Source: Scyliorhinus canicula (lineage: Eukaryota). Taken from it: a stretch of 64,000 nucleotides of DNA. The notes below the pieces were generated by a model. That model was not told where the DNA came from. It saw only the letters and a list, made by a program, of their open reading frames with translations, and did not search any database. Shown here piece by piece: positions 1 to 64,000 of the stretch. The DNA is taken from positions 16,653,360 to 16,717,359 of the forward strand of contig NC_052164.1 of the NCBI RefSeq assembly GCF_902713615.1. The letters run 5' to 3'. A program made the position numbers and the translations under genes. Numbering within the stretch: position 1 is the stretch's first letter; every line of letters starts with the position of its first letter.

Positions 1-900
1 AGAAGTATGAAAATTCCCTGGCCCTCAGCCTCGCAAACCTCCATGGATCCACCCCTCCCATCTGGTCCATAAATCTCCTCAACACCTTAGCCGCCGCTGG
101 CCTCCTACCCGTCCTGGATCTGGATCAATCCAGTGGCGGATCCAGCACCGTGTTGAAATCCCCCCCCCCCCATTATCAGGCTCCCCCGCCTCCAAATCTG
201 GAATCCGACCCAAGATGCGCCGCATGAAACCCGCATCATCCCAGTTTGGGGCGTATACATTGACCAGCACCATCCACTCCCCCTGCAGCTTGCCGCTTAC
301 CATCACATACCTCCCGCCGCCGTCTGCCAACACATTCGACGCCTCAAACAACACCCTCTTCCCCACCAGGATCACCACCCCCCGATTTTTTGCATCCAGC
401 CCCGAATGAAACACTTGGCCTACCCATCCCTTCTTCAATCTAACCTGATCTGCCACCTTCAGGTGCGTCTCCTGAAGCATGGCCACATCCGCCTTCAGCC
501 CCTTCAGGTGCGCAAACACGCAGGCCCGTTTGACCGGCCCATTCAATCTCCTCACATTCCAGGTTATCAGTCAGATCAGGGGGCTCCCTGCCCCCTCCCC
601 CGTCGACTAGCTATTACCCTTCCTCAGTCCGTCACGTGCCCGCGCCCCCCGCTCAGCCCGTCCCCCACGGCGACAGACCCCCATCCCGACTCCCTCTACA
701 TGCTCCAGCTCCTTCTCGGCCATTCCAGCAGCAACCCCCCACTACTCCGCCCCCCCTCCGAGTCTCCCCCCCCCCCCCCACCAAAGCTAGGGCCCCCCTA
801 GCTGCGTAACCCCTTCCATTGTACTTCCGTAAGTCAGCCGACTCCTGCTGACCCCGGCTGCTCCCGCCACTCCAATGACCCTCCCCAGTTCAACACAACC
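1..900 (-). mobile_element. L1-clade LINE fragment: region upstream of ORF2 plus N-terminal APE endonuclease domain (degenerate, runs off the window)
   Basis: ORF 79..555 (-) contains LNGPVKR, MLQETHL, RGVVIL and NVYAPN motifs of the L1 ORF2 endonuclease; frameshift in the C-run near 160-170. Confidence 0.85.
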
Positions 901-934
901 ACCGCGCCCCCCCCCCCCCCCCCCCCCCCCCAAG

Positions 935-3514
935 TGCTGGCCCCGCCACCACCCATGTGTTAAGCACCTTGGACATTGCCCTCGCAAACCCTTGCCAGAA
1001 TTCTCTAAGCTCCGGGCATGCCCAAAACATATGGACATGGTTTGCAGGGCTGCCCTTGCACCTCATACAACTGTCTTCTACCCCAAAATACTTGCTCATT
1101 CTTGCTGCCGTCATATGTGCCCGATGGACCACCTCAAATTGAATTAGACTGAGCCTGGCACATGATGAGGAGGAATTAACCCTGCCCAGGACTTCTGCCC
1201 ACACATCTGCTTCCAACTCCTCGCCTAGCTCCTCCTCCCACTTGCCCTTGAGCTCGTCCACCGGGGTTTCCTCCGCCTCCTGTAGTTCCTGGTAGATATC
1301 CAACACCCTCCCCTCCCCCACCCAGGTGCCAGAGACCACCCTGTCCTGTATCTTCAGTGGCGGCAGCGTCAGAAAGGCCACAACCTTTTTTCAGGAAGGT
1401 TTGTACTTGCAGATATTTAAAGGCATTTCCTGGCGGCAGATTACATTTGCCCTCTAGCGCCTTCAAACTGGGAAAGCTTCCATCTATGAACAGATCTCCC
1501 ATCCTTCTGATGCCTTCGCTCTGCCAGCTCTGGAACCCACCATCCATCCAACCCGGGACAAACCTGTGATTGTTGCATATCTGGGTCCAGACCGACGCTC
1601 CCTCCACCCTCTTGTACCTCCTCCACGGTCCCCAGATCCGCAGTGTCGCCACCACCGCCGGACTTGTGGAGAAACAGGTCAGCAATAACGGCAAAGGAAT
1701 CATTATCAAAGCTCCCAGACTAGTACCTTTACATGACGTCACCTCCAGCCTCCCCCCCCCCCCCCCCCCCCCCCCCATTGCCCACTTCCTAATCATAGCT
1801 ATATTGGCCGCCCAGTAGTAGTTGCGAAAGTTCGGCAGCGCCAACCCCCCCCCCCCCCCCCCCCCCCCCCGGACTGCGCTCCTCCAGCGATCTCCTGACT
1901 CACGGGGTCTTATTCGCCCACACAAAGCTCGTAATGATCCAACTCACCCGCTTAAAAAAGGCCTTAGGGATGATGATGGGGAGGCACTGAAAGACAAACA
2001 AAAATCTGGGGAGGACAGTAATTTTCACGGTCTGCACCCTCCCTGCCAGTGACAGCGGGAGAATGTCCCACCTTTTAAAGTCCCCTTCCATTTGCTCCAC
2101 CAACCGGGTCAGGTTGAGCCTGTGCAGGGCATTGGGCATCCCATTTCCTGGCCACCTGTATACCCAGGTAACGAAAACTTTTCTCTACCATCCTGAGCGG
2201 CAGCTCTTTCAGTCTCTCCTGCTGCCCCTTGGCCTGGATCGCAAACAACTCGCTCTTTCCCATGTTCAGTTTGTACCCTGAAAAACTACCAAAATCCTTC
2301 AGGATCCGCAGAACCTCCCCCATCCCGTCCACAGGATCCAAAATGTACAGGAGCAAATCATCCGCGTACAGCGAGACCCGATGCTCCACCCCCCGCACCC
2401 CCCGAACCACTCCCCGCCAGTTCCGAGAGGCTCTCAGCGCCATAGCTAGTGGTTCTATAGCTAGGGCAAATAGTAACGGGGAGAGGGGACACCCCTGCCT
2501 CGTTCCCCGGTGAAGCTCGAATTACCCCGACCTCAGCCGGTTTGTACATACACTTGCTACAGGCGCCTGGTACAGCAATTTCACCCAGCCGATAAAGCCC
2601 TCACCAAACCCGAACCTCCCCAGCGTTTCCCAGAGGTACTCCCACTCCACCCGATCAAAGGCTTTCTCTGCGTCCATCGCTGTTACCACCTCCACCTCCC
2701 CTCCCTCTGAGGGCATCATAATAATATTTAAAAGTCTCCGGACATTGGTATTGAGTTGTCTGCCTTTAACAAACCCAGTCTGGTCTTCCTCTATCACCCC
2801 TGGGACGCAATCCTCAATTCTTGTGGCCAGAATCTTAGCTAGCAATTTGTCATCCACGTTTAAAAGCGAAATCGGCCTGTATGACCCGCAATGTTCCGGG
2901 TCCTTCCCCCGTTTAAGAATGAATGAGATTAAAGCCTGTGACATTGTTGGGGAGAGGGTCCCTTTCTCTCTAGCCTCATTGAAGGTCCTCATCAGGAGTG
3001 GGCTCGATAGTTCTGAAAATTTCTCATAGAATTCTACCTGATAACCGTCCGGCCCCAGGGCTTTACCCGATTGCATGCCCTCTATACCCTTGACAATCTC
3101 CTCCAATTCAATTGTGGCCCCCAGCCCCTCCACCAGCTCCTCTTCCACCTTTGGAAACTTCAACTGGTCCAAAAATTGCCTCATCCCTTCTACTCCCGTC
3201 GGGGGCTCCGACTCGTATAGTTTACCATAGAACTACTTAAAGACTCTGTTCACTCACCCTGGATCCAAGACCGTGTTACCCTCCTTATTCTTTACTCCCC
3301 GATATCTCTGGCCACCTCCCTCTTTCGCAGTTGGTGTGCCAGCATTCTACTCGCTTTCTCCCCATACTCATAGACTGGCTCCTTTGCCTTCCTCAGCTGT
3401 GCAACCGCTTTCCCTGTGGTCAGCAGTTCAAACTCCGCCTGCAGACTCCACCGATCCATCAGTAGCCCCACCTCGGGGGCCTCCGCGTATCTCCTGTCCA
3501 CTCGGAGTATCTCC
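935..3514 (-). mobile_element. L1-clade LINE ORF2 fragment (RT domain and C-terminal CCHC), 5'- and 3'-truncated, frameshifted
   Basis: Minus-strand ORFs give [37 protein letters not shown] and CMRC...HMFWAC; the 5' end abuts the hsp30 spacer sequence at ~3514. Confidence 0.9.
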
Positions 3515-3734
3515 TCCCACTCTGCTCAATATCACGTCAACATGTTAAAAATAAATGACAAGAGCAAAACTAGAAAGACAAAGACTGAACCCTCATTCAC
3601 TCACAATATCAGTTTATATTCCATTCTGTTAAACACACCTGGTTGATAAAGAATCTGACATTGCTGCACACACTGCCTGCTGCTATGCTGTCACTCATTA
3701 ACATTGCTCCTCCCATCTATGATGTCCCTGGCTG

Positions 3735-3908
3735 AGAACATTCCGAAAATCTCTGGAAAGGCTCCAGTGGGTGTCACTGAGTCGAGTCATTCTCCTTTAA
3801 ATAAATGATGAGATGAGACGTTATTTATTGTCAACTCACGGGTCATGAACCCAGCAAAGTTGAGTTCATTCTGGAAGAGTCTGCATTTCTGGCAGTAGAA
3901 TATATAAG
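3735..3908 (+). promoter_or_regulatory. hsp30 copy 1 promoter: distal HSE (3735-3759, third unit mutated), partial proximal HSE, TATA box 3901-3908
   Basis: aGAAc aTTCc gaAAa tcTCt gGAAa; TATATAAG 100 nt upstream of the ATG. Confidence 0.75.
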
Positions 3909-4000
3909 GCGTGTGTTCTGAGTGCTGCAGCAGATCAGAGACTGAAGACTGACAGTTCACATCAGTGGCTTTGAGAGAAGTGAGAGAAGAGGCAGAGACA

Positions 4001-4594
4001 ATGCTGAGCTGTCGGGCTTTCCCCCCTTCACGTCTGTGCCAGCAGCCTGTGTACACATTGTGGCCTGTTCCACACAGGGTCTGTCAGCCACTGGAATGCA
4101 AAATGTGGAATCAGGTGGAAGAAGCAAGAAAGAGCATGAACTTCACGGATAGAGTTCTTGGGGAGCTGGCAAAAGAATTTTGGGAGGATAAGCCAAACAA
4201 TCAGGACAGCCGACCTGATGATAATGAAGAAGGTAAAAGACAATCAGGGGACAAGGATGGAGATGGATTTTCTCTGTCCCTGGATGTGCAGCGATTCTCC
4301 CCAGAAGAACTGAAGGTGAAAGTACTTGGAAGAAAAGTGCTGGTGACAGGAAAACACGAGAAGAAAAGGGATGATGGCAGCGGCTCTTACAGCTACAAAT
4401 ATGAAGAGTTCAGGAGAGAATTTCAGCTGCCAGACGATGCCGATGCTGAAGCTCTGAACTGCTGTTTGTCACAGGACGGTCGGTTAAAGGTTCAATCCCC
4501 ACGCCTGGCACTGCCAGCCGGGCATGAACGAACTGTGCCCGTCAGCATCACCTCTGACATAACAACCACACCCCCCACCCCGGCTAAATCCTGA
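4001..4594 (+). CDS. hsp30: Small heat shock protein HSP30/HSPB9-like, copy 1 (197 aa; alpha-crystallin domain intact, C-terminal tail cut by a +7 frameshift)
   Basis: ATG at 4001; FSLSLDVQRFSPEELKVKV...FRREFQLPDD...LSQDGRLKV alpha-crystallin domain; LWP N-terminal motif of HSP30; intronless. Confidence 0.85.
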   Translation: MLSCRAFPPSRLCQQPVYTLWPVPHRVCQPLECKMWNQVEEARKSMNFTDRVLGELAKEFWEDKPNNQDSRPDDNEEGKRQSGDKDGDGFSLSLDVQRFSPEELKVKVLGRKVLVTGKHEKKRDDGSGSYSYKYEEFRREFQLPDDADAEALNCCLSQDGRLKVQSPRLALPAGHERTVPVSITSDITTTPPTPAKS

Positions 4595-5284
4595 CCAAGA
4601 GGCACAGAGACAGGAGAGTGGGAAGGATGAGAAGAGAAATTAGGTGGATGGGAAAATGGACAATTAAAACTCATTTCCAGTGAAATTTTGTAAGAAGTAG
4701 GAATTGTTTATAGACAGACATGAGTTTCTGTGACCCTGACATGAGGGGACAATGCTGAAAGTTAATTATTTCCACTTGTATTCCACTTGTCAGCGTTAAT
4801 GTGGAGTATTTCTATGTGTATGTATATTGGAATAATAAAAACTTTCGAATGAAATGATGATGATTTGGCTTTTTTACTTCATAGAAAGAAATTGATATTA
4901 AACAACTGGAATCTAAATAATGACGTCCTTTCCACTCAGTAAAAAAAAACTTATTTAAAATTGGATTAATTTAAAACCCAGACAAATAATTCAATCATCA
5001 GCCAAGATCTGCCTCAAAGAGAATTTAGCTCATTAAAAGATATATCAAACTATTGTACAGAGCCAGTGCCCCAACACCTCTGTATTACTCTCCAGCCTCA
5101 CAATGAGCAGCAGCAACAGCTTTTCATCCAACACAGACAAAAGACAGGACACCACTCAATTACTGAATGGTAGTAACATCTTTCATTGGGGTTATCTGTT
5201 CGATATAAATTTCTGGGAATAAACCACGCCAACAGCTTTGCAAACAACTTTTATTTTGCATTATTTATTTGTATAATATTTTTT

Positions 5285-5475
5285 TTTAAATTTAGTGTGC
5301 CCAATATTTTTTATTCCCAATTAAGGAGCAATTTAATGTGGCTAATCCACCTAACCCACATCTTTGGATTGTAGGGCTGCGACCCACATAGACATGGGGA
5401 GAATGTGCATACCCCACATGGATTGTGACCTAGAGCCGGGATAGAACGCGGGTCCTTAGCGTCGTGAGGCAGCAG
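5285..5475 (-). mobile_element. Degenerate tRNA-derived SINE, short A-tailed form
   Basis: caattaagg..caattta..gtggc.aatccacctaacc..cacatctttgg core shared with the intact copy at 25077-25302. Confidence 0.75.
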
Positions 5476-5534
5476 CAAACAACTTTTATAATATTTCAGT
5501 TCAATAATATTATTGATCCTGTACCCTTGATCAT

Positions 5535-6345
5535 CAGAACATAAAAACAGGAGCAGGTGTAGGTCATTCAGCTGCTTCAGTTTCCTTCATCTTTCAATAG
5601 GATCATTGATGGTCATCTTCCAAGATTATATCGACTCTGGAGCAGTTCCTATTGGTTAGAGGGTAGCTAATGTAACCCCACTATTTAAAAGGGGAGGCAA
5701 AGATAAAACACAGAATTATAGACCAGTCAGCCTGACATCGCTCGGGACAAAAGTTTTAGAGTCCATTATCAAAATTTTATTAGCAGAGCACTTGGAAAAC
5801 AGTGGCAGAATCAGACAGAGAACATGGATTTACCAAAGGGAAATCATGTTTGTCAAATCTATTGGAATTCTTTGGAGATGTAGCTTATACAGTTGAGGGT
5901 GAGCCAGTGGATGTGGTTGATTTGATAGAAACCACACAGTGCAGCAGGCCATTGGCTCATCGAGTCTGCACCGACCCACAAAATGCGGCCCTTCCAGGTC
6001 CACACCTCCAGCCTAGCCATGTAAACAGGTAACTCCAACTAATATTTGGACTCTAAGGGGCAATTAAGCACAGCAGTCACTTCACCCGTCCATTTTTGGA
6101 TTTACAGAAGGCTTTCGACAAAGTCCCACATAAGAGATTAGACTGGAAAGTAAAAACGCATGGGATTGGGCTAGTCTATTGAGGTGGAGAGAAAACTCAT
6201 CGAAGACAGGAAACAAAGAGTAGGAATAGAGATATATTTTTCTAAATGGCAGCCAGAGACTAGTGGGTTACAATAGGGATTGGTGCTGGCTCATCAGCTA
6301 TCCACAATTTATATTCATGATTTAGGTGAGGGAAATAAATGTAAT
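5535..6345 (+). mobile_element. Degenerate CR1-type LINE RT fragments carried in the repeat unit (paralogs ~10660-11825, ~25330-25815, ~30240-31425, ~32435-33030)
   Basis: Remnants of NYRPVSLTS, HGFTKGKSCLSNLLEFF, DFQKAFDKVPH and RKQRVG motifs. Confidence 0.75.
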
Positions 6346-6724
6346 AGGCACGATTCAACTAAAAGGGAACAAAGTCCCACAGCGAGCGCGTTTAGCCTCA
6401 TGCTTCCCTGTGATTGCAGCGCTGAGAAACACATGGCTATAAAATGCTTCTCACGTTAAATAGTGGGCATAATTGGGGAAGGCCAAGGCCGCGCATAGCC
6501 CCATTTTGTGAATTGAGGAGCTCCGCTCACCAGATCCCCTCAGCGCAGCAAGAGATCGGGATGTATTTTTAAATGGCATCTTGATCTCCAAGGCCCAAGG
6601 TGCAACCCCCCATTCCCATCCCCCCCAAGGCCCAACGCACAATAAGAGGGTTCCAGCCCCCCACCCACCCACCCAAAACCCACCCCAGCACCTTCGGCCC
6701 GATCACCAGCACACAAAAAGATGT

Positions 6725-7085
6725 TGTTGTGCCAGTGGGACTCGGAGCTACTGAAGGTGGGGGTGTGGGTGAGTGACCTGGCAGAATTCCAGCATTTGGA
6801 GAACAGGAAGATCTCATTACGGGGGATTTGGGGGGGGGGAAGGAGCTGTTCAGCCGGAGGTGGAAGCCGTTCATCGATTACATCAAGGTGGATTAAGGTG
6901 TCAGCCGGGGTACGGGGAGGGGGGTTGGTTTTGGGGGGAAAATAAGAGGGGGAAAAGCCAAGGGGGCAGGAAGAGTTGTGGGCTTGATATCGGTGGTTGT
7001 TGTGGGCCTGTGTCCTTTGTTTCTGTGGTTTTCTGGTATATCTATGTACATATGCAAAATGCCTTCCCGGAATATTTTTTCAAAA
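6725..7085 (+). mobile_element. Old L1 3'-end fragment lying downstream of each minus-strand hsp30 (paralogs ~13170-13672, ~26200-26570, ~33890-34255)
   Basis: Similar to the L1 ORF2 end (WRDS.PP...W..DL.EF..LE.., RRW.PFID) followed by a G-rich 3'UTR and A-rich tail. Confidence 0.7.
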
Positions 7086-7417
7086 AGGGAATTCATTCCC
7101 TGGGTTTCAAAATAATCCAATTGACAATGATTTTTTGTTTTACTGAGTGTTAAATAAGTAAGTACCTAGTTTTCAGTTGTTTAATATCAATTCATTTTTA
7201 TGAAGTAATACAGCTGAATCATCATCAATACATTCAAAAGTATTTATTATTCCAATATACGCATACTTAGAAATAATCCGCAACAATGCTGGTAACAGCA
7301 CAGTACCAAAATAAAATAATTAACTTTCAGCATTATGCCCTCAGGTCAGGATCACAGAAACCCATTTCTGTCTTTAAACAATTCTTACTTCTCACAAAGG
7401 TTCACTGTAAATAAGTT

Positions 7418-8077
7418 TTAATTGTCCACTTTCCCATCCACCTCATTTCTCTTCTCATCTTTCCCACTCTCCCGTCTCTGTGCCTCTTGGTCAGGATTTA
7501 GCCGGGGAGTGGTTTTTGCGTCAGAGGTGATGTTGACGGGCACAGTTCGTTCATTCCCGGCTGGCAGTGCCAGGCGTGGGGCTTGAACCTTTAGCCGACC
7601 GTCCTGTGACAAACAGCAGTTCAGAGCTTCAGCATCGACATCGTCTGGCAGCTGAAATTCTCTCCTGAACTCTTCATATTTGTAGCTGTAAGAGCCGCTG
7701 CCATCATCCCTTTTCTTCTCGTGTTTTCCTGTCACCAGCACTTTTCTTCCAAGTACTTTCACCTTCAGTTCTTCTGGGGAGAATCGCTGCACATCCAGGG
7801 ACAGAGAAAATCCATCACCATCCTTGTCCCCTGATTGTCTTTTACCTTCTTCATTATCATCAGGTCTGTGGTCCTGATTGTTCGATTTTTCCACCAGAAA
7901 TTCTTTTGCCAGCTCCCCAAGAACTCTATCCATGAAGTTCATGCTCTTTCTTGCTTCTTCCACCTGATTCCACATGTTGCATTCCAGCGACTGACAGACT
8001 CTGTGTGGAACAGGCCACAATGTGTACACAGGCTGCTGGCACAGACGTGAAGGGGGGAAAGCCCGACAGCTCAGCAT
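7418..8077 (-). CDS. hsp30: HSP30/HSPB9-like, copy 2 (219 aa, intact)
   Basis: ATG at 8077, TAA at 7418; complete alpha-crystallin domain and VPV motif; TATA and HSE upstream. Confidence 0.9.
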   Translation of the reverse strand: MLSCRAFPPSRLCQQPVYTLWPVPHRVCQSLECNMWNQVEEARKSMNFMDRVLGELAKEFLVEKSNNQDHRPDDNEEGKRQSGDKDGDGFSLSLDVQRFSPEELKVKVLGRKVLVTGKHEKKRDDGSGSYSYKYEEFRREFQLPDDVDAEALNCCLSQDGRLKVQAPRLALPAGNERTVPVNITSDAKTTPRLNPDQEAQRRESGKDEKRNEVDGKVDN

Positions 8078-8169
8078 TGTCTCTGCCTCTTCTCTCACTT
8101 CTCTCAAAGCCACTGATGTGAACTGAAAGTCTTCAGTCTCTGATCTGCTGCAGCACTCAGAACACACGC

Positions 8170-8343
8170 CTTATATATTCTACTGTCAGAAATCCAGACC
8201 CTTCCAGAATGGACTCAACTTTGCTGGGTTCATGACATGTGAGTGGACAATAAATGACGTCTCATCTCATCCTCGATTTAAAGGAGAATGACTCGACTCA
8301 GTGACACCCACTGGAGCCATTCCAGAGATTTCCGGAATGTTCT
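8170..8343 (-). promoter_or_regulatory. Copy 2 promoter: TATA box, CRE-like TGACGTCT, HSE 8319-8343
   Basis: aTTCc aGAga tTTCc gGAAt gTTCt inverted nGAAn array; cttatata at ~8170. Confidence 0.8.
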
Positions 8344-8440
8344 CAGCCAGGGACATCATAGATGGGAGGAGCAATGTTAATGAGTGACAGCCTAGCAACA
8401 GGCAGTGTGTGCAGCAATGTCAGATTCTTTATCAACCGGG

Positions 8441-8786
8441 AGCTGAGAGATTCTGGATATATCAGTAATTCACTATTCATTTTCAATATTTGCAAACCTG
8501 ACAACAAGTTACCTAACGGACAACAGGTAAATTATAAACTTTATTTGTACCTATTTGATTTTTAAATATATATTAACATTCATACAAGGGAACAAATGCC
8601 TCTCTGTGGGATAGAATCAGAACCTCACTGAAGCTAAACCAAACTGGTTTGAATTTCCCTCCTTCCCACTCTGCTCAATATCACGTCAACATGTTAAAAA
8701 TCAATGACAAGAGCAAAACTAGAAAGACAAAGACTGAACCCTCATTCACTCACAATTTCAGTTTATATTCCATTCGGTTAAACACA
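8441..8786. other. Unique 346-bp spacer between the inverted arms of hsp30 pair A
   Basis: Bounded by gattctttatcaaccggg and its reverse complement cccggttgataaagaatc. Confidence 0.9.
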
Positions 8787-8883
8787 CCCGGTTGATAAAG
8801 AATCTGACATTGCTGCACACAATGCCTGCTGCTAGGCTGTCACTCATTAACATTGCTCCTCCCATCTGTGCTGTCCCTGGCTG

Positions 8884-9057
8884 AGAACATTCCGGAAATA
8901 TCTGGAAAGGCTCCAGTGGGTGTCACTGAGTCGAGTCATTCTCCTTTAAATCAAGGATAAGACGAGACGTCATTTATTGTCAACTCACGGGTCATGAACC
9001 CAGCAAAGTTGAGTTCATTCTGGAAAGGTCTGGGTTTCTGGCAGTAGAATATATGAG
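8884..9057 (+). promoter_or_regulatory. Copy 3 promoter: HSE 8884-8908, variant TATA (TATATGAG)
   Basis: aGAAc aTTCc gGAAa taTCt gGAAa. Confidence 0.75.
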
Positions 9058-9149
9058 GCGTGTGTTCTGAGTGCTGCAGCAGATCAGAGACTGAAGACTG
9101 GCAGTTCACATCAGTGGCTTTGAGAGAAGTGAGAGAAGAGGCAGAGACA

Positions 9150-9809
9150 ATGCTGAGCTGTCGGGCTTTCCCCCCTTCACGTCTGTGCCAGCAGCCTGTG
9201 TACACATTGTGGCCTGTTCCACACAGGGTCTGTCAGTCGCTGGAATGCAACATGTGGAATCAGGTGGAAGAAGCAAGAAAGAGCATGAACTTCATGGATA
9301 GAGTTCTTGGGGAGCTGGCAAAAGAATTTCTGGTGGAAAAACCAAACAATCAGGACAACAGACCTGATGATAATGAAGAAGGTAAAAGACAATCAGGGGA
9401 CAAGGATGGAGATGGATTTTCTCTGTCCCTGGATGTGCAGCGATTCTCCCCAGAAGAACTGAAGGTGAAAGTACTTGGAAGAAAAGTACTGGTGACAGGA
9501 AAACACGAGAAGAAAAGGGATGATGGCAGCGGCTCTTACAGCTACAAATATGAAGAGTTCAGGAGAGAATTTCAGTTGCCAGACGATGTTGATGCTGAAG
9601 CTCTGAACTGCTGTCTGTCACAGGACGGTCGGTTAAAGGTTCAAGCCCCACGCCTGGCACTGCCAACCGGGAATGAACGAACTGTGCCCTTCAACATCAC
9701 CTCTTACATAACAACCACCCCCCGGCTAAATCCTGACCAAGAGGCACAGAGACAGGAGAGTGGGAAAGATGAGAAGATAAATGAGGCGGATGGAAAAATG
9801 GAAAATTAA
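9150..9809 (+). CDS. hsp30: HSP30/HSPB9-like, copy 3 (219 aa, intact)
   Basis: ATG at 9150, TAA at 9809; AATAAA at 9983-9988. Confidence 0.9.
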   Translation: MLSCRAFPPSRLCQQPVYTLWPVPHRVCQSLECNMWNQVEEARKSMNFMDRVLGELAKEFLVEKPNNQDNRPDDNEEGKRQSGDKDGDGFSLSLDVQRFSPEELKVKVLGRKVLVTGKHEKKRDDGSGSYSYKYEEFRREFQLPDDVDAEALNCCLSQDGRLKVQAPRLALPTGNERTVPFNITSYITTTPRLNPDQEAQRQESGKDEKINEADGKMEN

Positions 9810-11010
9810 AACTCATTTACAGTGAACTTTTTAAAGAAGTAAGAGTTGTTTATCGACAGAACTGAGCTTCTGTGACCCTGACAGGGGACAATGCTGAAAG
9901 TTAATTATTTCCACTTGTATTTTGGTACAGTGCTGTTGTCAGCGTTAATGTGGAGTATTTCTATGTGTATGTATATTGGAATAATAAATACTTTTGAATG
10001 AAATGATGATGATTTGGCTTTTTTACTTCATAGAAAGAAATTGATATTAAACAACTGGAACTAAATAATGACTTATTTTCCACTCAGTAAAAAAAAACTT
10101 TTAAATTGGATTAACTGAAAACCCAGACAAATAATTCAATCAGCCAAGATCTGCCTCAAAGAGAATTTAGCTCATTAAAAGATATATCAAACTATTGTAC
10201 AGAGCCAGTGCCCCAACACCTCTGTATTACTCTCCAGCCTCACAATGAGCAGCAGCAACAGCTTGTCATCCAACACAGACACAAGACAGGACACCACTCA
10301 ATTACTGAGTGGTGGAAACATCTTTCATTGGGGTTACCTGTTTGACATAAATACCTGGGAAGTAAACCATCCTAACAGCTTTGCAATCTTCTATTTCACT
10401 TTATTTATTTATTTAATTAAAAAATAAATTTAGAGTACCCAATAATTTGTTTTCCAATCAAGGGGTAATTTAACGTGGCCAATCCACCTGACCTGCACAT
10501 CTTTGGGCTGTGGGGGTGTGACCCTCATCAACATAGGGAGAATGCGCAAACTCCACATGGACTGTGACCCAGAGCCGGGATCGAACGCGGGAGGCAGCAG
10601 CAAACAACTTTTATAATGTTTCAGTTCAATAACATTATTGATCCAGGACCCTTGATCATCAGAACTTTAATAAGGAGCAGTTGTAGGCCATTCATCTGCT
10701 TCAGTCTCCTTCACCTTTCAATAGGATCATTGGTTGCCATCTTCCAAGATTATATAGATTCTGGAGCAGTTCCTATTGGTTAGAGGGTAGCTCATGTAAC
10801 CCCACTATTTAAAAGGGGAGGCAGAGGTAAACACAGAATTATAGACCAGTCAGCCTGACATTGGTAGTGGGGACAAATTTAAAGTCCATTATCAAAGAAT
10901 TATTAGCAGACCACTGAGAAAACAGTCAGAATCAGACAGAGAACATGGATTTACCAAAGGGAATTCATGTTTGACAAATCTATGGGAATTCTTTGAGGAT
11001 GGGGCATTTG

Positions 11011-11353
11011 GGGCAGCATGTTAGCATGGTGGTTAGCATAAATGCTTCACAGCTTCAGGGTCCCAGGTTCGATTCCCGGCTGGGTCACTGTCTGTGCGGA
11101 GTCTGCACGTCCTCCCCGTGTGTGCGTGGGTTTCCTCCGGGTGCTCCGGTTTCCTCCCACAGTCCAAAGATGTGCGGGTTAGGTGGATTGGCCATGCTAA
11201 ATTGCCCGTAGTGTCCTAAAAAGTAAGGTTAAGAGGGGGGTTGTTGGGTTACGGGTATAGTGTGGATACGTGGGTTTGAGTAGGGTGATCATGGCTCGGC
11301 ACAACATCGAGGGCCGAAGGGCCTGTTCTGTGCTGTACTGTTCTATGTTCTAT
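11011..11353 (+). mobile_element. tRNA-derived SINE, long HE1-like form with CR1-type 3' tail (duplicate at ~30590-30932)
   Basis: A box TAGCATGGTGG and B box GGTTCGATTCC; V-domain-like core; tail gggccgaagggcctgt...(ttctatg)n; absent from the paralogous CR1 fragment at ~5880. Confidence 0.85.
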
Positions 11354-12320
11354 GTAGCTTGTAGAGTTGATGAGGGTGAGCCAGTGGATGTGGTTTATTT
11401 CATAGAATTCCAACAATGCAGAAGGCGGTCATTTGGCACATTGAGTCTGAACCGACCCTCCAAAAGTGCTGCCATCCCAGGTCCCCCCCCCCCACCCTAG
11501 CCATGTAACCGCGCAACTCCACCTAACCTTTAGACTCTAAGGGGCAATTAAGCATTGCCAATCACCTATCCTGTCCATTTTTGGAATTAGTGAAGGCTTT
11601 CAAAAGTGCCATGTAAGAGATTAGAGTGTAAAGTTAAAGCGCATGGGATTGGAACAGTCTATTGATATGGAGAAAAAACTGGTCGAAGACAGGAAACAAA
11701 GAGTAGGACTGGAGAGATATTTTTCCAAATGGCAGCCAGAGTCTAGTGGGTTACCTCAGGGATTGGGGCTGGCACCCGAGCGATCCACAATTTATATCAA
11801 TGATTTAGATGTGGGAAGTAAATGTAATGGGCGCGAGCCAACTAAAAGGGAACAAAGTCCCAATGCGAGTGCGTTTAGCCACATGTTTCCCGGTGCTTGC
11901 AGTGCGGAGAAACATATGGCTATAAAATGCCTCTCACGGGGCCTAAGTGGGGAACGCATGCCCGAGGCTGCACTTAGACCCGATATGTGCACTGAGGGTT
12001 TCCACGTGCCGATTTCCTAAGTGTAGCGAGAGATCGGGACACATTTTTGAATGGCATTCTGATCTTCAATGCCCACGGTTCAACTCCCCACTTCCCCCAA
12101 GGCCCAACGCACTATAGGAGGGTACTATCTGCCCCCACCCCATCCCCAACACCTGCGCAGGGCACCTTTGGCCCGATCACAGCACACAAAAAGCCAGCTT
12201 GGCACAATGGCAGTGCCACCTGGCCACCTTGGCACTGCATGGTTGTCAATTGAGAGACGGGAATATGCAACAAGATCTTGGTGTCCTCATACAGCAGTTG
12301 CTGGAGGTAAGTATACAGGT

Positions 12321-13074
12321 TGATAGGTTATTGATTTATTGGTTCATTGATTTATTGGTGTTTTTAGGTACTGGTTGACTGCATAGCTAGAGAATGGAAT
12401 TATTCAAAAGGCTATGACTGTGAAGAGATAGTCATTGTTTCAGACAATGAATAAGCTTTTGATCTTGGAGTCAAGTCTGCAGAAATTCAGACATTTGTTT
12501 CAACAAATGTTTCATACAATGAATAGACCATTGTATTCCGTGCATGTAGCAATAAGAATGTATCTATTAAGCAGTTACAGCAAGGTTGATGGATAACAGT
12601 GTCTTGAGAATCCCCTTCTCATAAGGCAGCGCACGTAGACCCTAAATTATTCCTTACAGATACCAATCTTATGTAATGGCCAATGTTTAATTAATAAATT
12701 GCCCTTTAAGTATCAGGAATCTATTTGAACCAACCAGGAGATCTCAGCTGAGAATTAGTAACCAACGAGAGTAAATGAGAGACTAGCCCGTAGATAAGGA
12801 TTACCTTAAGAGTGACACCTTGTGGTCCAGGTTCGTTCCGAAGTTCCTACCTTCCTGAGTTCTTGAATCATTCCATTCATTTATTTTAAAGTGATTTATT
12901 TATGTTTTATGATGAATGAACTATGTGCCATGTTTTTGAACATTTCCTTTTAAGTTTTCATTGAGTTCTTATGTGTATTGAAGTGAATCATTTGCAATAA
13001 AGTTGTAATTTGGACACCTCCAATCAAGCGAACAATCGACTCTTATCAGGAAATAGAATAAGAGATCCTGTACA
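12321..13074 (+). mobile_element. Probable solo LTR (~750 bp) inserted in a CR1 fragment; truncated duplicate at 31921-32400
   Basis: Interrupts the CR1 sequence tatacaggt|acagcagg; tacaggt repeated on both sides; starts TGATAGG and ends CCTGTACA; AATAAA near 12997. Confidence 0.55.
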
Positions 13075-14165
13075 GGTACAGCAGGCAGTAATGAAGGCAA
13101 TTGGGATGTTGGACTTCATTGCAAGAGGATTCAGGCAGCTCTTAGCTTATAGAATTCATTCTCTACTCTCGGGGTACGGGTGGCCGTGAGGCGGAGATTT
13201 TTGAAGTGTTGGAGGATCCAGGAGTCCAGGTGGGGTGAGAGGCCAATGCATTGGCCTTTGCCTCCCTGATAGCCCGGAGACGGAAGTTGATGTGCCGGTG
13301 GGACTCGGAGCCACCGGAGGTGGGGGCGTGGGTGAGTGACCTGGCAGAATTCCGGCATTTGGAGAACTATAAGTTTGCCTTGAGAGGGGGTGGGGTGGGG
13401 AAGGAGATGTTCAGCCGGAGGTGAAAGTGTTCATCGATTTCGGCAGGGTGAATTACGGTGTCAGCTGGAGGGGTCGGGGGCGGGGTGGATGGGACTTGTT
13501 TTTTCTGTATTGGGGAGGAAATAAGAGGGGAAAAGTCAAAGGGGCAGGAAGAATTGTGGGCTTGGTATCGGGGGTTGTTGTGGGCCTGTGTTCTTTGTTC
13601 CTGTGGATTTCTGGTTTTCTAATATATCTATGGACATATGCAAATTGCCTTAATAAAAATATTTTTTAAAAATAGGAGTCATTCTCTGGGTTTAAAGCTA
13701 ATACAACTTAGAACATAGAACATACAGTGCAGAAGGAGGCCATTTGGCCCATCAAGTCTGCACCGAACCACTTAAGCCCTCACTTCCACACTATCCCCGT
13801 AACGCAATAGCCCCTCCTAAACTTATTGGCACTAAGGGCAATTTATCATGGCAAATCCGCACAACTAAAGATTTTTTTTTTTTACGGAGTGTAAAGTAAG
13901 TAAATGTCTAGTTTTCAGTTGTTTAATATCAATTCCTTTTTATGAAGAAAACAGCTGAATCGGCATCATTGCAAACAAAAGTATTTATTATTCCAATATA
14001 AACATACATATAAATAATTCAGTTGACTGCTGATAACAGCACAGTACTAAAATGCAAGCAGAAATAATTAATTTTCAGGAGAATGTCCTCACGTCAGGAT
14101 CACTGAAACTAATTTCAGTCTATAACCAACTCTTACATCTTCCTAAAGTTCACTGTAAATGAGTT

Positions 14166-14825
14166 TTAATTGTCCATTTTTTCATCCGCCTCATTTCTCT
14201 TCTCATCTTTCCCACTCTCCTGTCTCTGTGCCTCTTGGTCAGGATTTAGCCGAGGAGTGGTTGTTGTGTCAGAGGTGATGTTGACGGGCACAATTCGTTC
14301 ATTCCCGGCTGGCAGTGCCAGGCGTGGGGCTTGAACCTTTAACTGACCGTCCTGTGACAAACAGCAGTTCAGAGCTTCAGCATTGACATCGTCTGGCAAC
14401 TGAAATTCTCTCCTGAACTCTTCGTATTTGTAGCTGTAAGAGCCACTGCCATCATCCCTTTTCTTCTCGTGTTTTCCTGTCACCAGCAATTTGCTTCCAA
14501 GTACTTTCACCTTCAGTTCTTCTGGGGAGAATCGCTGCACATCCAGGGACAGAGAAAATCCATCTCCATCCTTGTCCCCTGATTGTCTTTTACCTTCTTC
14601 GGTATCATCAGGTCTGTTGTCCTGATTTCCTGGTTTCTCCACCAGATATTCTTTTGCCAGCTCCTCAAGAACTCTATCCATAAAGTTCATGCTCTTTCTT
14701 GCTTCTTCCACCTGATTCCACATGTTGCATTCCAGCGACTGACAGACCCTGTGTGGAACAGGCCACAATGTGTACACAGGCTGCTGGCACAGACGTGAAG
14801 GGGGGAAAGCCCGACAGCTCAGCAT
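14166..14825 (-). CDS. hsp30: HSP30/HSPB9-like, copy 4 (219 aa, intact)
   Basis: ATG at 14825; complete domain; TATA 14918-14925. Confidence 0.9.
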   Translation of the reverse strand: MLSCRAFPPSRLCQQPVYTLWPVPHRVCQSLECNMWNQVEEARKSMNFMDRVLEELAKEYLVEKPGNQDNRPDDTEEGKRQSGDKDGDGFSLSLDVQRFSPEELKVKVLGSKLLVTGKHEKKRDDGSGSYSYKYEEFRREFQLPDDVNAEALNCCLSQDGQLKVQAPRLALPAGNERIVPVNITSDTTTTPRLNPDQEAQRQESGKDEKRNEADEKMDN

Positions 14826-15525
14826 TGTCTCTGCCTCTTCTCTCACTTCTCTCAAAGCCACTGATGTGAACTGAAAGTCTTCAGTCTCTGATCTGCTGCT
14901 GCACTCAGAACCCACGCCTTATATATTCTACGGTCAGAAATGCAGACCCTTCCAGAATGAACTCAACTTTGCTGGGTTCATGACCCGTGAGTTGACAATA
15001 AATGACGTCTCGTCTCATCCTTGATTTAAAGGAGAATGACTCGACTCAGTGACACCCACTGGAGCCATTCCAGAGATTTCCGGAATGTTCTCAGCCAAGG
15101 ACAGCAATGATGGGAGGAGCAATGTTAATGAGGGACAGCCTAGCAGCAGGCAGTGTGTGCAGCAATGTCAGATTCCTTTTAAGAAGTAAGAGTTGTTTAT
15201 CGACAGAAATGAGCTTCTGTGACCCTGACATTAGGGCACAATGCTGAAAGTTAATTATTTCCACTTGTATTTTGGTACTGTGCTGTTGTCAGCGTTAATG
15301 TGGAGTATTTCTATGTGTATGTATATTGGAATAATAAATACTTTTGAATGAAATTATGATGATTTGGATTTTTCACTTCATAGAAAGAAATTGATATTAA
15401 ACAACTGGAACTAAATAATGACTTATTTTCCACTCAGTAAAAAAAAACTTTTCAATTGAATTAACTGAAAACCCAGACAAATAATTCAATCAGCCAAGAT
15501 CTGCCTCAAAGAGAATTTAGCTCAT
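14271..15525. repeat. 1.25-kb direct repeat (second copy 19418-20671) flanking the first young L1
   Basis: Offset of 5147 nt; only a handful of differences by eye. Confidence 0.95.
14918..15091 (-). promoter_or_regulatory. Copy 4 promoter: TATA box and HSE 15067-15091
   Basis: Same nGAAn array as copy 2. Confidence 0.8.
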
Positions 15526-18500
15526 GTTGCAGGAGACACATCTGAAAGTGTCGGACCAGACCAGGCTAAGGAAGGGCTGGATTAGCCAGATCTTCCACTC
15601 GGACTCGAAGTCCAGAGGGGTGGCAATCATGATCAACAAGCGCGTGCAATTTGAGGCAGAGGGCATATCCGCAGACAGGGGGGGCAGATACCTGATGGTA
15701 CGGGGCAGACTGGAGGGGAGAAGAGTGGTGCTGGTGAATATATATGCCCCGAACTGGGATGACGTGGACTTCATTAAAAGAGTGCTGGGGAAGATCCCGG
15801 ACCTGGATTCTCGCAGGCTAATAATGGGAGCGGACTTTAACATGGTCCTTGAGCCGACTTTGGATCGGTTGTGTCCCAGAACGGGTAGACTCTCAGGAAG
15901 TGCAAGGGAGCTCAAAGGGTTTATGGAGCAAATGGGGGCAGTGGACCCCTGGAGAGATAGACAGCCAACAGGAAGGGGCTACTCGTTTTACTCGCACGTC
16001 CATAAAGTATATTCCAGGATAGATTTCTTTGTACTAAGCAGGAACTGTATGGGGGAGGTAAAGAACACGGAATACTCAGCAATTACCATTTCAGACCATG
16101 CCCCGCATTGGGTGGACCTGCAGTTCGGGAAGCGAGCTATCAACGCCCGCAATGGAGGCTAGATGTGGGACTGCTGTCGGAGGAGGGGATCTGCGAGAGG
16201 CTTCGCAAATGTATAAAAAATTACCTGCAGGTGAATGACACTGGGGAGGTCTCAGCGGCGACCGTGTGGGAGGCGCTAAAGGCAGTAGTGCGGGGGGAGC
16301 TGATTTCAATTGGAGCCCATAGAGCCAAGGCAGACCGGGCAGAGATGGATAGATTGGTCAGGGAAATGGGCCGGATAGATGAAGAGCACGCGGAGTCCCC
16401 GGGGGAGGTTTTACTCAGGGAAAGGCAGAGGCTACAGGCGGAACTGGGGGCACTATCCACGAGCAGGGCCGTGGAACAGCTTAGGAAGGCGAGGGGAGTG
16501 GTGTACGAGTATGGGGAAAAGGCTAGCAGACTGTTAGCGCAGCAACTTAGGAGGAGGGAGGCGGCCAGGGAAATAGGTAGAGTGAGGGACGAGGGGGGGC
16601 ACAAAGTGGAGGATCCGGCAGAATTGAATAGGGTATTCCGGGACTTCTATCGTAAGCTGTATACTTCGGAGCCGCCAGAAGAACCGGAGGGGATGAAAAG
16701 GTTTCTGGATGGGTTAACTTTCCCAACAGTTGGGGGGGGGGGGGGCGAGTGGAAGAGCTGGGGGCCCCGATTAGAGTAGAGGAGGTATTGGGGGGCCTAA
16801 AGGCCATGCAGTCGGGGAAGTCCCCGGGACCGGATGGATACCCAGTAGAGTTTTATAGGAAGTTCTCTGAGCTGGTGGGCCCGGTCTTGGCGAGGGTTTT
16901 CAATGAGGCAAGGGACAGAGGGACCCTGCCGCCGACGATGTCACAAGCCACCATATCTCTGATATTAAAGCGGGGTAAAGACCCGGAGGTGTGCGGGTCC
17001 TACAGGCCAATCTCCCTGATTAATGTAGATGCCAAGCTCCTGGCAAACGTACTGGCGGGTAGAATGGAGGACTGTGTACCGGAGGTGATTGGGGAGGATC
17101 AAACGGGGTTCGTGAAAGGTAGGCAGCTGGCGGCCAATCTGAGGAGATTGCTCAATGTGATAATGATGCCCCCGGCGGGTAGAGAGGTGGAGGTAGTGGT
17201 GGCTATGGACGCCGAGAAGGCCTTTGACCGGGTGGAGTGGGAATATCTATGGGAGGTGCTCGGACGGTTTGGGTTCGGGGAGGGATTGGTGGATTGGATC
17301 AAATTATTATATCAGGCCCCGAGGGCCAGCGTCAGGACCAACAGAGAAGTGTCGGAGTACTTTAGGTTGTACCGAGGGACCAGGCAGGGCTGCCCGCTCT
17401 CCCCGCTGCTGTTTGCGCTGGCCATAGAGCCGCTGGCGATTGCGCTGAGAGCCGCAGAGGGTTGGAAGGGGATGGTGAGGGGCGGGGTTGAACATAGGGT
17501 TTCTCTTTATGCAGACGACCTGCTCCTGTACGTGTCGGACCCAGTGGCCGGGATGGGAACTATACTGGGAATGCTGAGGGAGTTCGGCCAGTTCTCAGGA
17601 TACAAATTAAATACGGTCAAGAGTGAAATGTTTGTGGTACAGGCAAGGGGCCAGGAGAACAGATTGAGAGGGCTACCGTTTAGGTTAGTTGAGGAAAATT
17701 TCCGGTATTTGGGAATCCAGGTGGCGCGAGACTGGGGCAGGCTGCACAAGTTAAATTTGGCCAGGGTGGTGGAGCAAATGAAGGGAGAGTTTCGGAGATG
17801 GGATGCACTCCCGCTGTCGCTGGCAGGGAGTGTGCAGACTGTAAAGATGACAATCCTCCCTCGATTTTTGTTTATTTTTCAGTGCCTCCCGATCTTTATC
17901 CCACAGTCCTTCTTCAAAAGAGTTAACGGGCTGATCATGAGCTTTGTCTGGGCGGGAAAGTCTCCGCGGGTGAAGAAGGCGATGTTGGAGAGGAACCGCA
18001 GCGAGGGAGGGCTGGCGTTGCCGAGTCTGGTCAATTATTACTGGGCGGCCAACATCGCTATGATAAGGAAGTGGATGGTGGGTACAGGGTCTATTTGGGA
18101 GCGAGTGGAGGCGGCTTCGTGCAGGGGCTCCAGTTTGGAAGCCCTGGTCACGGCTCCTCTACCGCTGCCGCCGGCCAAGTACACCACCAGCCCGGTAGTG
18201 GTGGCGACCCTGCGGATATGGGGCCAGTGGAGGAGGGATGTGGGGGAGATGGGGGCGTCTGTCTGGGCGCCAATCTGCGACAACCATCGGTTTGCCCCCG
18301 GCAGTATGGATGGGGGGTTCCGAGTATGGCGGCGAGCAGGGGCGGGAAGGGTGGGTGATATGTTCCTGGAAGGGAGCTTCGCGAGTTTGAGGAGCTTGGA
18401 GGAGAAATTTGGGTTGGTAGGGGGAAATGATTTTAGATACCTACAGCTGCGGGACTTTGTTCGTAGACAGGTCCCATCTTTCCCGCGCCTCCCGCCAATG

Positions 18501-19418
18501 GGGATCCTAGACAGAATAGGCTCTGGGAGGTACGAAGGGGAGGGTAGAGTCTCAGGTATTTATAAGGTGCTCATGAGGGAGGAAGGGTCCCAGACAGAGG
18601 AACTGAAACTTAAATGGGAGGAGGAGCTAGGCGGGGAAATGGAGGATGGGCTGTGGGCAGAGGCCCTGAGTAGGGTAAACTCGACCGCGACATGTGCAAG
18701 GCTCGGGCTGATCCAATTTAAGGTCGTTCACCGGGCCCATATGACGGTGGCTCGGATGAGCAAATTTTTTGTGATAGAGGACAAATGCGCTAGGTGCGCG
18801 GGAGGACCAGCGAACCATGTGCACATGTTTTGGGCATGCCCTGAGCTGAGGGGGTACTGGGAGGGATTTGCGGGGGTCATGTCCCAGGTGCTAAAAACAA
18901 GGGTGGTGATGAGTCCAGGGGTGGCAATTTTTGGGGTTTCGGAAGACCCAGGCGTCCAGGGGGAGAAAGCGGCCGATGTGCTGGCCTTTGCTTCCCTGAT
19001 AGCCCGGCGACGAATATTATTGGCGTGGAGGGACTCAAAGCCCCCGAAGACTGAGTGGTGGCTTGCGGACATGTCAAGTTTCCTGGGGATGGAAAAAATT
19101 AAGTTCGCCTTGAGGGGATCTGTGCAGGGGTTCACCCGGAGGTGGCAACCATTTATTGACTTCTTTGCGGGAGAGTGAGCGTCAGCAGGGGGGTGGGGGG
19201 AGGGGGGGGGGGGGGGGTAGAGTAGAGTAGGAGGGAAAATATGGCGGGTAGTACGGGTGGGAGGGGAGCGGGCTTGTGCAATACGGTATGATGGAAGTAT
19301 TGAAAGTACGTGGATGTTTGCACATTTTTGCCTTTTTTGCTTCCTTTCTGATGATGTCTGTAACTGTTTATAAAGCCAAAAACTACCTCAATAAAATTGT
19401 TTATTAAAAAAAAAAAAA
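15524..19418 (+). mobile_element. Young 5'-truncated L1-clade LINE (ORF2 from MLQETH: EN, RT, CCHC; G-rich 3'UTR; poly-A); two frameshifts
   Basis: ORFs 15524..16162, 16108..16779 and 16749..19178 with [25 protein letters not shown] and CARC...HMFWAC; AATAAA then A13 at 19406-19418. Confidence 0.95.
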
Positions 19419-19972
19419 GAGGTGATGTTGACGGGCACAGTTCGTTCATTCCCGGCTGGCAGTGCCAGGCGTGGGGCTTGAACCTTTAACTGACCGTCCT
19501 GTGACAAACAGCAGTTCAGAGCTTCAGCATTGACATCGTCTGGCAACTGAAATTCTCTCCTGAACTCTTCGTATTTGTAGCTGTAAGAGCCACTGCCATC
19601 ATCCCTTTTCTTCTCGTGTTTTCCTGTCACCAGCAATTTGCTTCCAAGTACTTTCACCTTCAGTTCTTCTGGGGAGAATCGCTGCACATCCAGGGACAGA
19701 GAAAATCCATCTCCATCCTTGTCCCCTGATTGTCTTTTACCTTCTTCGGTATCATCAGGTCTGTTGTCCTGATTTCCTGGTTTCTCCACCAGATATTCTT
19801 TTGCCAGCTCCTCAAGAACTCTATCCATAAAGTTCATGCTCTTTCTTGCTTCTTCCACCTGATTCCACATGTTGCATTCCAGCGACTGACAGACCCTGTG
19901 TGGAACAGGCCACAATGTGTACACAGGCTGCTGGCACAGACGTGAAGGGGGGAAAGCCCGACAGCTCAGCAT
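19388..19972 (-). pseudogene. hsp30: HSP30/HSPB9-like, copy 5: near-identical to copy 4 but the 3' end is replaced by antisense L1 tail (ends VPVNITSFFFFNKQFY*)
   Basis: ATG at 19972; homology stops at 19418 at the L1 poly-A; promoter intact (HSE 20214-20238), so it may still be expressed. Confidence 0.75.
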
Positions 19973-20669
19973 TGTCTCTGCCTCTTCTCTCACTTCTCTC
20001 AAAGCCACTGATGTGAACTGAAAGTCTTCAGTCTCTGATCTGCTGCTGCACTCAGAACCCACGCCTTATATATTCTACGGTCAGAAATGCAGACCCTTCC
20101 AGAATGAACTCAACTTTGCTGGGTTCATGACCCGTGAGTTGACAATAAATGACGTCTCGTCTCATCCTTGATTTAAAGGAGAATGACTCGACTCAGTGAC
20201 ACCCACTGGAGCCATTCCAGAGATTTCCGGAATGTTCTCAGCCAAGGACAGCAATGATGGGAGGAGCGAAGTTAATGAGGGACAGCTAGCAGCAGGCAGT
20301 GTGTGCAGCAATGTCAGATTCCTTTTAAGAAGTAAGAGTTGTTTATCGACAGAAATGAGCTTCTGTGACCCTGACATTAGGGCACAATGCTGAAAGTTAA
20401 TTATTTCCACTTGTATTTTGGTACTGTGCTGTTGTCAGCGTTAATGTGGAGTATTTCTATGTGTATGTATATTGGAATAATAAATACTTTTGAATGAAAT
20501 TATGATGATTTGGATTTTTTACTTCATAGAAAGAAATTGATATTAAACAACTGGAACTAAATAATGACTTATTTTCCACTCAGTAAAAAAAAACTTTTCA
20601 ATTGAATTAACTGAAAACCCAGACAAATAATTCAATCAGCCAAGATCTGCCTCAAAGAGAATTTAGCTC

Positions 20670-23600
20670 ATGTTGCAGGAGACACATCTGAAAGTGCCGG
20701 ACCAGACCAGGCTAAGGAAGGGCTGGATTAGCCAGATCTTCCACTCGGACTTGGACTCGAAGTCCAGAGGGGTGGCAATCATGATCAACAAGCGCGTGCA
20801 ATTTGAGGCAGAGGGCATATCCGCAGACAGGGGGGGCAGATACCTGATGGTACGGGGAAGACTGGAGGGGAGAAGAGTGGTGCTGGTGAATATATATGCC
20901 CCAAACTGGGATGACGTGGACTTCATTAAAAGAGTGCTGGGGAAGATCCCGGACCTGGATTCTCGCAGGCTAATAATGGGAGCGGGTTTTAACATGGTCC
21001 TTGAGCCGACTTTGGATCGGTTGTGTCCCAGAACGGGTAGACTCTCAGCAATGGCAAGGGAGCTCAAAGGGTTTATGGAGCAAATGGGGGCAGTGGACCC
21101 CTGGAGAGATAGACAGCCAACAGGAAGGGGCTACTCGTTTTACTCGCACGTCCATAAAGTATATTCCAGGATAGATTTCTTTGTACTAAGCAGGGACTGT
21201 ATGGGGGAGGTAAAGAACACGGAATACTCAGCAATTACCATTTCAGACCATGCCCCGCATTGGGTGGACCTGCAGTTCGGGGAAGCGAGCTATCAACGCC
21301 CGCAATGGAGGCTAGATGTGGGACTGCTGTCGGAGGAGGGGGTCTGCGAGAGGCTGCGGAAATGCATAAAAAATTACCTGCAGGTGAATGACACGGGGAA
21401 GGTCTCAGCGGCGACCTTGTGGGAGGCGCTAAAGGCAGTAGTGCGGGGGAGCTGATTTCAATTGGGGCCCACAGAGCCAAGGCAGACCGGGCAGAGATGG
21501 ATAGATTGGTCAGGGAAATGGGTCAGATAGATGAAGAGCACGCGGAGTCCCCGGGGGAGGTTTTACTCAGGGAGAGGCAGAGACTACAGGCGGAACTGGG
21601 GGCACTATCCACGAGCAGGGCCGTGGAACAGCTTAGGAAGGCGAGAGGAGTGGTGTACGAGCATGGGGAAAAGGCTAGCAGACTGTTAGCGCAGTAACTC
21701 AGGAGGAGGGAGGCGGCCAGGGAAATAGGTAGAGTGAGGGACGAGGGGGGGCGCAAAGTGGAGGACCCGGCAGAATTGAATAGGGTATTCCGGGACTTCT
21801 ATCGTAAGCTGTACACTTCGGAGCCGCCGGAAGAACCGTAGGGGATGAAAAGGTTTCTGGACGGGTTAACATTCCCAAAAGTTGGTGGGGGGCGAGTGGA
21901 AGAGCTGGGGGCCCCGATTAGAGTAGAGGAGGTATTGGGGGGCCTTAAGGCTATGCAGTCGTGGAAGTCCCCGGGGCCGGATGGATACCCAGTAGAGTTT
22001 TATAGGAAGTTCTCTGAGCTGGTGGGCCCAGTCTTGGCGAAGGTTTTCAATGAGGCAAGGGACAGAGGGACCCTGCCGCCGACAATGTCACAAGCCACCA
22101 TATCTCTGATATTGAAGCGGGGTAAAGACCCGGAGGTGTGCGGGTCCTACAGGCCAATCTCCCTGATTAATGTAGATGCCAAGCTCCTGGCAAAGGTACT
22201 GGCGGGTAGAATGGAGGACTGTGTACCGGAGGTGATTGGGGAGGATCAAACGGGGTTCGTGAAAGGTAGGCAGCTGGTGGCCAATCTGAGGAGATTACTC
22301 AATGTGATAATGATGCCCCCGGCGGGTAGAGAGGTGGGGGTAGTGGTGGCAATGGACGCCGAGAAGGCCTTTGACCGGGTGGAGTGGGACTATCTATGGG
22401 AGGTGCTCGGACGATTTGGGTTCAGGGAGGGATTGGTGGATTGGATCAAATTATTGTATCAGGCCCCGAGGGCCAGCGTCAGGACTAACAGAGAAGTGTC
22501 GGAGTATTTTGGTTGTACCGAGGGACCAGACAGGGCTGCCCGCTCTCCCCGCTGCTGTTTGCGCTGGCCATAGAGCCGCTGGCGATTGCGCTGAGAGCCG
22601 CAGAGGGTTGGAAGGGGATGGTGAGGGGCGGGGTTGAACACAGGGTTTCTCTTTATGCAGACGACCTGCTCCTGTACGTGTCGGGCCCAGTGGCCGGGAT
22701 GGGAACTATACTGGGAATGCTGAGGAAGTTCGGCCAGTTCTCAGGATACAAATTAAATACGGTCAAGAGTGAAATGTTTGTGGTCCAGGCAAGGGGCCAG
22801 GAGAACAGATTGAGAGGGCTACCGTTTAGGCTGGTTGAGGAAAATTTCCGGTATTTGGGAATCCAGGTGGCACGAGACTGGGGCAGGCTGCATAAGTTAA
22901 ATTTGGCCAGGATGGTGGAGCAAATGAAGGGAGAGTTTCGGAGATGGGATGCACTCCCGCTGTCGCTGGCAGGGAGGGTGCAGACGGTAAAGATGACAAT
23001 CCTCCCTCGATTTTTGTTTATTTTTCAGTGCCACCCGATCTTTATCCCACAGTCCTTCTTCAAAAGAGTTAACGGGCTGATCATGAGCTTTGTCTGGGCG
23101 GGAAAATCCCCGCGGGTGAAGACGGCGATGTTGGAGAGGAACCGCAGCGAGGGTGGGCTGGCTTTGCCGAGTCTGATCAATTATTACTGGGCGGCCAACA
23201 TCGCTATGATAAGGAAGTGGATGGTGGGTACGGGGTGTATTTGGGAGCGGGTGGAGGCGGCTTCATGCAGGGGCTCCAGCTTGGAAGCCCTGGTCACGGC
23301 TCCTCTACCGCTGCCGCTGGCCAAGTACACCACCAGCCCGGTAGTGGTGGCGACCCTGCGGATATGGGGCCAGTGGAGGAGGCATGTGGGGGAGATGGGG
23401 GTGTTTGTCTGGGCGCCAATCTGCGACAACCATCGGTTTGCCCCCGGCAGTATGGATGGGGGGTTCCGAGTATGGCGGCGAGCAGGGGCGGGAAGGGTGG
23501 GTGATATGTTCCTGGAAGGGAGCTTCGCGAGTTTGAGGAGCTTGGAGGAGAAATTTGGGTTGGTAAGGGGAAATGATTTTAGATACCTACAGTTGCGGGA

Positions 23601-24570
23601 CTTTGTTCGTAGACAGGCCCCATCTTTCCCACTCCTCCCGCCAATGGGGATCCTCGACAGAATAGTCTCTAGGAGGGAAGAAGGGGAGGGCAGAGTCTCG
23701 GGTATATATAAGGTGCTTATGAGGGAGGAAGGGTCCCAAACAGAGGAACTGAAACTTAAATGGGAGGAGGAGCTAGGTGGGGAAATGGAGGATGGGCTGT
23801 GGGCAGAGGCCCTGAGTAGGGTAAATTCGACTGCGACATGTGCTAGGCTCGGGCTGATCCAATTTAAGGTCGTTCACCGGGCCCATATGACGGTGGCTCG
23901 GATGAGCAAATTTTTCGGGATAGAGGACAAATGCGCTAGGTGCGCGGGAGGACCAGCGAACCATGTTCACAGGTTTTGGGCATGCCCTGAGCTGAGGGGG
24001 TACTGGGAGGGATTTGCAGGGGTCATGTCCCAGGTGCTAAAAACAAGGGTGGTGATGAGTCCAGGGGTGGCAATTTTTGGGGTTTCGGAAGACCCGGGCG
24101 TCCAGGGGGAGAAAGAGGCCGATGTTTTGGCCTTTGCTTCCCTGATAGCCCGGCGACGAATATTATTGGCGTGGAGGGACTCAAAGCCCCCGAAGACTGA
24201 GTGGTGGCTTGCGGACATGTCGAGTTTCCTGGGGATGGAAAAAATTAAGTTCGCCTTGAGGGGATCTGTGCAGGGGTTCACCCGGAGGTGGCAACCATTT
24301 ATTGACTTCCTTGCGGGAGAGTGAGCATCAGCAGGGGGGTGGGGGGGAGAGGAGGGGGGGGGGGGGGGGGGGGGGGGTAGAGTAGAGTAGGAGGAAAAAT
24401 ATGTCGGGTAGTACCGGTGGGAGGGGAGCGGGCTTGTGCAATATGTTACGATTGAAGTATTGAAAGTACGTGGATGTTTGCGCATTTTTGCCTTTTTTGC
24501 TTTTTCTGATGATGTCTGTAACTGTTATGAAGCCGAAAACTACCTCAATAAAATTGTTTACTAAATAAAA
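20670..24570 (+). mobile_element. Second young 5'-truncated L1-clade LINE with 18-bp target-site duplication; stops and frameshifts in ORF2
   Basis: TSD aaagagaatttagctcat at 20654-20671 and 24569-24586; empty sites at ~5017, ~10158 and ~29737; stops at ~21695 and ~21839. Confidence 0.95.
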
Positions 24571-25076
24571 AGAGAATTTAGCTCATTAAAAGATATATCA
24601 AACTATTGTACAGAGCCAGTGCCCCAACACCTCTGTATTACTCTGCAGCCTCACAATGAGCAGCAGCAACAGCTTGTCATCCAACATAGACACAAGATAG
24701 GACACCACTCAATTACTGAATGGTAGAAACATCTTTCATTGGGGTTATCTGTTCGACATAAATATCTGGGAAGTTAACCAACAGCTTTGCAACCAACTTT
24801 TATTTTGCATTATTTATTTATTTAACTTTAAAAAAAATTCAGAGTGCCCAATATTATTTTTCCCAATTAAGGGGCAATTTAATGTGGCCAATCCACCTAA
24901 CCTGCACATCTTTGGGCTGTGGGGATGTGACCCTCATAGACATGGGGAGAATGTGCATACTCCACATGGATTGTGACCTAGAGCCGGGATCGAACGCGGG
25001 TCCTCAGCGCCGTGAGGCAGCAGCAAACAACTTTTATAATATTTCAGTTCAAAAATATTATTGATCCTGTACCCTT

Positions 25077-25302
25077 TTTTTAAATAAATTTAGATTAGCC
25101 AATTATTATTTCCAATTAAGGGGCAATTTAGCGTGGTCAATCCACCTACTCTGCACATTTTTGGGTTGTGGGGGCGAAACCCACGCAGACACGGGGAGAA
25201 TGTGCAAACTCCACACGGACAGTGACCCAGAGCCGGGATCGAACCTGGGACCTCAGCGTCGTGAGGCGGTTGTGCTAACCACTAGGCCACCGTGCTGCCC
25301 TC
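25077..25302 (-). mobile_element. Young short tRNA-derived SINE with A-rich tail and 15-bp TSD
   Basis: TSD tgatcctgtaccctt at 25062-25076 and 25303-25317; empty site at ~5514; A and B boxes intact. Confidence 0.9.
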
Positions 25303-26894
25303 TGATCCTGTACCCTTGATCATCAGATCAGAAAACAGGAGCAGGTGTAGGCTATTCAACTGCTTCAGCCTCCTTCACCTTTCAATAGGATCATTGGTGA
25401 TCATCTTCCAAGATTACATAGACTCTGGAGTAGTTCCTATTGGTTAGAGGGTAGCTAATGTAACCCAACTATTTAAAAGGGGAGGCAGAGATGAAATGCA
25501 GAATTATAGACCAGTCAGCCTGACATCGCTCGGGACGAAATTTGTAGAGTCCATTATCAAAGTTTTATCATCAGAGCACGAGGAAAACAGTGGCAGAATC
25601 AAACAGAGAACATGGATTTACCAAAGGGAAATCATGTTTGTCAAATCTATTGGAATTGTTTGGAGATGTAGCTTGTAAAGTTGAGGAGGGTGAGCCAGTG
25701 GATGTGGTTTATTTGATAGAATCCCCACAGTGCAGCAGGCCATTGGCTCATCGCATCTGCACCGACCCAGCTATCCACAATTTACATTCATGATTTAGAT
25801 GAGGGAAATAAATGTAATAGGCACGATTCAACTAAAAGGGAACAAGGTCCCATAGCGAGTACGTTTAGCCACATGCTTCCCTGTGCTTGCAGCGCTGAGA
25901 AACACATGGCCATAAAATGCTTCTCACGTTAAATAATGGGCATATATGGGGAAGGCCAAGGCCGCACATAACCCAGTTTTGTGAATCGAGAAGCTCCGCT
26001 CACCAGATCCCCTCAGAGCAGCGAGAGATCGGGATGTATTTTTAAATGGCATCCTGATCGCCAAGGCCCAACCCCCCATTCCCATCCCCCCAAGGCCCAA
26101 TGCACATTAGGAGGGATCAAGCCCCCCCCCCCCCCCCCCCCCACCCTCCCAAAACCCACCCCAGCACCTTCGGCCCGATCGCCAGCACACAAAAAGATGA
26201 TGTTGTGCCAGGGACTCGGAGCTACTGTAGGTGGGGGTGGGGGTGAGTGACGTGGCAGAATTCCAGCATTTGGAGAACAGGAAGATCTCATTACGGGGGA
26301 TTGGGGGTGGGGAGGAGGGGGGGGGGGGGGGGGTCGGGGAGGTGTTCAGCCGTTCATCGATTACATCAAGGTGGATTAAGGTGTCAGCCGGGATACGGGG
26401 AGGGGGGTTGGTTTTGGGGGGAAAATAAGAGGGGAAAAAGCCAAGGGGGCAGGAAGAGTTGTGGGCTTGATATCGGTGGTTGTTGTGGGCCTGTGTCCTT
26501 TGTTTCTGTGGTTTTCTGGTATATCTATGTACATATGCAAAATGCCTTCCCAGAATATTTTTTCAAAAAGGGAATTCATTCTCTGGGTTTCAAAATAATC
26601 CAATTTACAATGATTTTTTGTTTTACTGAGTGTTAAATAAGTAAGTACCCAGTTTTCAGTTGTTTAATATCAATTCATTTTTATTAAGTAAAACAGCTGA
26701 ATAATCATCAATACATTCAAAGGTGTTTATTATTCCAATAAACACATACCTAGAAATAATCCGCAACAATGCTGGTAACAGCACAGTAGCAAACTAAAAT
26801 AATTCAGCATTATTCCCTCAGGTCAGGGTCACAGAAACTCGTGTCGGTCTATAAACAATTCTTACTTCTCACAAAAGTTTACTGTAAACGAGCT

Positions 26895-27554
26895 TTAATT
26901 GTCCATTTTCCCATCCACCTCATTTCTCATCTCATCTTTCCCACTCTCCTCTCTCTGTGCCACTTGGTCAGGATTTAGCCGGGGAGTGGTTGTTGTGTCA
27001 GAGGTGATGCTGATGGGCACAGTTCGTTCATTCCCGGCTGGCAGTGCCAGTCGTGGGGCTTGAACCTTTAGGTGACCGTCCTGTGACAAACAGCAGTTCA
27101 GACCTTCAGCATCGACATCGTCTGGCAGCTGAAATTCTTTCCTGAACTCTTCATATTTGTAGCTGTAAGAGCCGCTGCCATCATCCCTTTTCTTCTCGTG
27201 TTTTCCTGTCACCAGCACTTTTCTTCCAAGTACTTTCACCTTCAGTTCTTCTGGGGAGAATCGCTGCACATCCAGGGACAGAGAAAATCCATCTCCATCC
27301 TTGTCCCCTGATTGTCTTTTACCTTCTTCAGTATTATCAGGTCTGTTGTCCTGATTGGTTGGTTTTTCCACCAGAAATTCTTTTGCCAGCTCCCCAAGAA
27401 CTCTATCCATGAAGTTCATGCTCTTTCTTGCTTCTTCCACCTGATTCCACATGTTGCATTCCAGCGACTGACAGACCCTGTGTGGAACAGGCCACAATGT
27501 GTACACAGGCTGCTGGCACAGACGTGAAGGGGGGAAAGCCCGACAGCTCAGCAT
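26895..27554 (-). CDS. hsp30: HSP30/HSPB9-like, copy 6 (219 aa, intact)
   Basis: ATG at 27554; complete domain; HSE 27804-27828 and TATA upstream. Confidence 0.9.
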   Translation of the reverse strand: MLSCRAFPPSRLCQQPVYTLWPVPHRVCQSLECNMWNQVEEARKSMNFMDRVLGELAKEFLVEKPTNQDNRPDNTEEGKRQSGDKDGDGFSLSLDVQRFSPEELKVKVLGRKVLVTGKHEKKRDDGSGSYSYKYEEFRKEFQLPDDVDAEGLNCCLSQDGHLKVQAPRLALPAGNERTVPISITSDTTTTPRLNPDQVAQREESGKDEMRNEVDGKMDN

Positions 27555-28290
27555 TGTCTCTGCCTCTTCTCTCACTTCTCTCAAAGCCACTGATGTGAAC
27601 TGCCTGTCTTCAGTCTCTGATCTGCTGTAGCACACTAGCACTCAGAACACACGCCTTATATATTCCACTGCCAGAGATGCAGACCCTTCCAGAATGAACT
27701 CAACTTTGCTGAGTTCATGACATGTGAGTGGACAATAAATGACGTCTCGTCTTATCCTTGATTTAAAGGAGAATGACTCGACTCAGTGACACCCACTGGA
27801 GCCATTCCAGAGATTTCCGGAATGTTCTCAGCCAGGGACAGCACAGATGGGAGGAGCAATGTTAATGAGTGACAGCCTAGCAGCAGGCAGTGTGTGCAGC
27901 AATGTCAGATTCTTTATCAACCGGGAGCTGAGAGATTCTCGATATAACAGAAATTCACTATTCATTTTCAATATTTGCAAACCTGACAACAAGTCACCTA
28001 ACGGACAACAGGTAAATTATAAACTTTATTTGCACCTATTTGATTTTTAAATATATATTATCATTCATACAAGGGAACAAATGCCTCTCTGTGGGATAGA
28101 ATCAGAACCTCACTGAAGCTAAACCAAACTGGTTTGAATTTCCCTCCTTCCCACTCTGCTCAATATCACGTCAACATGTTAAAAATCAATGACAAGAGCA
28201 AAACTAGAAAGACAAAGACTGAACCCTCATTCACTCACAATATCAGTTTTTATTCCAATGAGTTAAACACACCCGGTCGATAAAGAATTT

Positions 28291-28372
28291 ATCTGAAGAA
28301 GGAGCCGTGCTCCGAAAGCTCGTGTTTGAAACAAACCTGTTGGACTTTAACCTGGTGTTGTAAGACTTCTTA
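28291..28372 (+). mobile_element. 82-bp Penelope-like fragment with a minimal hammerhead ribozyme motif and 13-bp TSD
   Basis: TSD cgataaagaattt at 28278-28290 and 28373-28385; CTGAAGA-a-GGAGC-cgt-GCTCC-GAAA-GCTC; absent from the paralogs at ~8795, ~3645 and ~34705. Confidence 0.7.
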
Positions 28373-28463
28373 CGATAAAGAATTTGACATTGCTGCACAC
28401 ACTGCCTGCTGCTAGGCTGTCACTCATTAACATTGCTCCTCCCATCATTGCTGTCCCTGGCTG

Positions 28464-28637
28464 AGAACATTCCGGAAATCTCTGGAATGGCTCCAGTGGG
28501 TGTCACTGAGTCGAGTCATTCTCCTTTAAATCAAGGATGAGACGAGACGTCATTTATTGTCAACTCACGGGTCATGAACCCAGCAAAGTTGAGTTCATTC
28601 TGGAAAGGTCTGGGTTTCTGGCAGTAGAATATATAAG
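28464..28637 (+). promoter_or_regulatory. Copy 7 promoter: HSE 28464-28488, TATA 28630-28637
   Basis: aGAAc aTTCc gGAAa tcTCt gGAAt; TATATAAG. Confidence 0.8.
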
Positions 28638-28729
28638 GCGTGTGTTCTGAGTGCTGCAGCAGATCAGAGACTGAAGACTGGCAGTTCACATCAGTGGCTT
28701 TGAGAGAAGTGAGAGAAGAGGCAGAGACA

Positions 28730-29389
28730 ATGCTGAGCTGTCGGGCTTTCCCCCCTTCACGTCTGTGCCAGCAGCCTGTGTACACATTGTGGCCTGTTCC
28801 ACACAGGGTCTGTCAGTCGCTGGAATGCAACATGTGGAATCAGGTGGAAGAAGCAAGAAAGAGCATGAACTTCATGGATAGAGTTCTTGGGGAGCTGGCA
28901 AAAGAATTTCTGGTGGAAAAACCAAACAATCAGGACAACAGACCTGATGATAATGAAGAAGGTAAAATTCAATCAGGGGACAAGGATGGAGATGGATTTT
29001 CTCTGTCCCTGGATGTGCAGCGATTCTCCCCAGAAGAACTGAAGGTGAAAGTACTTGGAAGAAAAGTGCTGGTGACAGGAAAACACGAGAAGAAAAGGGA
29101 TGATGGCAGCGGCTCTTACAGCTACAAATATGAAGAGTTCAGGAGAGAATTTCAGTTGCCAGACGATGTCGATGCTGAAGCTCTGAACTGCTGTCTGTCA
29201 CAGGACGGTCGGTTAAAGGTTCAAGCCCCATGCCTGGCACTGCCAACCGGGAATGAACGAACTGTGCCCTTCAACATCACCTCTTACATAACAACCACCC
29301 CCCGGCTAAATCCTGACCAAGAGGCACAGAGACAGGAGAGTGGGAAAGATGAGAAGATAAATGAGGCGGATGGAAAAATGGAAAATTAA
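28730..29389 (+). CDS. hsp30: HSP30/HSPB9-like, copy 7 (219 aa, intact; 2 aa different from copy 3)
   Basis: ATG at 28730, TAA at 29389. Confidence 0.9.
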   Translation: MLSCRAFPPSRLCQQPVYTLWPVPHRVCQSLECNMWNQVEEARKSMNFMDRVLGELAKEFLVEKPNNQDNRPDDNEEGKIQSGDKDGDGFSLSLDVQRFSPEELKVKVLGRKVLVTGKHEKKRDDGSGSYSYKYEEFRREFQLPDDVDAEALNCCLSQDGRLKVQAPCLALPTGNERTVPFNITSYITTTPRLNPDQEAQRQESGKDEKINEADGKMEN

Positions 29390-32300
29390 AACTCACTTAC
29401 AGTGAACTTTTTAAAGAAGTAAGAGTTGTTTATCGACAGAACTGAGCTTCTGTGACCCTGACAGGGGACAATGCTGAAAGTTAATTATTTCCACTTGTAT
29501 TTGGTACTGTGCTGTTGTCAGCGTTAATGTGGAGTATTTCTATGTGTATGTATATTGGAATAATAAATACTTTTGAATGAAATGATGATGATTTGGCTTT
29601 TTTACTTCATAGAAAGAAATTGATATTAAACAACTGGAACTAAATAATGACTTATTTTCCACTCAGTAAAAAAAAACTTTTAAATTGGATTAACTGAAAA
29701 CCCAGACAAATAATTCAATCAGCCAAGATCTGCCTCAAAGAGAATTTAGCTCATTAAAAGATATATCAAACTATTGTACAGAGCCAGTGCCCCAACACCT
29801 CTGTATTACTCTCCAGCCTCACAATGAACAGCAGCAACAGCTTGTCATCCAACACAGACACAAGACAGGACACCACTCAATTACTGAGTGGTGGAAACAT
29901 CTTTCATTGGGGTTACCTGTTTGACATAAATACCTGGGAAGTAAACCATCCTAACAGCTTTGCAAACTTCTATTTCACTTTATTTATTTACTTAATTAAA
30001 AAATAAGTTTAGAGTACCCAATAATTTATTTTCCAATCAAGGGGTAATTTAACGTGGCCAATCCACCTGACCTGCACATCTTTGGGCTGTGGGGGTGTGA
30101 CCCTCATCAACATAGGGAGAATGCGCAAACTCCACATGGACTGTGACCCAGAGCCGGGATTGAACGCGGGAGGCAGCAGCAAACAACTTTTATAATGTTT
30201 CAGTTCAATAACATTATTGATCCAGGACCCTTGATCATCAGAACTTTAATAAGGAGCAGTTGTCGGCCATTAATCTGCTTCAGTCTCCTTCACCTTTCAA
30301 TAGGATCATTGGTTGCCATCTTCCAAGATTATATAGACTCTGGAGCAGTTCCTATTGGTTAGAGGGTAGCTCATGTAACCCCACTATTTAAAAGGGGAGG
30401 CAGAGGTAAACACAGAATTATAGACCAGTCAGCCTGACATTGGTAGTGGGGACAAATTTAAAGTCCATTATCAAAGAATTATTAGCAGACCACTGAGAAA
30501 ACAGTCAGAATCAGACAGAGAACATGGATTTACCAAAGGGAATTCATGTTTGACAAATCTATGGGAATTCTTTGAGGATGGGGCATTTGGGGCAGCAGGG
30601 TAGCATGGTGGTGAGCATAAATGCTTCACAGCTTCAGGGTCCCAGGTTCGATTCCCGGCTGGGTCACTGTCTGTGCGGAGTCTGCACGTCCTCCCCGTGT
30701 GTGCGTGGGTTTCATCCGGGTGCTCCGGTTTCCTCCCACAGTCCAAAGATGTGCGGGTTAGGTGGATTGGCCATGCTAAATTGCCCGTAGTGTCCTAAAA
30801 AGTAAGGTTAAGAGGGGGGTTGTTGGGTTACGGGTATAGTGTGGATACGTGGGTTTGAGTAGGGTGATCATGGCTCGGCACAACATCGAGGGCCGAAGGG
30901 CCTGTTCTGTGCTGTACTGTTCTATGTTCTATGTAGCTTGTAGAGTTGATGAGGGTGAGCCAGTGGATGTGGTTTATTTCATAGAATTCCAACAGTGCAG
31001 AAGGCGGTCATTTGGCACATTGAGTCTGAACCGACCCTCCAAAAGTGCTGCCATCCCAGGTCCACCCCCCCCCCCCCCCCCCCCCCCACCCCCACCCTAG
31101 CCATGTAACCGCGCAACTCCACCTAACCTTTAGACTCTAAGGGGCAATTAAGCATTGCCAATCACCTATCCTGTCCATTTTTGGAATTAGTGAAGGCTTT
31201 CAAAAGTGCCATGTAAGAGATTAGAGTGTAAAGTTAAAGCGCATGGGATTGGAACAGTCTATTGATATGGAGAAAAAACTGGTCGAAGACAGGAAACAAA
31301 GAGTAGGACTGGAGAGATATTTTTCCAAATGGCAGCCAGAGTCTAGTGGGTTACCTCAGGGATTGGGGCTGGCACCCGAGCGATCCACAATTTATATCAA
31401 TGATTTAGATGTGGGAAGTAAATGTAATGGGCGCGAGCCAACTAAAAGGGAACAAAGTCCCAATGCGAGTGCGTTTAGCCACATGTTTCCCGGTGCTTGC
31501 AGTGCGGAGAAACATATGGCTATAAAATGCCTCTCACGAGGCCTAAGTGGGGAACGCATGCCCGAGGCTGCACTTAGACCCGATATGTGCACTGAGGGTT
31601 TCCACGTGCCGATTTCCTAAGTGTAGCGAGAGATCGGGACACATTTTTGAATGGCATTCTGATCTTCAATGCCCACGGTTCAACTCCCCACTTCCCCCAA
31701 GGCCCAACGCACTATAGGAGGGTACTATCTGCCCCCACCCCATCCCCAACACCTGCGCAGGGCACCTTTGGCCCGATCACAGCACACAAAAAGCCAGCTT
31801 GGCACAATGGCAGTGCCACCTGGCCACCTTGGCACTGCATGGTTGTCAATTGAGAGACGGGAATATGCAACAAGATCTTGGTGTCCTCATACAGCAGTTG
31901 CTGGAGGTAAGTATACAGGTTGATAGGTTATTGATTTATTGGTTCATTGATTTATTGGTGTCTTTAGGTACTGGTTGACTGCATAGCTAGAGAATGGAAT
32001 TATTCAAAAGGCTATGACTGTGAAGAGATAGTCATTGGTTCAGACAATGAATAAACTTTTGATCTTGGAGTCAAGTCTGCAGAAATTCAGACATTTGTTT
32101 CAACAAATGTTTCATACAATGAATAGACCATTGTATTCCGTGCATGTAGCAATAAGAATGTATCTATTAAGCAGTTACAGCAAGGTTGATGGATAACAGT
32201 GTCTTGAGAATCCCCTTCTCATAAGGCAGCGCACGTAGACCCTAAATTATTCCTTACGGATACCAATCTTATGTAATGGCCAATGTTTAATTAATAAATT

Positions 32301-33392
32301 GCCCTTTAAGTATCAGGAATCTATTTGAACCAACCAGGAGATCTCAGCTGAGAATTAGTAACCAACGAGAGTAAATGAGAGACTAGTCCATAGATAAGGA
32401 TTTAGAGAAAATCTTTAGAGGATTTAGAGAAAATTTTAGAGTCCATTATCAAAGTTTTATTAGCAGAGCACTTGGAAAACAGTGGCAGAATCAGACAGAG
32501 AACATGGATTTACCAAAGGGAAATCATGTTTGTCAAATCTATTGCAATCCTTTGGAGATGTTGCTTGTAAAGTTGAGGAGGGTGAGCCAGTGGATGTGGT
32601 TTATTTGATAGAAGCCCCACAGTGCAGCAGGCCATTGGCTCATCGAGTCTGCACCGACCCACCAAAAGTGCGGCCCTTCCAGGTCCACACCCCCAGCCTA
32701 GCCATGTAAACAGGTAACTCCAACTAACATTTGGACTCTAAGGGGCAATTAGGCATCACCAATCACCTCACCCGTCCATTTTTGGACTTACAGAAGGCTT
32801 TCGACAAAGTCCCACATAAGAGATTAGACTGGAAAGTTAAAACGCATGGGATTGGGCTAGTCTATTGAGGTGGAGAGAAATCTGATCGAAGACAGGAAAC
32901 AAAGAGTAGGAAAAGAGAGATCTTTTTCCAAATGGCAGCCAGAGACTAGTGGGTTACATCAGGGATTGGGGCTGGCACCCCAGCTACCAACAATTTATAT
33001 TTATGATTTAGATGAGGGAAATAAATGTAATAGGCACGATTCAACTAAAAGGGAACAAAGTCCCACAGCGAGTACGTTTAGCCACATGCTTCCCCGTGCT
33101 TGCAGCGCTGAGAAACACATGGCTATAAAATGCTTCTCACGGTAAATAATGGGCATATATGGGGAAGGCCAAGGCCGCACATAGCCCAGTTTTGTGAATT
33201 GAGGAGCTCCGCTCACCAGATCCCCTCAGAGCAGCGAGAGATTGGGATGCATTTTTAAATGGCATCCTGATCTCCAAGGCCCACGGTGCGACCCCCCATT
33301 CCCACTCCCCCCCAAGGCCCAAAGAACAATAGGAGGGTCCCAGCTCCCACCCCTCCCATAACCTACCCCAGCACCTTCGGCTCGGTCACCAG

Positions 33393-33870
33393 TGTCTTGT
33401 TATGCTCTTGGCGTAGCATAAGCGGCTTCGTTGATGTGCACTCTGACAAAGGAAGGTTCAGACATGGTGATAACGTCAACACGTTTATTGAACTATTTAC
33501 AATTCTCCTACTCGGGTTCGACTCTACTGTTAATCCTTTTATAGCTACTCAGACTGACTAGCTAGTCTGCTACAATCCACGTGGTGGGTGTGATATTGAA
33601 TCAACCCTGTGTCTCTACTCACTCAGTGTCTCCACTGGAAAGAGAAAGATCATGTGTGTTGTGTCCTTTACATATGGCTTGGTGTAATGCCCCCCCTGTG
33701 GTAGTGTCACCCCTGTGTGTATCATGAATGCCCATTGGTCGTGTCCTATCTGACTGTTCTATTGGTTGATTGTCTGTGTGTCGTGTCTCTGGCGCTCCCT
33801 CTAGTGTCTAGCTAGACTACGTGTACTTACATTAACCACTTGTGTACCTACAATGATGCATATCACCACA
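33393..33870 (-). mobile_element. Solo LTR, 478 bp, TG...CA, 5-bp TSD
   Basis: TSD accag at 33388-33392 and 33871-33875; empty site gatcaccagcacac at ~6701; minus-strand AATAAA near 33485. Confidence 0.8.
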
Positions 33871-34793
33871 ACCAGCACACTAAAAGACGTTGTTGTGCCG
33901 GTGGCACTCGGAGCCACTGAAGGTGGGGTTGTGGGTGAGTGACCTGGCAGAATTGCTGCATTTTGAGAACAGGAAGATCTCATTACGGGGGATGGGGGTG
34001 GGGGGGGGGGGGGATGTGTTCAGTCGGAGATGGAAGCCGTTCATCGATTACATCAAAGGGGATTACGGTGTCAGCCGGGGACAGGGAGGGGGGGTTGATT
34101 TTGAGGTGCAAATAAGAGGGGAAAAGCCAAGGGGGCAGGAAGAGGTGTGGGGTTGGTATCGGTGGTTGTTGTGGGCCTGTGTCCTTTGTTTCTGTGGGTT
34201 TCTGGTATAACTGTATACATATGCAAAATGCCTTCCCAGAATATTGTTTCAAAAATGGAATTAATTTTCTGGGTTGAAAAATAATCCAATTTACAATGAT
34301 TTTTTGTTTTACTGAATGTGAGATTCTTTATGAACCGGGTGTGTTTAACAGAATGGAATCTAAACTGATATTGTGAGTGAATGAGGGTTCAGTCTTTGTC
34401 TTTCTAGTTTTGCTCTTGTCATTGATTTTTAACATGTTGACGTGATATTGAGCAGAGTGGGAAGGAGTGAAATTCAAACCAGTTTGGTTTAGCTTCAGTG
34501 AGGTTCTGATTCTATCCCACAGAGAGGCATTTGTTCCCTTGTATGAATGATAATATATATTTAAAAATCAAATAGGTACAAATAAAGTTGCTGTGCTGTT
34601 TATAATTTACCTGTTTTGCGTTAGGTGACTTGTTGTCAGGTTTGCAAAAATTGAAAATGAATAGTGAATTACTGATATATCCAGAATCTCTCAGCTCCCG
34701 GTTGATAAAGAATCTGACATTGCTGCACACACTGCCTGCTGCTACGCTGTCACTCATTAACATTGCTCCTCCCATCTGTGCTGTCCCTGGCTG

Positions 34794-34967
34794 AGAACAT
34801 TCCGGAAATCTCTGGAAAGGCTCCAGTGGGTGTCACTGAGTCGAGCCATTCTCCTTTAAATGAATGATGAGATGAGACGTCATTTATTGTCAACTCACAT
34901 GTCATGAACCCAGCAAAGTTGAGTTCATTCTGGAAAGGTCTGGGTTTCTGGCAGTAGAATATATAAG
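34794..34967 (+). promoter_or_regulatory. Copy 8 promoter: HSE 34794-34818, TATA 34960-34967
   Basis: Same nGAAn array and TATATAAG. Confidence 0.8.
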
Positions 34968-35059
34968 GCGTGTGTTCTGAGTGCTGCAGCAGATCAGAGA
35001 CTGAAGACTGACAGTTCACATCAGTGGCTTTGAGAGAAGTGAGAGAAGAGGCAGAGACA

Positions 35060-35713
35060 ATGCTGAGCTGTCGGGCTTTCCCCCCTTCACGTCTGTGCCA
35101 GCAGCCTGTGTACACATTGTGGCCTGTTCCACACAGGGTCTGTCAGCCGCTGGAATGCAACATGTGGAATCAGGTGGAAGAAGCAAGAAAGAGCATGAAC
35201 TTCATGGATAGAGTTCTTGGGGAGCTGGCAAAAGAATTTTGGGAGGCAAAGCCAAAAAATCAGGACAACAGACCTGATGATAATGAAGAAGGCAAAAGAC
35301 AATCAGGGGACAAGGATGGAGATGGATTTTCTCTGTCCCTGGATGTGCAGCGATTCTCCCCAGAAGAACTGAAGGTGAAAGTACTTGGAAGAAAAGTACA
35401 GGTGACAGGAAAACACGAGAAGAAAAGGGATGATGGCAGCGGCTCTTACAGCTACAAATATGAAGAGTTCAGGAGAGAATTTCAGCTGCCAGACGATGTC
35501 GATGCTGAAGCTCTGAACTGCTGTTTGTCACAGGACGGTCGGTTAAAGGTTCAAGCCCCACGCCTGGCACTGCCAACCGGGAATGAACGAACTGTGCCCG
35601 TCAGCATCACCTCTGACGCAACAACCACTCCTCGGCTAAATCCTGACCAAGAGGCACAGGCGAGTGGGAAAGATGAGAAGAGAAATGAGGTGGATGCAAA
35701 AATGGACAATTAA
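35060..35713 (+). CDS. hsp30: HSP30/HSPB9-like, copy 8 (217 aa, intact; 6-nt in-frame tail deletion; divergent 3'UTR)
   Basis: ATG at 35060, TAA at 35713; AATAAA near 35876 and 35887. Confidence 0.9.
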   Translation: MLSCRAFPPSRLCQQPVYTLWPVPHRVCQPLECNMWNQVEEARKSMNFMDRVLGELAKEFWEAKPKNQDNRPDDNEEGKRQSGDKDGDGFSLSLDVQRFSPEELKVKVLGRKVQVTGKHEKKRDDGSGSYSYKYEEFRREFQLPDDVDAEALNCCLSQDGRLKVQAPRLALPTGNERTVPVSITSDATTTPRLNPDQEAQASGKDEKRNEVDAKMDN

Positions 35714-35949
35714 AACTCATTTACAGTGAACTTTAGTGAGATGTAAATATAGTACAATGTAGAACTGCATTTCTGAGACTTTGATACGATGCTAAAAATG
35801 ATGTCTTGTTTTCTTCTTGTCTGCATTGAACTTTTCACTGTGCCTTCCTTGGCATTCATGTGGAATATTCATATAAATAAATTAGAATAAACATGTTGAA
35901 ATTGTGATGGCTATGATTCAGCTTCTTCACACAGTAAAAATAAAGGTTT

Positions 35950-36173
35950 AAAAAAAAAAAAATTTAGAGTGCCCAATTCATTTTTCCCAATTAATGGGCA
36001 ATTTAGCGTGGCCTATCCACCTACCATGCAGAACTTTGGGTTGTGGGGACAAAACCCACGTAACACGGGAGAATGTGCAAACTCCACGTGGACAGTGACC
36101 CAGAACCGGGATCGAACCGGGGACCTCAGCGGCGTGGGGCAGCAGTGCTAACCGCTGTGTCACCGTGCTGCCT
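35950..36173 (-). mobile_element. Short A-tailed tRNA-derived SINE
   Basis: Same family as 25077-25302; aaaaataaag repeated on both flanks. Confidence 0.85.
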
Positions 36174-36349
36174 GGAAAAATAAAGTTGTGTATAATGCAA
36201 CGACTAGGCACTTACTTCAATTTACCCTCAATTTTGACACTCATTTTTATGTGATGAAACGCAAGGCAGGGAAAATCGATGTAAAAATCTGGCTCAAACT
36301 GAACTAAAGCCTGTTTACAACATTGATATCTGGAATGAGTGGGCTGTCT

Positions 36350-36803
36350 TTTGATAATATGTCAGAAAGGCTGGGTCTGTTTCCACTAGAGTTCAGAAGG
36401 TGAGGGGTGACTTGATTGAAGTATGTAAGATCCTGAACAGTATTGACAAGGCGGACATGGAAAAGATGTTTCCTTTTGTGGGTGAGTCCACCACTAGGGG
36501 CACTGTCTTAAAATTAGGTGTCGCCCTTTTAGCATAGAGATGAAGAGAATTTCTTTCTCTCAGAATGTTGTGTGACTTTGGAACTCTCTGCCCCAGAGGG
36601 CAGGCGGAGGTGGGAGTCACTGCATATTTTTCAGGCGGAGTTGGAAAGGTTCTTGTTGGGCCAAGGAATCAAAGGTTAGCGGAGGTAGATGGGGAATGTG
36701 GATCTCAACACATACACATCAGCCATGATCTTATTGAATGTGCGGAGAAGGCTCGAGGGGCTGAAAGGCCTACCCCTGCTCCTATTTCGTACTTTCGTAT
36801 GTT
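36350..36803 (+). mobile_element. CR1-type LINE 3' end
   Basis: Remnants of LGLFPLE...RGDLIEVCKIL; tail ggctcgaggggctgaaaggcctacccctgctccta. Confidence 0.75.
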
Positions 36804-37179
36804 CGGAACAAGTCAAAACATTTTACTGACCTATATCAATCCAAATTTTTACTTCTTTTTAAACGGCAATATTATTTTAAAAAACAGAAGAGTTAAAATA
36901 TGAACCTCCTGAGCACTTAAAAAAAACTGCTGTTGATACATTTTGATATGAGATTTGCAAAGTGGAAAATTATTAATAAATGACTAATAAATGTGGAATC
37001 AGACCACTCACAAGTAGCTATTCAGTCTATTATGCCAGTGTCAACTCTTTGAAAGAGCTGCCCAATCACCCCCAACTCCATTCTCTTCACCACATGCTCC
37101 GTAAATGATTTATTTTCAAATATATCAAAATCACTTTTGAATACTGCCCATTATTTTACAATCTCCTATCAAAACTCTA

Positions 37180-38030
37180 GTGGTTGGATTCTCCCTGCTG
37201 CCGTGGGGCAGGATTTTTGGACTTCCGCAACAGCAAAACCGGCACAGCACCTGGACTGATTCAGCGACTGTTAAGGGGCTAGACCAGTGTGACGTGGAGC
37301 ACAATCAATTCCAGGGAGAAACAATACCGGATTCTCCGGATTCGCGATTGACACTCAGGAGGCCGACAAGCTGCAGCCACCTACACACACCACTCCCCAT
37401 ACACACCATCCCAGCCAACAAGATTGCACTGGTTGCGCTGGAGTGTACCCATCTGGCTGATGGGTAGGTTGGGGCCAGAGGCCACCTAGGGGGAACATCC
37501 ATACGATCCATGGTCCTAAGTTAACAATGGGCAGCCATTGTTAACTGGGCAGACAGTGACATGCCCAGCTGGATGGCTGCTTGCAGGCTGCGGCAATGAT
37601 GTTCTGTGCGCGTCAACCTCGATTCCACCTCCTGGCCACACCCCCGCTACTCCCCCCAGCCCTGGCAGAAGCCCCCTGACCAGTGGTACAACTGTCAGAA
37701 AACTATGGCGATGTTGGACACTTTCCATAACCCCGCTCTCTCCCTCAGAGAGATTTTCACGATTTTTAAAAGCATAAGTGAACTTCACTGCTGGGAACTC
37801 GGCCCATCGGAGGCGAGAATCGCTGAGGTCCCGGAGAATATTGGGCTGCTAATGATGTGGCAAGGGCCTTTACTGTACATGCATTCTGGAATGCATTGAC
37901 GTCACTGTCGATGCGACGGAGAGTTACAATTTGGTCAATCGGCGGCCACCATGATTTTGGCTTTGGAACCGATTCTCCGCCCATTCACGTTTCCCGATTC
38001 CAGTGTCGGCCGACGGAGAAACTGGCCCTG
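37180..38030. mobile_element. Degenerate GC-rich MITE-like element related to 42509-44389
   Basis: Ends ggttggattctcc ... ggagaaactggccc; internal ggattctcc repeats. Confidence 0.45.
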
Positions 38031-38199
38031 GGTGCCTTGTGCAGTGGAGAAAGCACATTAATCATTTGTGGTCACTACATTCGGGGAAAGACTACCATCC
38101 CACCTGAGGTGTTGCTGACTGAGCGGGAGGGAGGCGGGCTCTGTATTTATAAGTGTGACGGGGTAGATATTGTTAAGTAAAGAACTTTGCACTCTACAC

Positions 38200-38930
38200 C
38201 AATGTTCTTCAAAGTTGGGGGTGCGACCCGCGGGTGGGTGTCAAGAGTGTCACGGAGCTGTTGTCTGCGGCGCTCCCGATCGCGCAAATCCCCGCACAGC
38301 AGCTGGCTTTTCATAACGGCAGCTGCAAGCGGCCTCGAACATGTTATAAAAAAAATTTGGCCACATTGCGCATGCGTGCTGATAATCGGGCACGCATGTG
38401 CAGTGCGGCTGCTATTTTTTTAAACGTTTGCAACTTTTTGTTTTACAAGTTCTGTAGTGGTTTTTATTCATTTATTCATTTATTTTATTCATTAAAAAAA
38501 TTTTTTCATTTATTTAATTCATTTTATTTTTATTTTTTTCATTTATTTTACTAATTTTATTTTTTTGTTTACAAGTTCGGGGGGGGGGGTTTATTTGATA
38601 AAATTTTTCAGGAAAAAAATTCAGAACTTTGGACAGTTGGAGACTCCATTCCGACACAGGAAGGCTTCACCTTCATCCAACAGGTTCCATTGGAGGAGCG
38701 TGTCCGAGGGCCAAAGGGACCCCAAACCATTTCCTCCATTTTTGTCAGCAACAAACAAGGTGAGAGAAAATGGTGGGTCACGCAGATCGGCGGGCGTGGG
38801 TCGCGCAGGTCGGCCGGCGTGGGTCGCTCAGGTCGGCCGGCGTGGGTCGCTCAGGTTGGCTGGCGTGGGTGGCGAAGGTTGGACGGTTGGTAAAAATGGG
38901 TCCCTGGAAAAAAAAGTTTGAAGAACACTG
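38200..38930 (+). mobile_element. Non-autonomous hAT (Charlie-type) DNA transposon
   Basis: TIRs caatgttcttcaaa / tttgaagaacactg; perfect 8-bp TSD ctctacac (38192-38199, 38931-38938); ~24-bp subterminal tandem repeats at 38793-38875. Confidence 0.9.
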
Positions 38931-39574
38931 CTCTACACAAGACATCCAAATATTTTGGAGATGTCGAAACTGTGGAAGGGCAACAGAAACAAAGACGGCA
39001 ATGTGGGAGGTCACCTCGATCCGAGCCGCAAATGAGGACTCGATATATTTCCCTTTTGAAATTATTTTGAAACTATTAAGGGAATTAACGAGATGGATTT
39101 GGAGTGCTGTGCAGTACCGGAGTGCACGCTTCCAAAATAAAGAAATCACCGCCTCAGCTGATTTACTGGTTAGTTAGTATCATATGAAACAGTGCCCCCT
39201 ACTGGAAAGAGCAGCAGAAGTATAATTAATAGGTTAGCAAGTACTGTACATTATTCCTGAGCTTGTATCAAACTGTGCAGCACAGTCAACATACTATAAT
39301 GGTCAAATGCAGCTGCTTAAGTGACAACAAGGCTAATAGCACTCACCATGATCTCTGTGAAAATGCCACAACATCAGGCAGTTCAATGCGGAAATTGAAA
39401 AGTTTCCGTGTGCCGTGAACTTTGGAGAAACAGCATCTCGGTCTGGTTCCACATTCAATTACATTCACTGGGCAGTGTGAGGTTTCCTACACTTGCACAG
39501 TACATCCAAATTAAACTCATCATGAGAATTTAAGCCATTTTGTTAGTGTTAAGAATCTTTTTTTCAGCAGATTA

Positions 39575-39832
39575 GAACCATAGAATCCCGACAGTGCAAA
39601 AGGAGGCCATTCAGCCCATCGAGTCTGCACCGACCCTCGGAGAGAGCACCCTACCCAGACCCACTCTCATCCCTGTAACCCCGACTAACCAGCACATCCC
39701 TGGACACTAAGGGGCAATTTATATCATGGCCAACCCACCCAACCTGCACATCTGTGGACAGTCACCCAAGGCTGGAATTGGACCCTGGGTCCCCGGAGCT
39801 GTGAGGCTGACCACGGTGCTACCATGCTGCCA
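39575..39832 (-). mobile_element. Degenerate tRNA-derived SINE with CR1-like tail
   Basis: ccatagaatcc..cagtgca.aaggaggccattcagcccatcgagtctgcaccg tail plus SINE core. Confidence 0.7.
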
Positions 39833-40169
39833 AACTGGTTAAACACTAATTTCTACTAATTAACCTTTCTGGTACCGGAAATTAAGCTTTATAAGTTTTA
39901 AAATCTTATTCCCTTGGGTTTTAATTGCTGTTGGACTTTTAAAAAACTTTTTAAAAACTTATTTTCTCCCTACTAATCCAATTTTACTTTCCCTTTCTTT
40001 AGTTCTCTTCCTCTAACTGATTTGACATTGAATTCACCACTCTAAAGTGGACTTCATGCCAGTCTTTCTTCTTATAATTTCAGAATCTTTTAATCTGTTT
40101 GGTTGAAGGAGGTAGCCAATTGCTTCACGCACTTTTAAAGAGGACACCCAGACATTTCCATGAAACACT

Positions 40170-40682
40170 CCCAGCAGCAGACATCGTATTTGGCTGCATC
40201 ACAGCCTGCTGCAGCAACTGCTTGGCCCAAGACTACAAGAAACTTCAGAGTCAGACACACAGCCTAGTCTATCACACAAAACTGCCTCCCATCCATTGAC
40301 TCCACCTACACCTCCCGCTGCCTTGGGAAAGCCGGCAGCATAATCAGACGGCTTCCACTGGCTTACTCACTCTTCCAACTTCTTCCATCGGGCAGGAGAT
40401 ACAAAAGTCTGAGAACACGCAAGAACAGATTCAAAAACAGCTTCTTCCCCGCTGTTACCAGATTCCTGAATGACCCTCTTATGGACCGACCTGATTAATA
40501 CTCCACTCCTGTTTGCTTCACCGATGCTGGTGTCTATGTATTTACATTGTGCACCTTGCGTTGCCCTATTATGTATTTTCTTTTCATGTACAAAATTATC
40601 TGTTTGAGCTGCTCACAGAAAAATACTTTTCACTGTACCTCGGTACACATGACAATAAACAAATGAAATCCAATCCAATCTA
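40170..40682 (+). mobile_element. Rex1/Babar-type LINE 3' end
   Basis: GCITAC.SNC.AQD.KKLQ and RT.RFKNSFFP remnants; ends AATAAA plus (CCAAT)n. Confidence 0.7.
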
Positions 40683-41854
40683 ACATTAAAAAGACAAGGA
40701 TGTGCTTGGGAACCGCTTATTGACCGACCACAGCAATATTTTGCATTGTTCTATTAGCAGAAATCAGACAGTTTATCTCTGGCACCTTGCATTTCGCACT
40801 GTCGTATTAACAAAAAACAATTAACTGGGAGACAGGTTAATCCTACTGGATCTGAGCTGGAGATACTGAACCTATGGAGTTTCGGTACAGGCAACCAGCT
40901 ATCTTCCACAGAGACAGAAAGTTCATGCTACTCAAGTAACCAGTACTCACAATGAAGTTGGAGGACTGGACCACATTGAAGACCAATCAAATTCTTGCCC
41001 ATTGTTCACACATCACAACACTTCCCTCAGGTACCAACCACCCTTTAGCAATCAAGTTTGGGAAAACTTTGCTGACATTTTCTTCCTAACTGCTGAGTTC
41101 TGCAAGCATTGCTTGGTGATTCAGCTCCTGTCTCACTCGAACCAATAGCCTCGGGCTCTGGAAAGAGCCTGAAGATTTAATTCAGCAGTGTCACTGGCTT
41201 ATCAACACATGTACCATAAAGTGAGGAGGACCACTGTTCAGCGAAATGCTTCGTTGGGGTCCTGGTTTAATCTATATCACTAGTGTATTCATTTTATCCA
41301 AAACTTTAAAATAACTACAAATATATTGTGCTTTCTTTATTCAATTTAAAACTGTCCCAGGGTCTTCATTTTCAATGAAATGTGTCAGATACATAAATAC
41401 TTATATTCTTAAACAACATGGCCACAGAATTAAGGTTTTAAATTACTGATTTAGCTGACCTCTGTGTTTGGAATTCGTAATTTAATAAGGACATGGGACG
41501 TTCACAGTGAGTAAAGCAAATAACTAGCTTTATGTACAATACGGTGTATACACTTCCTGGTAGATCCCTCCCGGGTCTCTCTCTGGTTGGTGTCTTACTA
41601 GCCGACCTTTTATACATTGCTAAATTAGAGTTCTCCTGCCCCTAGTGGGGAAGCTCGTACACTGCGAGAACCATGCGGAAGATAATCATTCCCACCCCAT
41701 AGTACCCGAACGGGATAATATCCGTAACTAATTACGCTGTGCACCTGATCTCCTCACCAAAGTAGTAATATTTTTACTATTTCAGGCTCAAAAGAAAAAG
41801 AATCAAACTGCACTGAAACTTCCTGGTGTGAAAAATAACCATGAATAGATCATG

Positions 41855-42410
41855 AAAGTGGTTAGCACTGCTGCCTCATAGAACATAGAACATAGAACAG
41901 TACAGCACAGAACAGGCCCTTCGGCCCTCGATGTTGTGCCGAGCAATGATCACCCTACTCAAACCAACGTATCCACCCTATACCAGTAACCCCACCCCAT
42001 TAACCTTATTTTTTAGGACACTAAGGGCAATTTAGCATGGCCAATCCACCTAACCCGCACATCTTTGGACTGTGGGAGGAAACTGGAGTACCCGGAGGAA
42101 ACCCACGCACACACGGGGAGGACGTGCAGACTCCGCACAATCAGTGACCCAAGCCGGAATCGAACCTGGGACCCTGGAGCTGTGAAGCATTTATGCTAAC
42201 CACTATGCTACCGTGCTGCCCTCATGGCGGCGAGGACCCCGGGTTCGATCCCGGCTCTGAGTCACTGTCCATGTGGAGTTTGCACATTCTCTTAGTGTTT
42301 GCGTGGGTCTCACCCCCACAACCGAAAGATGTGCAGGCAAGGTGGATTGGTCCCGCTACACTGCCCCTCAATTGGAAAAGAATAATTGGGCACTCTTGAT
42401 TTATTTTAAA
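41855..42410. mobile_element. Nested SINEs: long-tail SINE (41879-42220, minus) inserted into a short A-tailed SINE (plus)
   Basis: Host head gtggttagcactgctgcctcat resumes as tcatggcggcgaggacccc after the insert. Confidence 0.8.
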
Positions 42411-42508
42411 AAATGAATAGGCCATGAATGACCTAATTTCCTGTTGGGCCCACCATCCATGTTCTTTCACTGCGATTCACAGACATTCAAAATGAAAACA
42501 TAAACTGA

Positions 42509-44389
42509 GGGCTGGATTCTCCAATGCTCGTCACCGAAATCAGGAATGGCGATCGGGCGGAGAATGTCCCCCGACGCCGGAATCGGGGCAGGCGCCGATT
42601 TGACACCGGGTCATGATGCACCGCCCCCCCTCCTAAACGGCTTTATCGGGGCGCACGCCGCACACTGCCGCAACCCCGTTGGAATATCATTAGCGGGGTC
42701 GCCTGCGATGCTCCGCCTCTGATGGGCTGAGTTCCCGACAGCGCGTGCAGACAGTGTCCAGCGCCGCCATTCTCGGCCGTAATCCGTGCCGCTGGCCAGG
42801 GTCTTCTGCCAGGGCTGGGAGGAGTGGTGGGGGGGTGGCAGCCAGGAAGTGGGCTGTGGGGTCGGGATGGGCGGGTACGCGGTTCAGCACGGCCGGAGCC
42901 ATCTTTACCGGCACGATCGGTAAGTGTGTGTGGGGGTGTATGCATTTAAAAAAATATATATTTTTTATTCTCCTTTTTCACATTTTCTCCCAAATTTACA
43001 CCCACCAACAACAAACATTAATCAGTAACAAATATGTCAATCCCCATATCAATAACAACAATCACATCCTCCCACCAAACCTCAAACATTAGCCCGCATG
43101 TTCACCTTAACAAATGACAAAAAGGAATCAGGAATCACCCATAGTCACCTTAATATACACCGCCCCCCTCCCCCCAACCTTCCCACCCAACCCCCCAACT
43201 AATGTTCGATGTTATCCAGTTCTTGAAAGTGCATAATGAATAATGCCCATGAATTGTAGAACCCCTCCATCCTCCAGTTCAAACCTAAACCTTCGCAAGA
43301 GTCAAGAATTCCAACAGATCCCCCCGCCACGCCAGACCACAGGGTTGTGAGATTGCCGTCCATCCCATCAGGATCCGCCTTCGGGTGATCAACGAGGCGA
43401 AGGCTACAACATCTGCCTCCGCACCCGTTTCCAACCCTGGCTGGTCCGACACCCCGAATATGGCCTCCCGGGGACCCGGGTCCAGTTTCACGTGGACCAT
43501 CTTGGAAATTACCCTAAAAACCTCTTTCCAGTAGCCCTCTAGCTTAGGACAGGACCAAAACATATGAACGTGATTAGCGGGCCTCCCCCCGCAATGTTCA
43601 CACACATCTTCTACTCCTTCAAAGAATCGGCTCATCCTCGCCCTCGTGAGGTGTGCTCTGTTCAGCCCCAACCTCGCACATGAGGTGGAGGCATTCACTC
43701 TCCGGAGCACCTATCACCAGAACCCCTCCTCCATATCCTCTCCCAACTCTTCCTCCCACTTTGCTTTGATCCCATCCAGTGGTGCCTTATCCTCTTCCAA
43801 AATAGCTCCACAAACCGCTGACACTACCCCCTTCTCCAGTCCCCCTGTCGTCAGCACCTCCTCCAGCAATGTGGAGACCGGCTCCACTGGGACGCTCTGT
43901 ATCTCCTTTCTGGCAAAATCTCGAACCTGCATGTATCTAAACATTTCCCCCTGCTCCAGCCCATACTTCGCTTCCAGCTCCTTCAGCCCTGCAAACCGAC
44001 CCATAAGAAACAAATCTTTTGGTGTCTTAATCCTCTTCTCCTCCCATTTCCGAAAATTTCCATCCCACCTCCCTGGCTCAAATCTGTGGTTTCCCCCCGA
44101 ATCGGCATTTCCCTTGACCCTGGCCCCAACCTGAAATGCTGGCGAAACTGCCTCCAAATTGTCGGGGTGTGTGCATATGCGCGGCTGCAGTTTGTCAGCC
44201 CTGCGCATGTGCAGCACGGGACCCAGCGATTCTTCAACTGTTTTCCGCGCGTTACGCGGGTGTTTTAGGCAGCCGGTGCAAGCCCCTCACTGGTAGTGGA
44301 ATCGCTGAGCGTTTCGGGCTGATTGTCCCTTCATGAAACACCACGGATCCTCCATTGGCACTTAGCCTCAGGAACGGAGAATCCAGCCC
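42509..44389. mobile_element. GC-rich MITE with 14-bp TIRs (PIF/Harbinger-like), split by an L1 insertion
   Basis: gggctggattctcc at 42509-42522 and ggagaatccagccc at 44376-44389; flanked by tga / tca. Confidence 0.65.
42946..44163 (-). mobile_element. 5'-truncated L1 3' fragment with ~13-bp TSD
   Basis: ORFs with CEHC...HVHMFWSC; T-rich tail; TSD ggggtgt(a/g)tgcat at 42933-42945 and 44164-44176. Confidence 0.85.
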
Positions 44390-45111
44390 TCAATTATTTT
44401 TTTTGACATGAGGATCTGGTACATTTGTAATGTTCGAAATAATTGTCAGAACAAAAGTGCTTCAGACAAGCCTCTCCTCCTTATGCCACTGAGTTAGCAC
44501 ATTCCAGAATTGTGCCCCTTCTCATTGGCTATAGTGTTGGTGATGCTGTGTTACAGATTATTCGGAGAATCTCAGTTCCTGTAGCAACATGCACTTTTTA
44601 ACCTGCGTGGTGTATTCTGGAGCTATGGATACGTGATGGTAGAGGTTCCAACTTCCTTACCATCACACGGCTGACAGGCTAACACGTCTGTCATTGGCGT
44701 GTGTTGGAAAGACTTGCAAGCTGCTACTCACTGTTTGGCTGTGTTATGAACGCACCTTCCTTGACCGTCACGTCCTGTGGTGGGACTCAAACGCTGGCAA
44801 TGTTAGTTCCTCCTTAATGCAATGCTGAGGTTTTATGATAAATTACCACTCACATCTAAAACATGTCAAACTTCAGTTAATGCCGTAAGGGTTTGGGCTT
44901 CTTACAGTAGAATGTATAAAACATGAGTTCTGGATGCTCAGAGATTGAAGACTGGGAGGTTTCAGCAGTGAAGGTTTTCTGGGCACTGGTAAGAGTTATG
45001 AAAGGCAAAGAAAAGTGCTGAGCAGTCACATTTCCCAATCCTGACACCTGCACCAGCATCCTGAGTACTGACAGACTTTAACCAATTTTAGTACAACACA
45101 CAGAAGCAGGT

Positions 45112-45225
45112 AAGCAAAATACAATGCATGCTGGAATTTGAAGCAAGAACAGCGAATGCTGGAAAATCTCAACACGTCCGGCAACATCTGTAAGGAGAGA
45201 AAACAGGGTTAATGTTTTCGACGCA
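45112..45225. mobile_element. Short repeat fragment, probably Penelope-like, inside the pseudogene
   Basis: gcaaaatac..gcatgctggaa..tgaa..aagaacag..aatgctggaaaatctca motif, recognised from memory as a common shark repeat. Confidence 0.45.
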
Positions 45226-45290
45226 GAAACAAGTGGTGGAAATGGAGAACAGAATGGGCAGGACTTAGAGAAGGACTTTTCAGACCTGAT

Positions 45291-45603
45291 GGGCGGCACG
45301 GTCGCACAGTGGTTGCTTCACAGCTCCAGCGTCCCAGGTTCGATTCCCGGCTTGGGTCACTGTCTGTGGAGAGTCTGCACATTCTCCCCGTGTCTGCGTG
45401 GGTTTCCTCCGGGTGCTCCGGTTTCCTCCCGCAGTCCAGAGATGTGCAGGTTAGATGGATTGGCCGTGATCAATTGCCCATAGAGTCCAAAGAAAAAGGT
45501 TGGGGTTACGGGGATAGGGTGGAGGTAGGTAAGGTTATCTTTCCAGGGGCCGGTGCAGACTCGATGGGCTGAATGGCCTCCTTCTGCACTGTAGATTCTA
45601 TGA
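45291..45603 (+). mobile_element. tRNA-derived SINE inserted in the hsp30 pseudogene
   Basis: gggcggcacgg head, B box ggttcgattcc, tail ...gcactgtagattctatga; splits agacctgat|...taatgaaga. Confidence 0.85.
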
Positions 45604-46847
45604 CATTAATGAAGATGGTAAAAAACAATCAAGGGACAAGGATGGAGATGGATTTTCTCTGTCCCTGGATGTGCAGCGATATTCCCCGGAAGAACTGAAG
45701 GTGAAAGAACTTGGAGGGAAAGTACTGGTGTCTGGAAGCTGCAATATGAAAAGCCATTATGGCAGCGGCTCTTACAGCTACAAATATGAAGAGTCCAGGA
45801 GAGGATTTCAGCTGCCAGACGGTGTCGATGTTGAAGCTCTTAACTGCTGTTTGTCACAGAACGATTGGTTAAAGGTTCAAGCCCCATGACTGGCACTGCC
45901 AGCTGTGAATGAACGGGCCATCCCTATTGATATCACCTCTGATACAACATTACTGCCCAATCAGGCGTTGGCACATAGAAGTAGGGACTGAATGACTGCA
46001 ATGTTAAAGTTAATGAGAGGTGTGGGAGGAATAGAATGGGACAATTTGAAGTGATCAAGTCGACACATGTTTCCTATACCCACAGTTTAATCTGGGCAAA
46101 TGTTGCATAAAAACCTCAATATGTGTGAGTGACAAAGAGATTGAATTTGATATTCCTAGTAATTGGCTTCATTGTTCTTCTTCTTGGAATTTTATATTTG
46201 CAGTAAATTTCTTCTCAAATACTGGCACAAGGGGCAAAACAGAACAGGTAAATAACAGGAGAGAGAAAGATACAAACATGTTTTAACTTGAATTTAGATA
46301 CGGAGTGACTTAATGTCGTAAAACATCCCAAGGCACTTTCCAGGAGTATTATCAAACAAAATTTGTTTTCAGGAGATATTATGACAACTGGCCAATGGGT
46401 TGGCCGTAGATGTAGATTTTATTTCACGGGAACGTCATTGCAGTGTTGATGTAAGCCTACTTGTGACAATAATAAATATTATTATTATTAAGGAGTATTT
46501 TCAAGTAGAAGAGAGCGATGGAGAGACAGAGAGGTTAGAGGAGGAAATTCCAGACATTAGTTCCCAAAATCAGGGATTCACAAGGAGCTTGGACTGGAGG
46601 AGCACAGTTGTGGGATTGGAGGAGGTCACAGAGATAGGAAGGGACAAGACCATAGAGGGATTTGGAAAAAAAGATTGAAGCATTGCTGGACTAGGAACCA
46701 ATAAAGGTCAATAAAGGAATCAAGTGCGTTGCAATCATTATATTGCCAAATATGGCAAAAATTGCAACACAGAATAGTTTTACGCTAGGCCCCCCATCTT
46801 CTTATTTGATGTGCAACAAGAATTAGATTCCTTCAAATAAGTAAGTA

Positions 46848-47775
46848 CATAAGAAGGGGAGCAAGAGTAGGCCATATGGTCCTTCAAGCTCACTCTGCCA
46901 TTCAATAAGATCATGGTTGATCAAATTGTGGCCTTAATCCCATTTACCCACCAGCCACCCCCAACCTCAGCCCACCCCAAAGACCTTGACTCCCTCGTTG
47001 ATCAAAAGTCCATCTAACTAAGTCTTGAATATATTCAATGACCCAGATCCACTGCTCTCTGAGGAAGAGAATTCCAAAGACTAATGATCCTCTGAGAAGA
47101 AATTCCTCCTCATCTCACTCTTAAATGGGGGAGCCCTCATTTTTATATTGTGCCCCCTCTTCCCAGATTCCTCCACGAGGGGAAATATCCCTTCTGAATC
47201 TTACATCTTTCAATAAGCATACTCATGCTTCTAAACTCCAATTGGTATAGGCTCAGTCTGCTGAACCTTCCCTCAGGGGATGTCCCTTCATCCCAATAAT
47301 CAGCCTCATGAATCTTCTTTGAACTGCTTCAAATGCAAGGTTACCCCTCCTTGTGGGGAGGGGCAGTTAGCTCAGTTGGCTGGGTGGCTGGTTCCAGATG
47401 CGGAGAAATGCCACCAAAACAGGATCAATTCCCGTGCTGGCCAAGGTTATTCATCACTTCTCGACCGTTCTCAACACAGTCACAGTCTGAGGATTCAGGG
47501 TAAACCATTTCGGACAGAGATGAGGAGAGATTTCTTTACCCAAAGAGTGGTGAGCCTGTGGAATTCATTGCCACAGGAAGTAGTTGCTGCTAAAACATTG
47601 AATATACTCATGAGGCAGCTAGATATAGCACTTCGGGAGAATGGGATCAAAGACAATGGGGAGAAAGCAGGATAAGGCTATTGAGTTGGATGATCAACCA
47701 TGATCGTGATAAATAGCAGAGCAGGCTCGAAGGGCCAAAAGGCCTCCTCCTGCTCCTATTTTCTATGTATCTATG
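46848..47775. mobile_element. Two CR1 3'-end fragments in opposite orientations (46848-47335 minus; 47480-47775 plus)
   Basis: FRTEMRRDFFTQRVVSLWNSLP motif and CR1-type tails. Confidence 0.75.
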
Positions 47776-48774
47776 AATCGCCTGAGCTGTGGTGACCTGC
47801 AGGTTAATTCACCACGAAGGGAGACACAGCAACAAAGGTTAGCACTGCTACCTACGGCGCTGAGGATTCGGGTTCGATCCTGGCCCCGGGTCACTGTCTG
47901 TGTGGAGTTTGCACATTGTCCCCATGTCTGCGTGGGATTCACCCAGTTTAGGTGGATTGGTCACGCTAAATTGTCCCTTAATTTGAAAAAAAATTGGGTA
48001 CTCTAAATTTATATTAAAACATTTTTTTAAACAATCATCATGAGTCAGCTCTCTCTCAAAGGGGAGAGCAGCTGTGGGTCTGTGGTGGCATTTTACTTTA
48101 CAGAATTTACACCCCTCCTTAAGTACGGTGAGAAAAATTGTACACAGTGCTCGGGAATTCAATGTGCCTGGGAAATGTGTTGACCCTCTGGATTTATGTG
48201 CTTTTTACAATATTGGCAAAATCAAATTACCAAATTAGAGGGTACCTATTAGCTTTAAACTTTTAAGTTGTTCTATGTGCCAAGAGGGAACATGAAATGT
48301 TTGTGGACATCAATGTAAAATAAAGTCGCAGTTTCTGTCTTTGGTTTTGCACATCTCGTGTGTCAACCTTTGCTCCACAGAAATGGCTGATGTTTTTTTT
48401 CACACAGTGGTTTTACATTCAGTAAGGGGCTGCAACAGGAGGCGGAAAGAATGCTCACCAAACATCAGATGAGACTTGAACTATCAGCTGCGAGAGGGAC
48501 TACAGATCACAGGAGAATAGTCAAAACAGAAAATGCTGCTTCAGAAAGGCAGGTGCTCCATGTCCACTCCAAAAGTTATGAACACTGCCTTGCGTATCCA
48601 TTAGCACGACAAAATCACTCATTCTCCATTGCTTCCGCAACGTCACATTAAAGGCGAGAAAGATATTGGTTCTTTACAACAAACTGTCAACCCCAAGATG
48701 TTGAAACCACTTTAAGAATGTGATCATAATTTCCCATCCAGGTCATCAAGCGAGCTATATTGAAGCTCAAAATA

Positions 48775-49915
48775 CTCCGTATTTTTTTAAAACTCTTTTT
48801 ATTTTCCTCACTTTCAACATTTTCAGCAAATAAACAACAAAAGAAAAACACACAAGAAACAAATACAATAATAAGGCCCCCCCCCAAAAAAAAGCACCCC
48901 CTGAATATACAGGAATAAACATCCACTCGTGCGTTCCAAGTAAAAAATTAACAGTCAATCAGTAAACAGTGCAATCAAAACAACAATAACCCCTACCCAT
49001 CCCCCCCCCCCCCTTCCCTAATATTCGATTGGAACCAGTTCTCGGAATCTCGGAAATACATGATAAACAGTCCCCATGAATTGTTCTACCCCTCCTTCAT
49101 CCCCCTCAGCTCAAACTTCACCTTCTCAATAGTCAGATATTTAAATAAGCCCCCCTCCCTCCGCCAAGCCGAGATACAGGGTGGAGAAGCTGACCTCCAC
49201 CCCAACAGGACCCGCCTCCGGGCAAACAAAGAGGCGAAGGCTGAAACATCTGCCCCCGCATCTGCCTGCAGCCCGCGCTGGTCCGACCCCCCGAATTTGG
49301 CTTCTAGGGGCCCTGGTTCCAAGTTCACGTGTACTACCCCCGAGATGACACTGAAATCCTCCCTACAGTAACTCTCCAGCTTCGGATGGACCAAAACATA
49401 TGCACATGGTGTGCGGGCTCCTCCCACAATGCCCACATGCGCCCTCCACTTCCTCAAAGAGTTGGTTCAGCCTCGCCCTTGTGAGGTGCGCCTCACACAC
49501 AACCTTCAGCTGTATTAGCCTCAATCTCACGCATGAGGTTGAGGCATTCACACTCCAGAGCAACTTACACCACAAACCATCTTCCATAACTTCCCCCAAC
49601 TCTTCCTCCCGCTTGGCTTTAATCCATTCCAGGGCACCCTGTCCTTCCCCAAAATCCTTCCGGAGATCACCAACACTACCCCCTTCTCCATTCCCCCTGC
49701 CGTCAATACCTCTTCCAACAACAAGAGGGTTGGCGCTATCGGGAAGCTCTGAACCTCCTTTCTAGCAAAGTCTCAGAGCTGCACTTACCTAAACCCTTCC
49801 CCTTGCCCCAGTTCATATTTCTCACCCAACTCTTCCAGCCTCGCAAAATGTCTGCCCTGATCCCCCTCTCCTCCCATCTCCGAAACCTCCCGTCTGGCCT
49901 CCCGGCTCAAACCTG
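48775..49915 (-). mobile_element. Old L1 3' fragment
   Basis: VNASTSCVRL.LIQLKVV, ADVSAFASL.ARRRVLLGW; T-rich tail. Confidence 0.8.
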
Positions 49916-50221
49916 AAAAAAATGATAGAAGGTAGCGGGCCAATTGGCTACTGAACAAATATGCATGATGCATCGCTGACTCATTGGACTAAAATACTTT
50001 GCATAGGTGTGGGGTGTGGAGCAGAGAGAGAATGCATGAGATCCCACTCTTTAAAGTGTAGAAAGAAATTGGTTATTTAGTCATAGTGGAGCAGTGTGTA
50101 CCAGATGCAAGATGCACAGCAGCAACTCACCAATGCTCCTTCCACAACCGTGATCTACATCACCTAGAAGGACAAGGGCAGCAGATAAATGAGAACACCA
50201 TCACCACCTGCAAGTTCCCCA

Positions 50222-53200
50222 TCATAGAAAACAGGAGTAGGCCATTCAGCCCCTCAAGCCTGCTTCACCATCCAATGCAATCATGGCTGATCCTCTTCTC
50301 AATGCCATACTCCTGCTCTCTCCCCATACCTGTAGATGCCTTTAATATATAGAAATCTATCTATTTTCTTCTTGAGATATATTCAGTGACTTGGCTTCCA
50401 CAGCCTATCTCCTCATCTTAGTCCTAAATGACCTACCTCCTATCCTGAGAGTGTGACCCTTTGTTCTCGCACCCCCCACCCACCCAGCCAGGAGAAACAC
50501 CATCCCTGTATCCAGTCTGTCCAGCCTGTCAGAGCTTTATACTTTTCAATGAGATCCCTCCACATTCTTCTGAACTCTAGTGAATACAGGTCAGGTCAAC
50601 CCAATCTCTTCTTGTACGACAATCCTGCCATTCAGGAATCAATCTGGTGAACCTTCGCTGCACTCGCTATGAGAAGTATTATAAGGGTCCTTCCTGTTTA
50701 TTTTCTTTGTTCCTGATTCTTTTATTTTTGGTCTGTGGGTCCACAATCGGAATGTGCCTTTAAGCAGAAGACCCAGGCAGAAGCAGCCTGCTTATCAGGA
50801 TAATGTGTTCACTCTTTTTGTATTTTGGAGAGGAGAAAGAGACTCGTTGGTGCTGAGTGAATCTTAGAATCCCTACAGTGTAGTAGGAGGCCATACGGCC
50901 CATCGAGTCTGCACAGATCCATTTCCAAGCCAACTTTCCTGCCTTATCTCAGTAACCCCTTAATATAACTTACGCGTCTTTGGACACTACGGGGCAATTT
51001 AGCGTAGGCAATCCACCTAACCTGGACATCTTTGGATTGTGGGAGGAAACCGGAGAACCTGGAAACCAGAGCGCCCGAAGGAAACCCAAGCAGATACTGG
51101 AAGAAAGTGCAAACACAGACAGTCAACCCAAGGCTGGAATTGAACCCTGGTCCTTGGCGCTGTGAGGCAGCAGTGGTAACCACTGTGCCTCGTGCCGCCC
51201 AGGCTTAGGAACCAGCTTTGGGGAAAGTCAGTTTGATTGTTTGGCTGGAAACCTGTGGGTTGGCCAAGGACAGTGTTCTGCCTGCCAACAGTCAGTGATT
51301 GGCTCCTGCTTTCTGAGAGAAGCTTGGCAGAAGTGTTTAGACCTTGGTAGTGAAAGGAACAATCTCTCTCTCTCTCGTGGCTAAAACAAGTGAATGCCTG
51401 CCACATCTTTGCTGTAAACTTGAACTAATCCTGAATCTACAGAGGAAGTAGACGACCGTGCCAGAGAAAAAATATCTCAAACCTAGAAGGTATTGAAACG
51501 AAAGCTCGAACTCCAGAAAAACATCAACTAGAAGTCATCCTAGTGCAAAGATCCGTTATCCTTTCATTTTTACTAATATTTTCTTTACTTCTGAGTCACC
51601 CTGCCCCTTTGCTGTTTGTCTATGTGTGTGGAGAGTGGGGATAGCTAGAAGGGGGTGGGGGTGTTTGGAAAGGAATATTAGATAGTCAGTTACATTTTTG
51701 TCAGTTTAATTATAATACTGTGCATGATAAAAGGTTACTTGTATTAAAGTTACAAACCTGGTGACTGCAGTTTATTGGGCTCAGCCAACGAGCTCAGGTA
51801 TTTTAAAATAATATCTAATTTCACTTGTGTTGCGAATCCGGGTCACGTGGGGCTGGAATTGATGGCACACTAGTCCAGGGTGTCGTGATAGTATAACCTA
51901 TCTTAGTTAGGGAGACTAAAACTGCACACAATACTCTAGATGTTGTGTCACCAAGGCCCTGGACAACTGCATCCTTGCTTCTGTACTCAAGTCCTCTTGC
52001 AATGAAGGCCATCATACCATTTGCCTTCCTAACTGCTTGAAACACCTGCTTGCTTTCAGTGACTGGTGGACGCGGACACTCTTTGTACATTAACATACTC
52101 TGCTATTCTGTTCTTTTTACCAAAGCGAAGAACTTTGCATACTGCAGCAGCCACATATTTCTTTCACTGACACAACTCGTCAAACTGCCTTGAAGCTTTT
52201 TTTAACATCGTCCTCGCCACTCACGTCCCACCTAGTTTTGTGTCATCAGCAAACTTGGAAATGTTACATTTTGTCCCTCGTGCAAATCATTGATGTATGT
52301 TGTGACTAGCTGGGGGGGGGGGGGGGGGGGGGGGGGGGTGGTCAAGCACTGATCCCTGTTGTACCCCACTAGTCACCACCTGCCACTCTGAAAAAGATTC
52401 TTCCTATTGTCCGTTTCCTGTCTGCTAACCAATTCTCAATCATGGCAAAATTATACCCCCAATTTCACAAGCTTTAGTTTTGCACACTAGTCGCTTATGT
52501 GGGACTTAAAAGCTTTCTTAAAATCAAAATACACCATATCCACTGGTTGCTCCTTGTCTATTTTACTAGTTATGTCCTCAAAAAACACGAGGTTTGCCAA
52601 ACATGATTTCCCATTCATAAATCCATGTAGATTTTCTATAATCTGGGCGTGCATATCCACAGATCATTGAAGGTGGCAACACAAGTGGACAAGGTAGTAA
52701 TAATAATCATCATCATCATTTATTGTCACAAGTAGGCTTTAATGAAGTTACTGTGATAAGCCCCTAGTCGCCACATTCTGGCGCCTGTTCGGGGAGGCCA
52801 GTATGGGTCAAGAAAGCATACGGAGTTCTTGCCTTCATTGGACGGGGCATTGAATATAAAAACTGGCAAGTCATGCTGCAGTTGTATAGAACCTTGGTAA
52901 GGTCGCTCTTGGAATATTGCGCACAATTCTGGTCGCCACACTACCAGAAGGATGTGGAGGCTTTGGAGGGTGCAGAGGAGGTTTTCCAGGATGTTGCCTG
53001 GTCTGAAAGGTGTTAGCTATGTGGAGAGGCTGAATAGGTTGGTCTGTTTTCATGAGAAAAACAGAGGTTGAGGGGTGACCTGATAAGAGGTCTACAAGAT
53101 TATGATGGTCATTGATAGAGTGGTTGTGCAGGCACTCTTTCCCAAGGTGGAGGGGTCAGTCACCAGGGGGCATAGGTTTAAAGTCCGTGGGGCAAAGTTT

Positions 53201-55860
53201 AGACGAGACGTATGAGGCAGGTATTTTTACGCAGAGGGTGGTGAGTGCATGGAACACGTTGCCAGGGGAGGTTGTGGAAACAGATACATTAACGGCATTC
53301 AAAAGGCATCTTGACAAACGCATGGATAGGATGGGTATAGAGGGATACGGCTCTAGGAACTGCTGAGGGTTTTGGCAAAGGTTGGTATCATGACCCGTAC
53401 AGGCTTGCAAGCCGAAGGGCCTGTTCTGTGTTGTATTGTTCTCTCTTCTAATACTGGTGATATTTTCTTCATGACCTTTATAATAGACTCCAGCAATTTA
53501 TCAGCTACTGATGTCAGGCTAACCATAGGAAATAGGAACAGGAGTAGGCCATTCAACCCCTTTGAGCCTGCTTCACCATTTAATAAGATCATGACTGATC
53601 TCACACTCACTAAGTCAATTTTCCTCATCCCCGTATCCCTGAATTACTGTATTAATTAAAAACATATTGATCTCAGCCTTGAAAAAATCCAAGGACTTGG
53701 CCTCCACAGCTTTTTGGGGTAAATAATTCCAAAGATTCATCACTCTTTGAGAGAGAAATTCTTCCTCAAATCCATCTTAAATGAGCACCTCCTTATTCTA
53801 TGATTGTGCCCTTTGAGCAGTTGAAAAATCCTCCCAACGTTTATCCTGTCGAACCCCCTAAGAATCTTACGTTTCATTCATGTCATCTCTCATTCTTCTG
53901 AACTCCAAGGAGTACAGACCCAATCTGTTTAATCTTTCCTCATATGCCAGTCACTCCATACCCAGGATCATCCTGATAAACCTCCTCTTCACTGTAATTC
54001 CCTGTTTTCTCCCTCCTTCCTGCCAGGGCTATTCCAGATCTTGGATGATGACAACCAATTTCCATGGTCACCTTCTTTAGTACCCTGGGATATTGATTAT
54101 CAGGCCCTGGGGATTTATCAACTTTCATAGAATCCCCACAATGCAAAAAAGACCTTTTGGCCTATTGGGTCTGCACCTACCCTCTGAAAGAGCACCCCAT
54201 CCCCATAACCCCACCTAACCTTTTGGACACGAAGGAGCAATTAAGCACGGCCAATTCACCTAACCTGCTCATCTTTGGACTGTGGGAGGAAATCCACGCA
54301 AACACTGGAAGAACATGTAAATTCCACAGTCACCCATAATCCGGGTCCCTGGTGCTGCGAGGCAACAGTGCTAACCGCTTTGCCACTGTGCTGCCATTCC
54401 AGTCTCATTAATTTCTCCAGCACTGTTTTCCACTAGTACTAATTTCCTTCAATTCCTCCTCACGAGACCCTTGATTCCTCAGCATTTCTGGGAAGTCATT
54501 TGTTGTTTCTTCCGTGAAGACAGAACTAAAGTAGTTGTTTAATCACTCTACCACTTTCTTGTTCGCCATCATAAATTCACCCGTTTTAAACGCTAAGGGA
54601 CCTCTCTTTCTATGTACCGCTAGAGGTTTTTAGTCTGCTTTTATGTTCCTTGCAAGTTACTCCATTTTTTACCTCATAATTAGTCACTTGGTCATCCTTT
54701 GCTGAATTCTAAACTGCTCCCAATCTTGGGGCTTGCTATGTTTTCTCACAACTTCAAATGTCTTCTCTTTGGATCTACTATTATCCTTAATTTATTTTGC
54801 AAGCCATAATTGGTCTGTTTCCCGTTGTGTTTTTGCACCAGAAAAAAGCTAACTGTTGCAATGCATGCATCCATTCCTAATATGATAGCCATTGCCTACC
54901 CACCATCATGCTTTTTAATGAGGTCCCCACTATATTGTAGCCAACTCACCCCTTTGTAGCTTCCTGTTTAGATTCAGGACCCTTGTTTCGGATTGGACAA
55001 CTTCATTTCAATCCTAATGAAGAATTTATCATGCTAGTCACTCTTCCCTAATGGACGCCACACAACAAAATCATCAATTAAACCCTTCTCATTGCACAAT
55101 ACCAAATGCAGGCTAGCTTGTTCCCTCGATGCACTGGTTTAAAAAAGCATCTCACACACACTCCCAGGAATTAATCTCCCGCAGTATTATTGCTATCATC
55201 CACGATTACTGTAGCACCCTTGCTACATGCATCTCTAATTTCCTGTTTATTGCCATCCCCTATCTTACCACTCCTGCTTGGAAGCAGTTAGATAACTTCC
55301 ACTAATGATTTACACCCCATGTTGTTTCTGAGCTCCACCCAGGCTGATTCTACATCTTGATTTTCCAAGCCATTATCCTGTCTCACTGTTGTGCTATCAA
55401 ATTTTATCAACAAAAGCACCCCAGCTACTTTTTCTTTTTGCCTGTCCATCCTAAATATTGAATATACTTGGATATTCAGTTCTCAAACATGGTCACCCTG
55501 GAGAGGCTTGAACATCCCGTTGATCCAAAGAGCAGGGCCGTTGGGAGTCTTAAACTCCTGGCAGGATCACACACGATGGTAAAGTCAGAGGGGAGGAACC
55601 AGAAAAAGCACAATCCAAAACATAATTGGCATTGTTAATTTACCGACCGTATTGCAAATACTGTGCATTCAGATACAATGCGAATAAAATTATTTTAACC
55701 CCTTTGTACTACGTCCCTATTTGCTGTTCGCCCTCGTTTCCTCTGCCTCGTACTTTTGCTTTTTACTTTTCTTTAATTTCAGTTTCCCTCTTGTTCCCCC
55801 ATCCCCCCCAGGCTCCCATTCCTCTGCCATTCTAGTTTAAACCCACAGCACTAGCCGTAC
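50222..55860. mobile_element. Fragmented CR1 LINE (mainly minus) with nested CR1 3' ends (52645-53447 plus; 53525-53990 minus) and SINEs
   Basis: AVRKANGMMAFIARGLEYRSKD, KVDKSPGPD..YPRVLK and FTQRVVSAWNTLP remnants. Confidence 0.7.
50680..51890. mobile_element. Probable degenerate solo LTR (4-bp TSD gtat) within a CR1 fragment, itself containing a SINE (~50865-51200, minus)
   Basis: CR1 sequence resumes across the insert; gtat at 50676-50679 and 51891-51894; ends TATAAG...CGTGATA resemble decayed TG...CA. Confidence 0.5.
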
Positions 55861-56604
55861 ACCTCCCTAGCAGCACTGCGCGGACCTACAGCACACGGAC
55901 AACAGTGGCTCACCACCAAGGGCAATCAGGGATGGGTATCAAATGCAGGCTTAACCGGCAGTGCCCACATCCTGTGAAAGAAATTTTAAAAATGGCATGT
56001 GAATTGAGGCAATAAAGCCAGCCAAAAAAGTACAAGAACCTCAAAGCTTCTCCTTCTACAAAGTGCAAGTCACTATTTTCTTTTAAACAAATTGCAATAT
56101 ATGCCTTCAAAAATAAAAGCTATAAACTAATTGCTAACCACTCAAAAGTTCTGAGAATAAATGTCAAAATGCTCCATTGAAATCAGCGCTGAACCTGTGG
56201 TCAAATCCACTGAATGCCAAAATGATTCACGGTGGAATGTGACTGCAATGGTGTCTGGAGATTTCCCTTCAGCATTTCTGGAAACATTATTGGTAACTCG
56301 AAGCCTTTCTCAAGGAAGCAAGTGGAACACATCAATTTTGTGGCAAAGTCAGTCGCACATGAGCTGTGGAGGTCATAGGCGTGGCAAAGAAAAATGATTT
56401 GCATGATACATTCTTCATTGGATCTCAGATGTAATGATAGCTGGAATTAACAGTTTTGACACCATGGCATTTAATGATGAGAAGTTTGAAACTTTACATC
56501 TCCAACTTTCAAATCAGTGGTGAAGTTTTCCATTTGTGTAACAGAATTGCAGATGGAAGGAGAAATATTTTGAATGAAAATCAACATACACAATCAGCAC
56601 ATCA

Positions 56605-56870
56605 GTCTTGGCTCAGTGGTAGCATTTTCTCATCTGAGTGAGAAAGTCACAGGTTCAAGATCCATTCCAGAGACTCATATGTAGGCCGAAATCTTTGTGC
56701 AGCATTTCCTCATACTGTGCTATGAGACAATAATTATTTTTCTTGGCTTTGAAGATCCTATGGTACTTTTCAAAGTGGAGTTCACCTAGTGTCTGACCAA
56801 CATTTACTACTCAAGAAATGTGACAAAGCAGATGGTTTGGTCACTACCTGTTGGTTGTAGGATGTGCGCG
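56605..56870 (+). mobile_element. Ancient tRNA-headed SINE remnant (possibly DeuSINE/SacSINE-like); similar tails at ~57870-57950 and ~58695-58820
   Basis: tggctcagtggtagc...ggttcaagatcc A/B boxes; tails cagtgactaca...attggctgt.aagc.ctt. Confidence 0.45.
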
Positions 56871-56944
56871 TAAACTGACAATGTATGTAATTAGCTTGTA
56901 CACATACAAACAGGACATGTTGGCTTTGATATTGGCACTTAAGC

Positions 56945-57446
56945 TTTTTAAAAATTTAGAATATCCAAGTTTCCCCCCCCCCCCCCAATTAAGGGGCAAT
57001 TTAGCATGGCCAATTCACCTAGCCTGTGGATCTTATTGGGTTGTGGGAGTGAGACCCATGCAGACATGGAGAGAGTGTACAAACTCCACACGGACAGTGA
57101 CCCGGGGCTGGGATCGAACTCGGGTCCTCGGCGCCATGAGGCAGCAGTGCTAACAACTGCGCCATCGTGCTGCCCCTAAATATTTTTTTTTTTTACATCT
57201 ATAGAATTAATGCCTTTCATTTTTAAAAATAAATTTAGAGTACCCAATTATTTTTTCCAATTAAGTGGCAATTTAGCGTGGCCAATTCACCTAACTTGCA
57301 CATCTTTGGGTTGTGGGGGTGAAACCTATGCAGACACGCAGAGAACGTGCAAACACCACACGGAGAGTGACCCAGTGCCGGGATTCAACCCGGTTCCTCA
57401 GCGCCGTAGGCAGCAATGCGAACCACCTGTGCCACCGTGCTGCCCT
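56945..57446 (-). mobile_element. Two tandem short A-tailed SINEs; the second has a 17-bp TSD
   Basis: TSD gaa(t/c)taa(t/c)gcctttcat at 57204-57220 and 57447-57463. Confidence 0.85.
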
Positions 57447-57955
57447 GAACTAACGCCTTTCATGAACACGAACTCATACAAAACTCAGCTGCCCCTATCC
57501 TAACTCATACCAAATCTTGTTTACTAATCACTGATCGATCACAGCTCTGTATTTTACTACATTAATTATGCTGTATAAAATTGTTGTTCTTTCAGCAGCA
57601 ATACACAGAACCCGACAACTTCCTTGATTTTCTCATCAGCTTTCCTGACAAACCTGGCCTTTATCCCTTTTCCCAGGATTTTAGACCCGTCATTTACTGA
57701 TGTTTTAGCTTTCTTCACAAGGTTCTGTAGACTGTTTGTTGACTAGCATTGGCAGCTTATCCAGATCTATGATCTGACAGAATGATTGGATCCTTCAGTA
57801 GGAATGTCTCATACCAAATTTCCTCAAAAGAAACCTGGCTGGTATTGGTCCAAGGTGACTATTTTTGGGAGCTGGCTATGCACAAATTGACTGCTGGATT
57901 TCCAAGATTACAGCAGTGACTACAAGTACTTAATTGGCTGTAAATAGCTTTAAGA

Positions 57956-58693
57956 TAGAACATAGAACAGTACAGCACAGAACAGGCCCTTCGGCCCTCA
58001 ATGTTGTGCCGAGCCATAATCACCCTACTCAAACCCACGTATCCACCCTACACCCGTAACCCAACAATCCCCCTTAACCTTACTTTTATTAGGACACTAC
58101 GGGAAATTTAGCATGGCCAATCCACCTAACCCGCACATCTTTGGACTGTGGGAGGAAACCGGAGCACCCGGAGGAAACCCACGCACACAGGGGGAGGACG
58201 TGCAGACTCCACACAGACAGTGACCCAGCTGGGAATCGAACTTGGGACCCTGGAGCTGTGAAGCATTTATACTAACCACCATGCTACCCTGCTGCCCGTC
58301 ACTCAACCACTGTGGGGTGTGGGGTGGTTGGCAAAAGTGCTTCTGGTTAATATTTCAATTCAAATTCAATCCAAAAATCATGAAGTTCTGGTCATTGCCA
58401 GAGTGTGCTGGGTGGCATAGTGGTTAGCATTGCTGCATCACAGCACCAGGGACCTGGGTTCAATTCAGACCTTGGGTGAGGAGTTTGCACGTTCTCCCAG
58501 TGTCTGCGTGGGTTTCCTCCAGGTACTCTGGCTTCCTGCTACAGTCCGAAGATGTGCAGGTTAAGTGGATTGGCTGTGCTATATTGCCCCTTAGTGTCCA
58601 GGAATGTGCCGGTTAAGTGTGGTTAGGGGGTTTCTGGGATAGGGCAGGAGCCCGATTAGGGTGCTCTCAGAGGGATGGTGCAGACTCTATGAT
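57956..58693. mobile_element. Head-to-head SINE pair (57956-58297 minus long form; ~58410-58693 plus)
   Basis: tRNA heads and V-domain-like cores in opposite orientation. Confidence 0.8.
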
Positions 58694-59034
58694 TATCATA
58701 TTGCTGCTTCAAGTTTGCTGTATGCAAAATTAGCCTTTCTACAACAGTAACTACACTTCAATCACCTCATTGGCTGTGAAGCACTTGGGATACGTGGGAT
58801 TATGAAAGGCTGTAGAATCATTTTTAAATATAACCCCACAAGGACAGGGAAATCTGGAAAGTTACTTTAAACTGAATTGACAGCACAGAAACAAGACCAG
58901 AAACTTAAACCAATTGGCAGATTTAGAACAGAAGAAATGTTCAACAAACCTCCCATTGGAGTCTTGAGGTTGGAGAAACATTGGAATCATTTAATATCTG
59001 GCCACCATGGTGGGAAAACTGTAGGTTTTCTGAA

Positions 59035-59712
59035 TGGTTGTGTGGATGAGCAGAGGGATCTCGGTGTCCATGTACATAGATCCCTGAAAGTATGCACCCA
59101 GGTTGATAGGGTTGTGAAGAAGGCCTATGGTGTGTTGGCCTTTATTGTTAGAGGGATTGAGTTCCGGAGCCATGAGGTCATGTTGCAGCTGTACAAAACT
59201 CTAGTACGACCGCATTTGGAGTATTCCTATAGGAAGGACGTGGAAGCTTTGGAACGGGTGCAGAGGGGATTTACCAGGATGTTGCCTGGTATGGAAGGAA
59301 AATCTTATGAGGATAGGCTGATGGACTTGAGGTTGTTTCCGTTAAAGAGAAGGTTAAGAGGTGATTTAATAGAGGCATACAAAATGATCAGAGGGTTAGA
59401 TAGGGTGGACAGTGAGAGCCTTCTCCCACGGATGGAGGTGGCTAGCACGAGGGGACATAGCCTTAAATTGAGGGGTAATATAGGACAGACGTCAGAGGTA
59501 GGTTTTTTTTACGCAAAGAGTGGTGAGGCCGTGGAATGCCCTACCTGCAACAGTAGTGAACTCGCCAACATTGAGGGCATTTAAAACTTTATTGGATAAG
59601 CATATGGATGATAATGGCATAGTGTAGGTTAGATGGCCTTTAGTTTTTGACTTCCCATGTCGGTGCAACATCGTGGGCCGAAGGGCCTGTACTGCGCTGT
59701 ATCGTTCTATGT
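59035..59712 (+). mobile_element. CR1-type (HER1-like) LINE 3' end
   Basis: EQRDLGVHVHRSLK, LYKTLVRPHLEY, LERVQR.FTRMLPG, RLRGDLIE.YK; tail gggccgaagggcctgt...ttctatg. Confidence 0.85.
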
Positions 59713-59719
59713 GGGTGAG

Positions 59720-62024
59720 CCATCATCTTCCATCCTTCAGTAACTGGTGGCCAATCTCCTGAATTAAAACAAGCAAGGAACTTTGCAGAGTTCCCGTTTC
59801 TCAATTTGAAACTGTTTCCTTTAAATTAAAACATGGTTTAAAAATGTTTTACTCTATGCTGGGAATTAGTATCTGGTCATTTTTGTCACAACATAATTGA
59901 AAGACTGTTGTGCAATTTTCTACATTTCTCACATGGGGTTTTCCATTTTAAATGCTCCATTCCTAATGACCGTACATGGTTAGTGTTACAAAATGGGAAA
60001 GAACAAGAGTTAATTTGGGTGGCTCCTGAAGTCAGCCGGTGCAAGTCATGGCTACAGCACGAACCATGAAATTATTTGGCAATATTCTCCCTTTTTAAAG
60101 AGCTCATTCTGTTGTAGAGGTTAGAGACACAGAGTGAGGGAGGAGAGTGATACATGTAGATTTAGAAAGCTCAGCTTATGATGATTCAATATTAAGTGTT
60201 GTCTGTGAAATCTGGTGTTCTCAGTCAGGCTCAGGTCACGCAAATGCTTGGTTGATCCCTGACGCAAATCCATTAAGTGGCAGATTTCGTACAAACTTCC
60301 CCAAATGCTGAAAGTGACAAAATAACCATGATATCCTTTCTAGTGCTTCCAAGTTTTGTGCACAGACAATTCAGAGCTCACAGGTCCTTTGTATATTTAA
60401 TCACCAAGACCTAGGTTGTATTCAGGAAACCACCTCACTTTGAACTGTGGTGGTTTTGTTTGTTGCAAGTTCGCATTACCAAAAAAGATAGATAGATACA
60501 ACCATTTTTTGAAGTTGACGAGTTTATTAGAATTAATCAGCACTAATTTGTGGGATGTTAAACCACTAGTGCTCAGTTATCAAAATGTGCCTCAGTTCCA
60601 GAATGTTAAAGGCTGTTTCCACAGTAGTGTGTACAGATCCACATTTGATATCAGTAGGATACACTTGTACGAAAAATACAGATTGAGATTATGGTGCAAT
60701 TATATTGCAAGGCACTAGTTGCTGGATGAGTCCTGCATTGTACTTAGCACAAGTCATCTCAGAACTAGGACTACTTACTGAAGTTAGTGAAAATGAAATC
60801 ACTCGCTGCTGGAGGACAAAATTAAGTTTCATTATCACTTCCAGTTCAAAAAGCCATTCACTCACCCTTTTACATTCTAAATCTTGTCACATTAGACATT
60901 TTATCTCAAGCTAGCTGGCAGCAAGTCTGAAGATGCTATTAACAGTACTGCACTTGAAGCATACTTTATACCAAATTGTTATAAGAATTAGTTCCACCAT
61001 GTGCATTTGAAAAGTTGTCAAATTAATACTTCAATACATAAAATATACTGCTGGTTAATTGCCACTTGTATTGCTACAAGTCTGTGACACCAAGGGAGTT
61101 GGTAATTAAAAAGTTCTATACACTCTTATCATTACGGAACAAATACAAACTGGAATTAATTGATACCTCCCTCTATTTTTATTTGTCAAATTACAGATTT
61201 TTGTATTACAGACTGGTGTTTCTCACACACGCAAGCTCGGCCTTTCACTGCCAACAGTCACAGCGTGACTGAACAAGCTCCACAAATCAGAGCAGTGTGC
61301 AAGATTGTAATTACTGACATTAGTGACATCACATCACCTCCAAGGACATCAAAATTTACAAGTTATTGCAAACATCTGAATAGAATAGTGCATTACACTG
61401 GAAACCAAAAAGAACACTCCATGCTTTCTGAACACAAAGGAAGAACATAATAGGTATATTCGAAGGTGCTGTATGGACATAATGGTCTACTGATTTGAAT
61501 ATATGGTAAAAGAAAACTTACATTACAAATACAGAAATTCTTTTCAAAATTCATAATTGAGATTTGGTCAGAACGAACATTTAACCGCTGATTCCCATGT
61601 TAAATTAATATTAGTTACGTTTATTAGATGGGTTGTGTACTAGGTAAGTAGCTCTTTAGGAAGATTTTTCACAAAAAGACACCTAATCTATATTTTTTTA
61701 AAAATCTTTTCTCTCCAGAATATTATACAAGATTGTAGAGTCTGAAAATGAAGGAATCGCCCAGAAAAAGTTGGGTCAAAATAACTGGTGCATGCATCCG
61801 CCACCGGAATTAGAAGGGAAGAGCAAAGGGTTCATATTTTTAAAAAAAAAAGTGATTTAAGACTTAAATTTATTTTATATGGAAAAGTGTTGGCGGATTT
61901 CCTCCCATCTGATTGGAGTGGTGCGAGGAATTAATGCATCGAACTGTCACTGTTCTTGCTGTAAGTGCGATTGGTAAATGGGATTCCGGTTGGGGTTTTG
62001 TGAAGACACCTGCCAGTTACTAAT
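59720..62024 (-). other. RAB5C: Probable RAB5C 3'UTR and downstream flank (3' end not determined)
   Basis: AT-rich region with no recognisable repeats directly after the stop codon; minus-strand AATAAA at ~61870, ~61620, ~61180 and ~60525. Confidence 0.5.
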
Positions 62025-62140
62025 TTAATTACTGCAGCACTGGCTCCGACTCTGTGGACTGGTCTCCTGGAGGTCCACGCCCCTGGTTCGGCCTGAGGTT
62101 CCACCCGCATTCTGAGGTTCGTTCTTCGGCAGCTTTTTGG
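62025..62140 (-). CDS. RAB5C: Last coding exon of the Rab5-family small GTPase RAB5C (upstream exons outside the window)
   Basis: Pyrimidine-rich tract and CAG acceptor (62143-62141), phase-1 exon reading (A)[37 protein letters not shown]; matches the RAB5C C-terminus with the CCSN prenylation motif. Confidence 0.92.
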
Positions 62141-62559
62141 CTGTAAAGGGGTTTTAATAGGAGGGAAAAAAACATTACTGTATATCTTTTCCCACTTAGT
62201 CACAGCATAAAAATTCACTTGTGCACAATCTAGTGAGAAACTTCAGATGATCTTACTAGTTAACTGCCATTTACTGAGAACATGAAATGCCAATATGGAA
62301 ATTGAGGCGGAAATTAATTGTGGAGGCCTCAGGAATCAGCCTTTTCTGTTTCTGCTCGGAGATTGGGAAAAACCTTCAGATTCCATCCCCCCCACCGGAT
62401 TATCGGATTGTAACCAGGGCGTTCCTGGAAGAGCTTTTAATTAATAAAGATGCTACCACAAAAAACGGAATGCTTGCAATTAGTTTATTTGGAAAAAAAA
62501 AGCAATTCAATATTTCTCCCAAGGGACAGCAACAGCAAAATCCTGTTAATAAAATAGAG

Positions 62560-63646
62560 CTGCGTCTAAATTTTTTTTTTCTAGGGACCCACCTTTGCCA
62601 ACCGGCCAACCTTCGGGACCCATGCCGGCAGTCCTTTGGAACACGCCACATTCACTTATCTTTATGGCGAAAGGGGAGCCTGCTTGGTCCTCACGTTCTT
62701 ACTCCGATCAGGTTGATAGGAGGAGAGGGCAATGCGCACATCAGGTGCACTTTAGCCAGTTCCTTCGTGCCATCTTCACCTTTGTGAGAACGGAAAATCC
62801 AAACTCACATGTAGGTCATCATGAAGGGCAATAACAAAATGCTCGTTTTACTCAGCATTGGATACTTCTGGGAGATGCTACTCCATACTGTACACAGTCT
62901 CATGGACTTTTGAATATGCTGTCACAGATCAGGTGCAGCAGCTGAGTCTTTTCATTTGGAGTCAGTTATAAGTTAATAACGGACTCTGGGGTCTCAACCT
63001 CAAAAGGAATTTTAATCCTCCACTTTTTCAAAATCTGAAACTTTGCTCATTCGCCAGTCCTTCCCTGCATATAACACGCATGGGCTTTGCATCCTTATAT
63101 GCATTGGCATAACTGACAAAACTATACCTCAAGAAATCATCAAAATACTGCTTTGTTCCAGTGTTAAGTTTCCTCTTTGTAAGCTGTTCACCAGAGGTCC
63201 TGGAGCTCTGCACAGAGATAGCATTAGCACGGTTCTATCCTGCGGTGGATTCTCCTGAGCAGGTCTCTCAAACAGATTCAGATGAGAGATCCTGGCCATT
63301 AGGTACACTGCCTGTGTGCGTCTCTGGCCAGATTCTCTGGTCATATCTTCCTTGTAAGAAAACAATCCATTTTCACAGTTTTCCTGCCTTGCTTGCTAGC
63401 AACGCAAAGATGGAGGATGCTCTTCTCCGATTTTGTGCCAAAAGCATGTACAGGGCGCTTGACGCCAGGTGTATGTCCAAGGCATGCTGATCTGCTCACT
63501 GCTGCCACTTATGGTTGGAAGACTGCACACAGAAGCTGGTAGCAGCAGTTGGGCCCTTCCTCCTCGATCGGGACCACCATGGGAATGCCACAACCAATTG
63601 CTGTGACCATCCCACCCGCCTGCGACCCACACTTTGCAAAATCCTG
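62560..63646 (-). mobile_element. Internally deleted hAT Charlie/Buster transposon in the last RAB5C intron
   Basis: N-terminal BED-like remnant (KQYFDDFLRYSF...PMRVICREGLANE) and hATC dimerisation remnant (YPMLSK.SILLLPF..TY.CEFGFS.LTKVK..RN.L); termini resemble those of 38200-38930. Confidence 0.75.
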
Positions 63647-64000
63647 AACTAGGGGGCCATGAAACATCAGCTGGCTGAAAATTCTTGGTGATCGACCTTC
63701 AGTGATTGTTATCTCAATGTATTTGGTGGATGAATAAATGAGCATTAAATACATATAAAAGTAGTTACACTTGGCACGTGATAAAGTAACATTCAACTTT
63801 GTGCCAAGAATCAACAGATGTACCAAAAAGCTGAGCCAACCCAACTTCCAGAAAAAGGCAGTTGCAGAGAGGACAGCATACATACAATTGGTAAAACAAA
63901 AAAAGGACAGGGAAATCAGAAAACATTATTTAAGATAAAGAATCTGGCTGTGTACATCAAGAGTATATTCACATACCTATGGCCATAAATATTTCATTCA

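Follow-up and report, generated by a model that had tools for sequence, protein, structure and literature searches.

The hsp30 genes of Xenopus are intronless, clustered and driven by heat-shock elements (HSEs). Frogs and salmonids supply the classic examples of multi-copy hsp30 clusters, and teleost hsp30, multi-copy in salmonids, is heat-inducible. To our knowledge, the HSP30 literature usually treats hsp30 as lost in mammals. The neighbours of human HSPB9 are DHX58, KCNH4 and RAB5C (PMC6957513), and HSPB9 is testis-specific and not a general stress gene (PMC4317599, PMC7432308). Our literature search found no paper on hsp30 in sharks, and none that used synteny to connect HSPB9 with HSP30. 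The catshark locus described here is probably the RAB5C-proximal part of an HSP30-type cluster in a slot shared with tetrapods; the locus would be as old as the jawed vertebrates, and HSPB9 its diverged descendant.

The sequence analysed (the window) was a 64-kb stretch of the Scyliorhinus canicula genome (GCA_902713615.2). A tblastn search with one copy as query gave nine sHSP matches, c1 to c9 (Table 1), each of which was a single ORF without interruption apart from the in-frame stop of c9. Copies c1 to c8 were intronless HSP30/"HSPB11-like" genes, and their proteins were 92–99% identical. The initial annotation had reported nine intronless HSP30-like genes; all nine were recovered as matches, but six of the eight genes were intact (217–219 aa), the C-terminal tail was altered in c1 and c5, and c9 was a pseudogene whose 5' half was gone, behind a repeat insertion at about 45290–45600. 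That c9 might be an 'ancestral' copy kept by conservation was ruled out, its identity to all elasmobranch copies being alike, at about 72%. The cluster beside RAB5C held, with eight genes and the terminal exons of RAB5C located.

The alpha-crystallin/HSP20 domain was present (Pfam PF00011, 70.7 bits with a cut-off of 20.8, 1.2e-19). PDB matches of the catshark protein were the CRYAB, CRYAA, HSPB6 and HSPB1 domains, and its protein-atlas label was 'HSPB11-like/HSP20'. Annotated relatives named 'heat shock protein beta-11-like/30C-like' were found in about 25 elasmobranch species, mostly in multiple copies. The catshark genes are already annotated in RefSeq, and the present gain is incremental.

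Table 1. Coordinates of sHSP copies, promoter elements, transcript and RAB5C exons in the 64-kb window.
Feature	Position	Strand	Description
sHSP c1	4001-4594	+	197-aa ORF; frameshift near 4573 swaps C-terminal tail; homology spans 3911-4664
sHSP c2	7418-8077	-	Intact, 219 aa; head-to-head with c3
c2 distal HSE	8330-8342	-	Perfect 3-unit core inside 5-unit run; 265 nt 5' of ATG
c3 distal HSE	8885-8897	+	aGAAcaTTCcgGAAatatCtgGAAa; 5 units, one imperfect
c3 transcript (inferred from cDNA-like contigs)	9078-10003	+	Unspliced
sHSP c3	9150-9809	+	Intact, 219 aa; Pfam HSP20 at residues 86-180; head-to-head with c2
sHSP c4	14166-14825	-	Intact, 219 aa
sHSP c5	19388-19972	-	194 aa; C-terminal tail missing at junction of 5.1-kb tandem unit (gene + LINE)
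sHSP c6	26895-27554	-	Intact, 219 aa; head-to-head with c7
sHSP c7	28730-29389	+	Intact, 219 aa; within 4-kb block 98.6% identical to c3 block
sHSP c8	35060-35713	+	Intact, 217 aa; final intact copy, convergent with RAB5C
sHSP pseudogene c9	45602-45958	+	Alpha-crystallin-domain half alone; 72% identical; in-frame stop
Last RAB5C exon, coding part	62025-62140	-	116 nt; coding 62140-62028, stop 62027-62025
Last RAB5C intron	62141-63976	-	1836 nt, GT...AG
Penultimate RAB5C exon, 3' end	63977-64000	-	..VNEIFMAI + G; window edge cuts exon; donor GTATGT

Pairwise dS among the copies ranged from 0.008 to 0.10, with dN/dS of about 0.5, and elasmobranch sHSP copies clustered by genus or order. Both results fit the recent amplification or homogenisation proposed in the initial annotation. 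The repeated core, of about 1.0–1.3 kb, would have gained copies through segmental duplication, both inverted (head-to-head) and tandem, and the similarity of the copies may have been maintained through recent duplication and/or gene conversion. The duplicated blocks were 96.9–98.6% identical along 4–5 kb; in c4 and c5 the gene parts were 99–100% identical and the LINE bodies 95–98%. These identities would also suit an assembly artefact, in which haplotypes or collapsed or expanded tandem repeats supplied part of the copy number and the true cluster had fewer or different copies. We consider this quite unlikely: the copies differed from each other at many sites, non-synonymous ones included, and in their tails and flanks; the window contained 0 N gaps; the NCBI annotation had neighbouring copies at a spacing equal to that of c6–c8; and other elasmobranch assemblies also carried 5–12 copies. 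The sawfish loci L002 and L003 held at least five sHSP copies and a fragment, and neither a flanking gene nor a RAB5 exon was seen at either locus.

Each of c1 to c8 had a multi-unit HSE at about −265 (a 5-unit run), a weaker 3-unit HSE at −132 and a TATA box at −100. Perfect three-unit HSEs (nGAAnnTTCnnGAAn) were observed seven times in the 64 kb, against 0.71 expected from block-wise single-base shuffles of the window (shuffle maximum 4). All seven occupied the distal site, which lies some 265 nt 5' of the ATG of a copy (273 nt in c6), and c1 had the same site with one mismatch. As a description of promoter sequence, the claim that the genes are HSE-driven was borne out in 8 of 8 copies. The region from −350 to −1 was 93–98% identical between copies, matching the level of the CDS, and about 350 bp upstream of each copy form a conserved promoter module, composed of the distal multi-unit HSE, the proximal HSE and the TATA box. 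By analogy with their family, the catshark proteins would most likely be HSF1-inducible, ATP-independent holdase chaperones. In other species, the HSE scan of sawfish sHSP upstream regions returned none that passed, though the TATA box and 5'UTR aligned well. About 110–135 nt upstream of the sHSP of the frog Ascaphus truei were a TATA box and an HSE with one mismatch, and in quail an HSE-like site with one mismatch was found upstream of one sHSP gene only. No HSE-like site was found in the 600 bp upstream of mammalian (carnivore) HSPB9.

Stranded oligo-dT reads covered the sense strand at both c2 and c3, and no splice joints were found at these copies in RNA reads or cDNA-like contigs. Read coverage ended within about 300 bp 5' of each ATG, with trace reads only in the central spacer. 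The 5' end of the c3 contig was about 28 nt beyond the TATA position and was flagged by loose letters resembling an adapter; directly after its 3' end came a loose poly(A) end. The dominant reads of two raw RNA runs derived from P0002, a catshark paralogue outside the window with no called neighbour gene within 10 kb. The reads were not accepted as a sign that the window copies are expressed, as 9 of 9 amino-acid changes of the dominant read variants matched P0002. In run X22, 122 of 801 reads were at least 99% like c2/c3. Read depth was about 8-fold apart between two runs of one study, and most of those reads were from P0002.

The initial annotation had placed a 116-nt exon for the RAB5C C-terminus on the minus strand, and its limits proved exact. 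The acceptor consisted of a polypyrimidine tract and AG at 62142–62141, and the final G of the penultimate exon joined the CC of the last exon in frame. The 3' end of the gene faced the cluster, as had been claimed, at 26 kb from c8 and 16 kb from c9, both on the plus strand; the 16–26 kb separating cluster and gene was repeat-rich. The RAB5 paralogue was determined on the spliced 45-aa tail, using named RAB5A, RAB5B and RAB5C tails taken from the homologue search. The catshark tail had NEIFMAI, which is of RAB5A/C type (NDLFLAI in RAB5B), and VDLQE, which also occurred in every named RAB5C with the motif intact (16/19); among the named tails the corresponding motif was VDLTE in all RAB5A and VDLHE/NE/SE in RAB5B. 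SRSQCCSN completed the diagnostic set of RAB5C-type residues. Identity was 39/45 with mammalian RAB5C, 38/45 with paddlefish and platypus RAB5C and 37/45 with sparrow RAB5C, against a maximum of 34/45 for named RAB5A and equally for RAB5B among the matches listed. The last 37 residues of sparrow RAB5C were those of the quail RAB5C flanked by KAT2A and KCNH4, and the catshark tail shared 29/37 with them. No shark RAB5 paralogue was among the 120 homologues listed. Judged from these residues, the minus-strand gene is RAB5C, and not RAB5A or RAB5B, the assignments that the initial annotation had named as contrary to its reading.

The gene order in quail was DHX58-KAT2A-sHSP(−)-sHSP(+)-RAB5C(−)-KCNH4, and that in a carnivore was RAB5C(+)-HSPB9(−)-KAT2A(+), so that an sHSP was located between RAB5C and KAT2A in both. 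In A. truei the order was KCNH4-RAB5C(+)-sHSP(−)-weak sHSP(+), and the first sHSP was 4.9 kb past RAB5C. The RAB5C-proximal sHSP was convergent with RAB5C in catshark, frog, quail and carnivore. In paddlefish and three cypriniforms, neither the RAB5C-KAT2A gap nor the DNA up to 10 kb from RAB5C contained an sHSP, and the Anolis gap was also without one; with an ancestral locus, two or more losses or moves must therefore be assumed. At its left end, the catshark window covered 4 kb of LINE debris before c1. On the RAB5C side, the evidence supports positional homology between the catshark cluster and HSPB9.

A lineage-specific rearrangement, by which the cluster reached RAB5C independently and without positional homology to the tetrapod locus, appears very unlikely. 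Such an event would agree with the single flank in view, the repeat-rich spacer and the empty gap in the ray-finned fishes examined; however, three tetrapod lineages have the neighbour, side and orientation seen in catshark. The decayed c9, located between the cluster and RAB5C, also speaks against it, as its equal distance from all living copies and its position beside RAB5C point to a long residence of sHSPs there.

The best matches of the catshark proteins outside cartilaginous fish were the RAB5C-adjoining frog sHSP (136 bits, 44% identity) and, with about 40% identity, quail HSP30C-like (133 bits) and quail HSPB9 (115 bits); turtle HSP30-like scored 103 bits. Scores were lower for CRYAB (66–73 bits), CRYAA (61), HSPB6 (52), HSPB1 (51), HSPB8 (38), HSPB2 (35), HSPB7 (28) and HSPB3 (28), the HSPBs other than CRYAB being compared through PDB bit scores only. 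Word-based sHSP searches yielded only elasmobranch, bird, turtle and CRYAB proteins. An N-terminal ML(S)CR motif was common to the catshark and bird proteins. On these scores the catshark proteins appear nearer to the HSP30 type than to HSPB1–8, and the grouping with another HSPB family that the initial annotation had considered was not found (frog 136 and quail 133/115 against CRYAB 66–73 bits).

Phylogenetic trees with CRYAB as sole outgroup, from a set without HSPB1–3, 6–8 and 10, Xenopus HSP30 and teleost hsp30/hspb9/hspb11, joined frog with birds (96/94) and mammalian HSPB9 with turtle HSP30C-like (94/85). A single tetrapod clade was not rejected (p-AU 0.42, cost 0.09 lnL). Carnivore HSPB9 scored 47–49 bits with catshark; its best match in the compared set was turtle HSP30C-like (55 bits), and its end branch had 3.4 changes per site. 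With so long a branch, the orthology of HSPB9 rests on position, and mammalian HSPB9 appears too diverged for placement by sequence alone. The proposal that the catshark genes are positional orthologs of HSPB9 stood as to the RAB5C side and the convergent layout in frog, quail and carnivore, but the tie in sequence to mammalian HSPB9 was weak.

HSPB9 might instead be another sHSP paralogue or a retrocopy in the gap, with the true HSP30 lost in mammals and the shark, frog and bird genes orthologous at an old locus. HSPB9 scored 49.4 bits with HSPB6, about the same as with shark, quail and turtle HSP30-like proteins (49–55 bits), and this similarity, the long end branch and the absence of an HSE-like site upstream would suit such an origin; a gene-family survey also assigns Hsp30 and Hspb9 to different subfamilies (PMC8945262). 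We regard it as unlikely, since HSPB9 is intronless and has the slot and the convergent orientation to RAB5C seen in quail and frog, and its best match and tree partner is an HSP30C-like protein. The tetrapod clade including HSPB9 costs next to no likelihood, galliform HSP25-type genes are named 'heat shock protein beta-9' by NCBI, and the conserved-domain database places HSP25/HSP30 under 'HSPB9-like' (PMC5101479).

The preferred reading is that mammalian HSPB9 would be a diverged descendant of an HSP30-type locus. Downstream of RAB5C, the cluster would fill the slot that is taken by an HSP30-like frog gene, by the HSP30C-like/HSP25(HSPB9) pair of quail and by the single HSPB9 of a mammal. 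Because this slot is shared by catshark, frog, quail and mammal, the locus most likely came from the jawed-vertebrate ancestor, and the earlier proposal that it predates the split of cartilaginous and bony fish is probably correct. A more detailed history is favoured only slightly. It starts from a head-to-head, HSE-driven pair of HSP30-type genes between KAT2A and RAB5C in the last ancestor common to jawed vertebrates, a pair which elasmobranchs would have retained and repeatedly re-amplified (birth-and-death and conversion), while ray-finned fishes and squamates would have emptied the slot. HSPB9 would then be the sole mammalian survivor, a fast-evolving testis gene that had lost heat-shock control; if true, this contradicts the textbook view of mammals as lacking hsp30.

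The confused naming of HSP30, HSP25, HSPB11 and HSPB9 can be anchored to one conserved chromosomal slot that now reaches cartilaginous fish, a rooted framework for sHSP nomenclature. It raises the question of how, in mammals, a multi-copy, stress-inducible chaperone locus turned into one fast-evolving gene restricted to testis. Shark genomes evolve slowly, and the cluster may be of further use for studying how stress genes evolve in concert within them. Specialists are unlikely to be surprised, given the RefSeq annotation, the galliform HSPB9 name and the classic frog and salmonid hsp30 clusters.

Compared with known systems, the teleost hsp30/hspb11/hspb9 genes share the annotation name family of the catshark genes; with no sHSP at RAB5C in paddlefish and the three cypriniforms, their genes of these names would be elsewhere. 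The link of the catshark and frog genes to Xenopus HSP30A–E is made through NCBI 'HSP30C-like' names. In A. truei, as in catshark, a second, weaker sHSP-like match was head-to-head with the first (10-kb flank viewed). Avian HSP25 is named HSPB9 by NCBI in galliforms and HSPB11 by Swiss-Prot, and its neighbour is HSP30C-like. Like the catshark genes, the two avian genes are intronless, contain the alpha-crystallin domain and are arranged head-to-head, with the RAB5C-proximal copy convergent with RAB5C; the pair is flanked by KAT2A on one side and by the 3' end of RAB5C on the other. The avian locus has two genes, whereas the catshark locus has eight or more, and, since each bird gene has the other as its nearest relative, the arms of the bird pair have no one-to-one orthologues in the arms of the shark pairs. 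Mammalian HSPB9 differs from the catshark genes in being a single copy of 162 aa with about 30–40% identity over the domain, but it is likewise intronless, with an HSP20 domain and an equal slot and orientation.

A tblastn search with one sHSP ORF as the query gave nine sHSP matches in the window (c1 to c9, left to right), in which no N runs were found. Copies c1 to c8 shared 92-100% protein identity with the query ORF, and all eight had the N-terminus MLSCRAF. Products of 217-219 residues were obtained from six copies, and the HSP20/alpha-crystallin domain covered residues 86-180 (Pfam). The initial annotation had counted nine genes; nine matches were recovered, but only six were intact, two had altered tails and one was a pseudogene. 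The upstream side of c9 was cut off by a repeat insertion. Because c9 was equally distant from every elasmobranch copy, it is taken to be an old pseudogene.

Features of the window
Feature	Position	Strand	Remarks
LINE debris	79-3184; 43.2-44.2 kb; 49.0-49.8 kb; 58.9-59.6 kb		
sHSP copy c1	4001-4594	+	frameshift near 4573, tail replaced
sHSP copy c2	7418-8077	-	tblastn
sHSP copy c3	9150-9809	+	tblastn
sHSP copy c4	14166-14825	-	tblastn
LINE copy	15524-19178		Exo_endo_phos endonuclease and RVT_1 reverse transcriptase
sHSP copy c5	19388-19972	-	tail lost at tandem-unit junction
LINE copy	20670-24324		Exo_endo_phos endonuclease and RVT_1 reverse transcriptase
sHSP copy c6	26895-27554	-	tblastn
sHSP copy c7	28730-29389	+	tblastn
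sHSP copy c8	35060-35713	+	tblastn
SINE-like repeat	45290-45600		GGCGGCACGGTCGCACAGTGG...; adjoins and truncates c9
sHSP pseudogene c9	45602-45958	+	domain half only, 72% identical, in-frame stop
Last RAB5C coding exon	62140-62025	-	116 nt; CC AAA AAG CTG ... AGT AAT TAA

Self-comparison showed that c2 and c3 lay in head-to-head arms (7100-8440 vs 10126-8787) with 92% identity, that c6 and c7 formed a second head-to-head pair, and that a second copy of the 4-kb c3 block, 98.6% identical, lay at c7. A tandem unit of 5.1 kb, made up of a gene and an APE/RT LINE (14271-19414 vs 19418-24571), was 96.9% identical. The gene part, together with the initial ~300 bp of the LINE, was 99-100% identical, and the LINE body 95-98%; the greater likeness of the gene part suggests that this tract was later converted, or that the history was more complex than one duplication. 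One of the two LINE copies had an open RT ORF of 809 aa. The dS among the window copies was 0.008-0.10 (mean 0.06), with dN/dS of about 0.5. In a 68-sequence tree, the elasmobranch copies clustered mostly by genus or order, with a few cross-genus orthologous pairs. The window copies, P0002 (a further S. canicula paralogue on the same chromosome, outside the window) and P0009 of S. torazame formed one Scyliorhinus group, and within it P0002 paired with this S. torazame protein with a support of 98. The low dS and this grouping agreed with the recent amplification or homogenisation proposed initially, and the pattern is that predicted for birth-and-death evolution with local homogenisation.

Seven perfect nGAAnnTTCnnGAAn sites were observed in the window, against 0.71 expected from block-wise single-base shuffles (shuffle maximum 4). 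Every one lay ~265 nt 5' of a copy's ATG (273 for c6), and the distal position of c1 had one mismatch. The distal site was a five-unit run (aGAAc aTTCc gGAAa tnTCt gGAAn), followed by a second three-unit site at -132 and TATATAAG at -100 of the copies. Identity among copies over -350 to -1 was 93-98%, conservation equal to that of the CDS (96%), and similarity collapsed past -350 and, for many pairs, also in the 3'UTR. The 72-nt 5'UTR and TATA region of catshark (9078-9149) was strikingly conserved at a sawfish sHSP locus (L002, 9930-10000), sharing long identical stretches, GCAGATCAGAGACTGAAG and GAGGCAGAGAC among them, and may be a regulatory leader; the upstream HSEs of the two loci did not align. 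In the catshark copies, the frame was open for 30 codons 5' of the ATG.

In two raw oligo-dT RNA runs, reads fell on the + strand over c2 and the - strand over c3, the pattern that a reverse-stranded library would give for sense transcripts. Coverage ended within ~300 bp 5' of each ATG, with only trace reads in the central spacer, and no splice joints were seen in the c2/c3 data. The c3 contigs of an older run had a 5' end at 9078, with loose letters resembling a SMART-type cDNA adapter, and a poly(A) run after 10003; these ends gave an intronless c3 mRNA of ~0.93 kb starting ~28 nt beyond the TATA position. Most raw reads were only 95-99% like c2/c3, and the dominant read variants imply nine amino-acid changes, all of which matched P0002, so the window copies were at most weakly expressed in the sampled runs. 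Weak expression would suit strictly inducible genes but is no evidence of induction itself. P0002, a 213-aa protein with 88% identity and the tenth paralogue in S. canicula, dominated both raw runs and may be a constitutively expressed member; it had no called neighbour within 10 kb.

The 116-nt RAB5C exon proposed on the minus strand was confirmed by its stop, by a polypyrimidine tract and acceptor AG (62142-62141) ahead of it, and by an in-frame joining exon end: the final 24 bases of the window encoded ..VNEIFMAI plus G, then GTATGT, and G + CC gave Ala at the join. The catshark tail was compared with 47 named RAB5A, RAB5B and RAB5C tails. The penultimate exon ended in NEIFMAI in catshark, RAB5A and RAB5C (NDIFMAI in eel), and in NDLFLAI in RAB5B. 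The tail motif was VDLQE in catshark and in 16/19 RAB5C tails (the other three being teleost variants), VDLTE in RAB5A, and VDLHE/NE/SE in RAB5B. The best identity to the catshark tail was 39/45 for mammalian RAB5C (38/45 for paddlefish and platypus), against 34/45 for named RAB5A and 34/45 for RAB5B; an unnamed coelacanth protein with VDLTE reached 35/45, the quail gene between KAT2A and KCNH4 29/37, and a solved RAB5A chain 22/34. Judged by these motifs and identities, the gene is RAB5C, as had been proposed, with its 3' end facing the cluster. UniRef gives RAB5C-type proteins of Gadus morhua (P0170/P0224) the name 'potassium voltage-gated channel subfamily H member 4a', probably transferred from KCNH4, the adjacent gene.

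The gene order in quail was DHX58, KAT2A, an sHSP of 200 aa (-), HSPB9/HSP25 of 192 aa (+), RAB5C (-) and KCNH4; in a carnivore it was RAB5C (+), a 162-aa HSP20 protein (-) and KAT2A (+). In the tailed frog Ascaphus truei (L010), KCNH4 and RAB5C (+) were followed 4.9 kb downstream by an sHSP (-) and, head-to-head with it, a weaker unannotated sHSP-like match (+, 30657-31325). The internal MLCLHL of the annotated 254-aa frog sHSP matched the bird and shark N-terminus, so this model probably starts too far upstream. Human HSPB9, DHX58, KCNH4 and RAB5C have been named at one locus (PMC6957513). In paddlefish, three cypriniforms and Anolis sagrei, KAT2A directly followed RAB5C, and neither annotation nor tblastn revealed an sHSP in the gap; in one cypriniform, the loach Paramisgurnus dabryanus (L009), an ORC3-like gene (701 aa, 17644-19749) lay between them, which was absent from the other two.

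The RAB5C-proximal sHSP was convergent with RAB5C in every sHSP-bearing lineage, as were c8 and c9 in catshark. Given its presence in cartilaginous fish and three tetrapod lineages, an ancestral gnathostome sHSP locus beside RAB5C is the economical reading. On that reading, the sHSP must have been lost or moved elsewhere in ray-finned fishes and in squamates.

In phmmer comparisons, shark c3 scored 136 bits with the frog sHSP beside RAB5C, 133 with quail HSP30C-like, 115 with quail HSPB9 and 103 with turtle HSP30C-like; scores were 66-73 with CRYAB, 61 with CRYAA, 52 with HSPB6, 51 with HSPB1 and 47 with mammalian HSPB9. Mammalian HSPB9 itself scored 55 with turtle, 51 with quail, 49 with shark, 49 with HSPB6 and 41 with CRYAB. 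In a 22-sequence tree, frog and birds grouped at 96/94; mammalian HSPB9 grouped with turtle (94/85), although its branch was 3.4 changes per site long, and constraining all tetrapod sequences to one clade cost 0.09 lnL (p-AU 0.42). On these scores and this tree, the shark genes are clearly of HSP30/HSP25 type. The positional orthology with HSPB9 claimed initially is supported from the RAB5C side, where a convergent sHSP had the same layout in frog, quail and carnivore. The sequence data are compatible with a link between the shark genes and mammalian HSPB9, but that link rests on position. Since the two bird genes were each other's closest relatives, the bird and shark head-to-head pairs would be independent or homogenised within each lineage.

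The window's own proteins were found on the 106,706,591-bp record of assembly GCA_902713615.2, where a further paralogue was named 'heat shock protein beta-11-like [Scyliorhinus canicula]'. Relatives were annotated 'heat shock protein beta-11-like', '30C-like' or '30-like' in ~25 shark, skate and ray species, most with several distinct copies on one chromosome; among the matches listed, there were at least 12 copies in Carcharodon, at least 10 in Hemitrygon and 7 in Heptranchias. Annotations for these genes thus already exist, and several copies are the rule in elasmobranchs. Within the library searched, no paper dealt with shark hsp30 or made the RAB5C/KAT2A argument. According to PMC5101479, which does not discuss synteny, HSP25/HSP30 fall under 'HSPB9-like' in the conserved-domain database. 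Hsp30 and Hspb9 have been treated as separate subfamilies (PMC8945262), and galliform HSP25-type genes are named 'heat shock protein beta-9' by NCBI. The catshark cluster can inform the nomenclature and evolution of sHSPs; it records a known type of locus in a further lineage and is unsurprising.

Follow-up and report, generated by a model that had tools for sequence, protein, structure and literature searches.

The hsp30 pair and its palindromic frame

How are the small heat-shock genes of the catshark Scyliorhinus canicula arranged? Within the 64,000-nucleotide stretch analyzed here (the window), two intronless genes lie head to head, one on the minus strand (coding sequence, CDS, 7418-8077) and one on the plus strand (9150-9809), each encoding 219 aa plus a stop codon and carrying an HSP20 domain. 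They are the second and third of eight copies in 36 kb, in the strand order + - + - - - + +, and the intronless structure is evident from an unbroken 657-nt open reading frame (ORF) in copies 2, 3, 4, 6, and 7. The alpha-crystallin domain (Pfam PF00011) was found in both arm proteins at residues 116-212, with E values of 1.6e-19 and 3.2e-20 and scores of 70-73 bits against a cut-off of 20.8. The nearest relatives are elasmobranch proteins named "heat shock protein beta-11-like" or "30C-like" (57-92% identity), followed by bird and turtle HSP30C-like/HSPB9 proteins (36-41% over 75-83% of the query); matches to CRYAB cover just ~40% of the query. Placed by these closest named relatives, the genes are assigned by sequence to the vertebrate HSP30/HSPB11-like subfamily rather than to HSPB1 or the crystallins, and in S. 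canicula they are already annotated as HSPB11/HSP30C-like. Two 213-aa candidates, P0002 and P0009 (from S. canicula and S. torazame), proved to be lone genes, neighborless within 10 kb, and fall outside the palindrome described below.

The two genes occupy the arms of an inverted repeat. A repeat search returned a 1096-nt ungapped core (7345-8440 against 8787-9882) that is 95% complementary, with 346 nt between its halves, and a looser outer inverted pair (7171-7316 and 9915-10060) at 84%. The left arm (7089-8440, minus strand) contains a whole hsp30-type transcription unit, from ~360 bp 5' of the ATG to beyond the poly(A) signal (AATAAA, 7243-7248). The right arm (8787-10137, plus strand) is its inverted copy, an equally complete unit with AATAAA at 9983-9988. 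Over their full length the arms are 91.8% identical in a gapped global alignment, with which blastn agrees. These searches and alignments bear out the original prediction of a ~3-kb palindrome with two head-to-head hsp30 genes around a 346-bp spacer, and the inner boundary, predicted to be sharp, reads exactly as given there: the left arm ends in ...TTTATCAACCGGG, the spacer follows, and the right arm opens with CCCGGTTGATAAA.... The inverted repeat spans promoter and CDS and comprises two mirror paralogues, as in a palindromic heat-shock pair of the Drosophila hsp70 type.

The spacer (8441-8786), which forms the palindrome center, is AT-rich and unique; a further copy lies at 27926-28271, a reversed one at 34323-34696, and a partial one at 3511-3637. 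Scanning 6500-10800 against Rfam, with E up to 0.1, gave zero matches. A candidate origin of the left spacer end as a degraded distal heat-shock element (HSE) region was rejected: its local alignment to the arm scored 24-25, which is at chance level (shuffle mean 23.2, maximum 34).

Each gene has its own promoter of ~270 bp with two HSEs. On the left (minus strand), a distal 5-unit HSE (8319-8343) is followed by a proximal 3-unit HSE (8196-8210) and a TATA box (TATATAA, 8171-8177); the right arm repeats this order on the plus strand at 8884-8908, 9017-9031, and 9050-9056. The right gene's TATA box is weakened, reading TATATGA where the other seven copies have TATATAA. The proximal HSE lies 33 bp before the TATA box in each arm, the stretch from TATA box to ATG is strongly conserved, and the 5'UTR would measure ~70 nt. 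The 5-unit HSE is present in seven of the eight copies, and its seven sites in 64 kb are every one at an hsp30 promoter (0.03 expected from shuffles). Within the pair, the distal HSEs are 540 bp apart, matching the spacing first proposed, and the four HSEs fall within ~840 bp; the distance is 872 bp from TATA box to TATA box and 1072 bp from ATG to ATG, and transcription starts, if located ~30 nt past each TATA box, would be ~930 bp apart. The pair does not have a shared promoter of the C. elegans hsp-16 type (~400 bp, with HSEs serving both genes), because either side has a separate pair of HSEs and none lies in the central 346 bp. Each arm thus qualifies by its sequence as a self-sufficient transcription unit, and the prerequisites for a putative stress induction via HSF1—HSEs and a TATA box—are present.

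Reality of the joints and possible traces of expression

Is the palindrome a product of assembly? The catshark assembly was built on 63x PacBio long reads (PMC11979771), and the arms might in principle stem from mis-joined tandem copies or from a long read that was chimeric or folded back on itself, given noisy PacBio CLR reads and a region as highly repetitive as this one, with its eight copies in 36 kb. However, 5-8% of positions differ between the arms, whose 3' ends come from separate lineages. An artifactual fold-back would yield identical arms without a unique spacer. In other samples and studies, the structure is also present in short-read contigs: a contig of run X6 spans 8425-8816, that is, the entire spacer with the edges of both arms, contigs of X9 and X1 span the left joint, and no alternative joints were seen among the contigs of the runs examined. 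Moreover, a second instance at 28 kb carries substitutions and an insert of its own, and rearranged versions occur at 15, 20, and 34.5 kb. We therefore consider an artifact extremely improbable.

Are the genes expressed? In run X7, an RNA-like library by our guess as to its kind, gene 3' ends alone are covered, by zero-mismatch contigs at 7276-7464 and 9723-9912, and the 3'UTRs of both arms appear to be present. RNA-like contigs extend to 9912-9917 in the right gene; the four runs used consist of contigs, which carry neither strand, level, nor start. In X6, whose library kind is likewise guessed, the spacer is covered at ~1/10 of gene depth, which may reflect transcription through the center or DNA in the library.

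Across 9 studies, at least 17 runs contain no less than half of the words sampled from the gene; most of these runs are RNA by our guess, and none is recorded as such or is a known heat-shock sample. Such a spread would suit small chaperones that are mainly constitutive or tissue-specific (compare avian HSP25 in the blastoderm), or decaying copies, with the HSEs as relics. This reading also draws on dN/dS values of 0.3-1.1 among copies, a range in which constraint is not strong, on a frameshift close to the C-terminus of copy 1, on the truncation of copy 5, and on the right gene's TATA variant. It is very unlikely in our judgment: the full 219-aa ORF is retained in five of the eight copies and a sixth, copy 8, remains in frame at 217 aa; the 5-unit HSE has been kept by all copies but one; the block of proximal HSE and TATA box is invariant across the shark-skate split; and the runs themselves may include stress or handling.

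Amplification and erosion of the palindrome

How far does the arrangement extend beyond the first pair? Remnants of five units had been predicted (at ~3.5, 8.6, 15.2/20.3, 28.1, and 34.5 kb), and all five were recovered, two as intact palindromes and three in damaged form. The second intact palindrome (26572-29716; copies 6 and 7 around the spacer at 27926-28271) has the same build as the first, at 93-98% identity. Its arms (26822-27918 and 28374-29462) are 95% alike, and just within the right one sits a 95-bp insert (about 28289-28383) accompanied by a 12-bp target duplication. In both palindromes, as anticipated for copies 2/3 and 6/7, the inverted repeats take in CDS, TATA box, HSEs, and, more loosely, the 3' flank. 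The remnant at ~3.5 kb (3511-4992, plus strand) consists of a plus arm (copy 1) with 127 bp of spacer and a LINE further left. At 15.2 kb (13873-15525), a minus arm (copy 4) is fused to the 3' end of a plus arm through a 1.4-kb central deletion at a TTT microhomology, and this remnant was later duplicated at 19417-20671 (20.3 kb). At 34.5 kb (34315-35778, plus strand), a plus arm (copy 8) is preceded by a spacer in flipped orientation and by 24 nt from the inner edge of the lost arm. The ~3-kb palindrome had also been taken as the unit of the cluster; the palindrome itself stands, but what was amplified is a larger block of ~5.15 kb, in which the palindrome is the core and a ~2.1-kb tail-to-tail linker the remainder (offset from copy 1 to copy 3, 5,149 bp).

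Is the inversion older than the amplification? A tree of the 3' parts splits plus arms from minus arms with 100/99 support, and the partition of promoter and 5' CDS is star-like among all copies; the inversion therefore appears to predate the amplification, with the 5' parts homogenized since. Informative sites among the four intact arms group 55 times by orientation, 0 times by unit, and once crosswise, a count that is biased against grouping by unit owing to the 99% likeness of copies 3 and 7, and that does not amount to proof against arm-to-arm conversion. Promoter variants of copy 7 are common to the oppositely oriented copies 4 and 5, and dS between arms is 0.05-0.07, as against a divergence of ~16-18% in the 3'UTR. 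Judging from these patterns, the 5' likeness across orientations most likely reflects gene conversion; the low divergence of the CDS could partly come from selection instead.

We propose that one complete hsp30-type (HSPB11/HSP30C-like) gene gave rise to an old inverted duplication, and that the palindrome, joined with the linker into a higher-order repeat, was amplified at least five times. The units would then have undergone the erosion typical of long inverted repeats: central deletion, loss of one arm, spacer flipping by recombination between arms, and transposon insertions. Gene conversion would keep promoter and 5' CDS alike in both orientations, and the 3' CDS and 3'UTR would retain the older split between plus and minus arms.

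Regulation, relatives, and precedents

Does the inverted layout matter for regulation? Under heat or proteotoxic stress, HSF1 trimers would occupy the HSEs in both arms and drive divergent transcription, each gene being read away from the center. The pair is possibly the bidirectional heat-shock module of the original prediction. In a stronger form of this idea, the four HSEs would act as one HSF1 hub with cross-arm dependence, and the layout would be kept by selection. The spacings between the distal HSEs and between the TATA boxes are inside the usual 1-kb definition of a bidirectional promoter, the spacer is well preserved in four units and 346 bp long in both intact palindromes, the little skate has an inverted pair as well, and X6 possibly contains low-level coverage of the spacer. 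There is also the precedent of C. elegans hsp-16.2/41, in which a shared HSE region drives both genes (PMC3587839). On the other hand, a full promoter lies in each arm, copies 4 and 8 retain intact ORFs, HSEs, and TATA boxes without a partner, and the HSE-free spacer has no conserved element detectable outside S. canicula. Two further points against cooperation, the head-to-tail genes in sampled stretches of five other elasmobranchs and a skate pair that works with a 5.7-kb, retrotransposon-bearing spacer, come from the comparison that follows. Overall, we regard the cooperative hub as rather unlikely.

By gene calls (651-663 nt), the genes run head to tail in the sampled stretches of Carcharodon, Mustelus, Cetorhinus, Hemiscyllium, and Hemitrygon, each stretch covering about 20 kb around one gene, such that inverted pairs may exist elsewhere in the clusters. 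These arrays (white shark, starry smooth-hound, basking shark, epaulette shark, and red stingray) belong to the same family and are likewise multicopy and intronless, with 63-86% protein identity for the queried representatives and a spacing of about 3-5 kb. Every neighbor seen in them is on one strand, whereas the catshark window alternates (+ - + - - - + +). A look-up in one other shark gave a single gene. The hsp30C-like pair of the little skate (Leucoraja erinacea; gene order + - +), like that of the catshark, consists of head-to-head mirror copies with promoter and CDS in the arms, which start ~320 bp 5' of the ATG (363 bp in the catshark). The skate arms, however, are 99% alike and end 3 nt past the stop codon, the distal HSE is degenerate, and the spacer is 5.66 kb long and contains a reverse-transcriptase ORF, in contrast to the 346 bp of the catshark. 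Between the two species there is almost no variation in the TATA box, the proximal HSE, or the sequence leading to the ATG; the TATA box is invariant in the skate promoters, and the proximal HSE keeps the same 33-bp offset from it.

Given a complete promoter for each gene and the head-to-tail order in the other elasmobranch stretches, inversion does not seem to be needed for regulation; the layout is probably a by-product of the mode of duplication rather than a regulatory requirement. We consider the account as a whole likely: a genuine old inverted duplication with self-sufficient arms, amplified and then eroded, its layout a by-product. A combined scenario, in which a recombinationally active palindromic repeat (through flips and conversion) maintains many heat-shock promoters and genes, the nearness of the four HSEs makes HSF1 firing cooperative and bidirectional, and the catshark and skate pairs originated separately from head-to-tail arrays, seems unlikely to us.

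How does the pair compare with known inverted heat-shock genes? The likeness to Drosophila hsp70 that was first suggested is fair insofar as both are palindromic pairs (PMC3924832), but the closest precedent is the hsp-16 pairs of C. elegans (PMC3587839). The worm pairs hsp-16.2/hsp-16.41 and hsp-16.1/hsp-16.48 are likewise divergent pairs of alpha-crystallin family small HSPs with HSEs between them, and the hsp-16.1/hsp-16.48 locus is itself duplicated. The larger hsp-16 cluster reportedly forms an inverted repeat (Russnak and Candido 1985). The worm pair, however, places different paralogues on one short promoter and its genes have an intron, whereas the catshark pair consists of mirror copies of one intronless gene, with an HSE-free spacer between separate promoters. 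In flies, Hsp70Aa/Hsp70Ab and Hsp70Ba/Hsp70Bb are also mirror-image heat-shock duplicates that include the promoter, although from another protein family (HSP70); they evolve in concert through ectopic gene conversion, and their flanks evolve independently (PMC3924832). The fly arms are near-identical, whereas those of the catshark match at 95% of core and 84% of 3'UTR positions and bear no clear sign of recent arm-to-arm homogenization within a unit; unlike in the fly, the palindrome was amplified as part of a 5.15-kb higher-order repeat. We found no description in the literature of palindromes or head-to-head layouts of hsp30, HSPB11, or small-HSP genes in vertebrates or sharks; heat-shock genes go unmentioned in the catshark genome paper (PMC11979771), and the avian HSP25 paper is silent on gene order.

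Fly hsp70 and worm hsp-16 have long provided examples of this layout, and current understanding is not overturned; rather, a vertebrate small-HSP case joins these classic inverted pairs. The window offers a natural experiment, as it contains pairs that are intact, copies without a partner, and a unit whose spacer is flipped: because the arm 3'UTRs are distinguishable, copy-specific RNA-seq after heat shock could show whether pairing alters output. Head-to-tail shark arrays on one side and the 99% inverted pair of the skate on the other make this family a usable system for the origin, spread, and decay of inverted duplications in large vertebrate genomes.

Geometry and promoters of the inverted gene pair

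How closely do the two head-to-head hsp30-type genes mirror one another? An inverted-repeat search returned core arms at 7345-8440 and 8787-9882, which run gapless for 1096 nt, are 95% complementary and have 346 nt between them, together with an outer, looser pair at 7171-7316 and 9915-10060 (84%). In a gapped alignment, the whole arms (7089-8440 reversed, against 8787-10137) are 91.8% identical over 1359 columns, with blastn in agreement, and the window sequence contains no N. The proposed inverted repeat is thus borne out at its position, and its inner boundaries are indeed sharp, with edges that read TTTATCAACCGGG and CCCGGTTGATAAA. Each arm holds an uninterrupted ORF of 219 codons (left, 8077 to 7418, minus; right, 9150-9809, plus) with a Pfam HSP20 domain. 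Longer GTG-started ORFs run through the 5' leader; these were set aside for the conserved ATG, which lines up with the proteins annotated in other species. The closest proteins are "heat shock protein beta-11-like" or "30C-like" from sharks, skates and rays (57-92%), followed by bird and turtle HSP30C-like/HSPB9 (~40%), and NCBI gene calls on assembly GCA_902713615.2 match copies 8, 7, 6 and 5 of the window.

The 64 kb were scanned for heat-shock elements (HSEs) of five alternating nGAAn/nTTCn units, at least four of them perfect, with shuffles as the control. Seven such elements were found versus 0.03 in shuffles, and each of the seven precedes an hsp30 ATG by ~240-265 bp. Two belong to the pair, at 8319-8343 (minus) and 8884-8908 (plus), separated by the predicted 540 bp. 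Proximal 3-unit HSEs (8196-8210, minus; 9017-9031, plus) and TATA boxes (TATATAA at 8171-8177, minus; TATATGA at 9050-9056, plus) are likewise mirrored, so that the arms take in coding sequence, TATA box, HSEs and, more loosely, the 3' flank, as the original prediction had it. TATATGA is unique to the right gene, the seven other copies having TATATAA. Aligned with three promoters of the little skate (Leucoraja erinacea), the block from proximal HSE through TATA box to ATG is nearly invariant, with an identical HSE-TATA offset of 33 bp in both species; upstream of about -240, no alignment to these skate promoters was found. At the sequence level, this speaks strongly for a functional heat-shock promoter in both arms. 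The invariant block (9017-9149 and 8078-8210 in the window; 9867-10000 and 3700-3833 in skate sequence L001; 9867-10000 in L002) includes a putative 5' leader of ~70 nt and is far better conserved than the coding region. With leader and block all but unchanged between the two species, this conservation suggests that the leader may itself be functional, for example in polymerase pausing or translation under stress.

A higher-order repeat and its remnants

Self-comparison of the window gave a repeating unit of minus arm, spacer, plus arm, ~0.9-kb right flank and a ~1.2-kb segment X, with a period of 5,149 bp (copy 1 to copy 3) once transposons are discounted. A higher-order repeat of ~5.15 kb thus has the palindrome as its core, and its genes alternate in orientation: the ~3-kb palindrome predicted as the cluster unit is present, and the unit that repeats is the longer one. 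All five predicted centers (~3.5, 8.6, 15.2/20.3, 28.1 and 34.5 kb; units 1 to 5) were recovered by self-comparison and in the unit-by-unit structure.

By blastn, the window holds eight hsp30 copies and one fragment. Copies 2 (8440-7100, minus), 3 (8787-10130, plus), 4 (15178-13875, minus), 6 (27925-26579, minus) and 7 (28374-29709, plus) are intact at 219 aa; copy 8 (34697-35734, plus) has 217 aa owing to a two-codon deletion, copy 5 (20324-19417, minus) is 3'-truncated and copy 1 (3638-4985, plus) has a frameshift near its C-terminus. That frameshift, near codon 196 (copy 1, 3965-4594), removes the C-terminal tail, and the distal HSE of the same copy carries one G-to-A change. The fragment, copy 9 (45607-45949, plus; 343 nt, 85%), is a piece coding for the alpha-crystallin domain, 10 kb past the last copy and without ORF, promoter or HSE.

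Long inverted repeats are expected to undergo central deletion, loss of an arm or a flip of the spacer. Unit 1 keeps 127 bp of spacer, followed by a LINE. Unit 3 has lost 1.4 kb at a TTT microhomology (the terminal 10 nt of the minus arm, the spacer, and the plus arm's promoter and CDS), after which came an L1 insertion and then a tandem duplication. Besides a portion of copy 4 and what is left of its lost partner's 3' end, this duplication (14271-19414 / 19418-24571; 5.15 kb, 96.9%) contains an L1 of nearly full length with endonuclease and RT ORFs; the L1 site shows an 18-bp target duplication, equivalent in the intact unit to 10158-10175. The L1 pair seems to have arisen by the segmental duplication, not by two insertions. 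Unit 4, the second intact palindrome, also has a 346-bp spacer and carries a 95-bp insert (about 28289-28383) just inside its right arm, bordered by a 12-bp direct repeat, GATAAAGAATTT, as a target duplication; the insert is probably a short transposon-derived piece. In unit 5 the spacer is reversed, and a 24-nt piece from the inner edge of one arm abuts segment X directly, as would be expected if inter-arm recombination had flipped the spacer and one arm had then been lost. A dispersed repeat of ~343 bp (11011-11353, 30590-30932, 41883-42221 and 57955-58297; 91-95% among copies) looks like a SINE; both intact units carry it in their right flanks, two more copies lie elsewhere, and both orientations occur.

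Authenticity and age of the inversion

Could the inverted arms be an assembly artefact? They differ at 5-8% of positions, their 3' ends come from separate lineages, and the second palindrome has the same build with substitutions of its own. Among short-read contigs placed at 98% identity, one of 392 nt from run X6 spans 8425-8816 and so contains the entire spacer, extending 16 nt into the left arm and 30 nt into the right. The left joint is also crossed by contigs from runs X9 (195 nt; another sample, 2024) and X1 (33 nt), and the short-read contigs contained no alternative joints or loose ends at 8440 or 8787. The 30 nt across the right joint, one short of the length counted as bridging, are support, not proof. 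The assembly was built on 63x PacBio reads with 10x, Bionano and Hi-C data (PMC11979771). Arm divergence, the second palindrome, the contigs at the joints and the data behind the assembly all argue against an artefact.

Different parts of the arms give different trees. In a maximum-likelihood tree of the 3' CDS and 3'UTR (9576-10130), plus arms (copies 1, 3 and 7) separate from minus arms (copies 2, 4 and 6) with support of 100/99, whereas the tree of promoter and 5' CDS (8787-9575) is nearly a star, with no grouping by orientation. Between arms, the promoter is 94.8% identical and the CDS 96.5%, against 83.9% for the 3' flank, a region in which plus arms from different units are 92-99% alike. 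Thus, the inversion is older than the amplification, with promoter and 5' CDS later homogenized among copies of both orientations; gene conversion would be the simplest cause. Inter-arm synonymous divergence (0.05-0.07) is well under 3'UTR divergence between arms, and the innermost ~100 bp, although 95% alike in the two catshark arms, fail to align with skate. Identity between copies 3 and 7, including 4 kb on their right, is 98.5%, versus 93.3% when the two palindromes are compared over their left halves, which indicates that a recent exchange started at the right arm's inner edge.

Transcript-like signal, relatives and mode of action

Run X7 covers the 3' ends of both genes and nothing on flanks, promoters or spacer, a pattern that we guess to be that of a 3'-tag RNA library; its zero-mismatch contigs lie in the left (7276-7464) and right (9723-9912) 3'UTRs. 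Run X6 has a depth of ~107 over the right gene body and none over the outer flanks, which the DNA runs do cover. Its depth of 10-28 over the spacer (8441-8786) and left promoter, about a tenth to a quarter of that over the gene body, could be transcription through the palindrome center or DNA in the library. At most, both arms are present in RNA-like data, from X6 and X7 libraries of guessed kind and contigs that show neither strand nor start.

How is the family arranged in other elasmobranchs? Gene calls were compared up to 10 kb away from a single hsp30-like gene per species: the white shark has four genes on the same strand with a period of about 3.65 kb, and starry smooth-hound (four genes), basking shark (six), epaulette shark (four) and red stingray (two) have same-strand neighbors only. 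In the little skate, the order is plus, minus, plus; the last two hsp30C-like genes stand head to head as a 977-nt inverted repeat (L001 3043-4019 / 9681-10657; 99%), with arms that start 320 bp ahead of the ATG and end 3 nt beyond the stop, and a 5.66-kb spacer that holds a reverse-transcriptase ORF (L001 8016-9347, minus strand). As far as this small sample shows, the usual arrangement is head-to-tail and the palindrome of the catshark is derived, and inverted pairs arose, or persisted, in two lineages or more.

Two complete, conserved heat-shock-type promoters point outward from the 346-bp catshark spacer, and both ORFs are intact. Under stress, HSF1 would bind the HSEs of each arm, and both genes would then fire divergently, each on its own; we consider it quite probable that the two arms carry independent promoters. 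A cooperative heat-shock module shared across the arms, for which proximity is the sole basis, seems unlikely, given that the central spacer is without an HSE, partnerless copies retain intact promoters and ORFs, other species have tandem arrays and the skate pair tolerates a 5.7-kb spacer.

The closest precedents are the divergent pairs of C. elegans hsp-16 small-HSP genes (PMC3587839) and the palindromic Drosophila hsp70 pairs under concerted evolution (PMC3924832). The catshark pair lacks the one short shared promoter of the former; like the latter, its arms are mirror duplicates with the promoter included, and the predicted likeness to the inverted hsp70 pair holds. A non-exhaustive search, with older frog hsp30 papers outside it, turned up no published account of such an arrangement in sharks or for vertebrate hsp30/HSPB11. 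The palindrome is real, the first reading of its structure is correct, and the kind of layout is already known; the catshark hsp30 palindrome adds to the known inverted heat-shock gene pairs.

Follow-up and report, generated by a model that had tools for sequence, protein, structure and literature searches.

The window, a 64,000-nucleotide stretch of Scyliorhinus canicula DNA, contains an hsp30 cluster in which a 5,147-bp unit (14271-19417) is followed by a second tandem copy (19418-24568); in a self-BLAST comparison, 14271-19414 and 19418-24571 are 96.9% identical over 5,165 columns. The cluster is rich in duplications. Each copy of the unit comprises a flank (F1 or F2) and an L1 element (L1#1 or L1#2). 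F1 runs from the 3' boundary of the duplication within hsp30, through the hsp30 promoter and a spacer, to the L1 border; its last bases are a copy of the TSD of L1#2 (15508-15525), as those of F2 are the 5' TSD of L1#2 itself (20654-20671). The features are collected in Table 1.

Table 1. Genes, flanks and L1 segments of the duplicated hsp30 region (positions within the window)
Feature	Position	Strand	Description
hsp30 copy 4 (HSPB11/HSP30C-like)	14166-14825	-	Intact 219-aa CDS, unbroken across the target point 14270/14271
Flank copy 1 (F1)	14271-15525		99.7% identical to 19418-20671
L1#1 head	15526-16137	+	L1#2-like; shares its 5' truncation point, in the ORF2 endonuclease domain, with L1#2
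Switch interval	16138-16188	+	51-bp block without mismatch; resident type changes to young type
L1#1 body and tail	16189-19417	+	Young L1: RT domain, ORF2 end, 3' UTR with AATAAA, 13-A tail
hsp30 copy 5	19388-19972	-	Promoter and codons 1-185 retained, full alpha-crystallin domain; Pfam HSP20 E=1.5e-19
Flank copy 2 (F2)	19418-20671		First base is the equivalent of 14271 and adjoins the L1#1 poly-A
L1#2	20672-24568	+	5'-truncated L1 with flanking 18-bp TSDs; paralogous units provide its empty sites
L1#2 3' TSD	24569-24586		AAAGAGAATTTAGCTCAT

Both gene copies are identified as hsp30 by PF00011 (E about 1e-19 in each; for copy 4, Pfam HSP20 E=2.5e-19), by 62 shark and ray homologues named 'heat shock protein 30C-like' or 'beta-11-like', and by nearest named proteins that are catshark 'heat shock protein beta-11-like / 30C-like'. 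Copy 4 has catshark homologues and an exact protein at NCBI for the same chromosome. Copy 5 retains the N-terminus and the V-P-V motif and is without the last 34 codons, in place of which it has 9 codons (FFFFNKQFY) and a stop derived from the antisense tail of L1#1; that tail also contains AATAAA, at about 19393-19398 on the minus strand. The exact product of copy 5 was absent from the protein collection searched. A preliminary description of this DNA had reported one complete gene and one truncated gene, which is what the full CDS of copy 4 and the 185 codons kept by copy 5 amount to.

The two elements are L1s by their Pfam domains (RVT_1 in the L1#1 body, Exo_endo_phos in L1#2), by a best solved-structure match of the L1#1 body to human L1 ORF2p (E=3e-99, as compared to 1e-23 for R2), and by the hallmarks of an APE-type endonuclease and RT in ORF2, a 3' AATAAA, a poly-A and variable 5' truncation; genome-wide L1 matches exceeded 11,000 at first look, many of them near-identical. 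The best genomic relatives of L1#2 are just 97% identical to it. The TSD AAAGAGAATTTAGCTCAT brackets L1#2 at 20654-20671 and 24569-24586, and three paralogous units without an L1 contain this 18-mer once apiece (5016, 10158 and 29737) and serve as its empty sites; the normal 18-bp TSD first claimed for this element is confirmed. RNA-editing-type hypermutation of L1#2 was considered and rejected, its 99 private changes being dominated by no one class.

L1#1 has the same left flank as L1#2, a copy of the same TSD and the same first L1 base, and the shared 5' breakpoint of the preliminary description stands; the first bases are 15526 and 20672, rather than 15524 and 20670 as originally placed, because the 'AT' of the ATG taken as the start belongs to the TSD. 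At the other end the 13-A tail (19406-19418, its last A in common with the target) passes directly into hsp30 at the base equivalent to 14271 (A/GAG), and a poly-A inside hsp30 had been correctly recognized. No short TSD is found at L1#1, which is bracketed instead by a repeat of 1.25-1.9 kb. The tail length is typical of young copies, and among 29 young copies the bases after the tail are GA in 19 and GAG in 4. The target, TGTGTC/AGAGG, is a poor fit to the classic T-rich L1 nick site; judged by the bases flanking these relatives, 14270/14271 is of the A/GA(G) type favoured by the young family of L1#1, and the poly-A junction resembles a normal priming site.

Divergence along the unit rises about tenfold at the passage from flank to L1, from 0.32% to 3.2%. 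The flank 14271-15524 differs from its counterpart, which begins at 19418 and ends at 20670, by 4 substitutions and 1 indel in 1,253 nt, and the L1s differ by 124 substitutions and 8 indel events in 3,866 nt (3.21%), more than the roughly 2-3% that had been estimated (Fisher p=4.3e-11). The contrast persists when CpG sites are removed (p=1.7e-9), which rules out CpG hypermutability as its source, and in transversions alone (p=1.2e-4). Over 807 ORF2 codons the two L1s are separated by 47 synonymous and 30 non-synonymous changes (dN/dS 0.19, binomial p=3e-12); the synonymous excess noted earlier is thus real, and a dN/dS so far from 1 indicates that the lineages were active when these differences arose.

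Which lineage gave rise to L1#1 can be read from its body. From 16189 to the poly-A this body matches at least 18 young copies elsewhere in the genome at 99.5% identity, differing from the 18 by 0.47-0.62% and from L1#2 by 3.67%, and it is nested in the youngest clade of its family. The 3' partition tree rejects a clade of L1#1 and L1#2 (AU p=2e-7), and the two are accordingly not mutual nearest neighbours over these 3.2 kb. The origin of the elements in separate active L1 lineages, proposed in the preliminary description, agrees with all of this. A plain tandem duplication followed by neutral decay is excluded by the divergence step, by the position of the L1#1 body among young copies and by the dN/dS value.

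The 5' part of L1#1 has a different affinity. Its head is 1.47% from L1#2 (9 of 613 nt) and 3.8% from the young family, and the 5' partition tree joins L1#1 and L1#2 as sisters (support 100/99). Diagnostic sites were taken from per-site counts across natural copies: 19 of the 21 states that L1#1 and L1#2 share against the majority of the 18 youngest copies fall within 15553-16137, and for most of the 19 the alternative state is found in every one of the 29 other copies. The last shared-type site is 16137 and the first young-type site 16189; the block between them compares with a median mismatch-free block of 22 bp. A young-type body joined to a resident-type head makes L1#1 a mosaic that switches within 16138-16188. 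The description of L1#1 as bracketed by a near-identical 1.25-kb direct repeat therefore holds for the flanks and falls short on extent, since L1#2-type sequence continues for ~0.61 kb into L1#1.

Whether the head was copied from L1#2 itself is a finer question. Among the scored copies, a 61-mer is exclusive to L1#1 and L1#2, a 71-nt piece of L1#2 has 2 mismatches in L1#1 and at least 4 in every other, and 2-3 rare states common to the L1#1 head and L1#2 occur in no other. In total score against the head, L1#2 nevertheless ties for best with one other genomic copy among those scored, and score comparisons place most variants common to both heads across the whole L1 lineage; because of these two observations, descent of the head from L1#2, to which the sequence points, is likely but not proven. 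The divergence of the heads exceeds that of the flanks (p=0.013); relative to the non-coding flank alone the excess is not significant (p=0.14). Over the duplicated 1.87 kb the pairwise divergence is 0.70%, or 0.35% per lineage, and the private branch of the L1#1 body (13 changes in 3,229 nt) measures 0.40% in one lineage; by these substitution counts, the duplication and the young L1 agree in age.

Taken together, it is very probable that L1#2 inserted earlier and in the ordinary way, at 1.25 kb from hsp30, that L1#1 is a mosaic, that 15526-16137 and the 1,255 bp of flank to its left duplicate the head of L1#2 and the flank beside it, and that 16189-19417, whose poly-A is joined to hsp30 at 14270/14271, derives from a young, still-amplifying L1 lineage. 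On this reading of the letters, the young L1 sequence newly inserted amounts to about 3.25 kb, and the duplicated stretch is the flank plus the old L1 head, about 1.9 kb.

How the arrangement came about is a matter for more speculation. Our tentative preference, held with some reserve, is for a one-step origin in which a nascent L1 cDNA was captured by the resident L1#2. Reverse transcription of a young L1 RNA would have been primed on the bottom strand within hsp30, and cDNA extension would have halted, or the cDNA been trimmed, about 3.25 kb from the 3' end. The free 3' end of the cDNA might then have paired with its downstream homologue L1#2 in the 51-bp perfect block, and repair synthesis would have proceeded in an SDSA-like manner through what was left of the L1#2 head and through the flank as far as the break, with an outcome equivalent to a ~1.9-kb target-site duplication. 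The product would be an intact, rebuilt hsp30 (copy 4) and a copy 5 minus 34 codons, with the mosaic L1 between them. The poor fit of the target to the T-rich nick site and the higher divergence of the L1 heads than of the flanks weigh against this history. A cDNA switch onto the resident L1 had already been suggested in the preliminary description, and L1#1 does turn L1#2-type near its 5' end; the copied stretch is ~1.9 kb, not the 1.25 kb then supposed. Precedents exist for the separate elements of such an event: L1 cDNA recombination uses 25-150 bp of homology and is inhibited by mismatches (PMC13526784), small tandem duplications arise where induced L1s insert (PMC11702581), and an SDSA-like model has been used to explain chimeric L1s with duplication of neighbouring DNA (bioRxiv 10.1101/2024.08.27.596794, which cites Gilbert et al. 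2005).

Alternatively, two steps might have been taken, with the unequal crossover between alleles that the preliminary description names as its alternative; we regard this possibility as real, if rather unlikely. A young L1 with its own short TSD would have inserted into hsp30 at 14270/14271 on a chromosome bearing L1#2, and in a heterozygote an unequal crossover at 16138-16188 between L1#2 on the insertion-free chromosome and the young L1 on its homologue would have given the order flank, L1#2 head joined to young L1 body and poly-A, flank, L1#2. Two L1s in the same orientation with just 1.25 kb between them are the classic kind of pair to undergo unequal crossover, and the exchange point does lie inside homologous, same-orientation L1 sequence. 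Every base-level feature is reproduced by this route, namely the mosaic, a switch in shared homology, the poly-A at hsp30 and the loss of the young L1's left TSD; one step and two would leave the same end sequence, which fits either. Standing allelic variation could account for part of what distinguishes the two flank copies and the two L1 heads, and an NCBI protein model with T178 and a full tail (P0085) could be another allele. Against this, two rare events are required while the insertion was still polymorphic, an identity block of 51 bp, set in a stretch with 3.9% divergence, is short by the standards of meiotic homologous exchange, and no intermediate or reciprocal haplotype is known. Moreover, the 0.35% per lineage of the duplicated region is not above the 0.40% of the young body branch, so that extra allelic divergence is not visible.

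A reversed order of events appears improbable. Here a microhomology-mediated replication error would have doubled a 5.1-kb unit of flank and L1#2-type element, and the 3' 3.2 kb of the upstream L1 would later have been overwritten by a young L1, either through reverse transcription primed on the upstream element's own A-tail (L1 primes well on such tails) or through ectopic gene conversion. The abundance of duplications in the cluster suits such a history, as does a 4-bp AGAG microhomology between 14271-14274 and the start of the TSD, but copies in the family of L1#1 usually show A(n)GA(G) behind the tail, and a target preference that accounts for the match weakens it as a sign of replication slippage. 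For the breakpoint to land only a few bases from the L1 3' end would in addition take a coincidence of roughly 1 in 500, the overwriting would need to extend as far as the final diagnostic sites, 19404 and 19409 (2 and 7 nt past the tail-start reading), and the similar per-lineage values (0.35% vs 0.40%) would require both events to be near-simultaneous.

Slimmer still is the chance of a single step in which the mosaic was pre-formed in the cDNA, by an RNA-to-RNA template switch or from a recombinant source, and the flank alone was copied from the chromosome after the non-homologous end of the cDNA had been trimmed exactly at the 5' border of L1#2, with a DNA-level switch within 15526-15551. 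Such a history would account for heads that differ by 1.47% where the flanks differ by 0.32%, for the other genomic copy that matches the L1#1 head as closely as L1#2 does, and for head variants that are mostly lineage-wide. It calls for one more rare switch, however, and for the coincidence of a foreign head that belongs to the resident element's own lineage and carries the 61-mer and the 2-3 rare states seen in no other scored copy. Among the best 40 of 3,853 candidates, no other genomic copy has the same mosaic over 15700-16700, the best having ~19 mismatches, and a recombinant L1 subfamily that might have supplied it was sought among the same 40 and not found.

It is equally hard to believe that an assembler threaded L1#2 of one haplotype into a heterozygous young L1 in hsp30 of the other, making a tandem duplication carried by no chromosome, given that the structure of about 10 kb, with its 3.9-kb repeat, is well inside long-read length, that F1 (14293 and 15374) and F2 (20268, 20270 and a 1-bp deletion after 20285) each have private derived changes, and that hsp30 of the copy-4/5 type is exact in an independent sample (X1 contig 19718-19859, 7 diagnostic sites), whereas the points that could speak for an artefact are uninformative: junction-specific 31-mers in no indexed run, from a 60-nt query with 4 sampled words, and short public Logan contigs whose flank members are mostly of paralogue type, none shown bridging 19417/19418, contig sets being apt to drop minor paths so that absence of the junction there means little.

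If nascent cDNA was indeed captured by L1#2, one L1 integration would have duplicated hsp30, and it is tempting to imagine that it also made of copy 5 a working paralogue, heat-inducible and translated, with its end, stop and poly(A) signal supplied by the L1; we doubt strongly that it did both. L1-linked chimeras, local duplications and deletions have been documented mainly in cultured human cells and tumours. Inherited examples with still-readable parental parts are, to our knowledge, uncommon, and we know of none described outside mammals. The catshark locus is a clean inherited case of a known L1-linked rearrangement, and not a new mechanism or principle. Its value lies in the fact that both parents of the mosaic can be identified, that the switch is narrowed to 51 bp and that part of a gene in a stress-gene cluster has been duplicated, so that the locus shows concretely how L1 activity can add gene copies. 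It does so in a genome where L1 still amplifies, and it offers a natural test of a one-step against a two-step origin.

The chimeras obtained in cell culture by Gilbert and colleagues and by Symer and colleagues are said mostly to involve deletion of the DNA between the nick and an upstream L1. In the catshark, by contrast, the resident L1 is on the opposite side of the nick, and the 1.25 kb that separates the two has been duplicated; the event is, moreover, a germline one and involves a gene. In other respects the likeness to chimeric L1s is close (Gilbert et al. 2002, 2005 and Symer et al. 2002, as cited in bioRxiv 10.1101/2024.08.27.596794 and PMC1920257): the 3' end and poly-A lie at the primed site, the 5' end probably runs into an older resident L1, and the conventional short TSD is absent, with a resolution that would be homology-based.

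A second resemblance is to the templated insertions and small tandem duplications of tumours and of cells overexpressing L1, in which DNA adjacent to the site is duplicated at L1 integration and for which one proposal is that the cDNA switches onto neighbouring DNA in an SDSA-like way (bioRxiv 10.1101/2024.08.27.596794; PMC11702581). The reported templates are usually <250 bp, lie within 15 bp of the site and are somatic, as compared to the ~1.9 kb copied here, with a homologous L1 as the probable pairing partner. Reporters of L1 cDNA recombination likewise depend on tens of bp of uninterrupted homology (PMC13526784), as would a catshark switch that lies in a 51-bp block where the median is 22; what they record is cDNA-to-break and cDNA-to-cDNA joining and translocations, and not a local duplication with a resident element. 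Finally, the locus resembles the unequal recombination between nearby L1s of Burwinkel and Kilimann (1998, cited in PMC1920257), with a hybrid L1 at the junction of a tandem duplication and an exchange inside shared L1 sequence. In the catshark, that route would need a prior, independent L1 at the exact poly-A junction and a heterozygous stage.

When the window was compared with itself, a single tandem pair emerged, in which 14271-19414 aligns with 19418-24571 at 96.9% identity, and this, together with the alignment and the junctions, bears out the preliminary description of a tandem repeat carrying two L1 elements. The 18-mer flanking L1#2, the older resident element, occurs once in each of three L1-free paralogous units (5016, 10158 and 29737) with flanks uninterrupted on both sides, and these units thus represent in-window empty sites for L1#2. 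The tail of L1#2 reads AAATAAAAA, and the 13-A tail of L1#1, the upstream element, directly borders the hsp30 base that corresponds to 14271. Both elements start inside the ORF2 endonuclease domain and carry frameshifts, and their ORF2 is of L1 type (human ORF2p E=3e-99 vs R2 E=1e-23). The 3' end onto which a young L1 was reverse-transcribed lies inside hsp30; on its 5' side, L1#1 runs on without a break, through L1 sequence of shared homology, into a duplicate of the L1#2 head and flank.

Features of the tandem L1 structure in window positions, with divergence of L1#1 from its two relatives
Feature	Position	Strand	Character	L1#1 vs L1#2	L1#1 vs young copies
hsp30 copy 4	14166-14825	-			
Flank copy F1	14271-15525				
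L1#1	15526-19417	+	left flank, TSD copy and first base as in L1#2		
L1#1 head	15525-16137			1.47%	3.8%
L1#1 body	16189-19409			3.67%	0.47-0.62%
hsp30 copy 5	19388-19972	-			
Flank copy F2	19418-20671				
L1#2	20672-24568	+	18-bp TSD AAAGAGAATTTAGCTCAT both sides; textbook insertion		

The hsp30-side flank copies differ by 4 substitutions and 1 indel over 1,253 nt (0.32%, base-by-base alignment), as compared to 124 substitutions and 8 indels over 3,866 nt (3.21%) for the L1 parts, and this step (Fisher p=4e-11, window statistics) persists when CpG sites are left out (p=1.7e-9) and when only transversions are counted (p=1.2e-4). The long ORF2 frame, compared across 807 codons, shows 47 synonymous and 30 non-synonymous changes between the two L1s (dN/dS 0.19), as against a synonymous share of ~24% expected under neutral decay (binomial p=3e-12), so most of the differences predate the insertion and arose with both lineages under selection. 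In the 4.22-Gb genome L1#1 had at least 19 copies at ~98.5-98.7% over its full length, among 11,818 first-look candidates; the best match to L1#2 was no higher than 97%, and its match set was largely distinct. In a tree with 29 genomic copies of the L1#1 family, L1#2 takes the outgroup position and L1#1 falls inside the youngest clade (SH-aLRT 97) on an oddly long terminal branch (0.0095). The proposal of separate active lineages, first made from a few codons, therefore stands together with the divergence step, and decayed tandem duplicates are rejected on dN/dS, the distinct relatives and the nesting of L1#1 in the youngest clade.

The k-mer depth of the L1#1 family, taken from contig depths, was ~15,000-50,000 in two samples of organism A, ~1,000-3,000 in organism C and ~20-60 in organism B, which suggests a recent lineage-specific expansion. 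L1 copies vary in G-run length in ORF2: five Gs (16732-16736) are mostly missing from the 18 youngest copies and present in the 11 older copies and L1#1, and beyond ORF2 L1#2 carries a further G-rich insert of 14 bp. Many contigs of one sample link ~16752 to ~19195, omitting ~2.44 kb between two G-rich runs (16732-16736 and 19194); this skip could point to a subfamily with an internal deletion or be an artefact of the contigs.

L1#1 is a mosaic. With variable columns classed against the 29 copies by per-site counts only, 19 of the 21 columns in which L1#1 agrees with L1#2 against the majority of the 18 youngest copies fall in 15553-16137, and at most of these 19 the other state is present in 29/29 other copies; from 16189 to 19409, L1#1 has the young-family state at ~100 positions differing in L1#2. 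The head tree makes the two elements sisters (bootstrap 100, SH-aLRT 99), and forcing them together in the body tree costs 64.7 log-likelihood units (AU p=2e-7). A resident-type 5' end of L1#1 had been predicted and was found, and the preliminary interpretation is supported overall. The change from one parental type to the other maps to 16138-16188, 51 bp in which the two types show no mismatch (median block 22 bp), and consequently, while the duplication itself holds, the duplicated segment is ~1.9 kb (14271 to ~16160) and not the 1.25 kb originally given; the new material amounts to ~3.25 kb of young L1 plus tail.

Judged from sequence comparison, the head was probably copied from L1#2. A 61-mer (15836-15896) is exclusive to L1#1 and L1#2, and over a 71-nt piece of L1#2 the match to L1#1 has 2 mismatches and those to all other scored copies at least 4. 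Of the 40 copies scored among 3,853 candidates, none has the same mosaic over 15700-16700 (best ~19 mismatches), head-type copies being compared via alignment scores. The best matches reach 98% for the head only and 99.5% for the body, so the head looks older, as expected for a resident copy. Alternatively, the mosaic might already have existed in the cDNA, only the flank being copied from the chromosome: over the first 601 nt of the head L1#2 only ties with one other copy as best match, most head variants are common to a whole L1 lineage, and the heads differ more than the flanks (9/613 vs 4/1,253 nt, p=0.013; p=0.14 against non-coding flank alone). Given the exclusive 61-mer, the 71-nt piece and the lack of a scored copy with the same mosaic, we regard this as the less likely account of the head, and as a variant of the one-step origin discussed next it seems quite improbable.

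How the 5' continuity arose is a matter of inference. In a one-step origin, to which we would give nearly an even chance, the cDNA end would have annealed to the resident L1, after which repair synthesis would have copied back to the break, an SDSA-like course equal to a TSD of ~1.9 kb. Recombination of L1 cDNA is favoured by 25-150 bp of homology and inhibited by mismatches (PMC13526784), induced L1 insertions can leave small tandem duplications at their sites (PMC11702581), and an SDSA-like explanation has been given for chimeric L1s with duplicated nearby DNA (bioRxiv 10.1101/2024.08.27.596794). Alternatively, an ordinary insertion might have been followed by unequal crossover in a heterozygote, with L1#2 on one chromosome exchanging with the young L1 on its homologue; when worked through, these two steps reproduce the observed element order exactly, and we consider them a less likely but serious route. 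A tandem duplication in which 3.2 kb, as far as the tail, was later overwritten is improbable, since it needs a chance breakpoint at the L1 end and two near-simultaneous events. An assembly cross-over between haplotypes is marginally more improbable still: F1 has its own derived changes (14293 and 15374), as does F2 (15121, 15123 and 15139 in F1 coordinates), and these are therefore two sequences with separate histories, not one assembled twice. Sister-chromatid exchange is excluded, as it would leave three L1s.

The body of L1#1 has 13 private substitutions over 3,229 nt (0.40% on one branch) and the duplicated 1.87 kb has 13 between its copies (0.35% per branch), dates that are coherent. The 17 substitutions private to L1#1 (15897-18950) comprise 6 transitions and 11 transversions, 11 of them from sense-strand G, with clusters at 15897/15900/15901 and 18770/18772, and this spectrum differs from the transition-rich differences of L1#2; its cause could be error-prone synthesis in the course of the event, or errors in the consensus.

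The poly-A target, TGTGTC/AGAGGTG, has AGAG in common with the start of the L1#2 TSD. A first impression that this marked a microhomology-mediated duplication was weakened, A(n)GAG being the usual target of the young family: among the 29 copies (L002-L030) the tail is followed by GA in 19/29, mostly as GAA or GAG, and by GAG in 4/29. These counts suggest that the family prefers targets of the form A(n)GA(R) and not a plain T-rich/A site. Young-copy tails span 9-18 A, among which the 13 A of L1#1 are typical.

The available read data were Logan contigs, which are short over 15000-20140; there the flank contigs show paralogue states, as expected if contig building discards minor paths. In an independent sample, one contig is an exact match to 19718-19859 and carries the 7 sites there that only copies 4 and 5 have, so this hsp30 type exists outside the assembly. 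Among the short contigs shown, of a kind that drops minor paths, none spans 19417/19418, and a junction-only query with four sampled words gave no real match; the reads neither confirm nor refute the tandem structure.

The product of the gene concerned is a small heat-shock protein of 219 aa that contains an HSP20 domain; among named proteins, those closest to it are "heat shock protein beta-11-like / 30C-like" of catsharks and other sharks. At least 8 hsp30 copies, 90-95% identical to one another, cluster in the window, and their palindromic unit layout is that of the sister catshark S. torazame (135.7-Mb contig, gene map), in which head-to-head pairs lie ~0.94 kb apart with ~6.9 kb between pairs. 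Copy 4 is intact and an identical protein is on record at NCBI. Copy 5 retains its promoter and, with codons 1-185, the alpha-crystallin domain in full, and its predicted product ends in nine codons, FFFFNKQFY, and a TGA stop from the antisense L1#1 3' end (19388-19418, - strand), which also supplies an AATAAA; the protein collection has no exact match to this product. An NCBI catshark protein, "heat shock protein beta-11-like isoform X2" (P0085), equals residues 1-185 of copy 5 (with T178) joined to the C-terminal tail of copy 4 (14166-14270, - strand). The genome yielded no third locus able to encode it and the 5,147-bp tandem unit no obvious GT-AG intron for it, and P0085 represents either a model whose splicing spans the unit or a trace of another allele.

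Events of this kind are already known from human cells and tumours; the present shark locus adds a well-resolved germline case, in which most of a stress gene was duplicated.
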